Part shown: positions 1 through 64,000 of the stretch, one piece after another
Layout of the letters: each line of letters begins with the position of its first letter
How positions within the stretch are numbered: the stretch's first letter is position 1
Origin: Pseudomonadota bacterium
GTDB taxonomy: Bacteria > Bdellovibrionota_F > JAHFAK01 > JBDREC01
Length of the DNA: 64,000 bases
Assembly (NCBI GenBank): GCA_043820105.1
Contig: JBDREC010000004.1
Location: 69,682 to 133,681, forward strand
Direction of reading: 5' to 3'
Notes under the pieces: generated by a model
Seen by the model: only the letters and a program-made list of their open reading frames with translations
What the model was told of the DNA's origin: nothing
The model's database searches: none
Translations under genes and position numbers: made by a program

Positions 1-108
1 GAAGTTTTTGTAGATAACAAAAGTGTTGGGCTTACTCCTCGTACCTTAAAAGGTTTTGAGGCAGGCATTCATTTGATTGAGTTGATTTGTCCAGATTCGT
101 AAGAAAAA

Positions 109-3100
109 TTAGAATAAATTAATGCATATTGCTTTGTTATTAATTGGGGTTTTATTAGGAAGTTCTAGCTTATCAGCTACATCAATAACGTGTTCATGGT
201 TTTCAACATTCGAAATAATTTCTTTAAAAAAACGAAGATTTACAGGATCTCTTTCAGATTTTAATCTTTTTTTAATATAATACATTGTCATTGGATGTTC
301 CATGCCTTCAAGCATTAGTGTTTGAACGGCAACATATCTGACTCTTGGCAGTTCATCATTTATAGCTTCTTGTAGGGCTTGAATAGAAATAAGGCTTATA
401 TTGTCTCCTTTTCCTAGTGCTTTGGCGGCGTTGATTCGTATAGTATCATCTAGTTCAAAACTTTTTAAAATATCAATTAATACTTCTTGTGATTCTGGGC
501 CTGTGTGTTTTTGATTGCCAAGTGCCTTGCATGCCAATGATAAAATGGCAAATTCAAATACTGGAGCATTTTGGTTTTGAAATTTCTCTAAAAATTCAAC
601 TTTAAATCGTTTTATAAATTTTATTAAAGTATCTTTAGCTTCTGTTGAACTATTGTGTTCAAAGGTAAATGCTCTGACAAGTTCTTGTATTAAAAATTTT
701 GATGGTTCATCTTCATAGTGATTTAAAGCGCCGATTAAAGCCATCTGACTGCTTTCTGTACTTAAAAGTTCAGAAGCAAGAGCCTTTATAGTTGCCTCCC
801 TTACTTGTTGAGAGCTGTGATTAATTCCATATTCGATTAAAAAATCCGAAACTTCAATGCTTGCATTGTGTTTTTTTGAAAGGGCTGTTATGATTTTACA
901 AAGAGTATCTATTGTATAATTTGAATTATTTTTTAATAAATTTAATAAGGCATAAGCAGTTGAAGCAGAGGCGTTGCCATTTGCTCCTAAAGCTTTGGCA
1001 GCCTCGCTTTTTTCTTCAGAACTTATTGTGAAAATTTTACCCTCAATGTTTACGCTGGTTTTTTGACTTAGGATTTTTAATAATATTTCCGCTGTTTCTG
1101 CTGAAGTATTATCTCCAAGGCCCATGGCTTCAATGGCTGCGCAACGAACCTCTTTGTTTTGATGTGTAATGCCGTATCGAATAAGCATTTTAGCCGTATC
1201 TGCTGAGGTGTTTTTATGTTGAGAAAGAGTTTTAATTATTCTGATTTTAAGCTTTATATCTATATCTTTTTTCTTTAAGCCATTGGCTATTAATATTTTA
1301 GCTACAGAGACAGATGAATTTGCTTCTGCACCAAGTGAATTTAAAGCTTCAAGTTTTTCTTCAACAAAAAACTCAGGAGTAATTCCTTCTTTTGCAAAAT
1401 AAATTTCATTAAACACAAAATTAACCAAAGCTATAGCAGTACCTGGGGAAGCATTTTTATTAAGGGAAAGAGCTTTTAAAGAAGCAATGCGAATTGCTTG
1501 ATTTTCATCTTTTAAGCCAAATTCTATTAGCACATTTACAGTATCTGGACCACTATAAATATACCTTGATAGTGTTTCTGCAAGCACAATTCGAACTTTT
1601 GTGTATTGTGATTCTTGTTTGAAAATATTTTGAACTTCTTTTCTAACAAAATCTGAATAGAGCTGTTCAATTCGCAATGTCTTTGCTGCAAATATTCTCA
1701 TATAGGGAGTTGAAAATTTTGCTACATTTAGAATTTCATCTGCCAGCAATTTTATTTCTTCCTGGCTAAAGGCTCCCAGGAAATCTTTGCTTTGAATTAT
1801 TCTTGTCATAACAGCAGCCTTTTGTTTTATATTTCCATTTCTCATAGCATCATAGGCCTGGTTAAAATCAATATGCTGTCTTGTTCTAATTATATATCCG
1901 CTTTGATTTCTTAATTGTACGCTTATCCTTTCAAGGGGATTTGTTTTTGATAAAACACTTTCCAATGAATCGCTAAAATAGGCAACAATTTCTTCAGGCG
2001 TATTTAATAGTGATGATTCTCTCAGGCTGATAATGTCATGCAATATTCCGAGAATTATTGAGCTGCTAATTTCCAAACAAATTGATTCGACTTCAGATGG
2101 TTCAAGTTCAATAAACATTTTTATTTCTTCACGCATGCCATCAGCTATGATTATTTGTAAATCCATGAAAAAGTCTTTTCTAGTGCTTAAATTTGTTAGC
2201 CATTTCAATAGAAATCCGATTTCAACAGAGGAAAGCCTTTGATCGAAGTTACTCATATCTTCTGTTAGATCAACAAGATCAGTTTCTTCTAGTGAATCAG
2301 TTAAGGTTAAGATGCTTAGTGGGGCTTGATATCTATTACTTCTTAGCATTTCCCTTAAGACTTGATTTAATTCTTCATATGTATCTTTTTTATCTGATGT
2401 TAATTCTTCAATAATAATATCTTCTAACAAACCATTTTTAGCAGCATCAAAAAAAATTAGAAATTGTTCAGAAACTGCTTCTGTGATTGACTGAACAGTT
2501 GCTTCCCTAAATTTTGAGCCTTCTTGATCTACATGTCTTTCTATTGCTCTGCCTGGATTTAAAGATGATTCCCTTTGTCTATTGTTATCTAATTCAATTA
2601 TGTCAAAGGAAAGGCCGATTATTTCAGCTGCCTCATATACTGCATCTAATAATTTTCCTTTTTCTTTTTCTGATCTTTCAAGAAGGTATGCTTTCCAGAA
2701 TTCTGGAGCTCTTTGCAAGGTCTCAATCGCTTTTTCTTTGGCGAATATATTGTTGCTTGCTAGACCTACTAAAATTACATTTAATCTTGTTTCAATCCTA
2801 TTGTTTGGACTCAGAGCTTCTATTGTCAATTGCCTTAAGAATCTATGTTCACTGTCGTCAATAAGGTTTAATAAAAGTCTAAATTTAGCCACACTTAAGT
2901 TTGAATAATCAGAATGTATTGAAAAAATAATGTTTTCAATTATTCTATTTTTAGTTTCTGGGCTTAATTTTAAAGCAGGTGCATTTTTACCTTTTGAATT
3001 AAAAATAAAATCTAAAATCTCAATTGCTGTTTCTTTTAAATTGTTATCATTGCCTGAAAGAATATCGTCAGAAATAAGAATTAATCTCTGAATATTTGCA

Positions 3101-4680
3101 TCACTTATGCTATCTATTAAACCACTATTATTTATTTCGAAAAACAGCACTAATGCATTGGAAGTTAATTTTTGCACATTTTGCTGACTTGGTTCATTGT
3201 CTGCTCTAACTTCTTCTGATATTGTAGTATCTAGTATTGTATATAGCTCCTGTACTAATGGACTTAGTTCATTAATTCTTTTTTCATTTTGGCTTCTTAC
3301 GTTTTGGTTTCTTGATTCAAGTCTTTGCGCTTCTGCTTCTTCTTGGTTTATTAATTGACTTTCAATACCAAGCTCAGAAAGAACTAGATCTCTTGTATCT
3401 TTTATTAGTTGCTTAATTTTAGGATTTATTTCTTTATAATAACGTTGTCTTAAGTGATAAGCTGTATCCTTTGTCATATTAGCTTTTTGGCCCAATGATT
3501 TGATAGCCGCTATTCGTACTGATTCTTGAGGATCATTTAAGGCATATTCCCCTAAAATTTGGATCGCCTTTTCAGATGCATTTCCTGGTAGCCCAAGTTG
3601 TCTTGCTGCTTCCTTGCGGACCTCTTTACTTCTATCTAAAGACTTTGGTTTTAATATTCTTTCAAAAGCTAAAACCGTTTTATTGCCTTGATGTTTTTCT
3701 GTTTCCAGGGATCTTATTGAAGCCATTCTAACAACAGCTGATTCATCTACAAGACCATATCTAATTAAAGCATATTGAGATCTTTCATGTGAATTATCAA
3801 TGTGTCCTAAGGCTCGGGCTATAGCGGGTTTTACTTCATTGAGATATGGTTTTTTATGACATTGTCCAAAGGCGGTTGTTAATATCTTTCTTGCTTTTGA
3901 ACCTGCTATGCCATCTATTTCCAAAACTTGAATAGCCTTGAATCGTCTATATTTTGTAGAGTCTTCAGATTGCAAAAGACTTTTTAATGATACATAAAGT
4001 CTTGATTTTAAGCCTGGCAGATCATTGAAAAACTTAAGATATCTTTTTTGAACGCAGGCCAAGGCCTTATCAACACTTATTATACCCTGACCATTTAAAG
4101 AATCAATTAACTCAGGAATTGTTATTTTATAGGAATTGCCATCTGGTAAAATAAAGCGAATTTTAGTGTTGCGGTCTATTTGGGTATAGCTGAGCATAAA
4201 GCTTTCAGTTACATGTTTTTTATTTTCATCTACATTTAAGGATTTTATTATTTGATCTCTAACTTCACTTGAAAATTCCTGATTATCAATTTCTCTTTTT
4301 AAAATTTCCTGCAATAATAGAGATGATTTTTTTGATGCTAGTTCTTTTAATCCTAAAGCAGAGGCTGCCTGAAAAATAAGCTCTTCTTTTTCTGATTCCA
4401 GTAAAAAATATCCTATTGCTGTGATTAAGATATCTTTATAATGCGGATATTTTGAAAATCTGCTTCCAATTCTATTATTAAGAGCCGCTAGTTGAATTAG
4501 AACCGTGTCATCATCACCCTCTAAGTTGCTTAGTACTCTGCTTATGACAATATTATCAGATGATGAAATCTTTTCATCATTAATTTGACTGGCTTCAGAA
4601 TTTGCCAAGCTAATCATAAAAATAAAAAAGAGTAGAATTGTAAAATAGCAGCCAAGTGCTTTCTTTAATTTTAATTTCAT
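109..4680 (-). CDS. Large secreted HEAT/ARM-repeat protein (~1523 aa)
   Basis: Start moved to ATG 4680 (MKLKLKKALGC..., signal-peptide-like). Many HEAT-like units (GL.D....VR.AAI.ALG...N.S) in N- and C-terminal arrays. Ends ...NKAICINLF. Confidence 0.8.
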   Translation of the reverse strand: MKLKLKKALGCYFTILLFFIFMISLANSEASQINDEKISSSDNIVISRVLSNLEGDDDTVLIQLAALNNRIGSRFSKYPHYKDILITAIGYFLLESEKEELIFQAASALGLKELASKKSSLLLQEILKREIDNQEFSSEVRDQIIKSLNVDENKKHVTESFMLSYTQIDRNTKIRFILPDGNSYKITIPELIDSLNGQGIISVDKALACVQKRYLKFFNDLPGLKSRLYVSLKSLLQSEDSTKYRRFKAIQVLEIDGIAGSKARKILTTAFGQCHKKPYLNEVKPAIARALGHIDNSHERSQYALIRYGLVDESAVVRMASIRSLETEKHQGNKTVLAFERILKPKSLDRSKEVRKEAARQLGLPGNASEKAIQILGEYALNDPQESVRIAAIKSLGQKANMTKDTAYHLRQRYYKEINPKIKQLIKDTRDLVLSELGIESQLINQEEAEAQRLESRNQNVRSQNEKRINELSPLVQELYTILDTTISEEVRADNEPSQQNVQKLTSNALVLFFEINNSGLIDSISDANIQRLILISDDILSGNDNNLKETAIEILDFIFNSKGKNAPALKLSPETKNRIIENIIFSIHSDYSNLSVAKFRLLLNLIDDSEHRFLRQLTIEALSPNNRIETRLNVILVGLASNNIFAKEKAIETLQRAPEFWKAYLLERSEKEKGKLLDAVYEAAEIIGLSFDIIELDNNRQRESSLNPGRAIERHVDQEGSKFREATVQSITEAVSEQFLIFFDAAKNGLLEDIIIEELTSDKKDTYEELNQVLREMLRSNRYQAPLSILTLTDSLEETDLVDLTEDMSNFDQRLSSVEIGFLLKWLTNLSTRKDFFMDLQIIIADGMREEIKMFIELEPSEVESICLEISSSIILGILHDIISLRESSLLNTPEEIVAYFSDSLESVLSKTNPLERISVQLRNQSGYIIRTRQHIDFNQAYDAMRNGNIKQKAAVMTRIIQSKDFLGAFSQEEIKLLADEILNVAKFSTPYMRIFAAKTLRIEQLYSDFVRKEVQNIFKQESQYTKVRIVLAETLSRYIYSGPDTVNVLIEFGLKDENQAIRIASLKALSLNKNASPGTAIALVNFVFNEIYFAKEGITPEFFVEEKLEALNSLGAEANSSVSVAKILIANGLKKKDIDIKLKIRIIKTLSQHKNTSADTAKMLIRYGITHQNKEVRCAAIEAMGLGDNTSAETAEILLKILSQKTSVNIEGKIFTISSEEKSEAAKALGANGNASASTAYALLNLLKNNSNYTIDTLCKIITALSKKHNASIEVSDFLIEYGINHSSQQVREATIKALASELLSTESSQMALIGALNHYEDEPSKFLIQELVRAFTFEHNSSTEAKDTLIKFIKRFKVEFLEKFQNQNAPVFEFAILSLACKALGNQKHTGPESQEVLIDILKSFELDDTIRINAAKALGKGDNISLISIQALQEAINDELPRVRYVAVQTLMLEGMEHPMTMYYIKKRLKSERDPVNLRFFKEIISNVENHEHVIDVADKLELPNKTPINNKAICINLF

Positions 4681-4829
4681 AATATGTACACGCCCGTCCT
4701 GTTTTTTGAGATTTGCTGAAAAAGCATATATATTATGCATTGCATTGTGTCAAGGGAATATGTAATTGACATGAAAGGAAAATAAAATTAGTTGTTAATA
4801 AAGTTACCACTTAATCCTGGAGGTTATTA

Positions 4830-6008
4830 ATGTTAGTTAGAGAAAAAGTTAAACAAGCAAAAGAACTATTAAAGGAATTTAATATTGATTGCTGGATTAC
4901 CTTTGTGAGAGAAAGCAAGGTTTGCGGTGATCCTATGTGCGATTATGTGGTTGGTAAGGATATGACATGGCACTCAGCTTTCGTTATAACAAAAGCAGGA
5001 AAAACTTACGCTATTGTTGGAAAGTATGAGGCTAAGATTGTTGAGGAAACTCAAGCTTATGATAATGTTATTGGTTATGTTGAGGGTATTAAGAAAGATA
5101 TTCAAGATTTGATTAAGGAAATAAATCCCGGAACAATTGCATTAAACTACTCAGAAGGCTCTTATATTTGCGATGGTATTACCCACGGCATGTTTTTAAC
5201 AATGAAAAGCTATTTATCAGAAATTGGTTTTGAAGATCGTATAGTTTCTGCTGATAAGATAATCTCTGCTCTGCGAGGAAGAAAATCTGATTTTGAAATT
5301 GATAATATTAAAAAAGCTGTTGACCACACAGTTGAAATTTATGACGAACTTGCTTCTTATATGAAGAGCGGAATGACTGAAAATGATGTGCGCAACTTTA
5401 TATTAGAAAAAATAAGCGCCAAAAATTTACCAACTGCCTGGGATCAGGAAAGCTGCCCCGCTGTTTATTCAGGCCCAGATACAGCGGAGGCTCATTACAA
5501 GGCCACAGACAGAATCATTGAGCCTGGGCATGTTGTTAATATGGACTTTGGTGTTAAATACAATGACTATTGCTCTGATATTCAAAGAACTTATTATATT
5601 AGAAAAGAAGGCGAAGACAAAGCGCCAGAAGATGTACAAAAAGCCTTTGACCTTATCAGAAAAGTTGTTGATGATGCAAAAAACGCCATGAAGCCAGGTG
5701 TTAAGGGAATTGAAATAGACACACTTGTTAGGACTAAAATCGTTGAAGCTGGATATCCTGAATATCCTCATGGCCTTGGTCATCAAGTTGGAAGGTTTTC
5801 CCATGATGGAAATGCCTTGCTAGGTCCAGCCTGGGAAAAATATGCGCAGCAACCATTTTTGCCTTTAGAAGCTGGAATGGTTTTTACCATTGAACCAAGA
5901 GTAACAGTTGAGGGAAAAGGTGTTGTCACAATAGAAGAAATGGTGGTTGTCACAGAAGATGGATGTGAGTGGTTATCAAAACCACAGATAGAATTGTATC
6001 TTGTTTAA
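4830..6008 (+). CDS. Xaa-Pro aminopeptidase/dipeptidase, M24 family
   Basis: GGAGG RBS; DFG...YCSD, HGLGH, TIEP and IEE metal-site motifs. Confidence 0.92.
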   Translation: MLVREKVKQAKELLKEFNIDCWITFVRESKVCGDPMCDYVVGKDMTWHSAFVITKAGKTYAIVGKYEAKIVEETQAYDNVIGYVEGIKKDIQDLIKEINPGTIALNYSEGSYICDGITHGMFLTMKSYLSEIGFEDRIVSADKIISALRGRKSDFEIDNIKKAVDHTVEIYDELASYMKSGMTENDVRNFILEKISAKNLPTAWDQESCPAVYSGPDTAEAHYKATDRIIEPGHVVNMDFGVKYNDYCSDIQRTYYIRKEGEDKAPEDVQKAFDLIRKVVDDAKNAMKPGVKGIEIDTLVRTKIVEAGYPEYPHGLGHQVGRFSHDGNALLGPAWEKYAQQPFLPLEAGMVFTIEPRVTVEGKGVVTIEEMVVVTEDGCEWLSKPQIELYLV

Positions 6009-6038
6009 TTTTGAATTTTAGATTTTGAATTTTGAATT
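6007..6038 (+). repeat. Heptamer tandem array (AATTTTG) x4.5 starting in the peptidase stop codon
   Basis: aattttg aatttta gattttg aattttg aatt. Confidence 0.9.
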
Positions 6039-6085
6039 AAATATTAATTGACTATTAAATTACAGTTATTTTTATTTTCTACCAA

Positions 6086-9000
6086 CTAAAAAAATGTCGA
6101 TGTTTCATCAGAAGGAATACTTGCCGCTCTATCAGCATAATAAGCATCTCCTATTGCTTTTGCAATATCATCAAACTTGGATGAATTCGTAGTTGTTTCT
6201 CTTAAAAAGGCTTCAACTGACTTATCAGATGTATGAGGATTATTGGCTTTCCACATTATATAATGTCTGTTATATTCTAAGGCAGCAAGCAGACCATCAC
6301 CTTCAAGCCAATCCATTGCAAATTGTCTGCCTCTTGATCTTTCAGCAGCTTTTGATAATAAAAGTTGTTCAAATCCGTGAGTTAAGATTACTCCTCTAAT
6401 GCTATTTTGCATTGGATTCACCATGCCTTCTCCTGTTAATAAGGACCAAATTGATAGACCATCGGACTTTGGTAGAATTTCCATATACTTTTGAATATCA
6501 AATTGACCTTGATGATCACCAAGCAACAGAGATTTTTCAACATCATTAAATGTTCTTTCAAAGGTTGTTCTTAAGGAAGCATAATCGAGATCTTCAGGGG
6601 TAACATTACCTTTTCCTGCTTCAATTTGTTCATATAGTACCCTATAGGTTTCAATATATTCTTCATAACCATCAAGTGTTTTTGATCGAATTCCAAAGAA
6701 ACCGTATGAAGCTTTAATTACAAAGCTAGATACTGCCCAATGCTTTTGAACCGCTTGCCATGCAACTTGTGCTTCGGCGTCTGTTATTATTCCTAGTTCT
6801 CTTAATTCAAAAATAAAGTTTCTAGTATTAAGAGCATCATGATGAACAAAGACTGCGATTAATTTTCTGCTATTTTCAGTGGCAATAATTGGGACTGTGG
6901 CTGGATCAATACCTTGCCTGGCAATTGCTTCATCAATTGACTCAAATTTCCTAACTTCAATATCTTGCCCTGATTTATTAAATACAGGAGATTGAAATAT
7001 TGTATAACCTTTTGTTGTTCTAATTTCCAGATCAGGTTTTGCTAAGTCATGAGCAATCGCAGCTACAAATGCTGATTTTTTTTGAGAAACATTAGCTTTG
7101 CCATTAGTAAAATGATTTAAGAGATAAAGTGTTGCTTCAACTACAATTGGAACATGACTTACATCATAACCTTTAATTCCAATTCCTTCTATATTGCTAA
7201 AGTATAGGGTAGTTAGTAAATCCGTAAGCTTTTGATCACTTAATTTTCCACCTGTTTCACCAACTATTGCAGCATTTTTTGCTGTATGAGCTATATCAAT
7301 TAAACTGTTAAGGGCGTTTTCAAAACCTTCAGGCATTTCTCGGCCTTTTGAGCGCATTGCCATTTCTATTCCATCTCTTATATGAGTTCTATCCATTCTT
7401 AATGATGCTGTTACAGCTGTAACAACAATATCAATGCATGATCTTATTTCTGCATAATGAGGATGGCTTCTTGCAAAGGCTGTAATTGGAGTTCTACCGG
7501 ATCTTGCAGTGACTTCTATTTGACCATCGCCAGTAGGAGGAGTTTTTCCAGGATTATTTCCATTTCCTGAAGCCATTTCCACAGGTCTTGCATCTTGTCT
7601 AGGGCCATTGTCTGATGAAGAAAAGCCTGAAGCTTGAGCTGTTGCAAATGCTAGTTGACCACCTTGGGCAAGGTCAGCAAGTTCTGCAAAATATGCTCTA
7701 ATTGCAAATATTTCAGCAAGGCCTCTTTGACAAGCTTCTGGAGAAATCTTTCCTGTTCTTAAGCCATATCCTAATAAGTTAACTGCTGATTCTAATCTGT
7801 TATTTAAGATAGTTACTTCAAGTTTTGTTTGTGCTAATGGGCCGGCAGCTGCATAAGCTAATTTTAATTGAGTGAGAATAATAGCTGCTTGAAAGATTTC
7901 TTGTCTAAAGGTAAGGTCTGCTTTTGGAGCAAGGTTTAAAAGCTCCATAAATTTTCCTAACAAAACAAATCCACTGAGTTCGACAGCTGTTTGTCCTGTT
8001 TTATTTGCTATTCCATAGATAAGTTTAGCACTCGGTGCTTGCTCAAGAGCCAACGCCATTATTGGAGCTGTAAAATAAGTCCAAATATGCATAATTGCTT
8101 CTAAGCCACCTAAAAATAAGGTTGCTTGAATAAGGGCTTTAGTAGTCAATGCATTTTCTCCACCAATAAACATGTTGTGTAGAGCGCCATTTACAAACCA
8201 AAACACTCCAACCTTCGTTGTAAATGCTAAAGTTGAAGCTGCAAAACTTATTTCAGATGTAGTTATTCCGAGACTTGCTACAGTAGCTGATTTTGTTAGA
8301 GCAGAAATCGTATAAGCCCCGACTCGAGCTCCAGCTGGTCCTCCGGCTAGCATTCCAAGGGTCATGGGAATTGCAGCCTTGGTGCCTTCTCTAATTAAAA
8401 CAGAAAGTTCAGCATCTGAAAAGCCTGTTAATGATCTTTCTCCTGCTACTTTTGCTTTTAATAGTTTTGCATTATGTTTTATGTTTGAGTGATTTGAAGC
8501 AATTAAAAAATCCAGAATATTATTTATTGTAAAAGCTGGATAATCTCCAAGCCTTAATCTTTCGCTCCTTAAATCTTTAGCATAATTATAAAGAGCAGAA
8601 AGCCTTTCATTATCATCTGTAATAGCAGAAATATTTATAAGCTTATCAACATCAGCGTCCAGGGCATTTAGAAATGATTTGAAATCACTTCCACTTAAAG
8701 CATTGAAACCATCTCCCAGGTTCCAGCCTTTACTAATAATAAAATGATTTGTTATTATATACCATGGAACTTCTTTTATTTCTTTTAGTCCCAATGAATT
8801 GTCTATTGAAGTGTAACTTTCAAAATTTTGAAAAGCCTCGGCAATATCTTTTGCTCTTCCTTCTTTTAAAGCAAGTATCATTTCCTGAATACCTGTTGTA
8901 ACACTTTCTTCGAGTTTAATAATTAATTCATCAAAATATGAAACCAGGCCCTCTGGAATTATTATTGTGTCAGTATTATGATGTTTTATAAATTGAATTT

Positions 9001-9520
9001 TTTCGAGGGCTCTGATTTGCATTAAACTTAAGCTGTGAACAGCTGGCATAATTTTCTCATTAAATATTCTTTCTTTTTCTGCCATTTCAGCAAATGCCGC
9101 GAGTTGGCTTGCCTGAGAAGCAAGCTCAGAATTTCCAGTAAAATGCAAAAAGGCGTCTTTTGCTTGTGAAAATTCACCTTTAAACAATAAGTGTCTAGCC
9201 CAAGCAAATTTTGATCCTTCAAAATCACCAATTGCACTATATAAAGGAGAAATATATTTTAATAATCTAGCGGCCTCACCAACAACCCCCATTAGTGTCA
9301 TTTGTTGAGCATGTTCTTCTGCTAAAAGTAAAAGGGTATGTTTATCTAGGACATTGCCGAGCTGACCCTCTAATCCTGTAAGGTCTTCAGTTAAAGCCTT
9401 ATCAATATAGCTTATTAAAAGTTCAGTTGTTTCTAGCTGCAAATTTTCAAAAGAATAACTTGATGAAATCAATGTTAAAAATATACATAAAGTTAGGAAA
9501 AATAATTTTTTGTTTTGCAT
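6086..9520 (-). CDS. Secreted multidomain protein: helical N-terminus, hydrophobic-helix block, G/P/N linker, C-terminal HD-like domain
   Basis: Signal peptide MQNKKLFFLTLCIFLTLISSSYS; hydrophobic Ala/Gly-rich stretch at about aa 375-560; motifs SHV...AHDLAK...VHHD...KHW...LGD. Confidence 0.7.
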   Translation of the reverse strand: MQNKKLFFLTLCIFLTLISSSYSFENLQLETTELLISYIDKALTEDLTGLEGQLGNVLDKHTLLLLAEEHAQQMTLMGVVGEAARLLKYISPLYSAIGDFEGSKFAWARHLLFKGEFSQAKDAFLHFTGNSELASQASQLAAFAEMAEKERIFNEKIMPAVHSLSLMQIRALEKIQFIKHHNTDTIIIPEGLVSYFDELIIKLEESVTTGIQEMILALKEGRAKDIAEAFQNFESYTSIDNSLGLKEIKEVPWYIITNHFIISKGWNLGDGFNALSGSDFKSFLNALDADVDKLINISAITDDNERLSALYNYAKDLRSERLRLGDYPAFTINNILDFLIASNHSNIKHNAKLLKAKVAGERSLTGFSDAELSVLIREGTKAAIPMTLGMLAGGPAGARVGAYTISALTKSATVASLGITTSEISFAASTLAFTTKVGVFWFVNGALHNMFIGGENALTTKALIQATLFLGGLEAIMHIWTYFTAPIMALALEQAPSAKLIYGIANKTGQTAVELSGFVLLGKFMELLNLAPKADLTFRQEIFQAAIILTQLKLAYAAAGPLAQTKLEVTILNNRLESAVNLLGYGLRTGKISPEACQRGLAEIFAIRAYFAELADLAQGGQLAFATAQASGFSSSDNGPRQDARPVEMASGNGNNPGKTPPTGDGQIEVTARSGRTPITAFARSHPHYAEIRSCIDIVVTAVTASLRMDRTHIRDGIEMAMRSKGREMPEGFENALNSLIDIAHTAKNAAIVGETGGKLSDQKLTDLLTTLYFSNIEGIGIKGYDVSHVPIVVEATLYLLNHFTNGKANVSQKKSAFVAAIAHDLAKPDLEIRTTKGYTIFQSPVFNKSGQDIEVRKFESIDEAIARQGIDPATVPIIATENSRKLIAVFVHHDALNTRNFIFELRELGIITDAEAQVAWQAVQKHWAVSSFVIKASYGFFGIRSKTLDGYEEYIETYRVLYEQIEAGKGNVTPEDLDYASLRTTFERTFNDVEKSLLLGDHQGQFDIQKYMEILPKSDGLSIWSLLTGEGMVNPMQNSIRGVILTHGFEQLLLSKAAERSRGRQFAMDWLEGDGLLAALEYNRHYIMWKANNPHTSDKSVEAFLRETTTNSSKFDDIAKAIGDAYYADRAASIPSDETSTFF

Positions 9521-9569
9521 AATGCTATCTCCTGTATGGATTTGTACACCGTATTATCTGTATTAATAG

Positions 9570-9585
9570 AGCAAATCTTATACCA
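9570..9585 (-). promoter_or_regulatory. Sigma-54 (-24/-12) promoter for the 1144-aa gene
   Basis: Minus strand TGGTATAAGATTTGCT (GG-N10-GC), about 50 bp upstream of the ATG. Confidence 0.65.
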
Positions 9586-9740
9586 TTGGGTTAGATTGTG
9601 TAAAAAATAATGATATTAGCAGCTTAGTGTTTATAATAAGATAATTTTATGTTAAACGTAAGAAATTATAACTATCTGATTTGTTTTTGGGACATTTTTG
9701 TCTTTCATTATGTATTGTCAACTGGTTATCTTGAATAATT

Positions 9741-9835
9741 GAGCACCAGAGCTCCAGATCGCCAGCCACCAGTTGAGTGGAGAACAAGAGTGCAAGGGAA
9801 CAAGGGAACAGGAGCGCAAGGGAACAAGAAAACAG
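9741..9835 (+). repeat. Compound short tandem repeats: CCAG-ending units, then 7 octamers (GGGAACAA-like)
   Basis: 9780-9835: gagaacaa gagtgcaa gggaacaa gggaacag gagcgcaa gggaacaa gaaaacag. Confidence 0.85.
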
Positions 9836-9983
9836 CACTTCTATTTAATCTATGAGCTTTAACTTGATCCTGAATTTAAATTCTTACCTTTTTTCTTTTG
9901 TCGCTTTCTTTTGACATTATTATTAAATATATATAAATACCTTAAACTTATTATTAATTATAAATATTATTTTGGAGACTTAA

Positions 9984-10106
9984 ATGGGCAGAGGCGATCA
10001 AAAGACTAAAAAGGGTAAAATATTCAGAGGAACTCATGGTAAAACAAGACCTGGCAAGATAAAGAAAGTTACAAAAAAAGAAGAAAAAGACGGAAAAGAA
10101 GAATAA
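9984..10106 (+). CDS. thx: 30S ribosomal protein THX (bS31 family), 40 aa
   Basis: GGAG RBS. MGRGDQKTKKGKIFRGTHGKTRPGKIKKVTKKEEKDGKEE matches the THX pattern MG.GD..T..GKI.RGT.GK.RP. Confidence 0.9.
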   Translation: MGRGDQKTKKGKIFRGTHGKTRPGKIKKVTKKEEKDGKEE

Positions 10107-10189
10107 AAACATGCTTCACCATTGACACGTTGTGTCCTTGTGTGCTAATGCTTTTTTAAAATTTAGCACAAGTATATTTGCGAGATATT

Positions 10190-10368
10190 ATGAAACAAGG
10201 ACTTTTAGCAAAACTAATTTTCAGCTCTTTTGTTTTTCTAATATTCTTTTCAAGTTTGAATTAATAAATGAAAATGAAGCAAAGAGTTGGCCAGAGGGCA
10301 AAATTGTAGATATTTTTACTAAAAGACCTTTTGTGTTTAACAAGTTAAAATGTGTTAACTTATTTTAA
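10190..10368 (+). pseudogene. Probable remnant of a secreted protein (signal peptide plus out-of-frame C-terminal CxNLF tail)
   Basis: 10190-10264 encodes MKQGLLAKLIFSSFVFLIFFSSLN*. Another frame (10261-10368) ends FNKLKCVNLF*. Confidence 0.45.
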
Positions 10369-10369
10369 A

Positions 10370-11011
10370 TCAATTAACAGGTATTTGCTCTCTTTCACTT
10401 ACAGGAATTTCATTATCAAAAGATGAAAAATCTGTTGTATCAGAAATAGTTCCAGCTTCTCCTGTTCCAGCGCCTTCATATCGAATACCTTCATCTGTAA
10501 CACTTGTTGCTTTAAAACGACTTGCTGCTTGTAAAGAGGCATCAATATTAGATGAAGTTGAAATTCCAAGATCACCAGATGAAGAGAATAAAGCCAATAA
10601 AGCCTTTTTGTCAAAAGTCTGATTAGGTTCAGGTATTATAATATCTGAAAATGGACCATCCATTGAAGTAATAGATATACTACATTGAGCTTCACAAACA
10701 GCTGCTTGCGAAGGACAATTGCAATTGCATTTAGATCCCAGGTTTGCAAGTTCTAGTTCCGCCCTTTCAAGGTCTCTTTTAGCTCTTTGCATTTCCTCTG
10801 CTGCTAAATTAGATAAATATTCTGAGTTGTCAATTCCAGCAGAGTGATCTTGTTGAACAATTGTAATTTCCTCTCTCATTTTCTGGTAAGCTTCAGACAA
10901 GACTTGTTGTTCATCAGCACTTAGTCTGGATTCATTGTTTGCTAAAAGATTTGTTGATAAACATAAGGTTAATACCATAAAGATACTAAATTTGATAGAT
11001 TTCATAAACAT
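10370..11011 (-). CDS. Secreted hypothetical protein with coiled coil and Cys-rich motif
   Basis: GGAGGG RBS before ATG 11011; signal peptide; coiled coil followed by KCNCNCPSQAAVCEAQC. Confidence 0.75.
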   Translation of the reverse strand: MFMKSIKFSIFMVLTLCLSTNLLANNESRLSADEQQVLSEAYQKMREEITIVQQDHSAGIDNSEYLSNLAAEEMQRAKRDLERAELELANLGSKCNCNCPSQAAVCEAQCSISITSMDGPFSDIIIPEPNQTFDKKALLALFSSSGDLGISTSSNIDASLQAASRFKATSVTDEGIRYEGAGTGEAGTISDTTDFSSFDNEIPVSEREQIPVN

Positions 11012-11055
11012 GTTCCCTCCAAGCAAGAAAAATTAAGTATTCGAAGAATTGTTAT

Positions 11056-11071
11056 TGCAAGAAGTATTCCA
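11056..11071 (-). promoter_or_regulatory. Sigma-54-type promoter
   Basis: Minus strand TGGAATACTTCTTGCA (GG-N10-GC). Confidence 0.55.
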
Positions 11072-11231
11072 AAGAGGGGTGGTTTGAAATGGCCTTAAAA
11101 AACAAAAGCTTACATTTGGTCAGAATATTTGATTATTTTTAAAGTGGTCAATAATTGCGCAAATTTATTAATTATTTTAATAATTAGCAGCAAATTTTAC
11201 AGTAGCTAGTTATATTATTTTACCTTATCTA

Positions 11232-13139
11232 TTAAGAAACTTTCGCTCCTGCCGGGATATCACTATCTATGGTTAAGAGGGTTAGCTTTTTACCTTTAGA
11301 AGCAGCGAGTAGCATTCCATTTGATGCTATGCCACGGATTTTAGCTGGTTTTAGATTGGCTACTAAGGCAACTTTTTTACCAATTAAGCTTTCTTTGTTA
11401 TAAAATTTTGCGATTCCTGCTAAAATTTGCCTGTCAAGTTTACCATCAAATACAATGATTTTTAAAAGCTTGTCAGCATCTTCAACTTTAGAGACTTCTT
11501 TTATTTCAGCAATTACTATTTTTACTTTGAAAAAATCTTCAATGTCAATTAGGCCTTCTTCTATTTCTTTGACCGGCTCTTTTTGTTTTTCAACTTTTTG
11601 GCTACATGCTTTGATTTCTATTCTTGGGAATAGAGGTTTTACTTCCTTTATTTCTTTGCCTGAAGTTAAATTACCCCATACAAGGTCATTGTCAAAGGAA
11701 CAGTTGCTTATACTTTTATCATACATATAAGAAAGAGCCACGTCAGCCTTAGTATTTAATATGGGTGATAAAAGGATTGTGGCAAACCTTAGACCCTCGA
11801 GTGCTGAGTATAAAATGGAATTAAGATCTTCTTTTTTATCTTCTTTAAACTTTGTCCACGGAGCTTGGGTATCAATGAATTTATTTATTTTTCTAACTAA
11901 GCCCAATATATCTTCAATTAAAAGTGGTAATTGAAATGTATCAAGTTTTTCTTTAACAAGCGAGCATAAAATTTGAGCACTATCTTTTATTTCTTTTCCA
12001 ATAAAGTTATCTATCTCAGGTTTTTCTGGTATGATTGAATTATTATATTTTTTAATCATATTTAGGGTCCTTGAAAGACAATTTCCATAGTCATTGGCAA
12101 GGTCTGAGTTTATTCTTAATTGAATTAATTCTTCAGAAAAATTAGCATCTTTTCCAAGGGTCATTTCTTTTATTACGAAATACCTGAATTGGTCTATGCC
12201 ATATTTTTCCCCCATTTTTAAAGCTTCAACAACATTGCCAACTGATTTGGACATTTTTCCACCATCAAGTTTCCACCATCCATGAGCAACAATTGATTTG
12301 GGCAGAGGGATGCAAGCAGCCATAAGCATTGTAGGCCAGTAAACACAGTGAGTTGTTGCTATGTCTTTTCCAATAATATGGACTGCGGGCCAATATTTTT
12401 CAAATGAATCTTTATCTTTTAAAAAGCCAATTCCAGTTATATAGTTTAATAAAGCATCAAACCATACATAGGTTACATATTCAGAATCAAAAGGAAGTTC
12501 AATTCCCCAGGAAAGTCTAGATTTAGGTCTGGAAATACAAAGGTCTTCAAGTGGTTTTTTTAAAAAACCAAGGATTTCATTTTTTCGGCTCACTGGTTGG
12601 ATGAATTCTGGATTATCATTTATATGCTTAATAAGCTTTTCCTGGTACTTGCTCATTTTAAAGAAATAATTTTTTTCTTTTATTTTTGTCACTTCTCTTG
12701 AACAATCTGGGCAGTTTCCATCAACTAAATCCTTTTCTGTCCAGAATCGTTCATCACTAACGCAGTAAAGACCCTCATATTCCGCAGAATAAATTTCGCC
12801 AATATCAAAAAGCTGTTTAAGAACGCTTTGAACAACTTTTTTATGATCTTCATCTGTAGTTCTTATAAAGCGATTGTATTTAATTTTTAGAAAATCAAAT
12901 TCATCTTTGAAGCGTTTGGACATTTCATCACAATGATCTTTAGGTTTTTTTTGCAGTCTATCCGCAGCTTGTTGAACTTTTTGCCCGTGCTCATCTGTGC
13001 CTGTTAAAAAGCAGACTTCTTTGCTTAAAAGTTTCTGATATCCAGCCATTACATCCGCGAAGATGGTGGTATATGCATGCCCTAGATGGGGCTTGTCATT
13101 AACATAATAAATGGGAGTGGTTATGTAATATTGTTCCAT
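11232..13139 (-). CDS. metG: Methionine-tRNA ligase with C-terminal tRNA-binding domain
   Basis: YYITTPIYY, HLGH, GTDEHG, YVWFDAL and KMSKS motifs; C-terminal OB fold (NLKPAKIRG). Confidence 0.98.
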   Translation of the reverse strand: MEQYYITTPIYYVNDKPHLGHAYTTIFADVMAGYQKLLSKEVCFLTGTDEHGQKVQQAADRLQKKPKDHCDEMSKRFKDEFDFLKIKYNRFIRTTDEDHKKVVQSVLKQLFDIGEIYSAEYEGLYCVSDERFWTEKDLVDGNCPDCSREVTKIKEKNYFFKMSKYQEKLIKHINDNPEFIQPVSRKNEILGFLKKPLEDLCISRPKSRLSWGIELPFDSEYVTYVWFDALLNYITGIGFLKDKDSFEKYWPAVHIIGKDIATTHCVYWPTMLMAACIPLPKSIVAHGWWKLDGGKMSKSVGNVVEALKMGEKYGIDQFRYFVIKEMTLGKDANFSEELIQLRINSDLANDYGNCLSRTLNMIKKYNNSIIPEKPEIDNFIGKEIKDSAQILCSLVKEKLDTFQLPLLIEDILGLVRKINKFIDTQAPWTKFKEDKKEDLNSILYSALEGLRFATILLSPILNTKADVALSYMYDKSISNCSFDNDLVWGNLTSGKEIKEVKPLFPRIEIKACSQKVEKQKEPVKEIEEGLIDIEDFFKVKIVIAEIKEVSKVEDADKLLKIIVFDGKLDRQILAGIAKFYNKESLIGKKVALVANLKPAKIRGIASNGMLLAASKGKKLTLLTIDSDIPAGAKVS

Positions 13140-13329
13140 TTGTTTTCCTTACAGTTTGCACATATATGAGCGCTTATATAACACATTTTAATTATGCGTA
13201 AACAAAAAAATCATTTTCTATAGTACATTTTTTACATAATCGTGACAATTCTTTAACTTTGAGATGACACCATGATTATCAAGTTATGCTACATATGTTC
13301 TTGTCAATAACAAGAAAAAGGAGTTAAAA

Positions 13330-14121
13330 ATGACAAGGACAATAGCAATAATAAGCTTAATAATAATGTTAGTATCAAAACTATTTAGTCAAGAAGCAAG
13401 TGTTGCTTCTTCTGCTAGCAAGGTTGATTTAGCGGGAAGTTTAAAAACAAAAGTATCTTATAAATTACTTGATTCAACATCTTTATCATTTAATCAAAAG
13501 GTAGATGCTGAAATAAAGTTTTTCGAAAAATTTTCAACTGTAGCAGCAGTTTCATTTGATTTTGATATTGAAACAGTTGATAAACCAATACTGGAAACTG
13601 GTTTGCAATATGCAAACCAGTATTCAAGTTTTTTTGATGTTTTTCATATGACAAAGCTAAATGCTGAAACTCCATTGTATGGAAGTAAATTAGACTCTGG
13701 CTTAATAACAAAGCTTAACCTAAATAATATTCTTAATAAAAGTCTTGGATCATTTGTTGTTAATGTTGTGGATGTCAACACTTTATATATAACTGAAAAT
13801 AAATATGATAACAATGATCCTGAAAACGCACACATGCTTTATTCTCACTATGATAGGTTAAGGTTGTTAGTAAAAGTATTTGGAAAAGTATTGCTTGGTT
13901 CTCAGTCTGAATATTTTCTAAATATGAAAAATGTATTAGCTGAAAATGATGAGGGCTCTAATGTTTTAAATTACTTTTATACTGGCCTCTATACAAAGGT
14001 TAATTTTACGGACTTTTTAAATTTAGAGTTTAACGCAAAAACAGGTGGAAACCTTAGTAATATAGAACTTTTAGATCCAAGCAACATAAAGCTAAGTGCA
14101 TCATTAACATTTAAGATCTAG
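13330..14121 (+). CDS. Putative outer-membrane beta-barrel protein
   Basis: AGGAG RBS; signal peptide; amphipathic beta strands; C-terminus LSASLTFKI. Confidence 0.6.
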   Translation: MTRTIAIISLIIMLVSKLFSQEASVASSASKVDLAGSLKTKVSYKLLDSTSLSFNQKVDAEIKFFEKFSTVAAVSFDFDIETVDKPILETGLQYANQYSSFFDVFHMTKLNAETPLYGSKLDSGLITKLNLNNILNKSLGSFVVNVVDVNTLYITENKYDNNDPENAHMLYSHYDRLRLLVKVFGKVLLGSQSEYFLNMKNVLAENDEGSNVLNYFYTGLYTKVNFTDFLNLEFNAKTGGNLSNIELLDPSNIKLSASLTFKI

Positions 14122-14188
14122 GGTTAATTCTATGTTGTCTTTCATTAAATATCTTGATTTATATTGGCAAAAAAAATAGGACATAGTT

Positions 14189-15463
14189 ATGACACTAATG
14201 AATTTAAAGAAAATATTTAATTTAAATATTATTAGCTTAATTTGTTTTTGCTTTTTACTTGAAGCTTCCCCAGCTAATGAAAACTGTTTTGAAAGATTTT
14301 TTAAAATTCTTGCAAGTGAAGATAGCAAAAGTGTAGAACTCATTAAAGAGTACGAAAGTATCTTGAAAGAGTGTAATGAATCTGAGTTGTTGCCACTTGT
14401 TAGACAAAGACTTGCCTATTTTTATGAAATTGTAGGGAAAGACAAAGAAGCCCTGCATTTATACTCCCAAAAATCAAATTTTTATTCAAATGATTTGCTT
14501 GAACTTGGAAACCTTATTGGCATTAAAAGAACTAAGTCAAAACTTGGGAATAAATCAAGTCTTGCCGAGACTTTTCCAGATGAACGAGCATTTTCAGACG
14601 CAAGGGCAGCGGTAAAAAACCAAGATCCACATGCAAAAAAGATGACCCTTGATTTTTTAAAAAAATATCCAAAATCAACACGTGTCCCAATGGCTAATTT
14701 AATGTTAGGACTTTTGGCGAAACAAAGAAGAAACTTTGAGGAAACACTTCTCTATCTTAAAAAGGCAATGCAAGACAAAGAAGTTAGAGACGATGAAGGA
14801 TATAAAATTGCTTTAATTGCAGCTTATGAGCAGGGAAATGCTTATTTGACTCTAGATAGGTTAGATGAAGCAAAAGCCCAGTATGCCTTCATTTTGAAAA
14901 CCTTTCCCAATGATAACATGCCTTATGGTGGTGAGGTCTTTAACGCTAAATATAGAATGTTGTATAAAGTCGCAGCCTTAAGAAACCTTAATTCATATAG
15001 TGACTTTATTTCATCTAGAGCAATGTTTTACAATGCCCTTTCTGGTAAAAACAAAAAAGATGTAAGTGAAGAAATAAAAAGCTTTCGAGAAGTTGATACA
15101 AAGTTTACAAATACAAACTATGGAGGCTTGGCTTTGTTTCAAGAAGCTTTGCTTTATTTGGCTGAAGCTGATCCCGAACAAAAGAAAAGAGGGCTTGGAA
15201 AGCTTGGCAAGGTTATAGAAAAATACTATTGGTCCAGGACAGAGCAGGGAATGTCTTTAGGTCTTTTGGCCAAGGCTTTATTAGCAGAACATTATTATAA
15301 TCACGGTGATTGTAAAAACGCCGAATATTATTCAAAGCAAGTGGAACATAATTCAGAGATAATAGACTATAAAAGCCTATCAGAAGAAATTCAATTTTCT
15401 CATCCAGATTATGAAAGAATTCTGTTCATATCGCAACAATGCAAGCCCAGGAGCAGAAGATGA
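14189..15463 (+). CDS. Secreted tetratricopeptide-repeat protein
   Basis: Signal peptide; TPR-like helices (FLKKYPKS, AAYEQGNAY...EAKAQY). Stop overlaps the kinase start (ATGA). Confidence 0.75.
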   Translation: MTLMNLKKIFNLNIISLICFCFLLEASPANENCFERFFKILASEDSKSVELIKEYESILKECNESELLPLVRQRLAYFYEIVGKDKEALHLYSQKSNFYSNDLLELGNLIGIKRTKSKLGNKSSLAETFPDERAFSDARAAVKNQDPHAKKMTLDFLKKYPKSTRVPMANLMLGLLAKQRRNFEETLLYLKKAMQDKEVRDDEGYKIALIAAYEQGNAYLTLDRLDEAKAQYAFILKTFPNDNMPYGGEVFNAKYRMLYKVAALRNLNSYSDFISSRAMFYNALSGKNKKDVSEEIKSFREVDTKFTNTNYGGLALFQEALLYLAEADPEQKKRGLGKLGKVIEKYYWSRTEQGMSLGLLAKALLAEHYYNHGDCKNAEYYSKQVEHNSEIIDYKSLSEEIQFSHPDYERILFISQQCKPRSRR

Positions 15464-17370
15464 TTAGGGCAAAATTAAAATATGCATTTATGGGTCTTGC
15501 TATTATCTTAATTTCTATATTAATGGTTTTAATTGCATATATGCTTATTGACTCACTAAGGGCAGAAGAAAGAGCTTATCAAAAGTCTTTGCAAGGTTAT
15601 TATGAACCACTTCTTACTAGCCTGAAGCAAGAAGTCCTGGATCTTTTAACAAATGTTGATAAACATGAAAAAGCATATTTAAAGAAATATGAGCTAGATG
15701 AAAACCGCCGGTTTTTAGATCTCCCAAAAGATTTAAAGTATTTTAGTTCTTTTTCCTGGGATAATGCAGATCAGAATTTTAAATATACAGAGCGTCTAAT
15801 AGCCTTAGAAGCTAGTTGTGATAAGGAAAATCCTAGTGTGCTAAATGCTTATGATGAGCTAATTAATAAAGCCCCTTCAATTGCCTTGAGAGCGGAGTTT
15901 TCATGGCGAAAGCTTTTAAAAATTAAAAAACTAAGGCCAAAGCAAGAATTTAAAGAAAAGCTTATCTCATTTATTGAAACCTTTTCCAATGTTTTAACTT
16001 ATTGGTCTTTACCATATTCCTTCCATGCTCTTGAATTATATTATTATGAATTTCAAAATGACGAAGTTTTTAAAAGCTTATTTTATAATTTTACAAATAA
16101 TGAACTTGAAAATACTTTTGAGCTATTAATTTATCAAAAGCCACATTTTATTTTAAAATATTTAAATAATCTTACAAAGCTTTCATTGGCTGATAGTATC
16201 GAAAATAAAAAAATTGTTTCTTGGATGACCAGGGTGTTTCCATATTATCATATTAATGAGCGAATTAGTAAAAGAGTCTCGGTTTCAGATTATGAAATAT
16301 ATCATAAAGCAAATTTTATTAATAATGAACTTGAATACTATGTTCCTGTAAAAGCTGGATCTAAATTATCTGTATATCATCTAGACATTGCATATATTGA
16401 GGGTTTTATTAATGAACTAGCTAGAAATGATGGGATAAGGTTTCCTGTGAAAATAGGGAGTATATATTCCTTTGCCAAGGACAATAATAATGTATATGTA
16501 TTATTGCAGGATAATTTGGTAATCTATGGCGAGCCTTTGCGATCAGAAAGCGCTGAGGTTGTGCAAAAAATTAAAACTAAAATGAGCATAACAATTTTAA
16601 TAATTGTTTTAGTGATTCTTTTAATGGCAATTGTTTTGTTTGTGCTTATATACAATTTATCTATTTCAAATAAGCTTAATAAGGCCAAATCAGATTTTGT
16701 AGCCACAGTATCTCATGAGTTAAAAACACCAATAACAGCGGTTAAAATGTTTACAGAAATGATTCAAAGCAAGATTGTTACTGATCCTGTAAAGATTGAT
16801 GGCTATTATCGCTCAATTTTATATGAATGCGATCGCTTAACCAGGATGATTAATAATCTGCTTAGTTACGCGAACATTGAAAAAGGTAGCCAGCAATATA
16901 AAATGTCTGAAGTATCTGTTAACACAATTTTAAACACTGTTCTGGATATTATGTCAGTTACAACAAAAGGAAAGGGTTTTATAGTTGAAACAGAAATTGA
17001 AAAAGACCTTCCTTTTATCAAAGCTGATCCTGATTTGCTCACCCAATCTTTTATTAATCTGCTGTCAAATAGTGTGAAATATTCTTCAGATGAAAAATTT
17101 ATTAAGATCAAGGCTTATAAAAACGAGGCTTATATTTTTATCGTTTTTAAAGATCATGGAATAGGTATTTCTGAAAGAGAAAAGGCAAAGGTTTTTAATA
17201 GTTTTTATAGGGTGTTGCAAGAGGGTGACATGGGTGTTGTGCCTGGATCTGGTATTGGTCTTTATTTAGTTAAACAACATATTGAGACTCATGGCGGTAC
17301 TGTTTTACTTGAATCAGAAAAGGGTAAAGGAACAACTGTCACATTAAAACTGCCAATTAACCTGGGCTAG
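15460..17370 (+). CDS. Membrane sensor histidine kinase
   Basis: Two TM helices around a large periplasmic domain; SHELKTP H-box, NLLSNSVKY, DHGIG and GSGIGL motifs. Confidence 0.95.
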   Translation: MIRAKLKYAFMGLAIILISILMVLIAYMLIDSLRAEERAYQKSLQGYYEPLLTSLKQEVLDLLTNVDKHEKAYLKKYELDENRRFLDLPKDLKYFSSFSWDNADQNFKYTERLIALEASCDKENPSVLNAYDELINKAPSIALRAEFSWRKLLKIKKLRPKQEFKEKLISFIETFSNVLTYWSLPYSFHALELYYYEFQNDEVFKSLFYNFTNNELENTFELLIYQKPHFILKYLNNLTKLSLADSIENKKIVSWMTRVFPYYHINERISKRVSVSDYEIYHKANFINNELEYYVPVKAGSKLSVYHLDIAYIEGFINELARNDGIRFPVKIGSIYSFAKDNNNVYVLLQDNLVIYGEPLRSESAEVVQKIKTKMSITILIIVLVILLMAIVLFVLIYNLSISNKLNKAKSDFVATVSHELKTPITAVKMFTEMIQSKIVTDPVKIDGYYRSILYECDRLTRMINNLLSYANIEKGSQQYKMSEVSVNTILNTVLDIMSVTTKGKGFIVETEIEKDLPFIKADPDLLTQSFINLLSNSVKYSSDEKFIKIKAYKNEAYIFIVFKDHGIGISEREKAKVFNSFYRVLQEGDMGVVPGSGIGLYLVKQHIETHGGTVLLESEKGKGTTVTLKLPINLG

Positions 17371-17393
17371 TCTTTTATTAAGGAGATTAGAAA

Positions 17394-18080
17394 ATGAATT
17401 TTAAAATATTAATCGTTGAAGATGAAGAATGTATTTTAAGAGGTTTAAAAGATGCATTTTCTTCCATGGGTTTTGAAGTTGAAGCAGCTTCAACAGGAAA
17501 AGAAGCTGTAAGCAAAGCTGAAAGCTTTAAGCCTCATATAATGATTCTTGATGTTATGCTACCTTGCTATGATGGTTTTGAGGTTTGCAGAAAAATGGGA
17601 AAAGCAAATTTCCCAATTGTTATGTTAACTGCTAAAAATACTGATATGGATAAAGTAACTGGTTTTGAGCTTGGAATTGAGGATTATGTGACAAAGCCAT
17701 TTTCTATTATTGAACTTGTGGCCAGAGTAAAAGCTATCTTAAAAAGGCATTATGAAAACAAGGAAGAGCTGGGCATAATAAAAATTGGTGATGTAGAAAT
17801 TGATTTTAATAAATTTGAAGTTAAAAAAAATAATGCAAGCCCTGAGCTTTCTCCAAAATGCTTTGAGCTTTTAAAATATCTTTATGAAAATGCCGGAAAT
17901 GCTGTGTCAAGATTTGATCTTATGGACAAGGTTTGGGGAATGGATAAGGATCTAAATACTAGAACCATTGATAATCATATTGTTAGGCTTAGAAATTTGA
18001 TAGAAAAAGATCCTAAAAATCCTGAAATTCTTTTAACTATTCATGGAATTGGTTATAAGCTAAAATTAGGAAAAAATTAA
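17394..18080 (+). CDS. OmpR/PhoB-family response regulator
   Basis: VEDE, LDVMLP, DYVTKPF receiver motifs; winged helix RTIDNHIVRLR...GIGYK. Confidence 0.96.
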   Translation: MNFKILIVEDEECILRGLKDAFSSMGFEVEAASTGKEAVSKAESFKPHIMILDVMLPCYDGFEVCRKMGKANFPIVMLTAKNTDMDKVTGFELGIEDYVTKPFSIIELVARVKAILKRHYENKEELGIIKIGDVEIDFNKFEVKKNNASPELSPKCFELLKYLYENAGNAVSRFDLMDKVWGMDKDLNTRTIDNHIVRLRNLIEKDPKNPEILLTIHGIGYKLKLGKN

Positions 18081-18103
18081 CGGGGGAAGAACTCTTCCCC
18101 CGT
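18071..18103 (-). terminator. Rho-independent terminator (hairpin may act in both directions)
   Basis: Stem ACGGGGGAAG/CTTCCCCCGT with 4-nt loop, followed on the minus strand by TAATTTTTT. Confidence 0.85.
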
Positions 18104-18282
18104 ATGACATGGTTGGTAAGGGAGGCATACGCCCTTTCGTTATGGTTTCCTAGGTATCACTTTTATTCACAAAATTTTTTAAATTCAAATCCATTTCAAC
18201 TTGCATACATCAAAAACAAATATATCAATTTCAAAGAAACTTTTTTTCTTCAATTATGAATTTTATTTTGTAAATATGTAAA
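18071..18282 (-). ncRNA. Candidate sigma-54-dependent small RNA (~210 nt)
   Basis: Lies between a consensus sigma-54 promoter and a terminator; no substantial ORF; contains CCUCCCUU. Confidence 0.55.
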
Positions 18283-18291
18283 TTTTTTATC

Positions 18292-18308
18292 ATGCAAATT
18301 GCGTGCCA
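18292..18308 (-). promoter_or_regulatory. Consensus sigma-54 promoter
   Basis: Minus strand TGGCACGCAATTTGCAT, a perfect TGGCACG-N4-TTGCA. Confidence 0.8.
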
Positions 18309-18631
18309 CTTTTCCTCAGAAGGGGACTTGAATAATATCAAACAGATAGGTCAAAAACTTACTGTATATAATTTTATATTTTTCTAAAATGAAAAAAAAA
18401 TTCTCAAATTTGATTATTGTTTCAAAAATGAGGAAATTTTAGTAAAACTTATTAAGACCTATGTGCATAAAAAAAATGACATTAGGGTTTCTGAGTTTTT
18501 ATTCATTTGGTTCTTTTTTTAAGTTTTAAGCTTTTTTAAAAACTAAGCCATTTCCATTTTTAACTACTTTATGGTATAATATATTAATTGGCATATATTT
18601 AGTCTTTTAAAGTGAGTTGAGGAGATGAAAA

Positions 18632-19219
18632 ATGAAAAGTATAATAATATCAGCATGTTTGTTTTTCATGTTTGGGAGTTTTTCTGCTGATTCATTTGAA
18701 TTGGATAATTGTGCTTTTGATCCAAAAGAACCTTTTAAGATAGCTTCAGATGACATAAGGTCTTATATTAATAAATATTATCGTGATTTTGCTGAATATA
18801 TTAATTATCCAATAAAATATAAGCTTCCTTATCAAGTGGGGCTCGGTGCATTTTTTCTGCCTATTTCAGATTGGGAAGGTAGGCTTGCAGAAATTGGAAA
18901 AGATGAAGCTATTAGCAGACTGCCGTCTGAATATAAAGCATACAATCCAGCACTTTGTACCATTGCACATTCTGAGGCTGAATTGGGATCTTTAGTAGTG
19001 ATAAATCTTTTAGACAAAAAAATCGAAGACACCCTGGGAAAAGAAGAGCCTGTTCAGTTTCTTTCAGCTATTGCAATTGTAACTGAAAGATTAAAGGATG
19101 ATCAGGGTTTATCAGTGGCCAGGCTGTCCTTAGCAGTTCAGGAAGCCTTAAATGTTAAAGGCGATGCAAGCCCACATATAGCCTTAACATTTTATCAAGA
19201 AAATCCACAAGAAGAATAA
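18632..19219 (+). CDS. Secreted hypothetical protein
   Basis: GAGGAG RBS; signal peptide MKSIIISACLFFMFGSFSA. Confidence 0.75.
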   Translation: MKSIIISACLFFMFGSFSADSFELDNCAFDPKEPFKIASDDIRSYINKYYRDFAEYINYPIKYKLPYQVGLGAFFLPISDWEGRLAEIGKDEAISRLPSEYKAYNPALCTIAHSEAELGSLVVINLLDKKIEDTLGKEEPVQFLSAIAIVTERLKDDQGLSVARLSLAVQEALNVKGDASPHIALTFYQENPQEE

Positions 19220-19222
19220 TAT

Positions 19223-19250
19223 AATTCTAAACACTAAGCACCAAATTTTA
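19223..19250 (+). repeat. Degenerate heptamer array just after a stop codon
   Basis: aattcta aacacta agcacca aatttta. Confidence 0.5.
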
Positions 19251-19331
19251 ACCCTACTCTTCTAACTTGCCATTTCATTAAATTCTTTCTAATCTTTGTC
19301 TTAATATTCAACTCTATTTTGGTCAAAATCT

Positions 19332-20561
19332 ATGGATCATAAGTTAAAAATAAAGCTAATATCAAAATTTATTAATAAGCTAAATCATGATGGCTTTTCT
19401 GATGAATACTTAGAAAGCAAAGCAAAAAATGATTTTATTAAATTTATTAAAGAAGAATTTCCAGAAGTTGATATTGATTCTAATCAAAATGATATAAAAA
19501 GAATTTTTAAAGATATTACTTCCTGGGGTCCAATTTCTAAGTTTTTAAACGATGAAAATGTAACTGAAATTATGATTAACGGACCTGATATAATTTATGT
19601 TGAAAAAGCAGGAAAGCTTCAAAAGACTGATGCTAAATTTCTATGCACTGAGACTTTAGACTTTCTTATTGAAAGAATTTTATTACCCCTTGGAAAAAGA
19701 GTTAATGAGGATGTGGCCTTTGCAGATGCTAGATTAAAAGATGGCTCTCGTGTAAATATTATTATTCCTCCCCTTGCTGTAAAAGGACCTAATGTGACAA
19801 TTCGAAAATTTTCATCTTTACCTACAAATGAAGATTTTTTTCTGGAATCAAAAACTCTTTCTATGGAGGCAATAGAGTTTTTAAAAATATGTGTTGCTCA
19901 AAAACAAAATATTGTTATTTCTGGAGGGACTGGTTCTGGAAAAACAACTCTTTTGAATTTTTTATCTTCTTTTATTCCAGATGATGATAGGATTGTTACT
20001 GTAGAAGATACAGCTGAATTAAAGCTTGCTCAAAGTCATGTTGTGCCACTTGAGGGCAGGGCTGCTAATCCACATGGTAAAAGTGAAGTTTCAATTAGAG
20101 ATCTTGTTATAAACTCTTTAAGAATGCGACCTGACAGGATTGTTGTTGGTGAGTGTCGTGGAAAAGAAGCAATTGATATGCTTCAAGCAATGAATACAGG
20201 TCATGATGGGTCTTTAACAACAATTCATGCAAACTCAATTAGAGATACTTTCTCAAGGATTGAAACAATGGTGCTTACCGCTGGAATAGATATTCCAATT
20301 TTATCAATAAGAAAACAAATCGCCAGCGCAATAAATGTGCTTATTCAAATCTCAAGAATGGCTGATGGCTCTAGGAGGGTTACCAGAATATCTGAGATTA
20401 CTGGGATGGAAAATGAGGTGGTCTTAACTTCTGATATCTTTAATTTAGAAAAAGATAAAAAGGGTAAACAAAGCTTGATATCAACTGGTTTAGTTCCAGT
20501 CTTTTATGATAACATGAGAAGAAAAGGCATAGATCTTAATTTAGCAATTTTTGAAAATTAA
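19332..20561 (+). CDS. cpaF: CpaF/TadA-family pilus assembly ATPase
   Basis: EIMING, DARLKDGSRVN, GGTGSGKTT, EDTAEL, LRMRPDRIVVGE and MNTGHDGS motifs. Confidence 0.93.
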   Translation: MDHKLKIKLISKFINKLNHDGFSDEYLESKAKNDFIKFIKEEFPEVDIDSNQNDIKRIFKDITSWGPISKFLNDENVTEIMINGPDIIYVEKAGKLQKTDAKFLCTETLDFLIERILLPLGKRVNEDVAFADARLKDGSRVNIIIPPLAVKGPNVTIRKFSSLPTNEDFFLESKTLSMEAIEFLKICVAQKQNIVISGGTGSGKTTLLNFLSSFIPDDDRIVTVEDTAELKLAQSHVVPLEGRAANPHGKSEVSIRDLVINSLRMRPDRIVVGECRGKEAIDMLQAMNTGHDGSLTTIHANSIRDTFSRIETMVLTAGIDIPILSIRKQIASAINVLIQISRMADGSRRVTRISEITGMENEVVLTSDIFNLEKDKKGKQSLISTGLVPVFYDNMRRKGIDLNLAIFEN

Positions 20562-20589
20562 ATTGTTGAAAAATTAAATTATTGTGAAT

Positions 20590-21390
20590 CTAATTCCATT
20601 CCAGGGGAGTGCATTGAATTTCCATACCAGTAATTTCTGCTTGAGACCCTGAAATATTCAAATCATAATTTAATCGCATACCTGTCATAACATGATAACT
20701 TGGACAAGACAGAAAGGCATAATAACCATCAATTAAAAATGTGCTTTCATCATTTCCATCGATAATATTTCCTGTATACCCCCATCTTTCATTTTGACCT
20801 GTTTCTAAGATGGCATTTGCATTTGCGTAAAAAAGTTCAAAGTCAGCTGCTTTGCTATATTCAATATTCACAAATACTCCATAGGGCAAATAGCTGTTGT
20901 CTATCGTTCCTACATATTGAGATCCATTGCCTGAATTTGTATCAAAAAAATGATCTGATAAAGTGTAATCATTTGGATCAATCATTCCAGCCGAAGTCAT
21001 TGATCTACAGGATATTCTGGCTTTTTCAAAATCTCTATCATTAATTTCAAATATTTTGAAACTATATACTAGTGAATTTTCACCATGAATATTTTCACAC
21101 TTTGCCCAAGAGCTCCATTGGCCACTTCTTCCCCATTGTAAATATTCTTCAATTGCACGGTCATTTTCTAAAGAATAACCTTCATGACCATATCTTTCAG
21201 ACATGCTGATGTAGTCTTCAGCCCTAACGGGTGAACTTGTATTACTTTCAGCATTAACTGGAGCAATAAATGCAGAATGGCTTATATTGAACTTTAATGT
21301 ATCATTTAACTCCTCTTCTATGGCGACACTTCCGCAGTTAAATAATAATGTTAATAATAGCCCAGGCATAAATAATTTTACTAAACTCAT
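20590..21390 (-). CDS. Lipoprotein, possibly beta-prism (VMO-I/jacalin-like)
   Basis: Lipobox-like LLFNC; GQWSSWAKC and CPSYHVMTGMRL...ITGMEIQC repeats. Confidence 0.6.
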   Translation of the reverse strand: MSLVKLFMPGLLLTLLFNCGSVAIEEELNDTLKFNISHSAFIAPVNAESNTSSPVRAEDYISMSERYGHEGYSLENDRAIEEYLQWGRSGQWSSWAKCENIHGENSLVYSFKIFEINDRDFEKARISCRSMTSAGMIDPNDYTLSDHFFDTNSGNGSQYVGTIDNSYLPYGVFVNIEYSKAADFELFYANANAILETGQNERWGYTGNIIDGNDESTFLIDGYYAFLSCPSYHVMTGMRLNYDLNISGSQAEITGMEIQCTPLEWN

Positions 21391-21430
21391 GTTAAATCCT
21401 TGTGTATGATTATACTAAGCAAGTGAAAAC

Positions 21431-21447
21431 ATGCAAATGATGCACCG
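21431..21447 (-). promoter_or_regulatory. Sigma-54-type promoter (variant -24 box)
   Basis: Minus strand CGGTGCATCATTTGCAT (GG-N10-GC), about 40 bp upstream of the ATG. Confidence 0.45.
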
Positions 21448-21607
21448 CAGCCCACCGGTTGAAAAAAAGCTATGTTATTAATGGGTTAATGTTGGCGGAA
21501 GTTTAATTATAAATATAAAGTGTTGATTTTGTCCTCATTGTTTTCTGTCTTTTGGGGACACTTCGGGGCCCTTGGTTAAAATCCTTATTATTTTTATTAA
21601 TGTAATC

Positions 21608-21636
21608 TTGACAAATGAGTGAGCGCTCACTATGTT
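21608..21636 (+). promoter_or_regulatory. Sigma-70 promoter with overlapping TetR-type operator
   Basis: TTGACA-N17-TATGTT; perfect palindrome AGTGAGCGCTCACT at 21618-21631. Confidence 0.8.
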
Positions 21637-21645
21637 TCGGGTCTT

Positions 21646-22278
21646 ATGAAAAAAAATATAAAAATGAATGCAGAAGATAGAATAAGTTCTATATTAGATG
21701 CTGTTGATTCTCTGTTACTTATTCATTCACCCAGGAATATTACCACTAAGCTTATTGCTAAAGAGGCTGGGGTAGCTGAAGGGTTGCTTTATCGCTATTT
21801 TGAGTCAAAGTGGCAAATGTTTTTTGATACAATTGAAAGGCATGTTGATTCTAGGATTTGTCTTTTGCCAAAAATTGATACTATTAATACCTTTGAAAAG
21901 TTTCAAGCATTGGTAGAAAAAATGGGTCAAATGGTATATCAAAATTCAAAACTCAATCCTCAATATTTTGCCTTAATAAGTTATATGATTCTTGAAAGAA
22001 GAAAAGAGTGTCTTTCCATTATGAATAAGCGATCTGAAACAATTATTAAATATTTGTATACATGCTTAGAATTAAACTATAAAAAATGGGGAATTAATAA
22101 AATAGATTTTAAATTAACTTGCACAGTTTTTTGGATGTCTATGGTTCATAATTTGAATCTACTAAATTCAATGGCTCTGATTTATGATAAAATTAAAACC
22201 AAGCAAGGAATTTTGCTAGATGGAGAAAAAGTATTAAAGCATTCCATTGATTTATGGATAAGCTCTTTAAAAAAATAA
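21646..22278 (+). CDS. TetR/AcrR-family regulator
   Basis: HTH ITTKLIAKEAGVAEGLLYRYFESK; start placed at the first ATG after the promoter. Confidence 0.9.
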   Translation: MKKNIKMNAEDRISSILDAVDSLLLIHSPRNITTKLIAKEAGVAEGLLYRYFESKWQMFFDTIERHVDSRICLLPKIDTINTFEKFQALVEKMGQMVYQNSKLNPQYFALISYMILERRKECLSIMNKRSETIIKYLYTCLELNYKKWGINKIDFKLTCTVFWMSMVHNLNLLNSMALIYDKIKTKQGILLDGEKVLKHSIDLWISSLKK

Positions 22279-22297
22279 TTTGTATAAAGGAAGTTTA

Positions 22298-23638
22298 ATG
22301 AACAAAAAAAATATGTTATTTATATTTCTTTTAGTTAGCCTAATAGCTGTTGCTACTGAAGATATTAATAAGACTACAAATTTAGATGATGCAATAATAG
22401 CTACCCTGAAGAATAATCCTGATATTGAGCAGGCAAAACAAAAAGTAAAGCAAGCGAAAGCTTCATATAAAGAAGTTTTAGGCTCCTTATGGCCTTCTTT
22501 GTCAGCCAAAGGCATATATACAAAATACAATAAATCAATTGACCTTGAAATGCCTGACTTTGAGGCACTTTTGTCTGGAGCTACTGATTATGATACTGTA
22601 ACAAGAACCATGCAACCAGGTCATTCTTTTGGAGCCTCGGCTACAGCTACAATGCTTTTGCTGTCAGCCCAGGTTTATCCAGGAATATCAAGTTCAAAGA
22701 TTTCATTAGAGATTTCAAAAATATCAGAGAAATTAACAAAACAAGCAATTGTCTACGTTTGTACAAACATGTTTTTAAGAACCCTTGGAGCAAAAAAACT
22801 ATCAAAAATATCTGAAACAAGTTTAAAAGCAGCAAATGATAATTTAAATGCAGCTAAATTAAGATTTAAAAATGGAGCAATAACTAAAATTGAATTGATT
22901 CGTTCTGAAATATTAGAAGGCCAAGCAAAGTTATCATTAATAAAGGCTAAAGAAGATTTTAATCATGCCTTAAAATCTTTATCAATTCTAATGGGTGAAA
23001 AAGCCAATGAGCCCTTTGATATTGATTATACAAATCCAGTGGTACCAACATTTGAAAACAGTACGATTATCGCTTTTAACAATAGAAGCGATTATAAAAT
23101 TGCACAAGAATCTGTGGTGTTAGCTAAAAAGCTTTATCAGGTCCAGGTGCTTTCATTTTTCCCAACTTTATCTGCTCAGGGCTCATATAATATTCAAGAT
23201 GTAGAAAATTTCAATGGGGATTATAGTTCCTGGCAAGGCATGCTAATTTTAAATTGGGATTTGTTTAATGGTTTTTCAACAAGCGCTAAAGTTTCAAAGG
23301 CAAAGGCATATAAAATTGAACTTGAAAATTCTTTAGAATCTTTAAAAAGAAATATTGAACAAGAAGTTTCTTTAGCTCTATCTCAACTAAAAAAAGCCCA
23401 ATCACAAATTGATATTTCAAAGAAGCAAGTAATGCTCGCTGAACTTAATAAAGATGCAAGTAAGACAGCCTACGAAAAAGGAGCCTTGTCCAACTTGGAT
23501 TTTATTGACGCTTTTGATAAATGGGTTTCAGCCAGCTTTTTGCACACTGCTACAGAAATTGAACTTATGATCGCAAAAAGCAATTTGGAAAAAGCTCTTG
23601 GGACAATTAATGTTCCTGAGATCAGTGGTAAGTGGTAA
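22298..23638 (+). CDS. TolC-family outer-membrane efflux protein
   Basis: Signal peptide, two OEP repeats (NNPD...LWPSLS; FFPTLS...WDLFNG), operon context. Confidence 0.92.
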   Translation: MNKKNMLFIFLLVSLIAVATEDINKTTNLDDAIIATLKNNPDIEQAKQKVKQAKASYKEVLGSLWPSLSAKGIYTKYNKSIDLEMPDFEALLSGATDYDTVTRTMQPGHSFGASATATMLLLSAQVYPGISSSKISLEISKISEKLTKQAIVYVCTNMFLRTLGAKKLSKISETSLKAANDNLNAAKLRFKNGAITKIELIRSEILEGQAKLSLIKAKEDFNHALKSLSILMGEKANEPFDIDYTNPVVPTFENSTIIAFNNRSDYKIAQESVVLAKKLYQVQVLSFFPTLSAQGSYNIQDVENFNGDYSSWQGMLILNWDLFNGFSTSAKVSKAKAYKIELENSLESLKRNIEQEVSLALSQLKKAQSQIDISKKQVMLAELNKDASKTAYEKGALSNLDFIDAFDKWVSASFLHTATEIELMIAKSNLEKALGTINVPEISGKW

Positions 23639-23647
23639 GTGGTAAGT
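23624..23647 (+). repeat. (AGTGGTA) x3.4 array that supplies the TolC C-terminus and stop
   Basis: agtggta agtggta agtggta agt, encoding SGKW*. Confidence 0.9.
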
Positions 23648-23703
23648 AAAAATGTAATTCTGAACATTTTCAGGATTTATTAATAAAAGATAGGAGTTTT
23701 TAA

Positions 23704-24786
23704 ATGAAAATTAAGAAATTAATATGTTTAATTTTAATTTTAATTTCAGTTATTTTTTCTTGTTCAAAAAAAGAAGATGTAAAAAATAAAGATGTTTTAA
23801 AACCTGTTTCAGTAGCAGGAATTGAAAAAAGGACGCTTAATAAATGGATAGAGCTTACAGGAGATGTAAGTGGTGAGCTTGAAGTATTAGTCTATCCTGA
23901 AGTTATGGAAAAAATATTGGATATTAAGGTTAATATTGGAGATAAGGTAAAAAAAGGTGATTTGCTGGCTATTATTAATTCAAATACCTTGGATGAAGGT
24001 TATTTGGCTGCTTCTGCTTCTTTGGAGGCCGCTAAAATAAATAACCGAAATGCCAAATCAGAATACCAAAGAATCAAAGACCTTTATGAAGAAGGCTTAA
24101 CTTCAGAATCTCAATTAACAAATATTAAATCAGCATATGATGCATCAAGCGCTCAAGTTATGCAAGCTAACGCTAGTCTTAATCAAACTAAAATTGCAAA
24201 AGATAAATCATTTATCAAAGCTCCAATTGATGGTTATATTTGGAAACTAAATTATGATAAAGGCAATATGGCGAGTTTTCAAAAACCTCTTTGCTCAATT
24301 ACTACTTTTGATAAAATAAAAGTTATGGCATATCCTTTTGACGACCAGTTTAATGAAATTAAAGTAGGGCAAAAAGTTGAAGTTACGGTTAGCTCAGTTA
24401 AAGACAAAGTATTAAAAGGTATTATAAGCTATGTTTCTCCTGTTATTAATCCAATAAATAGAACATTTGAAATCGAAGCAGGCTTTGATAATAAAGACCT
24501 TGAGTTTAGACCAGGTATGATAGCTAAATTAAAAATTAGAACTCAAACAATAAATGATGCAATGACAATTCCATTTAAAGCAATTGTAGAAAGAAAACAG
24601 AATAATAAAGCCGCTATATTTATACTTAACTCTGATATAGCTCAAAAAAAGGAAGTTACATTGGGTCTAGCTGAAGGAGACTACGTTCAGATTTTAAATG
24701 ATATAAAAGCAAGTGATATGCTAATCGTTTCAGGGCAGCATCTTTTAAGAGATGGTGAAAAAATCAAAATTATAAAAGGAAATTAA
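23704..24786 (+). CDS. RND periplasmic adaptor (MFP) lipoprotein
   Basis: Lipobox IFSC; GDKVKKGDLL, IKAPIDG and RPGM motifs. Confidence 0.93.
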   Translation: MKIKKLICLILILISVIFSCSKKEDVKNKDVLKPVSVAGIEKRTLNKWIELTGDVSGELEVLVYPEVMEKILDIKVNIGDKVKKGDLLAIINSNTLDEGYLAASASLEAAKINNRNAKSEYQRIKDLYEEGLTSESQLTNIKSAYDASSAQVMQANASLNQTKIAKDKSFIKAPIDGYIWKLNYDKGNMASFQKPLCSITTFDKIKVMAYPFDDQFNEIKVGQKVEVTVSSVKDKVLKGIISYVSPVINPINRTFEIEAGFDNKDLEFRPGMIAKLKIRTQTINDAMTIPFKAIVERKQNNKAAIFILNSDIAQKKEVTLGLAEGDYVQILNDIKASDMLIVSGQHLLRDGEKIKIIKGN

Positions 24787-24788
24787 AG

Positions 24789-27700
24789 ATGAATCTTTCT
24801 ACTTTTTCTATAAAAAAATCTGTTACAACATCTATGTTATATTTAATTATTATTGGCTTTGGCATCTTTTCCTTTAGCAGATTAAAGCTTGATCTATATC
24901 CAGATCTATCTTTTCCGGTTGTTGTTGTTTTAACAAATTATACAGGAGCTGGCCCAAAAGATGTTGAGAATCTTGTTACATCCTTTGTTGAGGGAGCTGT
25001 ATCATCAGTTGAAAATGTTGAAGAAGTTAATTCGATTTCTCAATACGGTGGATCAGTTGTGCTTGTAAAGTTTGCCTGGGGTACTGATATGGATAATGCT
25101 GAACGGCAGGTTCAGAAATATTTGGATATGTATGCAAAGCCTTATATGTCAAGTGACGTTGGAGAACCATTGGTTTTTGCTTTTGATCCATCAATGCAGC
25201 CGATCATGTTTTGGACAGTAGAGGGAGACAAGGATGAAGCTGAGCTTAGAAGAATTAGTGAAGATGTGCTTGAGCCAATGTTTGAAAGGGTTGAAGGTAT
25301 AGCTGATGCGTTCACCATGGGGGGTCTTAAAAGACAGATTAATATAAAGTTAAATCCCGAAAGAATGCGAGCTCTAAATATTACTGGATCAGAAATTGTC
25401 AATGCTCTTCGTGCCTCTAATGCATTAATTCCGGGAGGATCAATAGATTCTGCTAAGACAAATTATACCATTATGACTATTGGTGATTTAAAGACAATTG
25501 ATGAGGTAAAAAATGTTTTAATAACGGTTAAAGATAATTTACCTATAACTCTTGATCATGTAGCTTTAGTTGAAGATGGAATAACGGAAAAAGAAGATGC
25601 AACTTGGAACAGTGGAAAAGAATCTATAATGCTTCTGTTAAGGAAAAGATCTGATGCAAACACTGTAATTGCTGCTAATAATATGATGAAGCATTTGGAA
25701 GAAATGAAAAAAAAGAATCTTTTTCCTGAAGGTATTAAGCTTAACTTGTTTTTTAATCAAGCTGACATTGTTAAGCTTTCTATTGGAAATCTGGGAAGTA
25801 CGGCTTGGCAGGCGGTTATTATAACCTTTATTATTCTTTTATTATTTACTGCTAGTCTAAGATCCTCAGTAGCGGTTGCTGTTTCAATTCCTGTTTCAGT
25901 TATTGCAACTTTCGCTGTCATGGATCAAGCCTCAATTACACTAAACATGATTTCTTTGGCAGGACTTGCCCTGGCTCTTGGGATGTTAGTAGATAATTCC
26001 ATTGTTGTTACAGAAAATATTTTTCGTTTCATGAAAACAGAAAAAGATCCTGCTATTGCAGCTGAGAAAGGAAGCCTTGAGGTAAAAAATGCAATTATTG
26101 CATCAACTCTTACTACCATTTCAGTTTTTGCACCAATCCTATTTGTTCCAGGTATAGCTGGTATGATGTTTAAGGATATGTCATTGACTATTTGCTTTTC
26201 ACTCATCGTTTCTTTAATAGTAGCTCTATCTTTGAATCCAATGTTAAATTATTATTTTTTTAAATTTCCAGGTGGAAAGAAAAAACTTAAACTGTTTTCA
26301 TATTTCTCTGATTTTATTGAAACATTATCTGATAAATATGCTGTTTTAATTGAAAAGGCTTTGCATAGGAGAAAGACAGTTTTAATTTCTGCTCTAATGC
26401 TTTTTATAGTTTCTTTAGTTTTCGGCAAATTCTTCTTAGACTTTGATTTTTTAGCACATAGTGATCAAGGTTTTATTCTAATCAATGTTGAAACAAAACC
26501 AGGAATAGTGCTTGAAGATTTTAGTGGTAAAATGAAAGAAGTTGAAAAGATTGTTCAGGAATCTGTGCCAGAAACAGATAAAATTCTAACGACCTTTGGT
26601 ACTTCTGAAGGCTTTCTAACTCTAATTGGACAGTCAGCAAATTCAGGGCTTGTGAGAATTAAACTTCCTCCTATTTCAGAAAGAACAAGAAAACAAGCCG
26701 AGATTGAAAAAAAACTTAGAGAGGATTTAAAAAATATTCCAGGGATTAGTTATAGAATTGGAAGACCAAATATCGGAGGCGGAGAAGGTGATATGGAAAT
26801 TAAAATATTTCACGATGATATAGCTGTTTTAACTGAATTTGGAAATAAATTAACAAATGACATGCGTGGCGTTGAGGGTGTTGGAACATGTAAGTTTTCA
26901 CTTGAACAGGGAAGGCCAGAGTTTAATATTCGCTATGATCGCGAAAAAATGAAAAGCCTTGGAATAATGCCAGCAGCTGTAACACAAGAAATATCAACCT
27001 ACTTCCAAGGATCAAGAGCAGGTCTTTTTCGTGAAAAAGGCAGAGAATATGATATTCTGGTAAGAGCAGACAGACAATATCGAATTGGTGAAAAGCATTT
27101 ATTGAATATGCCGGTAAAATCGAGTCTGGGAAATATTTACCCTTTAAGTGCTGTCGCCAAAGTTGAAGCTCAAAACGCACCTTTAAATATTGAAAGATTC
27201 AATCAGAAAAGAATTGCAACAATTACCTTAAACAAAAAGGAAGACTGGGCTTTAAATCCAGTTCTAACAAATGTGAAAACATTTCTTGATAGTTATGATA
27301 AGCCCAGTGAGGTTCAAATATCTATTGGAGGTGCAGCCGAAGATATGCAAGAATCATTTAAATATTTATTTTTGGCTCTTGTGACAGCTATCCTTCTTGT
27401 TTATATGGTTATGGCTTCTCAGTTTGAATCCCTCTTAGAGCCATTTGTAATAATTTTCTCTATTCCACTTTCTTTAATTGGAGTAGTTATCTTGCTTTTT
27501 ATTACATCAACAACCATTCAAGTCACAGCGCTCATAGGTGTAATAATGCTTGCTGGAATTGTTGTTAACAACGCTATTGTGCTTATTGATTACTTGAAAC
27601 AACTCAGAGGTAAGGGCCATTCATTAATTGAGGCAGCGGTTATCTCTGGAAAGACTCGTCTAAGGCCTGTATTAATGACTGCAGCCACAACTTCTTTAGC

Positions 27701-27911
27701 CATGGTCCCCTTGGCAATTGAACTAAATGAAGGATCAGAAACATGGTCACCAATGGCTAGATCAGTTATTGGTGGTTTAGTTGCTGCTACATTTTTAACC
27801 TTGATAGTTATTCCAGTGCTCTATGTTTCAGTTGTTTTAACAATTGAAAAAATAAAGAAATGGCTAAAAAATAAAATATTTAGAAAAAACCTAAAAACTC
27901 AAAACATATAA
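24789..27911 (+). CDS. RND efflux permease (AcrB/SwrC-like)
   Basis: 1040 aa; GMLVDNSIVV, GIVVNNAIVL and RLRPVLMT motifs. Confidence 0.96.
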   Translation: MNLSTFSIKKSVTTSMLYLIIIGFGIFSFSRLKLDLYPDLSFPVVVVLTNYTGAGPKDVENLVTSFVEGAVSSVENVEEVNSISQYGGSVVLVKFAWGTDMDNAERQVQKYLDMYAKPYMSSDVGEPLVFAFDPSMQPIMFWTVEGDKDEAELRRISEDVLEPMFERVEGIADAFTMGGLKRQINIKLNPERMRALNITGSEIVNALRASNALIPGGSIDSAKTNYTIMTIGDLKTIDEVKNVLITVKDNLPITLDHVALVEDGITEKEDATWNSGKESIMLLLRKRSDANTVIAANNMMKHLEEMKKKNLFPEGIKLNLFFNQADIVKLSIGNLGSTAWQAVIITFIILLLFTASLRSSVAVAVSIPVSVIATFAVMDQASITLNMISLAGLALALGMLVDNSIVVTENIFRFMKTEKDPAIAAEKGSLEVKNAIIASTLTTISVFAPILFVPGIAGMMFKDMSLTICFSLIVSLIVALSLNPMLNYYFFKFPGGKKKLKLFSYFSDFIETLSDKYAVLIEKALHRRKTVLISALMLFIVSLVFGKFFLDFDFLAHSDQGFILINVETKPGIVLEDFSGKMKEVEKIVQESVPETDKILTTFGTSEGFLTLIGQSANSGLVRIKLPPISERTRKQAEIEKKLREDLKNIPGISYRIGRPNIGGGEGDMEIKIFHDDIAVLTEFGNKLTNDMRGVEGVGTCKFSLEQGRPEFNIRYDREKMKSLGIMPAAVTQEISTYFQGSRAGLFREKGREYDILVRADRQYRIGEKHLLNMPVKSSLGNIYPLSAVAKVEAQNAPLNIERFNQKRIATITLNKKEDWALNPVLTNVKTFLDSYDKPSEVQISIGGAAEDMQESFKYLFLALVTAILLVYMVMASQFESLLEPFVIIFSIPLSLIGVVILLFITSTTIQVTALIGVIMLAGIVVNNAIVLIDYLKQLRGKGHSLIEAAVISGKTRLRPVLMTAATTSLAMVPLAIELNEGSETWSPMARSVIGGLVAATFLTLIVIPVLYVSVVLTIEKIKKWLKNKIFRKNLKTQNI

Positions 27912-27912
27912 T

Positions 27913-27946
27913 AAAATTCAAAATTCAAAAAATTCAAAATCAAAAT
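27913..27946 (-). repeat. AATTTTG-family array starting at the aroC stop codon
   Basis: Minus strand TAG attttg attttg aattttttg aattttg aatttt. Confidence 0.8.
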
Positions 27947-29278
27947 CTACTTCTGCACCTTCTTGCTCCAATCTATGATCTTCCCCATCACATTTTCAAC
28001 CTCATAGTAATCAAGCTTTAAGGCCCTGGATATTTTTTTATTTCTTTTTGATATTTCCAGCTCTCTTGTTTGATTGTAGATCTTTAGGCTGTTTTTTTTC
28101 TTTAAAATACCAATTTCTGATGAAAGTTTATTTCTTTCACTTATCAAATAAAGAATATCTGAATCAATTAGGTCTATTTTATTTCTCAAGACACTTATTT
28201 TTTTTAAATCATCAGCTTCTGTATCAAAAAACAGCATTTCCTGAGAAAGCATTTTATCTAAAATGACCAAGGCTAGCATTGCCTCTACAACTGGGACTAT
28301 TCGTGGGCAAATGCAAGGGTCATGTCTGCCTTTGATCTTAAGTTCTTTTTCTTCATTTAAATTATTAATAGTTTTTTGTTTTTTCAAAATAGAGGGAGTT
28401 GGTTTAACTGCAATTCTTATTTCAATATTATTGCCGTTGCTAATGCCACCTAAGATACCACCAGAGTTGTTTGATAAAAAACCTTCCTGATTCATTTGAT
28501 CATTGAATTTTGAGCCATGCATTTTAGCAGCTGAAAAACCTGCTCCTATTTCAACCCCTTTTACTGAACCAATGCTCATAAGTGCCTTGGAAATTTCAGC
28601 GTCAAGTTTTCCAAAAACAGGATCCCCCAAACCTCCTGGGCAATTTTCAATGATTGCTTTGACTATCCCACCACAGGAATCGTCCTGCGATGAAATTTCT
28701 TTAATATAAGTTTCCATTTCTTTTGCTTTATCTTTGTCTGGGCATTTAACTGGATTTTTATCAATTTCTAATAGATCAATTTTCTTTGCTTTAATATTTC
28801 CAACCTGTTCAGTAAAAGCATAAATCTTAATTTTACTTTTTTTTAAGATTTTTTGAGCTATGCTGCCTGCTATAACTCGAGCAGCAGTTTCTCTTCCAGA
28901 AGCTCGACCGCCGCCTCTATGATCATAGATTCCATATTTCATAAAGTAAGTGTAGTCTGCATGTCCTGGCCTAAAAACATTTTTTAAATTATCATAATCC
29001 TGGCTTTTTACATCTTTATTTTTGATTATTGCACAAATTGGTGTGCCTAAACTAAGACCGTTAAAGACGCCTGATAGAATTTCAATTTTATCATCTTCGC
29101 TTCGAGGGCTTGTAATCTTGTTTTGACCTGGTTTTCTTCTGTTTAATTGTTTTTGAATATCTGCTATAGAAATTTCAATTCCAGGTCTTAATCCCAAAAT
29201 CAAAACTCCAACAGCTTTTCCATGAGATTCACCAAAGCTAATTATTTTAACATTATTTCCAAATATATTACCAGACAT
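27947..29278 (-). CDS. aroC: Chorismate synthase fused to a C-terminal AroQ-type chorismate mutase
   Basis: GESHG, RPGHAD, RASGRETA and RHDPC motifs; extra ~90 aa LRNKIDLID..IL.LISERN...IG.LK....IY...RE. Confidence 0.93.
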   Translation of the reverse strand: MSGNIFGNNVKIISFGESHGKAVGVLILGLRPGIEISIADIQKQLNRRKPGQNKITSPRSEDDKIEILSGVFNGLSLGTPICAIIKNKDVKSQDYDNLKNVFRPGHADYTYFMKYGIYDHRGGGRASGRETAARVIAGSIAQKILKKSKIKIYAFTEQVGNIKAKKIDLLEIDKNPVKCPDKDKAKEMETYIKEISSQDDSCGGIVKAIIENCPGGLGDPVFGKLDAEISKALMSIGSVKGVEIGAGFSAAKMHGSKFNDQMNQEGFLSNNSGGILGGISNGNNIEIRIAVKPTPSILKKQKTINNLNEEKELKIKGRHDPCICPRIVPVVEAMLALVILDKMLSQEMLFFDTEADDLKKISVLRNKIDLIDSDILYLISERNKLSSEIGILKKKNSLKIYNQTRELEISKRNKKISRALKLDYYEVENVMGKIIDWSKKVQK

Positions 29279-29352
29279 GCAATATTCCCTTTATTTTTTT
29301 TTGCCTATCTAACAGCAAAGTAATCTTTAGTCTAGCATATTAATTATAAAAA

Positions 29353-29387
29353 ACTTACGACTTACAGCTTATGACTTACCACTTATT
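29353..29387 (+). repeat. ACTTACC-family heptamer array
   Basis: acttacg acttaca gcttatg acttacc acttatt. Confidence 0.88.
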
Positions 29388-29456
29388 TTAAAATTGACAT
29401 ATTGCGAAAAAAATGTATTTTTTTTTAAAATTAAACTTAGATTGGATGAGCTTTTG

Positions 29457-30638
29457 ATGGGAAACTTAAAAATTCTAAAGTACTTTCTTTTTTTCATTAT
29501 TTGTATTGTTTTTATTTCATGTAAGCAAAATAATCCATATCAATATCATTATAATAAGAAACATACTTGTATTAATAATTATATTCCACATGTTGTGCCA
29601 AGTCCGCCTATTGTTCCTGTTTATTATTCAGGACCTATTATTACAGTACCTATTGTTCCAGCGCCGCCTATTATTATTCAGCACAAAGTGGTTTATAAAA
29701 AATCAAAATCTAAAGCCAGGTTTAAGGTTAGGTTAGAAGAAGTAAAAAACGAAGATCCTCAAGATCCCGCAGAACCAGACCCAGTTGATCCAGATCCAAT
29801 AGAACCAGACCCAGTTGATCCAGATCCAATAGAACCAGACCCAGTGGAGCCAGATCCAATAGAACCAGACCCAGTGGAGCCAGATCCAATAGAACCAGAC
29901 CCAGTGGAGCCAGACCCAGTTGATCCAGATCCAGTTGATCCAAATCCAGTTGATCCAGATCCAGTTGACCCAGATCCAGTTGATCCTGATCCCGGCGATG
30001 CTGGGCCTTGTGATTCACATACAAATATGTCTCTTTATCCTGATGATTTTGAAGGATGTCCTTATGATGTTCCTGATAAGTTTATTATGGCTGATTTTGT
30101 GAATAATCCTTCAGGGGTTACTAGTGAGAATAATCAAGTAAATATCCTGGTTCCAAATGGGGATTTTGTTAAAACTGAAATATCAAGAAAAGGCATGAAT
30201 TGCCCAGGTGATGAAATTACAAATTTTGTTAAGGCTAGAATTAGAGATAATAAAGGCATAATTCCAGATAATGATACGGTTATTAAAGCCTTTGATGTTT
30301 ATTATAAAATGCCCACAATTAACAGTGTAATAAGCATTGGAGCAGGTAGATTAGAAATGGATAAGGCCTGGATTGAATATCAGGGTCCTGTTAATAACGC
30401 TGGATCAGGAACACGTTATATTACGGGTTTCTTGAAAAAAATTAGTGGACAAAATAAGGTTACATTTACTTTAGTTGATCTATATCCTTCAAGTTCAGTA
30501 GCTGAAATGTATTGTGTTGACCAAAAGCACAAGATTTGGAGTGAGTTTTCAGATATTGATTTTTCAGATATTAAAAAAGCCAGTATTGATTCTAAGAAAA
30601 ACAAGGCGGATCGTGAGAAGGTTTGGAGGGCTTATTAG
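29457..30638 (+). CDS. Lipoprotein with Pro-rich and (D/E)PDP(V/I) repeat stalk
   Basis: Start moved to ATG 29457 (TTGACA at 29394 is more likely a -35 box); lipobox FISC. Confidence 0.8.
   Translation: MGNLKILKYFLFFIICIVFISCKQNNPYQYHYNKKHTCINNYIPHVVPSPPIVPVYYSGPIITVPIVPAPPIIIQHKVVYKKSKSKARFKVRLEEVKNEDPQDPAEPDPVDPDPIEPDPVDPDPIEPDPVEPDPIEPDPVEPDPIEPDPVEPDPVDPDPVDPNPVDPDPVDPDPVDPDPGDAGPCDSHTNMSLYPDDFEGCPYDVPDKFIMADFVNNPSGVTSENNQVNILVPNGDFVKTEISRKGMNCPGDEITNFVKARIRDNKGIIPDNDTVIKAFDVYYKMPTINSVISIGAGRLEMDKAWIEYQGPVNNAGSGTRYITGFLKKISGQNKVTFTLVDLYPSSSVAEMYCVDQKHKIWSEFSDIDFSDIKKASIDSKKNKADREKVWRAY
29772..29993 (+). repeat. Coding 15/30-bp tandem repeat (EPDPV/DPDPI)
   Basis: gaaccagacccagttgatccagatccaata units. 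Confidence 0.95.
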
Positions 30639-30666
30639 TATTCGGTATTCAGTATTCAGTATTTGG
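30637..30666 (+). repeat. (A/G)GTATTC array starting in a stop codon
   Basis: agtattc ggtattc agtattc agtattt gg. Confidence 0.9.
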
Positions 30667-30691
30667 ATATGGTATATACCATTAGAAACCA

Positions 30692-30774
30692 TTGAAAATT
30701 GAAAATTGATTGTTGATTATTGAAAATTAAAAACACTTGGAATAATCAATAATCAATAATTAATAATTAATATT
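30692..30774 (+). repeat. Two-arm inverted heptamer array (TTGAAAA/TTGATT(G/A) then AATAATC/T)
   Basis: 30705-30721 is complementary to 30741-30757 with one G:U. Confidence 0.85.
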
Positions 30775-30894
30775 CGCTTGTCTTATTTCTCTATATTCCC
30801 CTGATCTGGCGCGCAGTGTCATTGTTGTCGCGGTATCATGTCTGTTTTTTTATTTAAAATCTAATGATAATCAGTGTTTAGTTGTGTTCGCTTG

Positions 30895-30910
30895 TGGTAT
30901 GGAAATTGCA
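30895..30910 (+). promoter_or_regulatory. Sigma-54 promoter
   Basis: TGGTATGGAAATTGCA (GG-N10-GC). Confidence 0.65.
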
Positions 30911-30958
30911 TAAAATTGGTCTTGGACTAAAAGATGAAAAAATTAAGGGGCACTAATT

Positions 30959-32638
30959 ATGAAACAATTTACTGTAATAATCCTTATTTCCATTTCTTTA
31001 TTTGCATTTTCTAGCTGTAAGAAAAAGGTAGAGACTAAGGAAGCTAAATCTAGCGATGCAAGTGAGAACAGTCAAAATATCATTCCACCAAGCCAAGGAC
31101 CCTTGGATTTGTATCAAGATCCAATTGTTTCTCAAAACATTCAAGAAAGCATTGGAAGCCAAGCGCCTGTGATTAATAAAGAAATTACTGAATATGAGGT
31201 TTCTAAGGAATGGGTATTATTAAATAATGGTGATAAGGTATTGATTAGTGATTTTTGCATTACCTATCCTTTGGAGGCTGTCTGTAGATGTGGCAAAAAG
31301 AAATGTCCTGCTGCTGATAAAAATGAAGAAAATATAAGCATAGAAGAAATAGCTGTAGATGGAGAGAGTGATGAAACAGAAGTTGCTGAAATAATAGAAG
31401 ATGAAGAAGAATTGGAAATAGAAGAAAATCTTAGTGATACAAGTGATGAGGTGATTGAGATATATTATGATGAGCGTGAGGAAGATACGGTTCCAATAAG
31501 CCAAAGGCGACCAGAAGCAAGATTTTCAAGTGAGCATAAAGGCAAAAAAGTTATTCAAGCTGCTGATTTGCCGACACAGGAAGAACTTGAGCAGATGGAA
31601 ACAGAGGAAGCCTTGGAGGATTTGGATCAAGAAGGGCTTGCTTTTGAGGATTATGATGAGGATTATGATGAGGATTATGATGAAGCAACGATAGATGAAG
31701 AAGAAGCTACTGTATTTAATCGAAAAGAGATTGAAAATTATAATATGGTCGAAACAAGGCAGATATGTATAAAGTCTAGCGAATCTTCCAGTTCTTTGTG
31801 TGATAATCATGAAATAAATTATCCAAGGGATATTGCAATTGATACAGAAGGAAAATTTTATATAGCTAATACTGCTTCAGATGAAATAATTATTTCATCT
31901 GCTGTAAATTTGAACTTAGGCTTAGATTTGCTTTCAAAATTTTCTCCAAGCTTTAAGGAATTGACATTAAATTATCCATTTGCTGTAGCTGTACACAAGA
32001 GTCGATATGTTTATGTTGCTGATATTTCAGATGAAAATAAAACTTATATTATCAAACACGATATTGAGAATGGATATACCAAGAGATTTTTGGGGAATTT
32101 ATCAAAGGGAGGTGGTTTTTTCAATATAGCTGATATAGCTCTTGATAATAAGGGTAATTTATATGTTTTGGATGTAGATTCTAATGGAATGAATATATAT
32201 ATAAAGGTATATAATCAAGATATTGAGCTTCCATTTAAGAATTATGCTCTTCCTTTGGACGAAAATTCAAATCCAACAAGCATTGCAATAAGTGAAAATG
32301 GCGATATCTTTTTCCTTGATATGGGCAAGAACGAATTATTGAAAATAAATGGTAAAACAAAGGAAATAATTGTTATTTCAAATGGTTCCGGAAACATGCA
32401 GGGACAGTTAAATCAGCCTGGTGCTCTATTTATTGGTCAAGCTTCTAAGGTTTATGTGCTAGATTCGATAGTTAATAATAGAATTGTTGTTTTTGATTTA
32501 AATGGAAATTGCTTGGGAAATATAGAAATTCCAATAGAAAATTTTGGTGAAATAAGTGAAGCAGCCTCTTTTGCAGTTCATAATAATGGATATATCTATA
32601 TTACTGATCCAGAAAATGATAGGCTTATTAGATTTTAA
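30959..32638 (+). CDS. Lipoprotein with acidic linker and C-terminal NHL-repeat beta-propeller
   Basis: Lipobox FSSC; Glu/Asp-rich middle including GAGGATTATGAT x3 (31646-31681); about six NHL units (YPRDIAIDTEGKFYIA, YPFAVAV...VYVAD). Confidence 0.85.
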   Translation: MKQFTVIILISISLFAFSSCKKKVETKEAKSSDASENSQNIIPPSQGPLDLYQDPIVSQNIQESIGSQAPVINKEITEYEVSKEWVLLNNGDKVLISDFCITYPLEAVCRCGKKKCPAADKNEENISIEEIAVDGESDETEVAEIIEDEEELEIEENLSDTSDEVIEIYYDEREEDTVPISQRRPEARFSSEHKGKKVIQAADLPTQEELEQMETEEALEDLDQEGLAFEDYDEDYDEDYDEATIDEEEATVFNRKEIENYNMVETRQICIKSSESSSSLCDNHEINYPRDIAIDTEGKFYIANTASDEIIISSAVNLNLGLDLLSKFSPSFKELTLNYPFAVAVHKSRYVYVADISDENKTYIIKHDIENGYTKRFLGNLSKGGGFFNIADIALDNKGNLYVLDVDSNGMNIYIKVYNQDIELPFKNYALPLDENSNPTSIAISENGDIFFLDMGKNELLKINGKTKEIIVISNGSGNMQGQLNQPGALFIGQASKVYVLDSIVNNRIVVFDLNGNCLGNIEIPIENFGEISEAASFAVHNNGYIYITDPENDRLIRF

Positions 32639-32774
32639 GGAATTTTTTGAATGGACAAAACTGTCTCAAGATCTATGATTTTTTGCGATTCCACTGTCCC
32701 AAAGCTTCAATAAAACCAAAAACCCTCGGGCATTAACACCTTAATTTAAATGATGAATATGCAATTGCCTGTGT

Positions 32775-32790
32775 TGGCACGATCCTTGTA
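32775..32790 (+). promoter_or_regulatory. Sigma-54 promoter
   Basis: TGGCACGATCCTTGTA: perfect -24 box, TTGT at -12. Confidence 0.65.
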
Positions 32791-32847
32791 ATATATCTTA
32801 AAAAAAAACAATAAATTACTTATTTTAACTAAAAGGAGTTTAACGTT

Positions 32848-34824
32848 ATGAGGAGCTCAAAACTATTTATTCTAATCTCAGTTGTTATTCTAGCTTCCTT
32901 TTTACTTGTTTCTTGTAAGAAACAAATTCCACAAGCAGAAGAACAAGCAGCTGCAACAAAAGATACAAAAGCTTCAAGCACAGTATTGCAAGGCGGCGGA
33001 GCCAGTAGTGCATTGGGTGGTGGAGACATGAATCTGTCTACACAACCTCCAGGCACAGAAGAAGAAGCCCCTCCTGCACCAGGTGAAGAAGAAGCAGATG
33101 AAGATCCTGAAGATATTACTATTGTTAAACCTCCTGTAACTATTTTTAAGTCTGTACCTTGTGGCGACGGCGATCCAGATCCAGATCCAGTAACACCAGA
33201 TCCAGTAACACCAGATCCAGTAACACCAGAACCAGTAACACCAGAACCAGTAACACCAGAACCAGTAACACCAGGACCAGTAACACCAGAACCAGTAACA
33301 CCAGAACCAGTAACACCAGAGCCAGTTGTTCCTCAACAATGTGAAGTTAAATTAAAAACAAACGATATTGATCCAAATGTGAAAGCTCTATTAAAAGAAG
33401 GGGTCCCACAACTTCTACCTTTTGATATTAATAAAGAAGTTATTACAGATCAGGTTAGATCTGAAATTCTAACAAAAGTATATCCTTTTGCCCAGGCTTG
33501 TGTAAATTACGGAATGGAAGTTGTTTTGATCGGACACGCTTCTAAATCAAGTACAATTGAATATAATTTAGATTTATCCTTCGAAAGAGCTAATTCATAT
33601 AGAGAATTGTTAATAGAAGAAGGTATTTTAAGTGATGCTGGATTAAGGACACATGCTTATGATGAATTTAAAAAATATGGATTAGATGATTATTCCATTT
33701 TAAGACCACTAACAGAACAAAAATTATGGATTATTCCAGCAGGTGAGGTGATTGAAGGTTATGTTGCCCTGCAACAAGATGATCCTGATGTTTTTATTGC
33801 TATGGATACGGAACATTATGAAGGATGTACAGAAGATTCAGATCCTGACTGCTTAAATAGGATTGTGAGAGTAAAATGTATGTCTAGGGCTAAGATTCAT
33901 AAAGAAGTTAAAAAGACAGAAAAAAGGTATCTAGCTGCTTTAGAAGCTGAAAAAGTTAGCAACAAATGTAAAGTTCTCCAAAAATATGAAGGTATTATTA
34001 AAGCTTCATCCCCTGCTTGGATGTTTGACAGAAATGGATCAAATTGCGATGGAACTAGAGAAGCCAGTGTCAGGACAAATGCTATAGGAAGAAATAATTT
34101 ACATTTTGCTCTTGTTGATCAATTTAATGCAATTGTTAGGTTCCAGACTGTATTTAATGAATTATTAACTCCAGGACAGGGAATTCTTAATAATACTGTT
34201 TTTACTGATCCTTATGTTGGAGAAGAAGAAGTATGGACAGAAGTTTTAAGAAGATATCTTTATGCAATAGCCGAAGAAGGTGTTGGGATAAAAGAATTTG
34301 AAAAATGTACTTTCTTACACGGCGGTTATATGGCAGGTATTGCTGATGATGGTAATGACGATAATTGCAAGCTCTTAACAGGAAGAAACCTTCCAATTGA
34401 AATGTGTGATGAGGCTGATCCTTCAAGAACATGTACTGTTTCAGTAAGTTTTAAGGGCGGATTGTCAAAATACGAAGCTGATGCATTAATGTATACAATC
34501 ATGTTATATCAAGAACAAATTCTCAATAGAATTATTGGCAATGATACAGACAAAAGAGGCAGATGGTTAGCCAAAGCTGCTATTAAGATGGAAGGCGATT
34601 TGGAAAAATGGGGATTTTACAAAATTGATGTTGAAGGTGAAAAGTCAATGACTGTAGCTTCAGTTGAATGTCCTAAATCAATTGCATACACAGAGGATGC
34701 ACATTATTCTAGCGAAGATACATATCCAAAATATTGCTGGGATTATAATGGAAAACCTCTATTAGGTAGATTAAGACCAGATTTTAATTACAATTGTTTC
34801 CCAAACAACAATATTGGGAACTAA
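32848..34824 (+). CDS. Lipoprotein with PVTPE stalk, OmpA-like domain and Cys-rich C-terminal region
   Basis: AAGGAG RBS; lipobox LVSC; IGHAS...YNLDLSFERA...NRIV. Confidence 0.8.
   Translation: MRSSKLFILISVVILASFLLVSCKKQIPQAEEQAAATKDTKASSTVLQGGGASSALGGGDMNLSTQPPGTEEEAPPAPGEEEADEDPEDITIVKPPVTIFKSVPCGDGDPDPDPVTPDPVTPDPVTPEPVTPEPVTPEPVTPGPVTPEPVTPEPVTPEPVVPQQCEVKLKTNDIDPNVKALLKEGVPQLLPFDINKEVITDQVRSEILTKVYPFAQACVNYGMEVVLIGHASKSSTIEYNLDLSFERANSYRELLIEEGILSDAGLRTHAYDEFKKYGLDDYSILRPLTEQKLWIIPAGEVIEGYVALQQDDPDVFIAMDTEHYEGCTEDSDPDCLNRIVRVKCMSRAKIHKEVKKTEKRYLAALEAEKVSNKCKVLQKYEGIIKASSPAWMFDRNGSNCDGTREASVRTNAIGRNNLHFALVDQFNAIVRFQTVFNELLTPGQGILNNTVFTDPYVGEEEVWTEVLRRYLYAIAEEGVGIKEFEKCTFLHGGYMAGIADDGNDDNCKLLTGRNLPIEMCDEADPSRTCTVSVSFKGGLSKYEADALMYTIMLYQEQILNRIIGNDTDKRGRWLAKAAIKMEGDLEKWGFYKIDVEGEKSMTVASVECPKSIAYTEDAHYSSEDTYPKYCWDYNGKPLLGRLRPDFNYNCFPNNNIGN
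33181..33330 (+). repeat. Coding 15-bp tandem repeat CCAGA(T/A)CCAGTAACA x~10
   Basis: Direct reading; encodes P(D/E)PVT. Confidence 0.95.
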
Positions 34825-34855
34825 TTAAGTCAATTAAAGAGAAGTTATTATAAAC

Positions 34856-34891
34856 AAAAAGGCCTGCTAATTTAATTAGCGGGCCTCTTTT
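34856..34891 (+). terminator. Rho-independent terminator
   Basis: Stem AGGCCTGCTAAT/ATTAGCGGGCCT, then CTTTT; A-tract upstream. Confidence 0.8.
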
Positions 34892-34961
34892 GTATTATTT
34901 GCCTTGCAATTTCAAAGTCAGTGTTTTAAAATACATGGTATGTGAATTATTTGAGGCTATT

Positions 34962-36185
34962 ATGGATAGAATATACTTCAAGCAATTATCAGAATATCTT
35001 GAATATTTTCCATGTGTTGCGATTTTGGGTGCAAGACAATGTGGAAAAACAACCCTTCTTTCATTTTTAGATACAAAATGGAAAATATTTGATCTTGAAA
35101 AAGGTCAAGATTTTGACCTTATAAATAATGACCCTGATTTATTTTTTCGCTTAAATGATGAAAATGTAGCTATAGACGAAGCCCAGTTTTTGCCAAGCCT
35201 TTTCTCATCTTTAAGAGTGGCTATTGATAAAAACAGAAAAAAAACAGGGCGATTTATTATTACTGGTTCTTCTTCTCCTGACTTAGTGAAATCAATTTCT
35301 GAATCTTTGGCAGGACGAATTGGAATAATAGAAATGTCTCCATTTACTTTTAGTGAAATTAGTCAATCATTTGAGAGTAATTTCACTAAATGCCTGCTTC
35401 AAAAAGATTATTTTAAAAACAATTATCATGACTTTAAACCCAAATCTAAGGATAAAAATATTTATAAATACTTGTTGCAAGGAGGCTATCCAGAACCGTG
35501 CTTAAAAAATTCTGAAAAATTTCATACTATGTGGATGCAAAATTATATAAAGACCTATTTGGAGCGAGATTTATTAAAGCTTTTTCCAGGGATTAATGAA
35601 AATAGATACAGAGCCTTTCTTCAATCTATATCGAATATTTCTGGAAATGTAATTAATTATTCAGAAATAGCCACAGTTTTAGGTGTTTCACAGCCAACAG
35701 TTAGAGATTATTTTGACATTGCTCATAAAAGTTTTTTGTTTAGAAAAATTTCAAGCTTTTCTAAAGATGCAGTTAAAAGAATTATCAAGCACCCTAAGGG
35801 ATATTATAGTGATAGTGGTTTGTTGTGCTATTTATTAAGAATTAGGGATGAGAACTCTTTATTGACCCATCCAAAGATTGGAAATATTTGGGAGGGAATG
35901 GTTATAGAAGAAATCATCCGGACATTAAAATCGAATTCAATTTCTTTTGATTATTATTACTATAGAACCTCATCAGGTGCTGAAGTTGACCTTGTATTAG
36001 AATCAGATTTTGGTTTAATTCCAATTGAAATAAAGCATACAAAAAAAATAAATAAAAAAGAACTTAGAAGTTTAAGTGATTTTATTAATGAAAGAAAATG
36101 TAAAATGGGATATATTATTAGTAATTCTGAAAACCCGCAAATGATAACAGAAAATATAGCTTCTTTACCTTTTAATTATCTCTAG
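34962..36185 (+). CDS. AAA+ ATPase with DUF4143-like C-terminus
   Basis: GARQCGKTT, IDEAQ, ITGSS, SLAGR, GGYP and YYRTSSGAEVDLV...PIEIK motifs; GAGG RBS before ATG 34962. Confidence 0.9.
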   Translation: MDRIYFKQLSEYLEYFPCVAILGARQCGKTTLLSFLDTKWKIFDLEKGQDFDLINNDPDLFFRLNDENVAIDEAQFLPSLFSSLRVAIDKNRKKTGRFIITGSSSPDLVKSISESLAGRIGIIEMSPFTFSEISQSFESNFTKCLLQKDYFKNNYHDFKPKSKDKNIYKYLLQGGYPEPCLKNSEKFHTMWMQNYIKTYLERDLLKLFPGINENRYRAFLQSISNISGNVINYSEIATVLGVSQPTVRDYFDIAHKSFLFRKISSFSKDAVKRIIKHPKGYYSDSGLLCYLLRIRDENSLLTHPKIGNIWEGMVIEEIIRTLKSNSISFDYYYYRTSSGAEVDLVLESDFGLIPIEIKHTKKINKKELRSLSDFINERKCKMGYIISNSENPQMITENIASLPFNYL

Positions 36186-36214
36186 TAACAAGTAAACATG
36201 CTAATGGTTTAGGT

Positions 36215-36718
36215 TTAGTAGCAAGTAACAATGAGTTTAATGAAATGATCTAGATTGTTATATGTTTCTGGAGTGCAATTAATGCTGAAATCAGCGGCTT
36301 TTGAATAGTGTTTTTTTCTTTCATTAAATAAAGCTTCAATTTCATCTTTTGATTTATTTTTTAATAAAGGTCTTTTGCTACAATTTTCTATATATTGCCA
36401 TAAATCATTAAAAGCCCAAGTTAAATAAACAACCTTGCCATTTTCTTTTAAGGCCATTTTATTTTCTTCATCTAATATTGCCCCGCCTCCAGTTGCAATT
36501 ACAACATTATCAAGTTTTGAAACTCTCAGAATTGTTGTTTTTTCAAGTTGCCTAAAATGACCTTCAGAATGCTTTTCAAAGATCTGACTAATTGTCATTC
36601 CAGCATTGTTTTCAATTTCCCCATCAATGTCATAAAAATCTCTTTTTAAGTGTGATGCAAGCCTTTGCCCAACTATTGTTTTGCCACACCCCATGAAACC
36701 GATTAATATTATGTTCAT
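36215..36718 (-). CDS. aroK: Shikimate kinase
   Basis: GFMGCGKT, FRQLE, ATGGG and RPLL motifs. Confidence 0.95.
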   Translation of the reverse strand: MNIILIGFMGCGKTIVGQRLASHLKRDFYDIDGEIENNAGMTISQIFEKHSEGHFRQLEKTTILRVSKLDNVVIATGGGAILDEENKMALKENGKVVYLTWAFNDLWQYIENCSKRPLLKNKSKDEIEALFNERKKHYSKAADFSINCTPETYNNLDHFIKLIVTCY

Positions 36719-36726
36719 TGTTGCTC

Positions 36727-36807
36727 CAGTTTAGTATTTATTATTCATTATTCGGTGTTCAGTTTTCAGTGTTTTCCAGAAACCATAACCCAGCAGCCAT
36801 AACCCTC
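36727..36807 (-). repeat. aroA-aroK spacer made almost entirely of heptamer units (GT-rich arm then AC-rich arm)
   Basis: Minus strand gagggtt atggctg ctgggtt atggttt ... aaacact gaaaact gaacacc gaataat gaataat aaatact. Confidence 0.7.
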
Positions 36808-38127
36808 TTATTTTAACTTGTCTAATAGTTCCCAAAAACCAGGAAATGATTTGTTTACACATTTCTTGTTTTTTACATAAATCTTATCTGGAAATATCTT
36901 TTCCAATATTCCAAAACTCATAGCCATCCTATGATCATTATAAGTTTCAATATTAATTTTACTCTTAATTCCTAATCCTTGTTCCCCTGTTCCCATGTTC
37001 CCTTGTGCTCTTTCATAATTTTGAATTTTGAATTTTGAATTTTGAATTCCTTTTACCTTTATCCAATCTCGCCCAGTCTCCACGCAATCCCCAAACTTTA
37101 AAAGCTCATTCTCCAAAGCCTGCAATCTATCAGTTTCCTTTAATCGCAAATTATATACATTTTTAATATAAGTTGTCCCTTGCGCAAACAAAGCAAGAAC
37201 AGCCAGCGTTTGCACAAGATCAGGCATTTTATTCATATCAACTGTAATACCTTTAAGCTTGCTGGGCTTTATCTTAAGGTAAGTTTTACCACATTCCGTT
37301 ATAGCTCCCATTTTTTTAAGCACATTTATAAATTGCACATCACCTTGATTCGATTCAGTCCCAAGCCCATTAATTTTCAAACCATTTCCCCTTACGCCGT
37401 ACGCTGTACGCTGTACGCTGTACGCCAAAAAATACGATGCTGCTGATGCATCAGGTTCTATAATATATTTATTCTTTGATCTATACATCTGTTTTTTTAT
37501 AATATATTTTCTATAATTTCTATTTTCTACCTTAACTCCAAAATCTTGCATAACTTTTAAGGTCATATCTATATAAGGCTTTGATGTAATTTTGCCTTTT
37601 ACATTAATCGTAATTTGATTTTCGCAGTATGGCGAGATCAGTAAAATCGCAGATAAAAACTGACTGCTAATTGAAGAATTAATAGTTATAGAACCATTTA
37701 TATATCCATTTGAATTTATGTTTATTGGAAAAGTATCATTTTGAATTTTGAATTTTGAATTTTGAATTTTACTTAAAGCTTCTAGTATTGCATAAACTGG
37801 CCTGTTTTTCATATGTCCTTTGCAATTAATCTTAGTCTTTCCTGCAATCAAATGAGCAAGTGCAATTATAAATCGTGTCGTTGTTCCTGCTTCCCCTGTA
37901 CTTATAACCTTATTTGTCTGCCTTAAACCCCCACCAAAAACAAACACTTCTTTTCTCTTAATCCCAATCCTAATCTTAATCCCTAATCTGACTAAATTTT
38001 CAAGCATCCCTTGCACATCATCACAAAAATTCACATTTGTAAGGCAAGTCGTACCTTTAGCCAAAGCCGCACAAATTAAGGCTCTATTAATTATACTTTT
38101 TGATCCTGGTAAACTTAATACTTGCAT
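36808..38127 (-). CDS. aroA: EPSP synthase carrying in-frame tandem-repeat segments
   Basis: PGSKS, GEAGT, SSQF, DAS, RLKETDR, DHRMAM and KSFP motifs intact. Confidence 0.95.
   Translation of the reverse strand: MQVLSLPGSKSIINRALICAALAKGTTCLTNVNFCDDVQGMLENLVRLGIKIRIGIKRKEVFVFGGGLRQTNKVISTGEAGTTTRFIIALAHLIAGKTKINCKGHMKNRPVYAILEALSKIQNSKFKIQNDTFPININSNGYINGSITINSSISSQFLSAILLISPYCENQITINVKGKITSKPYIDMTLKVMQDFGVKVENRNYRKYIIKKQMYRSKNKYIIEPDASAASYFLAYSVQRTAYGVRGNGLKINGLGTESNQGDVQFINVLKKMGAITECGKTYLKIKPSKLKGITVDMNKMPDLVQTLAVLALFAQGTTYIKNVYNLRLKETDRLQALENELLKFGDCVETGRDWIKVKGIQNSKFKIQNYERAQGNMGTGEQGLGIKSKINIETYNDHRMAMSFGILEKIFPDKIYVKNKKCVNKSFPGFWELLDKLK
36979..37048 (-). repeat. In-frame compound array in aroA: (CAAAATT) x4.5 plus octamer x4
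   Basis: 37017-37048 aattttg x4 + aatt; 36979-37010 minus strand gagcacaa gggaacat gggaacag gggaacaa. Confidence 0.92.
37393..37427 (-). repeat. In-frame heptamer array in aroA, (C)AGCGTA family x5
   Basis: Plus strand tacgccg tacgctg tacgctg tacgctg tacgcca; peptide AYSVQRTAYGVR. Confidence 0.92.
37737..37771 (-). repeat. In-frame heptamer array in aroA, CAAAATT family x5
   Basis: Plus strand cattttg aattttg aattttg aattttg aatttta; peptide KIQNSKFKIQN. Confidence 0.92.
37958..37988 (-). repeat. In-frame hexamer array in aroA (NNAATC on plus strand)
   Basis: ttaatc ccaatc ctaatc ttaatc c ctaatc; peptide LGIKIRIGIK. Confidence 0.65.
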
Positions 38128-39563
38128 AGCATTTTCCTGATTTGCTTTGTATATCTGACCTTGTGACCAGTAAAGAGTTCAAATTGCTTCAGTCCTTGAT
38201 AAATAAAAAAATCTAGACCATCGAATATAATATTATTCTTACCTTTCTTTGCAAGCTTAATTAAGGGAGTTTCAATTGGTCGATAATTGAGTTCAATAAT
38301 GATTTTATTGTTTAGTGCAGGAAGGCTAAAAGGAAAGCCTTTGTAAATTATGCCAACACTTGTACAGTTAATCAATATATCAAAATCATGAGCCTTGATG
38401 TCAAAAAGTGGTTTTACTAAAATATTGTATCTTTTTTCTAGAAGCTTTGCCTTTTCTAAAGTTCTATTAAAAAGTGTAATTTCTAAACTTCTATTATTTA
38501 AAGCCTTAACAAAAGAAGATGCAACTGCACCTGCCCCTAATATGGCGATTTTCTTTTTACTTAAATCTTTAATCTTTTTCAAAAAACATTCTAAGGCATA
38601 ATTATCTGTATTATCGCAAAACACGTTTTTATTTTTAACAGAAACTGTATTTACAGACTCAAAATTTGTGCTCTTAAAATAATTTATTATTAGCTTTTTA
38701 TATGGAGTAGTAATTGATAAACCAAAAAATCTGAGTTCTAAATTCTTAATTCTATCAATTAAATCTCTAAACTCTAAGCTTGATTTCACAAGTATTGGCA
38801 CATAAATACCGTTTATTCCATACTTGTGAAAAAGGTAATTAAATAAAACGTAACCAAGACTTTGCTCAACAGGATTTCCAATCAGGCCATATAGTTTTGC
38901 CTTTGGTTTAAGCCTTTTGATTGAATAAATATCTGTCAGTTTTTTAATATCAACTTGTCCCTGGGCTGTCTTTTTTTCCTGATTAATTGAAGCGTATGTC
39001 CATTTAGATCCATATGAAAGGCATAAGATCCTACTAATATTTGAAGTTTCACCCATGCAAAAAGAAATAATATTCTTTTTATATTTATTCTTTAGTTTTT
39101 TAATATTGGCTAAGACTTTAAAATTATCAGTTGAGTTCTTACCTTGATAAATAAATTTTAAGGCCGAGATTTGAGAGGCTGTTTCTTTATTAAGATTAGG
39201 AGTATGATTAAGATCAAGGATTTTAGAATGGGACGATAATAGGATTTTTGAGTTAATATTTTTTGCTCGTAGAACTTTGATAATAGAATTATAGTTTTTG
39301 TTTAACTCAATATCAATATAATCAGTTTTTCGAGGTTTTAATTTAAGTATTATTTCAATAAATTGTTTTTTATCAAATTTGAATTTGCCACCCTGTGAAG
39401 TTGATCGCAATGTGTAAATAATGGGCATTTTATATAAAACAGGAAAAGAATATAGGGAAAAGTTATTAAGATTCATTAAATCAAGGCGAAGTTCTATAAT
39501 ATCAGCGAGCTTTGTTTCTGGCTTGTTTAGGTCAGCTGTTGTTGTAAGAGAAAGTGCTATCAA
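38115..39563 (-). CDS. aroDE: Bifunctional type I 3-dehydroquinate dehydratase / shikimate dehydrogenase
   Basis: N-terminal IELRLD, R...QGG, YIDIE, SSH, MGE, AQGQ; C-terminal GNPV..SL, TTPYK, VNT, NTD, GAGA, NRT. Confidence 0.88.
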   Translation of the reverse strand: MIALSLTTTADLNKPETKLADIIELRLDLMNLNNFSLYSFPVLYKMPIIYTLRSTSQGGKFKFDKKQFIEIILKLKPRKTDYIDIELNKNYNSIIKVLRAKNINSKILLSSHSKILDLNHTPNLNKETASQISALKFIYQGKNSTDNFKVLANIKKLKNKYKKNIISFCMGETSNISRILCLSYGSKWTYASINQEKKTAQGQVDIKKLTDIYSIKRLKPKAKLYGLIGNPVEQSLGYVLFNYLFHKYGINGIYVPILVKSSLEFRDLIDRIKNLELRFFGLSITTPYKKLIINYFKSTNFESVNTVSVKNKNVFCDNTDNYALECFLKKIKDLSKKKIAILGAGAVASSFVKALNNRSLEITLFNRTLEKAKLLEKRYNILVKPLFDIKAHDFDILINCTSVGIIYKGFPFSLPALNNKIIIELNYRPIETPLIKLAKKGKNNIIFDGLDFFIYQGLKQFELFTGHKVRYTKQIRKMLCKY

Positions 39564-39573
39564 AAAATGGTCC

Positions 39574-40656
39574 TTAAATAATGTTTTTTAATTTTGATAA
39601 AGGGATGTCGTTTTTTACAAAGCTATGTCCAATTGATTTTAATAGGGCCATAGTAATTTTATTGCCCTTGTTTTTTTTGTCATGACCGATTTCTTTTAAT
39701 AGCAAAGCTTTTGTTTTGAGATCAATATTTTTTAAAAGACCATACTCATATAAAAGATTATTATGTCGGTTCATTTGAAAATCGCTTAAATATCCAAGGC
39801 TATTAGAAATAAGAGCTGCTATTTGCATGCCATAGGCCACAGCAAAACCATGACGGATTTTATTTTTAATTTTTATTTGCTCTAAGGCATGACCAAAGGT
39901 GTGACCATAGTTTAAAAGCTTTCTTGATAATTTGCCATTAGAAGCTTCAAACTGATCATTTTCACAAATCATTTTCTTATTATTTATGGATCTGTAAATA
40001 ATTTCATTTAAAAGCTTTTTGTCTTTATTTAATATTTTTATTTTGTTTTCTTCGAATAATTTAAAAAGATCTTTATCAAGGATTATTCCGTATTTTATAG
40101 CTTCAGCAAGGCCACTTAAATATTGCATCTTATTAAGTTTGTCTAGATAATCCGAATTTATAATTATAATATTAGGCTGATAAAAAGAGCCCAGGAAATT
40201 TTTTCTAAGGGAATGGTTAGCAAGATAATTTACCCCTACTTTTCCACCAACAGAAGAGTCAACTTGAGCGAGTAAACTAGTTGGAATTTGTATTAAGTTA
40301 ATTCCTCTCATATATAAGGAGGCAGCGAATCCAGCAATGTCGCCAGTAACACCGCCACCTAAAGCTATTAGGCATGAATATCGATCAAAGTTTAGCTTAA
40401 GCAACTTATCCAAAATCATTTCTACTGTTTTAAAGGTTTTACTTTTTTCACCACTTGGAAATGCAATTAGCTTTTCATTTTTTAGCTTTAATTTATTTTT
40501 GAGCCCTAGGCCATAAAGCTTTTTAATGTTTGCATCACAAACTATCGCGATATTTGAATATTCTTTTTGCAGTTTAAGTAAAATATCTTCTGGTTTGCTT
40601 GAAAAGAATATTTCTGAATTTCTTCCCGCATATTTACATAAAAGTTTTTGGGTCAT
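39574..40656 (-). CDS. aroB: 3-dehydroquinate synthase
   Basis: GEKSK, GGGVTGD, PTSLLAQVDSSVGGK and LNYGHTFGHALE motifs. Confidence 0.96.
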   Translation of the reverse strand: MTQKLLCKYAGRNSEIFFSSKPEDILLKLQKEYSNIAIVCDANIKKLYGLGLKNKLKLKNEKLIAFPSGEKSKTFKTVEMILDKLLKLNFDRYSCLIALGGGVTGDIAGFAASLYMRGINLIQIPTSLLAQVDSSVGGKVGVNYLANHSLRKNFLGSFYQPNIIIINSDYLDKLNKMQYLSGLAEAIKYGIILDKDLFKLFEENKIKILNKDKKLLNEIIYRSINNKKMICENDQFEASNGKLSRKLLNYGHTFGHALEQIKIKNKIRHGFAVAYGMQIAALISNSLGYLSDFQMNRHNNLLYEYGLLKNIDLKTKALLLKEIGHDKKNKGNKITMALLKSIGHSFVKNDIPLSKLKNII

Positions 40657-40669
40657 TTTAACTTTTCCT

Positions 40670-41683
40670 TTAAATCTTTTTATCCACAGCTTTTGCTATG
40701 CCTTTTAATTGCTTCATAAGAATATTAAATTCAGGAAAATTGATGCTTTGAAAACCATCAGTTAAAGCTTCCTCTGGTTTTTCGTGAACTTCTATGATAA
40801 TCCCATCAGCTCCTGCTGCTATTGCAGCTTTTGCCATAGAGGGAACATATTTTCTTACTCCTGTGCCATGACTTGGATCAATAATTATTGGGAGATGGCT
40901 TTTTGCTTGAATCGCGGGGATAATATTTAAATCTAAGGTGTTTCTTGTGAAGTCTGAAAATGTTTTTATTCCCCTTTCACATAGAATGACTTTTTGATTG
41001 CCCTCTGCTAAAATATATTCAGCACATTGTAAAAACTCATTTAAGGTAGCTGACATTCCTCTTTTTAATAAAACAGGCTTGTTAGTTTTACCAACTTTTT
41101 TTAAAAGAGCATAGTTTTGCATATTTCTAGCTCCAATTTGCAGGACATCTGCATAACTTGCTACCAGATTTACATCTTTTGAATCAACAACCTCTGTTAC
41201 AGTGATTAAACCATATGTTTTTCCAGCCTTTTTTAAATATTTTAAGCCTTCTTCTTTTAAACCAGAAAAAGCATATGGAGATGTTCTTGGTTTGTATGCC
41301 CCCCCTCTTAAAAAGTTAGCTCCAGCTAATTTAACAGCTTTTGCAGTTGCCATGATACTTGCTTCATCTTCAATAGAACAGGGACCAGCAATTATTGTGA
41401 CAGAATCATCACCAATTATATGACCTTTTACTTTTATCTTTGTTTTTGCCTGTTTTGCTTCAATTCCAGCAAGTTTATAAGAATTGAGAATTGGAACTAC
41501 TTTTTCAACACCAGGTAATGAAGAAAGAGTATCTATGTTTTTATGCCTTGAATCACCAACAATACAAATAATTGTTTTTTCTACACCTTCACTTACAAAA
41601 GGTTTTAGATTAAAGCTTTCAAGGCGCTTTAATAACTCAGCTCTTTCCTCTTTTGGGCAAGTCTTTTTCAAAATAATTATCAT
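40670..41683 (-). CDS. aroF: DAHP synthase type I-beta with N-terminal ferredoxin-like regulatory domain
   Basis: IAGPCSIE, KPRTSPY, QIGARNMQN, LKRG and DPSHGTG motifs. Confidence 0.95.
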   Translation of the reverse strand: MIIILKKTCPKEERAELLKRLESFNLKPFVSEGVEKTIICIVGDSRHKNIDTLSSLPGVEKVVPILNSYKLAGIEAKQAKTKIKVKGHIIGDDSVTIIAGPCSIEDEASIMATAKAVKLAGANFLRGGAYKPRTSPYAFSGLKEEGLKYLKKAGKTYGLITVTEVVDSKDVNLVASYADVLQIGARNMQNYALLKKVGKTNKPVLLKRGMSATLNEFLQCAEYILAEGNQKVILCERGIKTFSDFTRNTLDLNIIPAIQAKSHLPIIIDPSHGTGVRKYVPSMAKAAIAAGADGIIIEVHEKPEEALTDGFQSINFPEFNILMKQLKGIAKAVDKKI

Positions 41684-41851
41684 AATTTATTATCCTTAAT
41701 CTAGAAATATGATTGTATTGTAGCTATATAAAATTAAATTAAATATGCCAACAAATTTTAAATTTATTTTTTTGTTGATTTCAAATTTACATCATATTTA
41801 ATATGCCTCATATAAATAAACTATGAATACTTTAATCATTTTGAATTACAT

Positions 41852-42823
41852 ATGTATTATAAATATATTTTTAAGTTTTTATGTTGCCTGATATTATTAT
41901 CATGTTCAAGTAACATTGAAGATAAAGTTTCTCAGAAAGCCATGTTTACTGAAAAAGACATTAAAGTTGTGTCTTCTGTAAATGTGGCCAATTCCACAAT
42001 ATATGATAAAATCAAATATACAATTTCAGCAACTTATCCCAAAGAGGCTAAAATAATAATTCCTGATCCTGAGGATAATATCGGTGGTTTAAGGATTGTA
42101 GACTTTGGTGGAGAGCTTGATAAAAGCGTTGATAATCATTTGGAATGCCAAAAGTGGTATGACCTTGAGGCAGACATTGCTAGTAGTTATAGAATTCCTG
42201 AAATTGAAATAATATTTATATTAAAAAACCAAAAGGAAATTACAAAAAGGACACAAGAAATATTTATTACTTTATCAAATGAAGATAAAAACCCAGGCAA
42301 GCAAGGGAGTGATGATATTAAAGATATTAAGCCCAATGTGATAATTCCCTTTTCCTATGCGATTTATATAATAATCGCAGGTTCAGTTTTTCTCTTTTTT
42401 CTTTTATTAGTCACTGGAATAATATTTTATAAAAAATATAAGCTTAAATCCCAGGAAAAGGTCCTGCCTCCTCATGTAAAGGCCAATATGGCTTTACTTG
42501 AGCTTGAGAGTCAGAACCTTTGTGACAAGGGAGAATTTAGTCTTCATTTTTATAAAATGACAGAGATTTTAAAAAGATATCTTGAAGAAAGGTTTTCATT
42601 CTCTGCTTTAGAGATGACCTATGAAGAAATATATAAATATGTTGACCAAATGCAGGAGCTTGATAGTCACTTAAAAGATATTACAATGCGCTTTTTACAA
42701 AAAGCTGAACTAATAAAATTTGCAAAAGTTGTTCCAGAGGCTAATTTTGTTAAACAAAGTCTTACTGACACAAAAACTTTTATTGATAAATCTAAAATAG
42801 AAGATGGTGTAGGAGATGTTTAG
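41852..42823 (+). CDS. bat-cluster membrane lipoprotein (BatD-like Ig domain, TM helix, helical C-terminus)
   Basis: Lipobox LLSC; DIKDIK-TM-LPPH..A..AL; AELIKFAK; overlaps batA. Confidence 0.75.
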   Translation: MYYKYIFKFLCCLILLSCSSNIEDKVSQKAMFTEKDIKVVSSVNVANSTIYDKIKYTISATYPKEAKIIIPDPEDNIGGLRIVDFGGELDKSVDNHLECQKWYDLEADIASSYRIPEIEIIFILKNQKEITKRTQEIFITLSNEDKNPGKQGSDDIKDIKPNVIIPFSYAIYIIIAGSVFLFFLLLVTGIIFYKKYKLKSQEKVLPPHVKANMALLELESQNLCDKGEFSLHFYKMTEILKRYLEERFSFSALEMTYEEIYKYVDQMQELDSHLKDITMRFLQKAELIKFAKVVPEANFVKQSLTDTKTFIDKSKIEDGVGDV

Positions 42824-43814
42824 GTTTCAATATCCATACTTATTAGGAATATTATCTATTCTTCCTCTTCTTTTTCTTTTAAGACAAAGAAAAAAAAGAA
42901 AGAAGTTTTCCTTTGCCTATCCAAGTATTAATATTTTTAAAACTCTTCCAAAAACAAAGAAGACGTTTTTTCTTAAAGCCTTGCCCTTACTAAAATACTT
43001 GGCCATATGTTTTATTGTTTTGGCAATATGCAGACCTCAGTCAGGCGAAAAAACAAGTGAAGTATTATCTGAGGGAATTGATATTGTTTTGGCTATTGAT
43101 ACTTCTGGCAGTATGCAGGCTCTTGACTTTGAGAAAAATGGACAAAAGGTAGACAGACTGACTATTGTTAAAGATGTCGTGAAAGATTTTATAAAAAGAC
43201 GCGAAAATGATAGAATTGGTATGGTTGTTTTTGGGCAGGAAGCTTTTACTCAATGTCCATTAACAATGGACTATGGAGTTTTATTTTCATTTTTAGATAA
43301 GCTTAAAATAGGAATGGCTGGAGATTCAACAGCTATTGGTTCAGCTATCGCTATATCTGTCAAAAGACTTAAGGATCTTTTAGCAAAATCAAAAATCATA
43401 GTTTTACTAACAGATGGACGCAACAATGCTGGTAGAATTTCTCCGGATATAGCATCTGATATCGCAAAATCACTTGGAATAAAAATTTATACAGTGGGAG
43501 CTGGAACTCGAGGAAAAGCACCATTTAAAGTAGAAACTTTTTTTGGTCCTCAATATGTTTATAAACAAGTTGATATTGATGAAGAAACTTTAAAAAACAT
43601 TTCCCAAAAAACACAAGGACAATATTTTAGAGCAACAGATTCAGAATCATTGAAAAAAGTGTATGAGCAAATTGATATGCTTGAAAAAACAAAAGTAAAA
43701 GTGAAAGAATATACAGAATATGAAGAGCTTTTTCCTTATTTTATTTTTCCTGCTCTATTATTAATTCTTTTGTATATATTCTTATCGTCAACGCTTTTAA
43801 GGAGGATACCATAA
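42816..43814 (+). CDS. batA: BatA VWA-domain protein
   Basis: MFRFQYP; MIDAS DTSGS; TAIG; LLTDG.NN; YFRATD. Confidence 0.92.
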   Translation: MFRFQYPYLLGILSILPLLFLLRQRKKRKKFSFAYPSINIFKTLPKTKKTFFLKALPLLKYLAICFIVLAICRPQSGEKTSEVLSEGIDIVLAIDTSGSMQALDFEKNGQKVDRLTIVKDVVKDFIKRRENDRIGMVVFGQEAFTQCPLTMDYGVLFSFLDKLKIGMAGDSTAIGSAIAISVKRLKDLLAKSKIIVLLTDGRNNAGRISPDIASDIAKSLGIKIYTVGAGTRGKAPFKVETFFGPQYVYKQVDIDEETLKNISQKTQGQYFRATDSESLKKVYEQIDMLEKTKVKVKEYTEYEELFPYFIFPALLLILLYIFLSSTLLRRIP

Positions 43815-44807
43815 ATGCGTTTCGGTAATCCTGAATATTTTTGGTTATTATGGCTCATTCCATTAAGCGCTATTTTTATGTTTATTGCATATAAATTAAA
43901 AATAAAAACTATACTAAGGCTTTTTGATGAGGAAATGCTGGAAAAACTTTCTTTGTCTAGAAATAATGGAAGGAAGTTTTTTAAAGTAATTCTAGTTTTA
44001 CTTTGTCTTGCCATGCTAGTAGTCTGCCTTGTTAGACCACGGTGGGGGTTTGAGTGGAAGGAAGTGAAAAGAGTTGGAATAGATCTTGTAATCGCTATTG
44101 ATGTCTCTAACAGTATGCTGGCTCAAGATGTTAAGCCAAATAGAATGGAATGGGCAAAAAGAAAGATTATTGATTTAATAAATATGCTTCAGGGTGACCG
44201 GGTCGGACTTGTGGCTTTTGCAGGACTGGCTTTTTTACAATGCCCACTAACTCTTGATTATAATGCTCTTGATATGTTTCTTGATTCTATTGATACTGAC
44301 TTAATTCCAGTGCAGGGAACTTCCTTAACTTCTGCAATTAAAGTTGCCACAGAGGCCTTTGATAAAAGCGTAAAAAGACAAAAAGCGATAATTCTAATCA
44401 CTGACGGAGAAGATCACGAAAAAGATGCAGAGAAAGAAGCCCTTATAGCTAAAACTTCAGGAATTAAAATATTTACTATAGGCATTGGAGCTTCTCAAGG
44501 TGCGCCAATTCCATTGCCCTCAGGAGGTTTTAGAAAAGATGAGTCAGGTAATTTAATTTTGACAAAACTTGATGAAGTGAGTTTACAAAAAATTGCGATT
44601 CAAACAGGAGGGACCTATATAAGGTCAACAGCTGGAGATCTCGATTTAACACAAGTCTATAAAAAGAATATTAGAAAGAGTATGGATTTAGCTGAAATTG
44701 AAGGAACCAGGCAAAAGAAATGGGAAGAAAGATATTGGATTTTTGCTATATTAGCTTTGTTTTTTCTTTTATTGGATATGCTGATAAGTGAAAGGGGGAG
44801 GGGATGA
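43815..44807 (+). CDS. batB: BatB VWA-domain protein
   Basis: DVSNSMLA.D..PNR, PLTLDY, QGT and ITDGEDH motifs. Confidence 0.92.
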   Translation: MRFGNPEYFWLLWLIPLSAIFMFIAYKLKIKTILRLFDEEMLEKLSLSRNNGRKFFKVILVLLCLAMLVVCLVRPRWGFEWKEVKRVGIDLVIAIDVSNSMLAQDVKPNRMEWAKRKIIDLINMLQGDRVGLVAFAGLAFLQCPLTLDYNALDMFLDSIDTDLIPVQGTSLTSAIKVATEAFDKSVKRQKAIILITDGEDHEKDAEKEALIAKTSGIKIFTIGIGASQGAPIPLPSGGFRKDESGNLILTKLDEVSLQKIAIQTGGTYIRSTAGDLDLTQVYKKNIRKSMDLAEIEGTRQKKWEERYWIFAILALFFLLLDMLISERGRG

Positions 44808-45667
44808 AAGGCGTGCAGGGTACAGCGTACGGCGTACGGCGTGTGGTTTTTGCTCTACTTCTTGTACACATGATAAGTTTTGCCTCTTTTGCTTCTGTTG
44901 AAAATCAGATCAATAAAGCCAATGAGTTTTATAAAGCTAATAACTATCAAGAAGCAATTAATGTTTTGCTTGATGCTCAAATTAATCATCCAACTGATCC
45001 CAAAGTAAATTATAACCTGGGGAACACCTATTATAAGCTTGGGAAATATGAAGACGCTATAAAAAGTTATGGACAAGTAGTTGCTTCTGGAGAAGGCAAA
45101 TATCTTTTTGAATCGTTTTACAATATAGCTAACTCTTATTATCGACAGGGAAAGTTACAAGAAAGCTTGGCTTTTTATCAAAAAGCTTTAGAATTAAATC
45201 CAGAAGATGAAGATACAAGATATAATATAGAGTTTGTGAAAAAAGAGATTAAGAAGAAATTGAATGAAGAGATAGAGAGAAAGAAGGAAGAAGAGAAGAA
45301 GAAAGATCAGCAAGACCAAAAAGATAAGCAAGAGAATCAGCAGGAAAATAAATCTTGTGATAAGCCCGGAGAGCAACAGCAGCAGAATAAAGAACAAGAG
45401 CAAAAAGAAAAAGATGGGAAGAATGAAGAAAATGGATCTAAAGATCAAAAGAAGGAAGAGAAAGTAGAACAAAAAGCAAAAGAACAAGAGAAAAAAGAGG
45501 GTCAGGAAAAGCAAGACAAGAAAGAAAAAGCATCTGAGCAAAAGGCTCAAAAGTTGAGCAAAGAAGATGCTGAAAGACTGTTAAAGGCAATTGAAGAGAA
45601 TCCTGAGAAGTTTAAGAAGCAACAAATGCAAGGTGCGCAAGGGGTGCGTGGTGGGAAGGATTGGTGA
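44804..45667 (+). CDS. batC: BatC TPR protein with charged Q/K/E linker
   Basis: YNLGNTYY and YNIANSYY TPRs; ...AERLL...KDW C-terminus. Confidence 0.88.
   Translation: MKGVQGTAYGVRRVVFALLLVHMISFASFASVENQINKANEFYKANNYQEAINVLLDAQINHPTDPKVNYNLGNTYYKLGKYEDAIKSYGQVVASGEGKYLFESFYNIANSYYRQGKLQESLAFYQKALELNPEDEDTRYNIEFVKKEIKKKLNEEIERKKEEEKKKDQQDQKDKQENQQENKSCDKPGEQQQQNKEQEQKEKDGKNEENGSKDQKKEEKVEQKAKEQEKKEGQEKQDKKEKASEQKAQKLSKEDAERLLKAIEENPEKFKKQQMQGAQGVRGGKDW
44810..44844 (+). repeat. In-frame (G/A)GCGTAC heptamer array in the BatC signal-peptide n-region
   Basis: ggcgtgc agggtac agcgtac ggcgtac ggcgtgt. Confidence 0.85.
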
Positions 45668-45729
45668 TGGTTAATTGTTGGGGATTGGAATAATCAATAA
45701 TTAACAATTAACAATTAATAATTAATATT
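45661..45729 (+). repeat. Two-arm inverted heptamer array between batC and batD
   Basis: GTTAATTGTT (45670-79) is complementary to AACAATTAAC (45703-12); AAYAATY x5. Confidence 0.8.
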
Positions 45730-45739
45730 AAGATAGGCA

Positions 45740-47536
45740 ATGCTGAAGAATTTGAAAAATAAGATTATAGGGTTTATATTTGTTTTTTTTGTTATAAGCT
45801 ATTCTAGTGTCTTTTCTGTTTCTATCGATCTTACTGTTGATTCTTTGAAGGCTACTTTGTCGGATGAGGTTGGAATTAGTATTGCTGTTGATGGAGAGCG
45901 CGACGCCGGTGAACCTAATTTAAAGTTTCCTGAAGCTGCTTTTAAGTTATATTCTCATGGTACAAGCTCCCAGGTGCAAATTATAAATGGGAAAATGGAT
46001 TCAAAGACAATTTATAATTACTCTTTACTACCTCTAAAAGAAGGTGAATTTGTAATTGGGCCCGCTCATGCTGTGATCAAGGGGAAACAATATAAGAGCA
46101 GTACCTATAAGTTAAAAATCGTGAAAGATGTTTCGGGTATAGCTAGCGAAAATACAAAGGATGTTTTCGTTAACCAAGAAATAACTAGCCTCTCTCCTTT
46201 TGTAGGACAACAGCTTTTGTATACTATAAAATTTTATCGTGCAGTAAAGGTATATAATTCAGTAATAGAATCAAGTCCTGATTTTTCTTCATTTTTATCA
46301 TATGACTTGGAGTCACAAGCAGATTATTATGATTATGTGGATTCGAAAAAATATGTTGTTCATGAAATTAAGAAAATTTTATTTCCTTTGAAACAAGGAA
46401 AAATAAAATTAGATCCAGTAGTCATTCGTTGCGAAGTTCCTGTTGAGGAGAAGGGATCAGGGCGCAGATCCTTTGACTCTTTCTTTTCATCTTCCTTTGC
46501 TGAGACAAAGAAGAAGGTCCTAAAAAGCCAAGAATTGATTTTAGATGTAAAGGCACTTCCAGGTTTTGGAAGTTTAAGTAATGATTCTGCTATTGTTGGC
46601 GATTTTTCTTTGACAACAAGTATTGACAAAAACAACGTTAAAGCTTCTGATTCTTTGACAATTAAATATGTATTAAGTGGTCTGGGTAACCTTGAAAACG
46701 TTGATTTGCCACAGTTTTCTGAAATTGAAAATTTGAAATTTTATTATGATAAACCTGAAATAGAAAAAAAAATATCTGGTGATGATATTCACTTTACTAA
46801 AACATTTAAAATAGCATGTGTTCCCGTTATTCAGGGAGAATATGTTATCCCTTCTTTAGAAATACATGTCTTTAATCCAAATAAAAAAAAATATACTCTG
46901 TTAAAAACCAAAGAGCTTAAAATAAGTGTTTCGCCTTCTGATACCCCAAGTCCTAATCCGCCAATTCAAGAAAAAATACAAGCTTCCAAAAACAAGGTGA
47001 AAATATTAGGCAAAGATATTTTGAATATAAATTCCTCTATTCATGGGGCAAATAAGAATGAATTTTCTTTGTTTATTAAAATTATTCTTTTTTTGTTAAT
47101 ACTATTCCCACCCTTATTATTTTTAAGCATTTATTTTTCACAAAAGAAGAAAATGGATTTTGAGAAAAATTACTCAAAAATTAGAAAATCAAAAGCATTA
47201 AATAAAGCAAAAAAAATGATGCATGATATTGAGAAAAAGGTGATGAAAAATGAAAGGCAAAAAGGCTTTAAGCAACCTTATATTGAGCTTTTAAATATAA
47301 TTAGACTTTACATTGGTGATAAGTTTGATTTAAATGGGCTTGCTTTAACAAGTGAAGAAATAAAAATTAAATTGAAAAATGCAGAACTAGAAGATAGTAT
47401 TATTAGGCCTTTATTTGAAAAAATAAATGAATGTGAAATGAGCCAATATGCTTCTTTAGAAAAAGGTCCAAATGAGTTTGTAACATTTATTAAGGAAACG
47501 GAAGTTTTATTAACTAAGTTAGATAAAAGTTTATAA
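45740..47536 (+). CDS. batD: BatD (oxygen-tolerance domain) protein
   Basis: Signal peptide; SSQVQIING; repeated Ig-like domains; C-terminal TM helix. Confidence 0.88.
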   Translation: MLKNLKNKIIGFIFVFFVISYSSVFSVSIDLTVDSLKATLSDEVGISIAVDGERDAGEPNLKFPEAAFKLYSHGTSSQVQIINGKMDSKTIYNYSLLPLKEGEFVIGPAHAVIKGKQYKSSTYKLKIVKDVSGIASENTKDVFVNQEITSLSPFVGQQLLYTIKFYRAVKVYNSVIESSPDFSSFLSYDLESQADYYDYVDSKKYVVHEIKKILFPLKQGKIKLDPVVIRCEVPVEEKGSGRRSFDSFFSSSFAETKKKVLKSQELILDVKALPGFGSLSNDSAIVGDFSLTTSIDKNNVKASDSLTIKYVLSGLGNLENVDLPQFSEIENLKFYYDKPEIEKKISGDDIHFTKTFKIACVPVIQGEYVIPSLEIHVFNPNKKKYTLLKTKELKISVSPSDTPSPNPPIQEKIQASKNKVKILGKDILNINSSIHGANKNEFSLFIKIILFLLILFPPLLFLSIYFSQKKKMDFEKNYSKIRKSKALNKAKKMMHDIEKKVMKNERQKGFKQPYIELLNIIRLYIGDKFDLNGLALTSEEIKIKLKNAELEDSIIRPLFEKINECEMSQYASLEKGPNEFVTFIKETEVLLTKLDKSL

Positions 47537-47538
47537 CA

Positions 47539-48459
47539 ATGGCGAAAAATATAATTTTAAGCAATATTACAAAAAGATATGAAGATAGTGATGTCATTTC
47601 TGATATTAATATAGAAGTTGGTGAAGGAAGCATTTTTGGTTTTATTGGCCTTACAAGCTCTGGAAAATCCACTCTGGCTAAAATAATTGCAGGCCTTACT
47701 CGCCCCTCTTTTGGATCTGTCATGCTTTCAGATGATGAATTTTCTCCTTATATCACTAAAAACAGAAGGCGTGTTGCGTTTGTAGCCAGTCCCAATGGCT
47801 TGCCCGGGCAATTTAATATTAATAAATTAGGAAAATATTATAAGAGAATCTATCCCAAGTTTAATGAGAACCTTTTTTTGGGTCTGCTTAACACTTTTTC
47901 AATTTCTTCAAAAGCTAAAATCTCAAAAGTTGGTTTTTTTAACAGAAAAAAGCTCGCTATCATTTTAGCACTTGCACAAACACCTGAAATTATAGTTATG
48001 GATGAACCCTTTTCAAAGCTAAAAACAGCAGATTGTGATCTTTTAAAAAATGCTATTTTAGATTATAAAGAAAACAATCCATGTTCAATTGTAATTTTTA
48101 CAGCTAACCCCAAATATCATAAAGATTTAAGTGATACTATCGCTTTGCTCGAAAGAGGAAAAATAAGATGTTTAATAAATGTCAGTGCAATTCAAGGTGA
48201 TTATCAGAAGATTATTCTTAGTCCCCCAAAAGATTATGATCCTGATGATTTTAAATTAGAAGGTGTTTTAAGAGTTGATAAAGTTGAAGATAAAATATCT
48301 TTAATTATATTTAAAAACTATAATTTTATTATTGAAATGCTTGAGCTTAATGGACACCAAATAGAAAATGAAAAAAAACTTACCTTTTCTGAACTTATTT
48401 GGGCTCAAGCAAAGCTAGAAATAGAGAAAGAGAAAGGGAGTCTTTTTAATAATGAATAG
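47539..48459 (+). CDS. ABC-2-type ATP-binding protein with degenerate motifs
   Basis: Walker A GLTSSGKST; Walker B VMDEP; signature reads VGFFN; no H-loop His. Confidence 0.8.
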   Translation: MAKNIILSNITKRYEDSDVISDINIEVGEGSIFGFIGLTSSGKSTLAKIIAGLTRPSFGSVMLSDDEFSPYITKNRRRVAFVASPNGLPGQFNINKLGKYYKRIYPKFNENLFLGLLNTFSISSKAKISKVGFFNRKKLAIILALAQTPEIIVMDEPFSKLKTADCDLLKNAILDYKENNPCSIVIFTANPKYHKDLSDTIALLERGKIRCLINVSAIQGDYQKIILSPPKDYDPDDFKLEGVLRVDKVEDKISLIIFKNYNFIIEMLELNGHQIENEKKLTFSELIWAQAKLEIEKEKGSLFNNE

Positions 48460-49174
48460 TAAAATTGAAAGAACACATACTTTTCCTAAGTTTCTTGTTT
48501 CACTGGCTTTAATGATAGTTTCTTGCTTGTATGCCATCTTCCATTATAATGCCAAATATGAAACATTTTATAATTATGATTCTTCTTTGCATTTTTCTGG
48601 TTTTTTAAATGAAACTTATTTTTATTCTGAATGGATGCTAATAGTTGTTTTTATTGGTGCTTTGATGGGTCTATTATCTATCCAGAAACAACAATTAGAT
48701 GGGTCAATATTATTTATTTTGTCAAAACCAATAAGCAGGGCAAGAATACTTTTAGCAAGAGTTTTTGTTTCCTTTTACTTCTTGTTTCTTGTTTATCTAA
48801 TTACAGGCGCCTTTATTCTTGGTATTTCAAAGTATCTTGCTTATTCTTATCCTATTGAGGAACTCGCCTTGCAGCTTGCACGGCTTTTTTCAATTTCTGT
48901 GCTTTTCTGGTCTATCAGTATTTTTTTTGTATGTAATTTTAAAAGGGCATTATTATCTTTTTTAGCTAGTGCTTGCCTTGCTCTTATTTTATTTTTTCTT
49001 AATTTCTACTTTCCCGGCGAAACTTTGCTTACATACCTGCCTTTTCATCATTTAACAAATATAAAAACTGTTGTAACTGGAACATATCCTTTTTTTATAA
49101 TGCTACTTTGGTTTATAGCCTCTATTATTTTTATCTATTTTTCAGTGCTTGCTTTTTATAGAAAAGAATATTAA
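48452..49174 (+). CDS. ABC-2-type permease
   Basis: About 6 TM helices; G.I.FILSKPISR.RILL motif. Confidence 0.85.
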   Translation: MNSKIERTHTFPKFLVSLALMIVSCLYAIFHYNAKYETFYNYDSSLHFSGFLNETYFYSEWMLIVVFIGALMGLLSIQKQQLDGSILFILSKPISRARILLARVFVSFYFLFLVYLITGAFILGISKYLAYSYPIEELALQLARLFSISVLFWSISIFFVCNFKRALLSFLASACLALILFFLNFYFPGETLLTYLPFHHLTNIKTVVTGTYPFFIMLLWFIASIIFIYFSVLAFYRKEY

Positions 49175-51132
49175 TGGCTTTTTTACGTTTTGTGAGAATT
49201 AAAATAAATGTAATTTATTATGGTCTAATTAAAAATAGATTCTTCTTTTATATAAATCTTTTAATTTTATGTATTCTTTTCTTTTTAGCCATTTTTGTAT
49301 TAAGCCAACATGAAGAAAAAGACGCCTATAGTGTTATGAAATCTCAAATATCTGAGATTGGTTTAATTAGAGCAAATACTCATATTGAATTATTTAAAAA
49401 CCCCGTGTTTCAGATTTATACAACACTTGCAATTGTTCCCATAAGTTCTTCTTTAAATACACTATTATTTCTCACAAAAGATCTTAAAATCAATAAAGTT
49501 TTGTTGGATGGAGAAGACGCGAGATTTAAAACAGCTGAGGGTATAACTAAAATAGTTTTTATAAAAAACTTAGATCCAACTAAGGTAAACTCTATTAAAA
49601 TATATTACGAGCTACCTTATGAAAACATAAGACAAATGCTAACTCTTGATGGTTTGCTTTTTCCAACTGGTCAAACCCTCATACCTTTTATTAAGTCAAT
49701 AAATTATAAGAATAAACTTATTGTTTCTGTTCCAAATACCTATAAGGTCGTTTCTAATCTGGATCTTGTAAGTCTTGATGAATTTGAAGGTGAGGGTAAA
49801 TATGTTTTTAATACCAATAAGGAAGCCAGTGAAATATCCTTGCTTTCTTTTCCCTATAAGGAAATCAAATTTTTTAGGCAATTATTTCCCTTAACTTTTA
49901 ACGTTAATAATTTTAGTGATGAAGATATTCATAAGTGGAATATGATTATAATTAATGTTTTAGAATACTTTACTCGAAAATTTCAAAGTAATTTACTAAG
50001 GCATTTAACAGTTTATGAAATACCCAAATATGAAGCTTTTGATCTTGGTGCAGATGTGCTTTGTATAGGTCATGATAATATAGACCCTCTAAATGCAATT
50101 TCGATTTTTAATTTAGTTTCAGATATAACAAGGAAATTTATTGATAAATTTATTGATAAAAAAGACCAGTCCAATGTTTTGTTATCTGAAGTTCTATCTG
50201 GCTTGCTTGCAATCTACTATATCAAGGATCACTTTCCTGCAAATGAAATTAACAAGGTTTTTAATTACCTGAAAAATCTTTATTTTGCCCTTAAAAGTTA
50301 TGATTTATCATTTGATGAAGCCCTTATAAACACTCAAAACCATAATTTAGCCAGAACTAAAGGAACTATCTTTTTTTATATGCTTTCAAAGTCATATAGC
50401 AATGATTTTTGGAGGAAGTACTTTGATTTTTTGTCTGATAAACAATCAATTAACCTATCATCTTTTAAAAAGCTTTTTGATAAGGGTGATTCAGCTTATT
50501 TGGATATATTATTCTGGGAATGGTTAAATAAAAAATCTTGTCCCGAGTTTTCTATTGAATATAATGTTAAGCAGAGAAAAAATGAGAAGAGTTTAGTTTT
50601 TGGTAAACTTTCCCAAAAGGCACCTGCTTATAATTTGAATTTAATAATCTCCTTGGTTTCGACCCAAGAAAAAATTGACAAAGATTATAAATTAACAGGT
50701 GAAGAGCTTAGCTTTGATATAGAATTCAACGGCACATTAAAAGAAATAAGCCTTGATCCTGATAATTTAATTTTAAATGAAGCTGCAAAGATGATAGATC
50801 TTAATGTTTCAGAAAATGCAATAAAGGCCATATTAAAAATATTAGAAAAGGGATTTATTGAAAATATTGAAAATCAAATTAGTTCTTATCTTGGCGACAC
50901 TAGCATAAATAATATCATTAATAATTTTTTTAAAGCAAAAAACGAACAATTTAAATTTGGTAAATTTTTAGTTATACATAGAGAAAATAGTGCAAGCGCG
51001 AATTTAAAAACATTGCATGGTCTCATTCCCTATGGGGCTAAAAATAAGTTTTCTGGTCTTATTTTCATGAACTTTATTTACGACATAAATAAATGGAAAA
51101 TCGTTAATTTTTCAATTAAGAAGATTAATTAA
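49174..51132 (+). CDS. Membrane-anchored M1-aminopeptidase-like protein lacking HEXXH
   Basis: N-terminal TM; VP..YKVVSN; SDITRKF at the HEXXH position; LSEVL; KG..FFYML; WEWL; LDPDN.I. Confidence 0.6.
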   Translation: MAFLRFVRIKINVIYYGLIKNRFFFYINLLILCILFFLAIFVLSQHEEKDAYSVMKSQISEIGLIRANTHIELFKNPVFQIYTTLAIVPISSSLNTLLFLTKDLKINKVLLDGEDARFKTAEGITKIVFIKNLDPTKVNSIKIYYELPYENIRQMLTLDGLLFPTGQTLIPFIKSINYKNKLIVSVPNTYKVVSNLDLVSLDEFEGEGKYVFNTNKEASEISLLSFPYKEIKFFRQLFPLTFNVNNFSDEDIHKWNMIIINVLEYFTRKFQSNLLRHLTVYEIPKYEAFDLGADVLCIGHDNIDPLNAISIFNLVSDITRKFIDKFIDKKDQSNVLLSEVLSGLLAIYYIKDHFPANEINKVFNYLKNLYFALKSYDLSFDEALINTQNHNLARTKGTIFFYMLSKSYSNDFWRKYFDFLSDKQSINLSSFKKLFDKGDSAYLDILFWEWLNKKSCPEFSIEYNVKQRKNEKSLVFGKLSQKAPAYNLNLIISLVSTQEKIDKDYKLTGEELSFDIEFNGTLKEISLDPDNLILNEAAKMIDLNVSENAIKAILKILEKGFIENIENQISSYLGDTSINNIINNFFKAKNEQFKFGKFLVIHRENSASANLKTLHGLIPYGAKNKFSGLIFMNFIYDINKWKIVNFSIKKIN

Positions 51133-51301
51133 TAAAAAAGCATTTTTTTAAATTTAAGCAAAGACAAGAATTAAATATAGAGTACTTACCACTTATTAAA
51201 GATATTTCTTGAAATTTTATTATTATTGTATACAAAAATTGAAATTAAATATATGAATTTAATATAATTTCCCAAAATAATTCTTTGGAGGCTAAATATT
51301 T

Positions 51302-52195
51302 ATGAGAAAAATTCTTTTTACTATTATAATTATTTTTATTATTTTTACTTGTGCATGTGATTTTGGTTCAAAAAAAGATGCAAATTCTATTCAGGATGCC
51401 AAAGTGATTGCTTCTGTAAATAATAAGAAGATAAGTGTTGATGATTATAATAAGAAATTAAAGACTCAGAAAAACCTTAATCCAACTGATTATAATTCCC
51501 TTCAGGCAAAAAAAGAGCTTTTAGAGGAAATGATAGATTTTGAACTTTTATTCCAAGAAGCTATGAGGGAAGGTTTTGATGAAGATATACAGATAAAACA
51601 AACCATGATTAAAACGTTTCTGAAAGAAAAAACAAAAGAAATCACTATGCCAAGTGATGAAGATTTAAACACATATTATCAAAATAATATTGATAATTAC
51701 AAAGAAGTTAGAGCAAGCCATATTTTATGCAGAGTGGATCCTGCAAAATTTATGAATAAAGAAAAAGCAGAACAAGCTGAGCTTGTGAAAAAATTAGACC
51801 TTGAAAAAAAGATGAAATGTGAAAAGCTCTTAAAAAGAATAACTAAGGGTGAAGATTTTGCAAGTTTAGCCAAAGAAAATAGTGAAGATTCATCTGCCTC
51901 CCGTGGTGGTGATCTTGGATATTTTAATAAATCCAGAATGGTAAAGCCCTTTGCGGATGCTGCCTTTTTACTTGAAAAAGCAGGAGATGTAAGCCCCCTT
52001 GTGCAAACAAGCTTTGGTTATCATATCATTTTGCTAACAGACAAAAGGGTGCAGTCTTTTGATATGGTGAAAAAGCAAATAGCAGGTGATCTTGGAAGGA
52101 GAATTAAAGATAAATTCCTCAATGATTATGTTGAAGACTTATACAAAAACGCAGATGTGAAAATTTATAAAGAAAAGTTATCTAATATTAAATAA
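51302..52195 (+). CDS. PpiC/parvulin-type peptidyl-prolyl isomerase (likely lipoprotein)
   Basis: VRASHIL, GEDFASLAKENSED, GGDLGYF and FGYHII motifs. Confidence 0.93.
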   Translation: MRKILFTIIIIFIIFTCACDFGSKKDANSIQDAKVIASVNNKKISVDDYNKKLKTQKNLNPTDYNSLQAKKELLEEMIDFELLFQEAMREGFDEDIQIKQTMIKTFLKEKTKEITMPSDEDLNTYYQNNIDNYKEVRASHILCRVDPAKFMNKEKAEQAELVKKLDLEKKMKCEKLLKRITKGEDFASLAKENSEDSSASRGGDLGYFNKSRMVKPFADAAFLLEKAGDVSPLVQTSFGYHIILLTDKRVQSFDMVKKQIAGDLGRRIKDKFLNDYVEDLYKNADVKIYKEKLSNIK

Positions 52196-52219
52196 ATTGC
52201 TTAAGTAGGATGCTAAACA

Positions 52220-53089
52220 ATGAGAAAAGCTATTACTATTATATTTTATAATTCATTATTCTTAAATTTAATACTTTTAGTATTTGTTACTTGCGAAGGC
52301 AAATTAGCAAAAGATGCAATTGCTACTATTTCTTCAAAAGAAATTACCAGCGAATATTTAATGAAAAATTACAGCGATCTTTTATTAAACGAAGACAAAG
52401 AAGATAAAAATACGAATAAGCTACCAAATCTAAATATTAATCAATTTGAAGAGCTTTTGAAATTTGAACTTCTTTATAAAGAAGCCTTAAAATCAGGTAT
52501 TCAAAATCATGATGAGGTTAAAAGAGCCATTGTGCATAGTTATTTAAGAAAGCATTTTTCAATTGAGCAAGGCAGAGACCTTGAATCTTTAAAAAAATAT
52601 TACGAAGAACATAAAAATGAATATTATACGAGGTCTGCTCAGCATATTCTTATAGGCTTTGAAGACTCTAAACATGACATTTCAAAAGAAGAAAAGCTTA
52701 AGCTTGCCCAAAGCCTTTTAAAAAGAGTTTTATCAGGTGAAGATTTTGCAGCTTTAGCAAAAGAATACTCAGATGATGCAGGAACTGCTGAAAATAGGGG
52801 CGACCTTGGGAACTTTCCAGAAAATTATATGGTTAAAGAATTTAACGACGCTGTTTTCAATGCAAAAAAAACAGGTATCATTAATAAGGTTATTGAAAGC
52901 TCTTATGGTTATCATGTTATTTATTATTCTGGTGATGCCGGTGCCTGGGATGATGTTAAAAATGAACTTTTTTATCTTATTTCAAGAAAAGAAAAGTCAG
53001 GTGCCTACACTGAGCTATTAAAAAAATTAAAGGAAGGGTCTAAAATTGAAGCTGATTATAGATTTCTTGAAAATATCGATACTGAATAG
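52220..53089 (+). CDS. PpiC/parvulin-type peptidyl-prolyl isomerase
   Basis: SAQHIL, GEDFAALAKEYSDD, GDLG and YGYHVI motifs. Confidence 0.92.
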   Translation: MRKAITIIFYNSLFLNLILLVFVTCEGKLAKDAIATISSKEITSEYLMKNYSDLLLNEDKEDKNTNKLPNLNINQFEELLKFELLYKEALKSGIQNHDEVKRAIVHSYLRKHFSIEQGRDLESLKKYYEEHKNEYYTRSAQHILIGFEDSKHDISKEEKLKLAQSLLKRVLSGEDFAALAKEYSDDAGTAENRGDLGNFPENYMVKEFNDAVFNAKKTGIINKVIESSYGYHVIYYSGDAGAWDDVKNELFYLISRKEKSGAYTELLKKLKEGSKIEADYRFLENIDTE

Positions 53090-54038
53090 TTTTTTATTGT
53101 CTATTGCTTTTTCTCCTTTAGCTAAAGCTGAAACCAGTACTGCCAATTCCATTTACGCAATTGTAAACAGTCATTTGATTTCAAAAGTTGACGTTGATTC
53201 TGAACTTAATATTTTATTGAAAAAGGATTCATCGTTTATAGAAAAAGTAAATACAGATGAAGGCAAATCCAAATGGATTAAAACAATAATAAATAGAATA
53301 GCAGATGATTTAATTGTTTCTGATGAAGCAAAAAAGATTGGTCTTGATGCTTCTGATAAGGATATTGACTATACGATTAATAACATTATGAAAAGCAACA
53401 ATATTTCCAAAGATCAATTAGTTGTATTTTTAGGTCAAGAAGGCAAATCATATGAAAAATATCGACGAGAAATTAAACTGCAGGTTGAAAAATATAAGCT
53501 TACAAATAAAATAATAAGACCAAAAGTTTCAATTACAGATATTGATCTCGAAGATTATTACAAAAAGAACTATCTCAATGAAAATAAACGCCAGCTCGTT
53601 AAGTTTCAATCAATTTTCATTTCCAAAAAAGAAAGAGATGCTAGCGAGATAAAAAAAAGAATCGAAACCATTAAAAAAGCAGTTAAACAAAGTGATGTAA
53701 ATGATTTTGAAAAACTTGTTCTTAAGTTTAGTGATTCAGATAATGTTGCAAGTACAAAGGGAATATTAAAGGGTATAAAGCTTGATGAATTAGCCCCTTC
53801 CTTTAAGGACGCATTTCAAAAAATGAATATAGGAGAACTAAGTGGCTTAATAGAAGCAAAAAACGGGTATTATTTTGCAAAACTCTTAGATATTTATTCA
53901 GAAGCCACAGAACCATTTGAAGAAGTTAAAGAAACAATTAGTAATGTTTTGATGCAGGAGCGAATGGAAAAACGCTTTAATATGTGGTTACAAGAGGTTA
54001 GGGCTAAGTCACACATTGATATAAGATATGGAAGTTAA
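53046..54038 (+). CDS. surA: SurA-like periplasmic chaperone/PPIase (start uncertain)
   Basis: AIVNS.LIS; SurA-N helices; parvulin remnant; WLQEVRAKSHIDIR ending. Confidence 0.75.
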   Translation: MKLIIDFLKISILNSFLLSIAFSPLAKAETSTANSIYAIVNSHLISKVDVDSELNILLKKDSSFIEKVNTDEGKSKWIKTIINRIADDLIVSDEAKKIGLDASDKDIDYTINNIMKSNNISKDQLVVFLGQEGKSYEKYRREIKLQVEKYKLTNKIIRPKVSITDIDLEDYYKKNYLNENKRQLVKFQSIFISKKERDASEIKKRIETIKKAVKQSDVNDFEKLVLKFSDSDNVASTKGILKGIKLDELAPSFKDAFQKMNIGELSGLIEAKNGYYFAKLLDIYSEATEPFEEVKETISNVLMQERMEKRFNMWLQEVRAKSHIDIRYGS

Positions 54039-54122
54039 ATTCTTGATAAATTGTTCTTTACATACGATATTGTTTATTATTAAACATTAGTTTTTTAGAA
54101 TATTAAATTTTATTGTAGTTTT

Positions 54123-54803
54123 ATGATAGATAAAGACGATAATAAAAATATTAGTTCAAAGAATTTACTAAAACTTACTGAAGGGATTCGGCAAGATCTT
54201 GAGAGAAAACTGGATAATCAAGATATTTACATTCCAATAGATGTAAAACCCCAAAGCGAAACTTTAGGTCAAATTCGAAAAGAACTTATAAACTGTGAAA
54301 GGTGCAAGCTTTGCCACAATAGAAAGCATGTTGTTTTTGGTGTTGGATCAGAGACTGCTGACCTTGTTTTTGTTGGTGAGGGCCCAGGCCATGATGAGGA
54401 TATACAAGGACTTCCTTTTGTTGGTAAAGCAGGACAGCTTTTGACAAAAATTATTAATGCGATGAATTTTACGCTCAACGAAGTTTATATTACAAACATT
54501 GTAAAATGTAGACCCCCTCAAAACAGAAACCCACAACCTGATGAAATTGCCATGTGTGAACCATTTTTATTGAGGCAGCTTGAAGTGCTTAAACCCAAGG
54601 TAATTTGCACTCTTGGGAAATTTGCGGCTCAAACGCTTTTAAAATCAGAGTTTACAATTTCTCAGCTTAGAGGGAAATTTTATGATTATAATAGTATTAA
54701 ATTGATGCCAACATATCACCCTGCCTTTTTGCTTAGAAATCCAGGCATGAAAAGGCCGGTTTGGGAAGATGTTCAAAAAATCCAGAAAGAATTGGAGAGA
54801 TAA
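54123..54803 (+). CDS. udg: Family-4 uracil-DNA glycosylase (Fe-S)
   Basis: CERCKLC, GEGPG..ED..G.PFVG.AG, KCRPP.NR.P and YHPA motifs. Confidence 0.95.
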
Positions 54804-54804
54804 T

Positions 54805-55911
54805 ATGTTTAGTAAAAAAAAGAAGGATAAAAAAGAAAAAGATGATCTTCCAAAGATTACCTTTATTTCTTTGCTTTTAAAGTCCTTTTTCTTTGTGCTT
54901 TTAATAGGTGCTTTGGCTTTGGCAGTCTTGGGAATGCAGAAAGTAGCTGTAACTGAGGTTGGAGTTAAAATAAATAGGATTGAAATTCCTTATTTAATGG
55001 AGAGTGGAATTCAGCCAAAAGTTTATCATCCAGGCTATGTTTTTTCAATTCCCTTTATTCAAAAAGTTGATGTAATTGATGCAAAGATCAAGTCCTATGA
55101 TATGTCCAAGACTTTTTCAGGAAATAAATTAGATGGAGATAAAGCTCTGGAAATCAGAACTTTTGATGAAAGTACTGTGTTTGTTGATATTACTATTTTA
55201 TACCAAATAGACAGAAACAAAGCATATATTTTTTGGGGCAATGTTGCTAAAACTTCAGGCAGTGAGAGTTCTTACTACAGCGAAGTTATTAAAACATTAA
55301 ATAATGAAATCCGTGATCAAATGCTTTTTTCTTTAGGAGTACTGGGAAGAGACGACTTTTACTCTAAAAGTCAGGGCCGCGAAGACCTTGCTATGAAAGC
55401 AAAAGAAGTAATAAATAGGAAATTTGATAAAGACAATTTAGGAATTATAATTGTTGATATTTTTCTTCGGGATTTTTCTTATTCTGCAGATTATGAAGCA
55501 AAAATTCTAGATAAATCATTAACTGAGCAATTTGCCTTAGTAGAAAAATCAAAAGTAAAAGTTGAAGAAGTCCGAAAAGTATTAAATGCTGACATACTTT
55601 CAGCTGGAGAAGCACAAATTAGGATTATACAAGAAGAAGGTTTTGCAGCTGAAAGGCAAATCATGGCTGATGGTGATTTGTATTTAACTTCCAAAAAAGC
55701 AGAGGGTGATTTAGCTATAAAAATAGCAACTGCAGAAGGAAAGCTAGCTCTAGCGCAAGCTTTTAAAGGAGAGGGCGGAAATATCTCAGTTGCAATTGAG
55801 ATGGCAAAGAGATTAAAAGAACTTGATACAATCATTCTTCAATCTGGCGGAAAAGATGGTTTGAATCCACTTAATGTCGAAGATATGACCAAAATGTTTG
55901 GAGTAAAGTGA
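54805..55911 (+). CDS. SPFH/band-7 domain membrane protein (HflK/C-like)
   Basis: TM helix, EVGV, SPFH core, A/E-rich coiled coil; start moved to ATG 54805. Confidence 0.8.
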   Translation: MFSKKKKDKKEKDDLPKITFISLLLKSFFFVLLIGALALAVLGMQKVAVTEVGVKINRIEIPYLMESGIQPKVYHPGYVFSIPFIQKVDVIDAKIKSYDMSKTFSGNKLDGDKALEIRTFDESTVFVDITILYQIDRNKAYIFWGNVAKTSGSESSYYSEVIKTLNNEIRDQMLFSLGVLGRDDFYSKSQGREDLAMKAKEVINRKFDKDNLGIIIVDIFLRDFSYSADYEAKILDKSLTEQFALVEKSKVKVEEVRKVLNADILSAGEAQIRIIQEEGFAAERQIMADGDLYLTSKKAEGDLAIKIATAEGKLALAQAFKGEGGNISVAIEMAKRLKELDTIILQSGGKDGLNPLNVEDMTKMFGVK

Positions 55912-55982
55912 ATAAGTGGTAAGTGGTAAGTGGTAAGTGGTAAGTAATATTCTTACGATTTGCGATATATGACTTACGACTA
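55911..55982 (+). repeat. Two-arm inverted heptamer array (TAAGTGG) x4.7 / (CTTACGA) x4.4
   Basis: 55913-55945 and 55952-55982 pair as a long hairpin. Confidence 0.92.
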
Positions 55983-56006
55983 AGTTTATATAAAAAGGAT
56001 TTAAAT

Positions 56007-57146
56007 ATGCGTAAGTGTTTTTTATTGTTTATATTATTAACATCAACTTTTAGTCTTCTTGGTTGCTGGGATCAGATGGGGACAAATGAGGTTGGGGTTG
56101 TTACAAACAATCTGCCTGCTCCAATAAGATGGACAAAGCCATGGAAATTGGCCTATGGAGTTGCAAATGATACTATCAGCAGAGGGCAGTTTGTTATTTA
56201 TATTCCTGGCATTCAACAAATAGACAAATTTGATGTTTCAATTAAAACTATGGATATTGGTACTGAAATTAAAATTTCAGAAACTGACTCAATAAAGGGA
56301 ATGCGCCTTAAAACAAAAGAAGGTAACAATATATTTATTTCCGTTTCTGTTAGATATCAGCTTGTAAAAGAAAAGCTTCCAGAGATTATCAGGAATTTTG
56401 GTTATGATCATGATATTGAAAACAAGCTTATTTTCCCAACAGTAAGAAGTATTGTTAGGACTCAAATGGGTAAACTTACTACATCTCAATTTGCTATTCC
56501 AGATATGAGGAAAAAACACGCTGAAATTACAACCAGGCTTTTAAATGAAAGATTAAACTATCTTGGTGTTACTATACAAAAGGTTAATATTCCAAAACCC
56601 AAATACAATGCACGATATGAAGCAAAAATTAATGAAAAAGAATATAATAATCAAGAAGCTGAAAAAATACTTTCACAACAACAAGCAGCTAAGTTAGAAA
56701 TTGAAAGAAGAATAGTTGAAACTGAATCTACAAAGCAATCACGAATTGAAAAAGCTAAGGGTTATTTTGGATCTCAAAAAGCAAAGGCAGATTCAGTTCT
56801 TTATCAAAAACAAAAAGAAGCAGAAGGTATAAGAAAAACAATGTTAGCAGAAGCTGAAGGTTGGCGTCAAATTAACAATAATCTTAGAGGTTCGGGCGGA
56901 AAGAATCTTATAGCAAAAGAAATCGCCAATTCCTTGATTAATAAAAGAATTGTCTTAGTTCCGACTGGCTCAAGTCAAGACTTATCAATGACCAATATTA
57001 ATGATCTTTTGAAAAATTTAATGCTTAGAAAAGAATTTGCTGAGGTTCAAGAAAAGAAAGAAGAAAAAAAGACAGAAGAAAAAGCTAAACAAATAGAGGA
57101 AAAACAAGAAGAAGTTATTGTTGATGAAACTTATAAAAAAGACTAA
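56007..57146 (+). CDS. SPFH/band-7 domain protein, second subunit
   Basis: LLGC lipobox-like; EVGV; LKTKEG.NI; coiled coil. Confidence 0.8.
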   Translation: MRKCFLLFILLTSTFSLLGCWDQMGTNEVGVVTNNLPAPIRWTKPWKLAYGVANDTISRGQFVIYIPGIQQIDKFDVSIKTMDIGTEIKISETDSIKGMRLKTKEGNNIFISVSVRYQLVKEKLPEIIRNFGYDHDIENKLIFPTVRSIVRTQMGKLTTSQFAIPDMRKKHAEITTRLLNERLNYLGVTIQKVNIPKPKYNARYEAKINEKEYNNQEAEKILSQQQAAKLEIERRIVETESTKQSRIEKAKGYFGSQKAKADSVLYQKQKEAEGIRKTMLAEAEGWRQINNNLRGSGGKNLIAKEIANSLINKRIVLVPTGSSQDLSMTNINDLLKNLMLRKEFAEVQEKKEEKKTEEKAKQIEEKQEEVIVDETYKKD

Positions 57147-57155
57147 GCTTAAATT

Positions 57156-57677
57156 CTAGCAGCCACTTCCCTGTTCTTCATTTGGATTGCAAACCAATTC
57201 ACCATTTTTATATGCATCATATGTTAATTGATTTACTCGAATTTCCTGTGTGCATTCTGTAACTTCATCATCATCATTTAAATCATAATATACCATTGCA
57301 TTAATTCCCTTTGTTAAGTTAACTCCAGAAGCTTCTTCAGCAGAAATAGCACTAAAGATATCTTGATCAATTGCAAAACTAATTGCTTTAAAGTCAGGAT
57401 CATTGGCTATTGCCAGTTGAGATCCTTCAATTTTTTTGGCATTCAGTTTGCTTGGATCTTTTGGATCAACAGATAAGGGACCAGCTTCCTTAAATCTTAG
57501 GTTTGTTATGTAATAATCAATTTCACTTGTTGCAATCCCATTTATTAGGAGATGAATTTCGGATTTTTTTGATCTTGTTATGACTCCACTAACATGAGGA
57601 ATGGCAAAAGAAGAGATTATTCCAATAATAGCTACAACTACCATTAGTTCTGCTAATGTAAATCCCCTTCGCCCCAT
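57156..57677 (-). CDS. Type IV pilin
   Basis: GGAGG RBS; prepilin site RRG/FTLAELMVVVAIIGII; C-terminal cysteines. Confidence 0.92.
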   Translation of the reverse strand: MGRRGFTLAELMVVVAIIGIISSFAIPHVSGVITRSKKSEIHLLINGIATSEIDYYITNLRFKEAGPLSVDPKDPSKLNAKKIEGSQLAIANDPDFKAISFAIDQDIFSAISAEEASGVNLTKGINAMVYYDLNDDDEVTECTQEIRVNQLTYDAYKNGELVCNPNEEQGSGC

Positions 57678-57725
57678 GTTGCCTCCCCTAAAATGCTCGG
57701 GAAATTTTACAAAAATCCCAATATT

Positions 57726-57768
57726 ATTTTAACATGGGAAAAAGTGCTTGTCTGTGACCTAGATCACA
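57726..57768 (-). promoter_or_regulatory. Class II CRP/FNR-type activated promoter of the pilin
   Basis: TGTGA-CCTAGA-TCACA (57753-57768); extended -10 TGTTAAAAT (57726-57734). Confidence 0.7.
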
Positions 57769-57826
57769 CTTTCCGATAAACATTTTTAACAAGCAAAAAG
57801 TGCAATAAAAACAGACGCCTATCGTT

Positions 57827-58444
57827 TTATTCTGACTCTTCTTTTACTGCAGTTAAGACTTTTCCTAAAGAAACCTTAATAGCATAATTAATTATTCCAG
57901 GTGACAAGTCAGTTATTGGATCAGCTGAAACAGTATAAACTAAAACGCACCTTCGAATATTATGTGGATCGGGTATAAGCTCCCAATATCCTGACATTTT
58001 TCGAATATTTTCTCCTGTTCCAGGAACCATGTCCCATTCAATGAAGAATTCTTCTGGATAGTGAAATAACTCAATGTCATAGGCAATAAAGTAAATTGGA
58101 GCTGGAACTTCTAATTCACCATGCATTAACGCCGTATATTCATCTATCCAACCAATTAAATGAGATGCATCTGTCATATATGGCATGATTTTATTAAAAT
58201 TAGCATAATCAGTTATTGCTTTCCATATTCTTTTAGGATTTGCATTTACTATTCCAATAATTTGTCCTGTTTTGATATTGCTTCCCTGTACTTCATAAAG
58301 TCTTTTTATGGTTTTTCCTGATTCCATGACCTTGTCAATGTCAGCATTTGTTGCCATGGGAAGATTAAGCGAAAGTGAAAATAAAGAAAATGTGCCTAAA
58401 TAAAAAAGAGTGAAAAATAGAAAAAAAGATTTGTTTCTTATCAT
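57827..58444 (-). CDS. Secreted SRPBCC/START-domain protein
   Basis: GGAGG RBS; signal peptide; IWKAITDY.NF.KIMP; G.W.L.P; upstream TTGACT-N17-TAATAT (58478-58506). Confidence 0.82.
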   Translation of the reverse strand: MIRNKSFFLFFTLFYLGTFSLFSLSLNLPMATNADIDKVMESGKTIKRLYEVQGSNIKTGQIIGIVNANPKRIWKAITDYANFNKIMPYMTDASHLIGWIDEYTALMHGELEVPAPIYFIAYDIELFHYPEEFFIEWDMVPGTGENIRKMSGYWELIPDPHNIRRCVLVYTVSADPITDLSPGIINYAIKVSLGKVLTAVKEESE

Positions 58445-58558
58445 TATGAATCCCCTCCAAAAGTATTTTGAATTTGAATATTATTTAGAGAGAATGCTTA
58501 AGTCAAACCTTTTTATTTATCCGATATTGCTAAAAGTTTTTGCTCTGTCATTTTTTCC

Positions 58559-58603
58559 CTAATCTTAATCAAAATCGTAATCCCAAATTCCTAATCTAAT
58601 TCC
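58559..58603 (+). repeat. Degenerate NNAATC hexamer array
   Basis: ctaatc ttaatc aaaatc gtaatc ... ctaatc. Confidence 0.6.
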
Positions 58604-58668
58604 AGTAAATTTTCCAGCTAAATATTTATCCTTGCAATGTAAATAATCTTTTGCTAAATGCCAAAACA

Positions 58669-58828
58669 CGCATTGATTCTAAAAGAACAATGACGGAAAT
58701 GGTATTCGGTATTCAGTATTCGGTATTCAGTATTTGGTACCTGGGTATGTTTATTAGATTTAACTTACCACTTGCCACTTACAGCTTACCACTTATTAAT
58801 GGACTTGATCTATAAAAGGACAGGTACC
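58669..58828 (+). ncRNA. pan-motif-like cis-regulatory RNA: two bulged-A hairpins
   Basis: CG-CATTG-A-TTCT-aaa-AGAA-CAATG-A-CG (58669-95) and GG-ACTTG-A-TCT-ataaaa-GGA-CAGGT-A-CC (58801-28), upstream of the pan operon. Confidence 0.7.
58701..58797 (+). repeat. Two-arm heptamer array, (G/A)GTATTC x6 then ACTTACC x5
   Basis: 58701-58742 and 58763-58797 read directly. Confidence 0.92.
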
Positions 58829-58835
58829 CGAGAAT

Positions 58836-59585
58836 ATGAGAAAAAAATATACAATAATTGGAGATGGTAAACTTGCAAGGCATTTTTGTCATTACTTTAA
58901 ACTTCTAAATATTCAATTTAATCAATGGTCTAGGAAGCTATCCAATAAGAATAAGTTAACTTTAAATGATGTAATTTTTGACTCAGATGCTTGTTTAATT
59001 TTAATTAAAGATTCTGAAATTGAAAAATTTATTCAATCTAATAAAGTCTTGGAAAATAAATTGCTTGTTCATTTTTCAGGTTCACTTGTTATAGATATTG
59101 CCCTTGGTTTTCATTGTCCAATGACCTTTGCTCAAGAGCTTTATAGTTTAGAGAAATATGAAAAAATTCCATTTATGATTGAAGCTAATTCTTCTTATTA
59201 CAAGGTTGATAAGGACGAAGTATTTCATGAGATTTTTCCAGAATTAAACAATCCTTATTTTTTTATTCCCAAAGAAGAAAAAGCTTACTATCACAGCCTT
59301 TGTGTAATGGCAGGAAATTTTACAAGTATTTTATGGAATAAAATATTTTCAGAATTTGAAGAAAGGTTTTCTGTTCCTGCTGAAATGGCTCACTGCTATC
59401 TAGATTCAATTACTAAAAATCTCAAGGAAAATTACAAGCAAGCCCTAACAGGACCTTTTGAAAGAAATGATAAGGCAACTATTGAAAAAAATTTAAAAGC
59501 CTTAGAAGGTGATGACTGCAAGCCAATATATAATGCCTTTTTAAATTATTATATGAATAAACATAATAGGGATAAAATAAAATGA
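58836..59585 (+). CDS. panG: DUF2520/Rossmann-fold protein, probable alternative ketopantoate reductase
   Basis: IIGDGKLA, HFSGS, YH..CV.AGNF and ALTGP..R.D motifs; first gene of a pan operon lacking panE. Confidence 0.75.
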   Translation: MRKKYTIIGDGKLARHFCHYFKLLNIQFNQWSRKLSNKNKLTLNDVIFDSDACLILIKDSEIEKFIQSNKVLENKLLVHFSGSLVIDIALGFHCPMTFAQELYSLEKYEKIPFMIEANSSYYKVDKDEVFHEIFPELNNPYFFIPKEEKAYYHSLCVMAGNFTSILWNKIFSEFEERFSVPAEMAHCYLDSITKNLKENYKQALTGPFERNDKATIEKNLKALEGDDCKPIYNAFLNYYMNKHNRDKIK

Positions 59586-60367
59586 ATGTTATAGATTTTC
59601 AAAAAAAGAAAGATAAAAAAGAAAAAATTTCAATGATCACATGCTATGATCATTTTACTGCCAAAATTATAGATGATTCAATGATAGATTCTGTCTTGGT
59701 TGGCGATTCTTGTGCTATGGTTGTCTATGGTTATCCTTCGACAATTAATGCAACAGTTGAAATGATGGAAAGACACATCGAAATTGTATCAAGAGGCGCC
59801 AAATCAAAATTTATAATAGGTGATATGCCATTTCTCTCTTTTAGAAAAGGAGTTGCTGAGGCAATGGAATGTGTGGAAAGTTTCATGAGGGCAGGAGCTC
59901 ACGCTGTAAAGCTTGAAGGTGTTACAGGCCATGAAGATGTTGTAGCTAATATTGTCCAATCTGGTGTTCCTGTAATGGGCCACTTAGGTCTGACTCCTCA
60001 ATCTGTTCACAAGTTTGGTGGTCATAAGGTTCAAGGCAAAGATCAAGAATCCATGGACAAAATTATTAAAGATGCAAAAATCTTAGAAGACCTTGGTTGT
60101 TTTTCTATTGTGCTTGAATGCATTCCAGAGAATCTAGCAAGTAAGATAACAGAAGCAATAAAAATACCGACAATTGGTATTGGAGCAGGTTTACACGTTG
60201 ATGGTCAAGTGCTTGTGCTTCAAGATATGCTTGGAATGGCTAAGGATTTCAACCCTAAATTTTTAAGAAAGTATCTTGATGGCCATAGTTTGATATCAAA
60301 TGCGATTAATAAGTTTCATCGAGATGTTAAGTGTTTGGAGTTTCCTGGGTGGGATGAATCGTATTAA
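59582..60367 (+). CDS. panB: Ketopantoate hydroxymethyltransferase
   Basis: LVGDS, DMPF, VKLEG, HLGLTPQS and TIGIGAG motifs. Confidence 0.97.
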   Translation: MNVIDFQKKKDKKEKISMITCYDHFTAKIIDDSMIDSVLVGDSCAMVVYGYPSTINATVEMMERHIEIVSRGAKSKFIIGDMPFLSFRKGVAEAMECVESFMRAGAHAVKLEGVTGHEDVVANIVQSGVPVMGHLGLTPQSVHKFGGHKVQGKDQESMDKIIKDAKILEDLGCFSIVLECIPENLASKITEAIKIPTIGIGAGLHVDGQVLVLQDMLGMAKDFNPKFLRKYLDGHSLISNAINKFHRDVKCLEFPGWDESY

Positions 60368-60389
60368 GTGGTAAGTGGTAAGTGGTAAG
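60365..60389 (+). repeat. (TAAGTGG) x3.6 array starting at the panB stop
   Basis: taagtgg taagtgg taagtgg taag. Confidence 0.9.
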
Positions 60390-60452
60390 AAATAGATACT
60401 TGTAAGATTGAATTTAATATTTACTATCGAGCATCTAGCATTATGGAGAATT

Positions 60453-61217
60453 ATGATAGAAATATTTAAAAAAATAGCCAAATGGCAGGTTTTTAGAAAT
60501 AGTGAAGCCTTTGCAGGGAAGACTCTTGGGTTTGTGCCTACAATGGGGGCTTTGCATGAGGGGCATTTATCCTTAATGCAGAAATCAATTGCTGAAAATG
60601 ATTTTACACTTGTTTCTTTGTTTGTTAATCCTACGCAATTTAATGATCCAAAGGATTTAGAAAAATATCCGCGTGACTTTGATGATGATTTTGAAAAGCT
60701 GAAAAATGCTGGGGTGGATTTTATTTTATTTCCTGAGTATAATGATATTTATGCTGACGGCTATAGATATGTTGTTTCTGAAAAAAAACTTGCTAATATG
60801 CTTTGTGGTGCTTCAAGGCCCGGTCATTTTGATGGAGTTTTAACTGTTGTTTTAAAGCTTTTACAAATTGCAGGGGCTCAAAAAGCATACTTTGGGGAAA
60901 AGGATTTTCAACAATATATGCTTGTTTCAGATATGGCTAAATCTTTTTTTATTAACACTGAAATAATAGGCTGCCCCATCATAAGAGCTGAAGATGGTCT
61001 TGCCCTTTCTTCACGCAATCTTTTACTTAATAAAGAAAACCGAAAAAAAGCAGGGATCTTTCCAAGGCTGCTTCATTCAGGGGAGTCAATTGAAGTAATT
61101 AAAGAAAAGCTTACTAAAGAAGGCTTTAAGCTTGATTATATTGAAGAGCACTTTGGAAGAATTTTTGGAGCTGTTTATTTACAAAAAGTGAGGTTAATTG
61201 ATAATGGCAAAAGGTAA
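60453..61217 (+). CDS. panC: Pantoate-beta-alanine ligase
   Basis: GGAG RBS; FVPTMGALHEGH, FVNPTQF, RPGHFDGV, FGEKD, LSSRN and RLIDN motifs. Confidence 0.97.
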   Translation: MIEIFKKIAKWQVFRNSEAFAGKTLGFVPTMGALHEGHLSLMQKSIAENDFTLVSLFVNPTQFNDPKDLEKYPRDFDDDFEKLKNAGVDFILFPEYNDIYADGYRYVVSEKKLANMLCGASRPGHFDGVLTVVLKLLQIAGAQKAYFGEKDFQQYMLVSDMAKSFFINTEIIGCPIIRAEDGLALSSRNLLLNKENRKKAGIFPRLLHSGESIEVIKEKLTKEGFKLDYIEEHFGRIFGAVYLQKVRLIDNGKR

Positions 61218-61749
61218 TATTATTTTTGCTTTAACAGGTTCAATCGCTTGTTATAAAGCTTGTTTCCTAATCTCAAAACTAGTCCAGTCAGGTTTTGTAG
61301 TGCAGACAATTGCTACAGATTCTGCTTTAAAATTTATTGGCAAGTCAACTCTTGAGGGGTTAACCTCCAGACCTGTTTATCTTGATATGTTTGATAAAAG
61401 TGGAAATATTGAGCATGTTAGCCTGCCCAAATGGGCTGATCTAGCTATCGTTTGTCCTGCAACAGCCAACAGTATAAATAAATTTTCCCATGGTATAGCA
61501 GATGATTTATTAACAAGTATATTTTTAGCATATGACTTAAAAAAACCTTTTTTAATTGCTCCAGCAATGAATCACAATATGTTTAATCATCCTGCAACAA
61601 AAGAAAGTTTTTTAAAACTAAAGAAATGGGGCGTGAAAGTTTTAGAAAGTGAATATGGCATGCAAGCATGCAAAGAAGAAGGGGACGGACGTTTGCTAGA
61701 TCCTATGAGAATTTATGAGGAAATTATTAATACCTTTGGCGGTATATAG
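61204..61749 (+). CDS. coaC: Phosphopantothenoylcysteine decarboxylase (stand-alone)
   Basis: TGSIACYK, PATAN, GIADDL, APAMN and ACKEEGDGRL motifs. Confidence 0.92.
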   Translation: MAKGNIIFALTGSIACYKACFLISKLVQSGFVVQTIATDSALKFIGKSTLEGLTSRPVYLDMFDKSGNIEHVSLPKWADLAIVCPATANSINKFSHGIADDLLTSIFLAYDLKKPFLIAPAMNHNMFNHPATKESFLKLKKWGVKVLESEYGMQACKEEGDGRLLDPMRIYEEIINTFGGI

Positions 61750-61811
61750 TATTCAGTATTTAGTATTCTGCCTATTCTTAACTGAATACAAAATACCGAA
61801 TACTGAATACC
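61741..61811 (+). repeat. Two-arm inverted heptamer hairpin (AGTATTC)/(GAATACT) between coaC and coaB
   Basis: 30-nt arms 61741-70 and 61782-811 with an 11-nt loop. Confidence 0.92.
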
Positions 61812-61836
61812 AAAATATTTTAAACTAAGGTTAAAA

Positions 61837-62511
61837 ATGCATATATTAATAACAGGTGGCGCAACACAAGAAGCCATTGACGGTGTAAGATATATTACGA
61901 ATATGTCTACAGGTCGGACAGGGACAATTTTAGCTGATTATTTTACATTAAAAGGAAATGATGTGTATTATCTGTCTGGCAAACATTCAATTAAACCAAG
62001 GCAAGTAAAAAACATTTTTTGCTTTGAAAGTTTTTTTGATTTAAATAAACTGCTTGAGCAAAAAATAAATGAGCAGCAATTTGATGTTATAATTCATTTG
62101 GCGGCAGTAAGTGATTATTCTATTAAGGAAATTATTGTTGATGATAAAATTTTTAGCCCAAGTCAGGTCTGTAAATTAGATTCAACTTCTGATGTGGCAA
62201 TTAAGTTGAAGCCAAATTTTAAGATTGTTACCAGGATTAAAGAATATGCCCATGACTATAATCCCTTTTTAATTGCCTTTAAACTTACAAATACGGGATC
62301 AGAAGATGATCGCTTAGAAGCTGCATTAAAACTCTCAATGAAAAACTATGTTGATCTATTGGTTCACAATGACCTTAATGAAATGGATGATAGAAATCAG
62401 CACATTTTTAGTATTTATAATAAGAATAAAGTTTTACGAAAGTGCAACTCAGCTGTTGAGCTTGCTGAAGCTTTGGATGGTATCCTAAAAATTAAAATGA
62501 TGGGGGTATAG
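61837..62511 (+). CDS. coaB: Phosphopantothenate-cysteine ligase (stand-alone)
   Basis: ITGG.T.E.ID.VRYITN.STG, AAVSDY and FKL motifs. Confidence 0.92.
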   Translation: MHILITGGATQEAIDGVRYITNMSTGRTGTILADYFTLKGNDVYYLSGKHSIKPRQVKNIFCFESFFDLNKLLEQKINEQQFDVIIHLAAVSDYSIKEIIVDDKIFSPSQVCKLDSTSDVAIKLKPNFKIVTRIKEYAHDYNPFLIAFKLTNTGSEDDRLEAALKLSMKNYVDLLVHNDLNEMDDRNQHIFSIYNKNKVLRKCNSAVELAEALDGILKIKMMGV

Positions 62512-62516
62512 AGAAG

Positions 62517-63299
62517 ATGATATTAACCTTAGATGTTGGAAACAGCCAAATATTTGGTGGAGTTTTTGGAAATGATGATTTGTTATTTAAATTTAGAAGA
62601 TCATCCAAACAAGGATTTTCTTCTGATGAAATAGGTTTGTTTTTAAGAGATGTTTGCAGGGCAAAGGACATTGATCCAAAATCTATTAAAGATGTATCAA
62701 TTTGTTCTGTTGTTCCTGATATGAATCATTCTCTACGAAATGGATGCTTAAAGTATTTTGATATTGAGCCATTTTTTTTGAAACCAGGGACAAAAACCGG
62801 ACTAAAAATAAAATACAGAAATCCATTAGAAGTTGGAGCTGACAGGATAGCTAACGCTATTGCAGCTATAAACATTTATCCAAATCAAAATATTATTATT
62901 GCTGACTTTGGTACTGCAAACACAATCTGTGCAGTGAATTCAAGCAAGGAGTTTTTAGGTGGTATTATTTTTCCTGGTCTTAGACTTTCTATGGAAGTTT
63001 TAGAAGCAAAGACTTCCAAGCTTCCTGCTGTTGAAATTGTTGTGCCAAGTGAAATCATCGGAAAATCAACAATTGAAGGTATTCAATCAGGGCTCTATTA
63101 TTATAATTTCGCAGCTATTCAATATTTGACAAAAGAGATTAAAAAAAACTATTTTAATAATAGTGATGCTGTTGTTATAGGAACTGGTGGTTTTGGATCC
63201 TTATTCGAAGGCCAATCTTTATTTGATACATATTTGCCAGACCTTGTATTAATGGGTCTGAATGATGCTTTAAAAATGAACAGAAAAGAGGAAGTTTGA
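62517..63299 (+). CDS. coaX: Type III pantothenate kinase
   Basis: LDVGNS, SVVP, GADR, DFGTA, GG.I.PG and TGG motifs. Confidence 0.95.
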
Positions 63300-63300
63300 A

Positions 63301-63648
63301 ATGCAAAGAGAAATGTTAAAATCAAAAATTCATAGAGCTTCTGTGACAGATGCAAACCTGGAATATGAAGGTTCAATTAGTATTGATTCGATATTGCTAG
63401 AGGCAGCCGATATTTTGCCTTTTGAAAAAGTAGATATCTATAATTGTAATAATGGGAATCGGTTTGCAACTTATGTTATCCCTGGCAAAAGAGGCGAAAT
63501 TTGCCTAAATGGAGCAGCTGCTCGTCTGGTACATAAAGGTGACAAGGTAATAATTGCCGCATATTCTTTTTATCATAATGATTCGTGCACTAAACACGAT
63601 CCTAAAATTGTTTTACTTAACGAGGCTAATGAAATTATAAACAGCTAA
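63301..63648 (+). CDS. panD: Aspartate 1-decarboxylase
   Basis: KSKIHRA, YEG/SI self-cleavage site, RFATY and NGAAAR motifs. Confidence 0.97.
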
Positions 63649-63701
63649 ATTGTGAATGTACGCACTTGCCTTATTTTAGAAAAGGAAGGGGTGTTTAACT
63701 C

Positions 63702-63740
63702 AAAAAAAGACGGCTCAAAATTCCCAGCGGAATTTTGGCC
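63702..63740 (-). terminator. Terminator-like hairpin with U-tract on the minus strand
   Basis: Plus strand GGC-T-CAAAATTCC-cagc-GGAATTTTG-GCC preceded by A7. Confidence 0.6.
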
Positions 63741-63750
63741 TTGATCTCAC

Positions 63751-63852
63751 CGCGCTATTTTCCAAGTATAAGTAAAATGAAATTTACAAATTGAAGAACA
63801 CTTAAAGGCGGAGATTTCATTTAACTTCTACTAGGAAAAACCGGCTAGCGCG
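63751..63852. ncRNA. Long imperfect hairpin, candidate structured RNA
   Basis: 63758-83 pairs with 63814-39 (23 of 26 positions), closed by CGCGCTA/TAGCGCG. Confidence 0.45.
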
Positions 63853-64000
63853 CCTCCGATACACTTTTTTTAAATTAACTTCCCTGAGATTTTCAGAAAA
63901 AATAAATGCCATACACTAAACACTTGATCTTATTTTTAAATTTGGTTAAAAATTATCCATAATTTTATCTAACTTATTAATATTTTAATTACTATGGAGT

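What the first reader, a model, noticed from the sequence alone, without database searches (positions are those of the whole stretch)
6007..61811. Multi-family dispersed 6-8-bp tandem-repeat system across the window
Seen: about 20 short arrays from several unrelated unit families, each recurring at distant loci. AATTTTG (6007, 27913, 37017, 37737); TAAGTGG/ACTTACC (23624, 29353, 51184, 55913, 58763, 60365); RGTATTC (30637, 36731, 58701, 61741); AAYAATY (30741, 45689); RGCGTAC (37393, 44810); GGGAACA(A/G) octamer (9780, 36979); NNAATC hexamer (37958, 58559). The period is mostly 7 regardless of sequence, and different families abut in compound arrays. In two-arm arrays the G/T-rich arm comes first in the transcription direction. 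Established: heptamer STRR arrays are known in cyanobacteria with unclear origin. Inference: a dedicated repeat-writing or dispersal mechanism, and/or a REP-like mRNA structural element. No transposase or RT is visible in the window.
Basis: partly seen in the sequence, partly recalled or inferred. Interest (0 to 1): 0.88.

Follow-up and report, generated by a model that had tools for sequence, protein, structure and literature searches.

The report
Dispersed arms of four-helix-bundle cassettes
Hundreds of short 6-8-base tandem repeats pepper this bacterium's genome, sit in a fixed orientation at gene ends and inside some enzymes, and several families match the mirror-image arms around small four-helix-bundle (IVP) genes, so they are likely stray copies of those arms, which points to a candidate protein behind the unexplained 7-base repeats of bacteria.

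Summary
Real: 21 of 22 listed arrays confirmed; genome-wide 716 period-7 arrays versus 14 in shuffles, 838 arrays in 18 families. They are ~31-39-base modules with fixed ends, not random stutters. One orientation hugs stop codons, the other precedes start codons; inverted pairs have family-fixed polarity. aroA in the window carries five arrays in frame; two replace native residues without lengthening the protein. No reverse transcriptase was found, but the genome holds 16 PF05635 (IVP/S23p, Avd-like) matches, three bracketed by arms of these families. Across other genomes, array density rises with IVP number (0.14, 1.8, 10.6 per 100 kb), 24 of 53 dispersed arrays match the genome's own IVP arms (null 3.4), and period 6 tracks one IVP lineage. 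Best reading: stray arms of IVP cassettes, likely copied with help from the pentameric IVP ring (inferred). The heptamer class and the position rule are published; the genome-wide IVP link was not found in print, but this scan reported it before, on this genome and others. 'G/T-rich arm first in transcription direction' and enrichment of compound arrays do not hold as stated.

The parts
6007..6038 (.). Array, family P7.4; begins at the stop of the M24 peptidase gene in a convergent gap
9739..9837 (.). Two octamer arrays (P8.4 at 9739-9768, P8.1 at 9780-9835), intergenic
23624..23647 (+). Array P7.1, first-arm orientation, overlapping the stop codon of the outer-membrane efflux gene
27913..27946 (.). 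Array P7.4 filling the convergent gap between the RND transporter and chorismate synthase stops
29353..29385 (+). Array P7.1, second-arm orientation, ahead of the downstream gene
30633..30663 (+). Array P7.3, first-arm orientation, starting at a stop codon
30691..30772 (.). Empty two-arm element, family P7.2 (arms 30691-30733 and 30741-30772); folds as a hairpin, z -4.4
36729..36773 (-). Array P7.3, second-arm orientation for the minus strand, just before the shikimate kinase start
36808..38127 (-). aroA (EPSP synthase, 439 aa), intact frame, host of five in-frame arrays from four families
36958..37048 (-). Compound in-frame block in aroA (P8.1 at 36980-37006, P7.4 at 37017-37048, a weaker third tract); net gain of about 24 residues
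37393..37425 (-). In-frame array P7.5 in aroA; 11 codons, net gain of about 6 residues
37738..37770 (-). In-frame array P7.4 in aroA; replaces native residues with no length gain (span 28 vs homolog median 29)
37959..37988 (-). In-frame hexamer array P6.1 in aroA; replaces native residues with no length gain (span 45 vs median 46)
44810..44842 (+). Array P7.5 at the junction of the VWA and TPR genes, read in frame in the TPR gene's 5' end; spanned by an independent contig with 0 differences
45689..45731 (+). Array P7.2, second-arm orientation, just before a start codon
55913..55981 (+). P7.1 first arm right after a stop (55913-55945) plus a decayed partner arm (55952-55981); hairpin z -7.4
58557..58596 (.). 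Degenerate hexamer array P6.1 in a divergent gap
58701..58795 (+). Two solo arms of different families (P7.3 at 58701-58739, P7.1 at 58763-58795); they do not pair (z -0.5)
60365..60389 (+). Array P7.1 whose first unit supplies the panB stop codon
61741..61811 (+). Empty two-arm element, family P7.3 (the family that brackets the IVP gene on contig C88); starts at a stop, ends before the next start; hairpin z -7.0

Best explanation
The arrays are fixed-size repeat modules of the kind that form the two mirror-image arms around small four-helix-bundle (IVP/S23p, PF05635) genes, and they are likely stray arms and empty shells of such cassettes, likely copied into new chromosomal sites with the help of the IVP protein, a predicted five-subunit ring that would hold about five repeat units of single-stranded nucleic acid while host repair and replication enzymes write the patch. 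SHOWN: full cassettes (arm-IVP-arm), empty two-arm elements and solo arms of the same families coexist in this genome; solo arms keep the cassette's geometry (first arm at the upstream stop, second arm before the ribosome-binding site); different families arrive at the same slot of paralogous genes; in-frame copies either add residues or overwrite them; no RVT_1 reverse transcriptase was found. INFERRED: that the IVP ring binds the arms and sets their period and length; that the copy is pasted by microhomology-guided patching (insertion or replacement of about 30-40 bases); that families without a cassette in this assembly (P7.1, P7.2, P7.5, P7.6, P8.1) are left over from cassettes since lost or unassembled; that selection removes copies from most coding positions.
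For: 16 PF05635 matches in the genome, 11 over the cut-off. The only genes under 140 codons enclosed by correctly polarised same-family arms 380-460 bases apart are three IVP genes (C88/P7.3, C30/P7.4, C43/P7.13); hexamer arrays follow the IVP genes on C39, C68, C81, C83. Fixed ends: P7.2 starts in one phase in 114 of 145 and ends in one phase in 124 of 145 arrays, quartiles 38-38 bases; medians 31-39 bases, 4.4-5.8 units, for the seven largest heptamer, octamer and hexamer families; core runs peak at 4-5 in the large families and collapse at 6. Solo P7.1 arrays: 33 of 40 first-arm copies within 12 nt of a stop vs 2 of 37 second-arm copies; all families 274 vs 98 at stops, 64 vs 194 before starts. 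Hidden partner arms on the expected side only: 15/111, 14/68, 12/37 vs 0, 1, 0. 14 of 23 pilin paralogs with full upstream sequence carry arrays of 7 families, 9 carry none; kinase paralogs run from empty loops to loops with 1-3 families. Other genomes: 46 arrays in 432 kb (12 genomes with 3 or more IVP), 7 in 385 kb (12 with 1-2), 1 in 702 kb (20 with none); Spearman 0.58, control periods 0.00. 24 of 53 dispersed arrays, none near an IVP gene, match their own genome's IVP arm unit within one mismatch; null mean 3.4, maximum 11 of 301 draws. All 64 period-6 loci lie on one side (78 rows) of a 95% SH-aLRT branch, 0 of 39 on the other, although 37 different hexamer units occur. The C88 protein matches pentameric 2gsc (E 7.5e-24); Avd's five protomers contact a 31-nt RNA stem-loop (10.1101/2023.10.23.563531, passages); the Coxiella IVS has tandem heptamers before its S23p gene and a 28-bp terminal stem (PMC4990558, passages).
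Against: The two largest families (P7.1, P7.2; 347 of 838 arrays) and P7.5, P7.6, P8.1 have no IVP cassette in this 92.9%-complete assembly, and only one-mismatch matches or none among 212 arms from other loci. 29 of 53 dispersed arrays in other genomes match no own arm, and 16 of the 24 matches come from two genomes. G020 has 19 IVP matches but 0 period-7/8 arrays and one short hexamer array in 60 kb; G013 has 4 and none in 40 kb. About half of IVP flanks show no array (121 of 238 loci had none at score 11). In 68 further loci, 3 of the 35 array-bearing loci closest to the non-hexamer side had period 6, and 14 of the 78 rows on the hexamer side have other periods. The period-clade link is in effect one contrast, the hexamer loci were fetched by similarity to two queries, and the tree is the quick one. 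The five-unit rule fails for P8.3 (24 bases, 3 units). Most solo arrays have no detectable partner. IVP has no known catalytic activity, no binding or copying was measured, and correlation cannot tell whether IVP makes arrays or merely settles in them.
Confidence: 0.55

Rival explanations
1. Host polymerase slippage that favours 7-base units makes the arrays from local seeds; IVP cassettes only use existing arrays as landing sites or share tolerant spacers with them.
For: Proposed in print (Mrazek et al. 2007 as summarised in PMC4679880 section 3). Unit-number changes occur between duplicates and a tail of long arrays exists. The largest families lack a cassette here.
Against: Fixed ends and a peaked length, 18 shared families rather than locally derived units, periods 6, 7 and 8 in one genome, with period following the IVP lineage rather than the host, near-absence in IVP-free genomes (1 in 702 kb), no strand bias against GC skew (241/222 and 310/302).
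Confidence: 0.17
2. The arrays are selected RNA sites: IVP rings (or another protein) bind them in mRNA at stops and ribosome-binding sites to tune translation or RNase III processing, and ordinary recombination spreads them.
For: Strict orientation at stops and starts; paired arms fold strongly; the Coxiella IVS stem is cut by RNase III (PMC4990558 abstract and passages); a translational role was proposed for Beggiatoaceae heptamers (PMC4679880 abstract).
Against: Paralogous slots are filled by any of 7 families or left empty; copies overwrite enzyme surfaces; no G-U excess on the transcribed strand; most arrays have no partner.
Confidence: 0.15
3. A reverse transcriptase writes the repeats from an RNA template, with IVP as its Avd-like partner, as in diversity-generating retroelements.
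For: IVP is homologous to Avd (PMC10053308 passages; weak bAvd match under the cut-off); length-neutral replacement resembles retrohoming.
Against: 0 RVT_1 matches here and in 4 of 5 other IVP-rich genomes, including array-rich G029, G059 and G038. These genomes are 93-100% complete, so absence is not proven.
Confidence: 0.06
4. The arrays are REP-like sites mobilised by a Y1 (RAYT-like) transposase or carried by conventional miniature transposons.
For: 13 Y1_Tnp matches in the genome; a ~255-base element with terminal inverted repeats and 8-base target duplications carries a hexamer array at about 10 aligned loci.
Against: None of 12 Y1 neighbourhoods is bracketed by arrays, 2 have one array nearby; the miniature element explains only part of one hexamer family and none of the window's arrays.
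Confidence: 0.05
5. Assembly artefact or chance.
For: Metagenome assembly; several contigs end in long arrays.
Against: 716 vs 14; frame-preserving copies in conserved enzymes; one array spanned by an independent contig.
Confidence: 0.01

Closest known systems
Heptameric long simple-sequence repeats of prokaryotes (Mrazek et al. 2007, seen only as summarised in PMC4679880 and PMC4692102); cyanobacterial STRR (recalled, and cited in PMC4692102)
   Same: Excess of period 7, short arrays, mostly intergenic, scattered taxonomic spread, origin unexplained.
   Different: Here 18 families of periods 6, 7 and 8 coexist, have fixed ends, and are tied to IVP genes; those papers name no associated gene and invoke polymerase slippage.
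G-rich heptamer arrays of Xanthomonas and Nostoc (Rehm et al. 2015, PMC4692102; passages and discussion read)
   Same: Preference for about four units, convergent inverted pairs, one orientation near stop codons on the coding strand and the other before starts, no leading/lagging bias.
   Different: Those were read as G-quadruplex motifs; the families here are A/T-rich and cannot form them, three families have the opposite G/T polarity, and in-frame overwriting and the IVP link are not described there.
Intergenic heptamer repeats of Beggiatoaceae (MacGregor 2015, PMC4679880; abstract, sections 3 and 7 read)
   Same: 2-6 units, oriented, ending just upstream of start codons.
   Different: One family and one arm only; proposed as regulator binding sites; the paper does not mention helix-bundle or intervening-sequence proteins.
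ORF-bearing 23S rRNA intervening sequence with S23p (Coxiella burnetii, PMC4990558; abstract and passages read)
   Same: PF05635 gene in the loop of a stem of about 28 bp, with tandem heptamers of variable number before the start codon.
   Different: The cassettes here lie between protein or tRNA genes, not in 23S rRNA; RNase III excision was not testable; hundreds of gene-less arms are dispersed.
Avd of diversity-generating retroelements (10.1101/2023.10.23.563531 and PMC10053308; passages read)
   Same: Homologous pentameric barrel; all five protomers contact a 31-nt RNA element.
   Different: No reverse transcriptase, template repeat or variable repeat found; only one protein here has a weak bAvd match, under the cut-off.
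REP/RAYT and Rickettsia palindromic elements (recalled, no call)
   Same: Many non-autonomous short repeats near stop codons, few cognate genes, some copies translated in frame.
   Different: Units are tandem 6-8-mers rather than palindromes, the associated protein is not a nuclease or transposase, and some copies replace rather than add residues.

Membership tests
Heptameric long SSR / STRR class | Period-7 tandem arrays far above chance | tested here: met
   678 vs 0; 716 vs 14
Heptameric long SSR / STRR class | Mostly intergenic, dispersed, few units per array | tested here: met
   700 of 838 between genes, 40 deep in genes; mode 4-5 units
Heptameric long SSR / STRR class | Orientation rule at stops and starts (PMC4692102) | tested here: met
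   274 vs 98 at stops, 64 vs 194 before starts
G-quadruplex heptamer repeats (Rehm 2015) | Four G-tracts of three or more G | tested here: not met
   Consensus units of the heptamer families have no such tract
ORF-bearing 23S IVS | PF05635/TIGR02436 gene enclosed by inverted arms | tested here: met
   C88, C30, C43; none lies in the window itself
ORF-bearing 23S IVS | Located inside a 23S rRNA gene | tested here: not met
   Flanks of the three cassettes are protein or tRNA genes; no Rfam match in the window
ORF-bearing 23S IVS | Excision from the transcript by RNase III | not testable with these tools
   Needs RNA reads of this organism
Diversity-generating retroelement | Reverse transcriptase gene | tested here: not met
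   0 RVT_1 matches, genome 92.9% complete
Diversity-generating retroelement | Avd protein over the bAvd cut-off | tested here: not met
   One match, 31.2 bits against a cut-off of 40
Diversity-generating retroelement | Template/variable repeat pair with adenine mismatches | not tested
   Not searched
REP/RAYT | Y1 transposase gene flanked by the repeats | tested here: not met
   0 of 12 Y1 neighbourhoods bracketed
REP/RAYT | Self-palindromic unit | tested here: not met
   Only pairs of arms fold; two unlike arms do not; most arrays are solo
IVP/S23p pentamer | Five-subunit ring | tested here: inconclusive
   Homology to 2gsc and 2rld, five chains each; four copies scored 0.54 vs best control 0.00 (mark reached by 21 of 30 solved pairs, 0 of 23 single chains; runs agree in at least 85% of contacts, pLDDT at least 84), which shows likeness to a solved complex, not a pentamer

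The most novel reading that the evidence does not exclude
IVP/S23p four-helix-bundle rings are the missing agent behind bacterial 6-8-base tandem repeats: each lineage of ring acts as a ruler that fixes period and length, holds its own arm as a template and, without a reverse transcriptase or transposase, lets host enzymes paste or overwrite 30-40-base patches next to stop codons, before ribosome-binding sites and into protein loops, a minimal one-protein selfish element related to the Avd partner of retroelements.
Probability: 0.3. Interest if true: 0.9.

Novelty: new variant of a known kind. Interest (0 to 1): 0.62.

Why it matters
The excess of 7-base tandem repeats in bacterial genomes has been known for decades without a cause, and the IVP/S23p family has solved structures but no function. 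Tying the two gives a named protein, a named substrate (its own arms) and a built-in specificity control (hexamer versus heptamer lineages, both present in this genome), so the question can be tested by binding and by experimental evolution. The in-frame copies also show a route by which unrelated enzymes acquire the same short peptides, sometimes by replacement rather than insertion. The repeat class and position rule are already published and the scan has reported the link before, which caps the score.

Tried and rejected
Reverse transcriptase: RVT_1 0 matches; RVT_2 rang in no control, so uninformative. GxxExxY/PDDEXK_3 cargo: 0 matches. Y1 transposases: not bracketed. Other cargo between arms: mostly ordinary housekeeping genes lying between neighbouring elements. 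Replication-strand bias: none. G-U wobble excess: none. Enrichment of compound arrays between genes: none (the first null allowed overlaps and is not used). Close relatives for empty-site comparison: none nearer than the same order among 31 genomes, so paralogs and distant homologs were used. Sequencing runs: no RNA holder listed; contigs of X1 and X2 cover 43700-57000 only in short pieces, and uncovered parts say nothing. Viral contigs: no relatives of three IVP queries; the alignment query could not be searched. Rfam and tRNA scans of the window: nothing. Complex prediction allowed four copies, not five. The careful tree did not finish; the quick tree is used. Papers: eight searches found no paper linking PF05635/TIGR02436 genes to genome-wide arrays; most subscription journals are not in that library, Mrazek 2007 and Lin 2006 were not read directly, and no supplements were opened.
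Full report
Observation. The window (G000:C4:69682-133681; 3.8-Mb assembly, 32% G+C, 92.9% complete) holds the arrays as described: 21 of 22 coordinates are arrays of three or more units; 51184 is about two units. Genome-wide, TRF finds 678 period-7 rows against 0 in a Markov-3 shuffle, and an autocorrelation detector 716, 105 and 161 arrays of period 7, 8 and 6 against 14, 6 and 23. Clustering 901 arrays gave 838 in 18 families; a profile scan set at about two false hits per family raises this to 1382, 33 in the window, a few of which are double calls or weak coding hits. Families are named here P7.1 (type array 55913), P7.2 (45689), P7.3 (58701), P7.4 (37738), P7.5 (37393), P8.1 (36980) and P6.1 (37959). 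A contig from run X2 spans the 44810 array with no difference.

Anatomy. The arrays are modules, not stutters. Runs of cores peak at four or five in the large families and collapse at six. P7.2 begins in one phase in 114 of 145 copies, ends in one phase in 124, and has length quartiles 38-38; medians of the large families are 31-39 bases (4.4-5.8 units), with P8.3 an exception at 24. Copies are mosaics of variant units (64 distinct among 80 modal P7.2 copies). Close inverted pairs have a polarity fixed per family: G/T-rich arm first in P7.1, P7.2, P7.3, P7.6, the reverse in P8.1, P8.3, P7.11; P7.4 and P7.5 are split one to one. An inverted pair looks the same from either strand, so this is not a transcription effect. 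The transcription effect lies in solo arrays: first-arm copies of P7.1 sit within 12 nt of the upstream stop in 33 of 40 cases against 2 of 37 for the other orientation, which lies a median 17 nt before the next start; over all families 274 vs 98 at stops and 64 vs 194 before starts. Decayed partners occur on the expected side only, but in a minority. Pairs fold with z -4.4 to -7.4; two unlike arms do not. There is no G-U excess, no bias against GC skew, and no excess of multi-family gaps (161 of 1903 vs 145-170).

Inside genes. Five listed arrays lie in frame in aroA. Against 19 homologs the spans around them are 45 vs a median 46, 28 vs 29, 37 vs 31 and 68 vs 44 residues (same picture against solved structures): two arrays overwrite, one partly overwrites, one block inserts. 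Arrays in hemE, hemC and thiD elsewhere come with net gains of about 20, 20 and 8 residues. In-gene arrays cluster (13 genes with two or more against a null mean of 1.8, maximum 7 of 2000). Nine kinase paralogs show two loops that range from empty to carrying one, two or three families, and 14 of 23 pilin paralogs carry arrays of seven families upstream while 9 have none. So units are imported, repeatedly, into tolerant slots.

The associated gene. No RVT_1 or PDDEXK_3 match was found and no Y1 transposase is bracketed. There are 16 PF05635 matches, several broken. Three are enclosed by same-family arms in the right polarity (C88 by P7.3, C30 by P7.4, C43 by P7.13), and a hexamer group is followed by P6.1 arrays. 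At C30 the first arm and leader are repeated directly on both sides of the gene, so a deletion between them would leave an empty two-arm element (inference). Part of the hexamer cassette also travels in a ~255-base element with terminal inverted repeats and 8-base target duplications, which explains some P6.1 copies but none in the window. No IVP gene lies in the window, and the two largest families have no cassette in this assembly.

Other genomes. Of 238 IVP loci, 117 had a flank array at score 11 and entered a tree; all 64 of period 6 lie on one side (78 rows) of a branch with 95% SH-aLRT support, none among the other 39 rows (quick tree). Units turn over freely (37 hexamers, 48 heptamers), and upstream and downstream flanks are complementary in 28 of 70 sampled loci against 0 for mismatched loci. 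In 68 further loci, 3 of 35 array-bearing loci nearest the non-hexamer side had period 6, so the rule is strong, not absolute, and it rests on one contrast with biased sampling. In 80 regions from 44 genomes, none containing an IVP gene, period-7/8 arrays numbered 46 in 432 kb, 7 in 385 kb and 1 in 702 kb for genomes with three or more, one or two, and no IVP matches (Spearman 0.58; control periods 0.00); G020 and G013 are exceptions with none. 24 of 53 dispersed arrays match their own genome's IVP arms, null mean 3.4, two genomes giving 16 of them. Four of five IVP-rich genomes have no RVT_1 match. These genomes are mostly of different families but are not a phylogenetically corrected sample.

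Mechanism. I commit to this: the arrays are arms of IVP cassettes, spread without their gene. The C88 protein is a homolog of pentameric XCC0516 (2gsc) and is predicted to self-associate (0.54 vs best control 0.00; mark reached by 21 of 30 solved pairs and 0 of 23 single chains; a like complex is solved, so this shows likeness only). In the retroelement complex all five Avd protomers contact a 31-nt RNA element, with bases flipped into crevices between protomers (10.1101/2023.10.23.563531, passages). A ring with five equal sites would explain about five units, fixed ends and a lineage-specific period with free unit sequence. How a held arm becomes chromosomal DNA is inferred: patching by host repair at short homologies, giving insertion or replacement. 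Binding, direction of cause and the chemistry are untested.

Known and new. Heptamer excess and the slippage proposal (Mrazek 2007, as summarised in PMC4679880 section 3), arrays before starts (PMC4679880 section 7), four-unit preference, inverted pairs and the stop/start rule (PMC4692102 passages and discussion), and heptamers within the Coxiella IVS (PMC4990558 passages) are in print. Eight searches found no paper tying IVP genes to genome-wide arrays; the library lacks most subscription journals and supplements were not read. Earlier notes of this scan report the cassette, the polarity and the overwriting, on this genome and others; they are leads, not support. Verdict: a real system, a new variant of a known unexplained kind; interest 0.62.

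Noticed in passing
window 63655-63910: A separate ~250-base dispersed repeat with inverted ends; at least 9 long copies on other contigs at 77-93% identity. Looks like a miniature transposable element; no transposase assigned.
   Followed up: partly
G000:C90:46600-46860, C9:8030-8285, C34:57611-57863 and about 10 more loci: A ~255-base element with terminal inverted repeats and 8-base target duplications that is an internal deletion of the hexamer IVP locus on C39; copies and ends sit at several contig ends. The mobilising transposase was not identified.
   Followed up: partly
G000:C39:65716-66660; G020 (L105-L108, L117): Hexamer-lineage IVP genes occur as divergent head-to-head pairs around a short palindrome that carries both ribosome-binding sites; G020 has many such pairs but almost no arrays.
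   Followed up: partly
G000:C24:37720-38250 and C43:9100-9750: Two IVP cassettes lie directly beside what look like tRNA genes; the C24 gene has both decayed hexamer arms upstream of it.
   Followed up: no
G000:C77:11938, C36:4934, C1:645: Three longer, divergent IVP-like genes (155-178 codons) without arms, possibly domesticated.
   Followed up: no
window 29772-29992 and 33181-33326: Coding period-15 repeats (Pro/Glu/Asp/Val-rich linkers) in two unannotated genes; many Asp-Gly hexamer repeats in secreted proteins elsewhere; not part of the system.
   Followed up: no
G000:C76:4427-5422 (hemC), C29:66750, C104:32400: A different short palindromic repeat sits next to arrays at several sites and is translated in frame in hemC beside the P7.5 array.
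   Followed up: no
window 57156-57677 and 24 other loci: A family of 25 type IV pilin-like paralogs, several behind sigma-54-like promoter boxes, with arrays filling their leaders.
   Followed up: partly
runs X1, X2 at window 55912-55956: Contigs of other organisms in the same metagenomes carry the P7.1 array with unrelated flanks, so the family is shared in that community.
   Followed up: no

Follow-up and report, generated by a model that had tools for sequence, protein, structure and literature searches.

Members of genome-wide tandem repeat families in the reading frame of an apparently working EPSP synthase gene

We have analysed a window of 64,000 nucleotides from a draft bacterial genome, in which aroA, the gene for EPSP synthase, carries tandem arrays of distinct repeat families within its reading frame. 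It is likely that a working aroA picked up several members of the tiny tandem-repeat elements of this genome, which spread as copies. These elements have units of 6-8 nt, usually about 3.7-4.7 units and a total of 25-33 nt, and are of the kind called STRR (short tandemly repeated repetitive heptamer) or "long simple sequence repeat". Bacterial tandem repeats with heptanucleotide units were recognised around 1990, and to our knowledge they have no accepted origin or function. With several families in one essential enzyme, aroA gives an unusually clear view of heptamer repeats entering coding DNA.

Tandem arrays within aroA

The gene (positions 36808-38127, minus strand) encodes a class I EPSP synthase of 439 aa, as assigned from its ORF, a PF00275 match and PDB matches. 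Arrays in the window were called with Tandem Repeats Finder (TRF). In aroA we found three perfect or near-perfect heptamer arrays of 32-33 nt, two of TTCAAAA and one of GCGTACA, all in frame, and in addition an octamer array of GGGAACAN and GGATTA-type hexamer stretches, which are also in frame. The translated array peptides are LGIKIRIGIK, KIQNSKFKIQN (twice), AYSVQRTAYGVR and RAQGNMGTGEQG. The trimer (TTCAAAA)3 with at most one mismatch occurs four times in the window and (GCGTACA)3 with at most two mismatches occurs twice; all of these lie in aroA, and neither trimer appeared in 100 dinucleotide-preserving shuffles. ORF translation, TRF and shuffles together confirm the preliminary description, which had reported in-frame arrays of distinct families in this gene. 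The arrays occupy four sites, all read on the minus strand.

Site 1 (37957-37986; TRF row 37959-37988) is a hexamer-type array, (ATTRRG)n, which covers L48-K57 and encodes LGIKIRIGIK (period 6, 4.8 copies, 76% matches, score 37). The hexamer of site 1 is weak on its own, the genome having 420 period-6 rows in 3.8 Mb. The unit families AAGATT and AATCCT have 51 and 26 rows genome-wide. In the AF2 model, a strand is formed by residues 51-54 and the block has a pLDDT of 91-95. Site 2 (37738-37770) is a perfect (TTCAAAA)4.7 array of 33 nt that corresponds exactly to codons K120-N130, with the peptide KIQNSKFKIQN (period 7, 4.7 copies, 100% matches, score 66). It is modelled as a helix up to residue 122 and a strand at 125-128, with a block pLDDT of 75 (AF2).

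Site 3 (37393-37425) is a (GCGTACA)n array of 33 nt in codons A235-V245, giving AYSVQRTAYGV (period 7, 4.7 copies, 96% matches, score 59). It ends in the family variant GCGTACGGCGTA, and this terminal variant is also found in other copies of the GCGTACA family. In the AF2 model, the helix of residues 227-242 extends into the array, and the block 241-250 has a pLDDT of 77.

Site 4 (36955-37050) is a compound insertion spanning G360-I391, which adds about 23 aa as a predicted disordered loop; in the AF2 model, residues 370-388 have a pLDDT below 50, and residues 360-390 are devoid of secondary structure. Its first part, site 4a (37017-37048), is the canonical 32-mer AATT(CAAAATT)4 (period 7, 4.6 copies, 100% matches, score 64), which shares its orientation and reading frame with site 2, exactly 720 nt away. 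Site 4b (36980-37006) is the octamer array, with 3.4 copies encoding QGNMGTGEQ (period 8, 89% matches, score 40). Octamer families are also found genome-wide (AACAAGGG, 58 rows; AACAAGAG, 43 rows), and the octamer of site 4b adjoins TTCAAAA arrays at MutL, methyltransferase and other loci. Site 4c (36964-36978), GGATTAGGAATTAAG, encodes GLGIK (G384-K388) and is a second GGATTA-type stretch, lying within clearly inserted sequence; the genome has 91 copies of GGATTAGG and 203 of GGATTAAG.

Repeat families of the genome and their proposed spread

The source genome is a low-G+C draft of 3.8 Mb in 113 contigs, 93% complete, and the reference set contains no relative of it at genus or family level. 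Period 7 was the commonest TRF period (1139 of 4871 rows genome-wide), and perfect runs of at least three units numbered 261 for period 7, 71 for period 6, 13 for period 8 and 0 for period 9. We counted 171 canonical heptamer units, of which the six largest have 47-163 rows each; AAAATTC had 73 rows and ACAGCGT 47, and near-perfect arrays of the two aroA heptamers numbered 46 (TTCAAAA) and 12 (GCGTACA). The period-7 population is thus composed of several unit families and lies well beyond chance, and the arrays of aroA belong to genome-wide repeat families of the STRR kind. A 25-nt pattern of the repeat family gave 39 overlapping matches in the source genome and two, from a single array, in one unrelated genome; the remaining 29 genomes searched, two of the same order and one of the same class among them, had no match.

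Near-perfect arrays number 377, of which only 19 are internal to ORFs (at least 20 codons within an ORF of at least 120 aa), and such ORFs cover 85% of the bases, so that the population is predominantly intergenic. Three of these 19 are in aroA, the most loaded gene (Poisson P about 8e-8 per gene, 2e-4 after multiplication by 2962 ORFs). A model of copied elements leaves this excess unexplained. Counting all family arrays, 111 are inside 96 ORFs, and aroA has four, more than any other ORF. Pfam families were recognised in 10 of the 11 array-bearing ORFs scanned, among them Mfd, MutL, HemE, ThiD, a methyltransferase and SPL, and members of the repeat population occur in at least ten Pfam-recognised genes besides aroA. 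The net insertion at the array is about 20 aa in HemE and about 8 aa in ThiD.

Several properties of these arrays suggest that they spread by copying. The 32-mer AATT(CAAAATT)4 has 15 exact copies in the genome, and a single-base variant of it, with G at position 15, is present in seven copies with unrelated flanks, whereas the other variants have at most three copies each. When the 23 variant copies were placed at random over the 96 possible variants, no cell reached seven or more in 200,000 placements. The 32-mer is accordingly a short element of fixed length, dispersed over many loci whose flanks are unrelated. The lengths of the arrays fall into clusters of 26-28, 31-33, 38-39 and 45-46 nt. 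Among the 12 GCGTACA arrays, eight have the variant unit GCGTACGG at their 3' end or towards it, and two more have GGCGA directly in the flank. The recurrent G variant could also be a mutational hot spot rather than inherited by copying. As for a copying enzyme, a search for RVT_1 gave no match in the 93%-complete genome. A search for PF05635 (S23p) gave 16 matches, 11 of them over the cut-off; since only one of the seven G-variant 32-mers (C30) adjoins an S23p match, we dropped this link and make no connection with the aroA arrays.

The arrays might instead have grown in situ by slippage, each from a chance seed of two units and with no transfer between loci. The unit number of AATT(CAAAATT)n does vary (n of at least 3, 39 times; at least 4, 15 times; at least 5, three times), the ancestral-looking LGIKI codons of site 1 already resemble the hexamer unit, and at site 2 the homologue P0004 shares with AroA an SKI at the left edge and an ND at the right edge. 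However, the same few units are found at dozens of loci, as the 46 and 12 near-perfect arrays illustrate, with a preferred length and phase, and an identical internal variant stands at the same position in seven copies with unrelated flanks. Moreover, family-specific 14-mer seeds are not expected by chance in a conserved enzyme, and none occurred in the shuffles. We therefore regard slippage as an improbable origin of the arrays, and prefer their spread as copies.

Apparent replacement and insertion of protein sequence

AroA was compared in length with 19 homologues of 41-47% identity. An orthologue above 47% identity was not found in the collections searched, apart from 49% for a fragment: the best identity was 44% in a near-length BLASTP search, 49% over 42% of the query in shorter proteins, and 41% among 30 reference relatives. 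Therefore, the ancestral state at each site is taken from distant homologues.

Site 1 shows no alignment gap against the 19 homologues and is length-neutral. Opposite site 3 and site 4, gaps of 6 and 23 columns are present in all 19 homologues; the gap at site 3 recurs in the PDB alignments, and these alignments break at residues 359/392 at site 4. A comparison with E. coli AroA, given in the preliminary description, proved right: no net change at sites 1 and 2, +6 aa at site 3 and about +23 aa at site 4. The same description had proposed that the repeats replace sequence as well as insert it, and the outcome differs among the sites. At site 2, the proposal is supported. Between the conserved anchors L118 and P134, homologues have 14 or 16 residues and AroA has 15, a net difference of +1 or -1 aa, and the perfect array encodes 11 of the 15; across homologues, the length of this region varies from 14 to 21 residues. 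At site 3, replacement is partly supported, an array of 11 aa having brought a net gain of 6 aa. At site 1, it is not borne out, because the first half of the weak array encodes LGIKI, the homologue consensus, and looks ancestral; accordingly, we downgraded site 1 as a fourth overwritten site.

The replacement at site 2 could also have been an insertion followed by a later deletion. Considering that the array there is modelled as a helix end and a strand at unchanged length, the resident codons would have been lost at or soon after the arrival of the array. We infer a one-step replacement, of the patch type of conversion or templated repair, rather than an insertion with a compensating deletion. 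Tentatively, arrays may overwrite resident DNA by copy-and-patch, that is, by short-patch conversion or templated gap repair seeded by microhomology and using another array as the source, although we consider this mechanism possible rather than probable. It would explain why the net gain is smaller than the array length in aroA and ThiD, down to zero at site 2. If the length-neutral case is overwriting and not insertion with deletion, the repeats would spread by conversion or templated repair and not by cut-and-paste, and uncultured lineages would have in them a supply of novel protein sequence. Further, if copy-and-patch is true, the repeats would quite generally give rise to new stretches of protein that are translated at once, among them elements of secondary structure in essential enzymes.

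Reading frame and function of AroA

We propose that the elements spread as copies of defined length and polarity, nearly always between genes, and that an array would survive in coding sequence under three conditions. The sense strand would have to be free of stop codons (TGA is read in all frames of the TTCAAAA complement); any net gain or loss of length would have to be divisible by three; and the site would have to tolerate new sequence. In AroA, the array at site 4 would be translated as a disordered surface loop of about 30 aa, that at site 3 would lengthen a helix and the following turn, and that at site 2 would now encode a helix end and a strand without a change in length. Judging from the alignment and the predicted structure, such repeats can apparently form new segments of a protein, or take the place of existing ones, with no visible damage to the enzyme.

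The preliminary description had also raised phase variation of aromatic biosynthesis. In an adaptive form of this explanation, EPSP synthase, and with it the synthesis of aromatic amino acids, would be switched on and off as one heptamer unit is gained or lost. Each such change shifts the frame, since seven is not divisible by three; the three perfect or near-perfect arrays enlarge the target; and a heptanucleotide repeat in coding sequence does drive phase variation of neuO in E. coli K1, according to PMC13001214. As described there, neuO is an accessory, phage-borne gene with 3-53 units at its 5' end, most often 20, and its switching has been demonstrated. The arrays of aroA resemble that of neuO in being translated and in keeping the frame only at certain unit numbers, but they number about 4.6-4.7 units and lie internally in a core gene. 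A contingency locus has a long array in an accessory or surface gene, and aroA is instead the sole copy of its gene in a complete housekeeping operon. In addition, the same arrays are found in Mfd, MutL, HemE and ThiD, which fits passive carriage, and we saw no allele that was out of frame. Phase variation of aromatic biosynthesis through these arrays is thus unsupported and, in our judgement, very unlikely. A one-unit gain or loss, with the frameshift that follows, represents a mutational hazard rather than a demonstrated switch.

The condition of the enzyme bears on another explanation, in which relaxed selection lets repeats build up in an inactive, decaying gene. The large share of the family arrays held by aroA (four of the 111 in 96 ORFs) would agree with decay, and so would the GNAGT motif, which reads GEAGT in AroA, with E79 at the position that we take to be N94 of E. 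coli. Against this, the frame is open over all 439 codons without a stop or shift, and the PF00275 match (E 2.9e-84) aligns AroA residues 4-434 with profile positions 11-416 of 417, namely over the full length. The closest solved structures are the EPSP synthases of E. coli, Klebsiella and Vibrio (E 2e-86 to 6e-85), and those of CP4 (1e-19) and S. pneumoniae (7e-18) are far weaker matches, indicating that AroA is of the class I type. In the alignment of 20 sequences (AroA and its 19 homologues), AroA keeps 69 invariant columns, including K10, S11, R15, G81, T82, R109, S154, S155, Q156, S182, D303, K330, E331, D333, R334, H399, R400 and K426. Among their counterparts in E. coli are the substrate-binding or catalytic residues K22, S23, R27, G96, T97, R124, S169, S170, Q171, S197, D313, K340, R344, H385, R386 and K411. 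All 16 listed positions are invariant columns, with the numbering offset checked on the PDB alignment, and in this respect the catalytic motifs are intact, as had been noted before. The AF2 model has a pLDDT of 87.9 and a pTM of 0.89, is confident outside site 4, and is predicted to have the two-domain inside-out alpha/beta fold, with Foldseek TM scores of 0.86-0.89 against liganded E. coli EPSPS; the same range is given for 1g6s, 2qfq and 7tm5. The pathway neighbours are also intact: aroB, aroDE and aroK share the operon with aroA, which is single-copy in the genome (one match in a genome search), and at a distance of 8 kb there is a fusion of aroC with chorismate mutase. Based on alignment and model, we infer that aroA encodes a working class I EPSP synthase, and gene decay appears most improbable.

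Least credible of all is an assembly artefact from mis-joining at repeats in the metagenome assembly, for although the genome is a draft of 113 contigs and the TTTTGAA array is very abundant and in many contexts in the metagenomes examined, the arrays are only 32-33 nt long, their flanks are collinear and in frame with AroA homologues at all four sites, which a mis-join would not yield, and two short public contigs match the flanking gene exactly (36700-36938 and 37546-37728), neither of them spanning an array. These were the two short exact contigs of the organism from a public-run search, in which the shares were small (0.14 and 0.11) and four runs were examined.

Comparison with known repeats

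The STRR heptamers were originally defined in heterocystous cyanobacteria as hosts; they and long simple sequence repeats were reportedly described by Mazel in 1990 and Mrazek in 2007. Small dispersed repeats (SDR) are said, after Elhai et al. in 2008, to be very small mobile elements. SDR elements share with the present elements a fixed length of a few tens of nt, unrelated flanks and a link with heptamer repeats; unlike them, the dispersed unit here is itself a heptamer array (32 nt), and its mobility is putative. Rickettsia palindromic elements (RPEs), reportedly found in protein-coding genes by Ogata et al. in 2000, are palindromes of about 100-150 bp. These too are selfish-looking repeats that keep the frame of the housekeeping proteins in which they lie and are accommodated at the protein surface. 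In contrast, the arrays of aroA belong to direct tandem repeats of 25-33 nt (27-33 nt as found in the gene), both TTCAAAA arrays have the same orientation, and one array is length-neutral, not an added loop.

A literature search for in-frame heptamer arrays in housekeeping genes returned as relevant only MacGregor 2015, phase variation of neuO/hmw and citations of Elhai 2008. On the one hand, according to PMC4679880, which summarises the STRR heptamers known from heterocystous cyanobacteria together with prokaryotic long simple sequence repeats, STRR are likewise tandem 7-nt units with several unit families per genome and heptamers most abundant, and they are mostly intergenic with unknown function. 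On the other hand, the present repeats differ from STRR as summarised there in host lineage, in units and in having several arrays translated in one core enzyme. The TAACTGA repeats of marine Beggiatoaceae (MacGregor 2015, PMC4679880) are a mainly intergenic heptamer with a minority of arrays within ORFs, and one orientation stops all frames, so that only the other is found in ORFs, as in our case. However, their ORF arrays are mostly at protein ends or in hypothetical proteins (PMC4679880), whereas in the source genome AroA, HemE and ThiD have arrays deep within conserved domains, one of them in place of a structural segment. In practice, such arrays inflate the apparent divergence in core-gene alignments and create frameshift-prone sites in draft genomes.

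Neighbouring genes

The neighbouring aro genes had been described as free of such arrays, and this was borne out: we found only marginal TRF rows in aroDE (38736-38754, score 31) and aroB (39857-39878, score 30), and no TRF row in aroK. The spacer between aroA and aroK contains a heptamer/14-mer array at 36729-36773, with no strand assigned (TRF rows 36729-36773 and 36735-36753), which is an ordinary intergenic member of the repeat population.

Repeat arrays within aroA

Tandem Repeats Finder (TRF) detected five arrays within aroA. Two of them are built of the coding-strand heptamer TTCAAAA with 100% matches, namely the array of site 2 (residues K120-N130; positions 37738-37770; 4.7 copies), which encodes KIQNSKFKIQN, and the heptamer array of site 4, a compound insertion at G360-I391 (37017-37048; 4.6 copies), which encodes IQNSKFKIQN. 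Site 3 (A235-V245) holds a third period-7 array (37393-37425; 4.7 copies, 96% matches) with the unit GCGTACA, translated as AYSVQRTAYGV. Site 4 also contains an octamer array (36980-37006; 3.4 copies, 89% matches; unit GGGAACAN; QGNMGTGEQ), after which a sixth short stretch, GGATTAGGAATTAAG (GLGIK), occurs, and site 1 (L48-K57) has a period-6 array (37959-37988; 4.8 copies, 76% matches; unit ATTRRG; LGIKIRIGIK). Three-unit heptamer probes never matched in 100 shuffled versions of the window; in the actual sequence there were four matches for TTCAAAA and two for GCGTACA, all in aroA. The array search, the translation and the shuffles thus confirm the in-frame arrays reported in the preliminary description, and its statement that neighbouring aro genes lack such arrays also holds, since only marginal TRF rows (scores 30-31) were obtained there. 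The two TTCAAAA arrays are read in the same direction and frame, exactly 720 nt from each other, and therefore form a perfect 31-nt in-frame direct repeat. Recombination between them would remove 240 codons in frame.

Integrity and predicted structure of AroA

The aroA ORF (36808-38127, minus strand, 439 aa) matches Pfam EPSP_synthase over its full length (E 2.9e-84) and gave the single aroA match in a search of the draft genome (G000; 3.81 Mb, 113 contigs, 32% G+C). Among solved structures, it comes closest to class I enzymes, those from Klebsiella, Vibrio and E. coli (E 2e-86 to 6e-85), whereas class II enzymes such as CP4 match much more weakly (1e-19). In the alignment of AroA with 19 homologues (20 sequences), 69 columns are invariant, including residues aligned with E. 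coli K22, S23, R27, G96, T97, R124, S169-Q171, S197, D313, K340, E341, D343, R344, H385, R386 and K411; numbers and roles are those of the E. coli enzyme, the offset having been checked on the solved-structure alignment. One motif is altered, with GEAGT in place of GNAGT.

The AlphaFold2 model built from this alignment has a mean pLDDT of 87.9 and a pTM of 0.89, and resembles liganded E. coli and Klebsiella EPSP synthase (TM 0.86-0.89). In the model, site 1 forms a strand (51-54; block pLDDT 91-95), site 2 the end of helix 112-122 and strand 125-128 (block pLDDT 75), and site 3 extends helix 227-242 (block 241-250, pLDDT 77). For site 4 the model shows no secondary structure, and pLDDT drops below 50 over residues 370-388. 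The aligned homologues lack the inserted parts, and therefore low model confidence is expected there. The aroA gene does not look decayed.

Insertion and replacement of sequence

No AroA orthologue above 47% identity was found in the collections searched, and the comparison was therefore made with the 19 homologues (41-47%) and solved structures. On the one hand, site 3 corresponds to a 6-column gap in all 19 homologues, against an array of 11 codons, and site 4 to a 23-column gap in all 19. On the other hand, site 1 is gap-free, and the site 2 span from conserved L118 to P134 has 15 residues, one more than in the nearest homologues (14) and one fewer than in the E. coli group (16). The comparison with E. 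coli AroA in the preliminary description, with sites 1 and 2 length-neutral and sites 3 and 4 as insertions, was accordingly accurate.

It had also been proposed that the repeats both insert and replace sequence. Insertion stands for sites 3 and 4, and replacement stands for site 2 and in part for site 3. It does not stand for site 1, where the array is weak and LGIKI is the majority residue string among homologues, so that at most RIGIK is new. At site 2, the perfect array encodes 11 of the 15 residues of the span, and therefore resident codons were lost; three homologues have five extra residues in this region, so the segment tolerates length change. From the alignment, we consider site 2 one good case of replacement, which may have arisen by a single event or by insertion followed by deletion. 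A length-neutral array that, in the predicted model, now encodes a folded segment is a particular point of the aroA case.

Repeat families of the genome

Seven is the commonest tandem period in the genome (1139 of 4871 TRF rows). Of perfect runs with three or more units, 261 have period 7, compared with 105, 15, 71, 13, 0, 1, 0 and 4 for periods 4, 5, 6, 8, 9, 10, 11 and 12, respectively. Period-7 rows whose consensus is 7 nt long number 1123 and comprise 171 canonical units, the largest families being AAGTGGT (163 rows), AATAATT (102), AAAATTC (73; the KIQNSKF unit), AATACTG (63), AATAATC (51) and ACAGCGT (47; the AYSVQRT unit). Octamer families (AACAAGGG, 58 rows; AACAAGAG, 43) and hexamer families (AAGATT, 51; AATCCT, 26) are also present. 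By these row counts, the four families described in aroA are real genome-wide families, the hexamer stretch of site 1 being weak as an array. A 25-nt TTCAAAA-family probe gave 39 matches in this genome (overlaps counted), two overlapping matches at one array in one unrelated genome, and none in the other 29 genomes, including two of the same order and one of the same class; within this set of genomes, the family is lineage-specific. When 37006-37056 and 37720-37770 were compared with four public metagenome runs (groundwater and biofilm), a (TTTTGAA)n array was seen on many contigs with unrelated flanks, with a summed word depth reaching about 11,900; in those communities, therefore, the unit is also common at other loci or in other organisms.

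Examined with their flanks, most AAAATTC-family members turn out to be a single element, AATT(CAAAATT)n; n is usually 3 or 4, and the surrounding sequences are unrelated. Array lengths fall into groups of 26-28, 31-33, 38-39 and 45-46 nt, which correspond to whole units with a constant remainder. Of the exact 32-mer (n = 4) there are 15 copies, and a single-base variant with G at position 15 has seven, every other single-base variant having at most three; when 23 variant copies were placed randomly over the 96 possible variants, no cell reached at least seven in 200,000 trials. In the GCGTACA family, the variant unit GCGTACGG lies towards or at the 3' end of 8 of 12 arrays, including the aroA copy, and GGCGA directly follows in the flank of two more; GCGTACAGCGTACGGCG has 20 copies genome-wide. 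The octamer GGGAACAA often adjoins TTCAAAA arrays, as in MutL, the methyltransferase, several intergenic loci and aroA site 4. Shared variants, set lengths and unrelated flanks are more in keeping with copying than with separate slippage at every locus, and such evidence for fixed-length arrays spreading as copies is a particular point of the aroA case. The G variant could also reflect a mutational hot spot rather than inheritance by copying. PF05635 (S23p) has 16 matches in the genome, 11 of them above the cut-off, and only one such gene adjoins an array of an aroA family: a G-variant 32-mer (contig C30, 10162-10193) lies 20 nt upstream of the S23p gene at 10214-10534.

Arrays in other genes

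Only 19 of 377 near-perfect period-7 arrays are inside ORFs (20 or more codons within a start-to-stop reading frame of 120 aa or longer), although such ORFs make up 85% of the bases. Three of these 19 belong to aroA, an excess with P of about 8e-8 per gene under a uniform Poisson model, or 2e-4 after multiplication by 2962 ORFs. When the search was widened to TRF rows of period 6-8 from families with at least eight members (893 arrays after merging), 111 arrays lay within 96 ORFs, and aroA led the list with four; many period-6 entries are of a different kind, being long coding repeats of linker type. Array density, with several families in one enzyme, is a particular point of the aroA case.

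Among eleven other array-bearing ORFs, ten had Pfam matches. The transcription-repair coupling factor Mfd (L013; contig C12, 72762-76397) carries a pair of TTCAAAA arrays separated by 34 nt (residues 377-390 and 401-411), in the segment between its UvrB-interaction and RID domains, and MutL has an array in its inter-domain linker. Compared with solved structures, HemE is longer by about 20 residues at its array, and ThiD by 8 residues at an array of 11 aa. The others are a SAM methyltransferase, an SPL-family protein, a FAD-oxidase/CCG protein, LeuRS (whose array may precede the true start), a radical-SAM/TRAM protein and an M28 peptidase. In-gene arrays cluster locally a second time at contig C76, 2186-5443, where HemE and the adjacent ORF on either side of it each carry an AAAATTC- or ACAGCGT-family array.

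Arrays in ORFs are read from the stop-free strand only; on the strand complementary to TTCAAAA, a TGA comes into frame whichever of the three frames is read. In the literature searched, ORF-internal heptamer arrays were treated only by MacGregor (2015; PMC4679880), whose passages on TAACTGA repeats point out the same strand and stop-codon logic. The ORF-internal arrays described in those passages are, in contrast, mostly at protein ends.

Proposed phase variation

It had been suggested that unit-number changes could phase-vary aromatic biosynthesis. Gain or loss of one heptamer does shift the frame, and in neuO of E. coli K1 a coding heptanucleotide repeat drives switching, with 3-53 repeats (PMC13001214). 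However, the aroA arrays have fewer than five units, the gene itself is a core gene with one copy, and DNA-repair and cofactor genes carry the same arrays; no read or contig of the public runs searched crosses any aroA array. The suggestion is unsupported, and we regard an adaptive switch as very improbable. The aroA arrays are read as a frameshift hazard rather than a switch.

Surroundings of aroA

The operon runs aroB (39574-40656), fused aroD-aroE (38115-39563), aroA and aroK (36215-36718), all on the same strand, and an AAA_14/DUF4143 ATPase gene (34890-36185) lies on the opposite, plus strand just downstream of aroK. At 27947-29278 (minus strand), a 443-aa AroC-CM fusion joins chorismate synthase (PF01264, residues 11-344) to a C-terminal type II chorismate mutase (PF01817, residues 364-443). 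Two predicted lipoprotein-like ORFs (29394-30638 and 32848-34824) contain long 15-nt coding repeats on the plus strand (29772-29992 and 33181-33326) that encode (DPDPV/EPDPI)n and (PEPVT)n linkers. Unlike the heptamers, these repeats are codon-phased, and they represent a separate kind of repeat.
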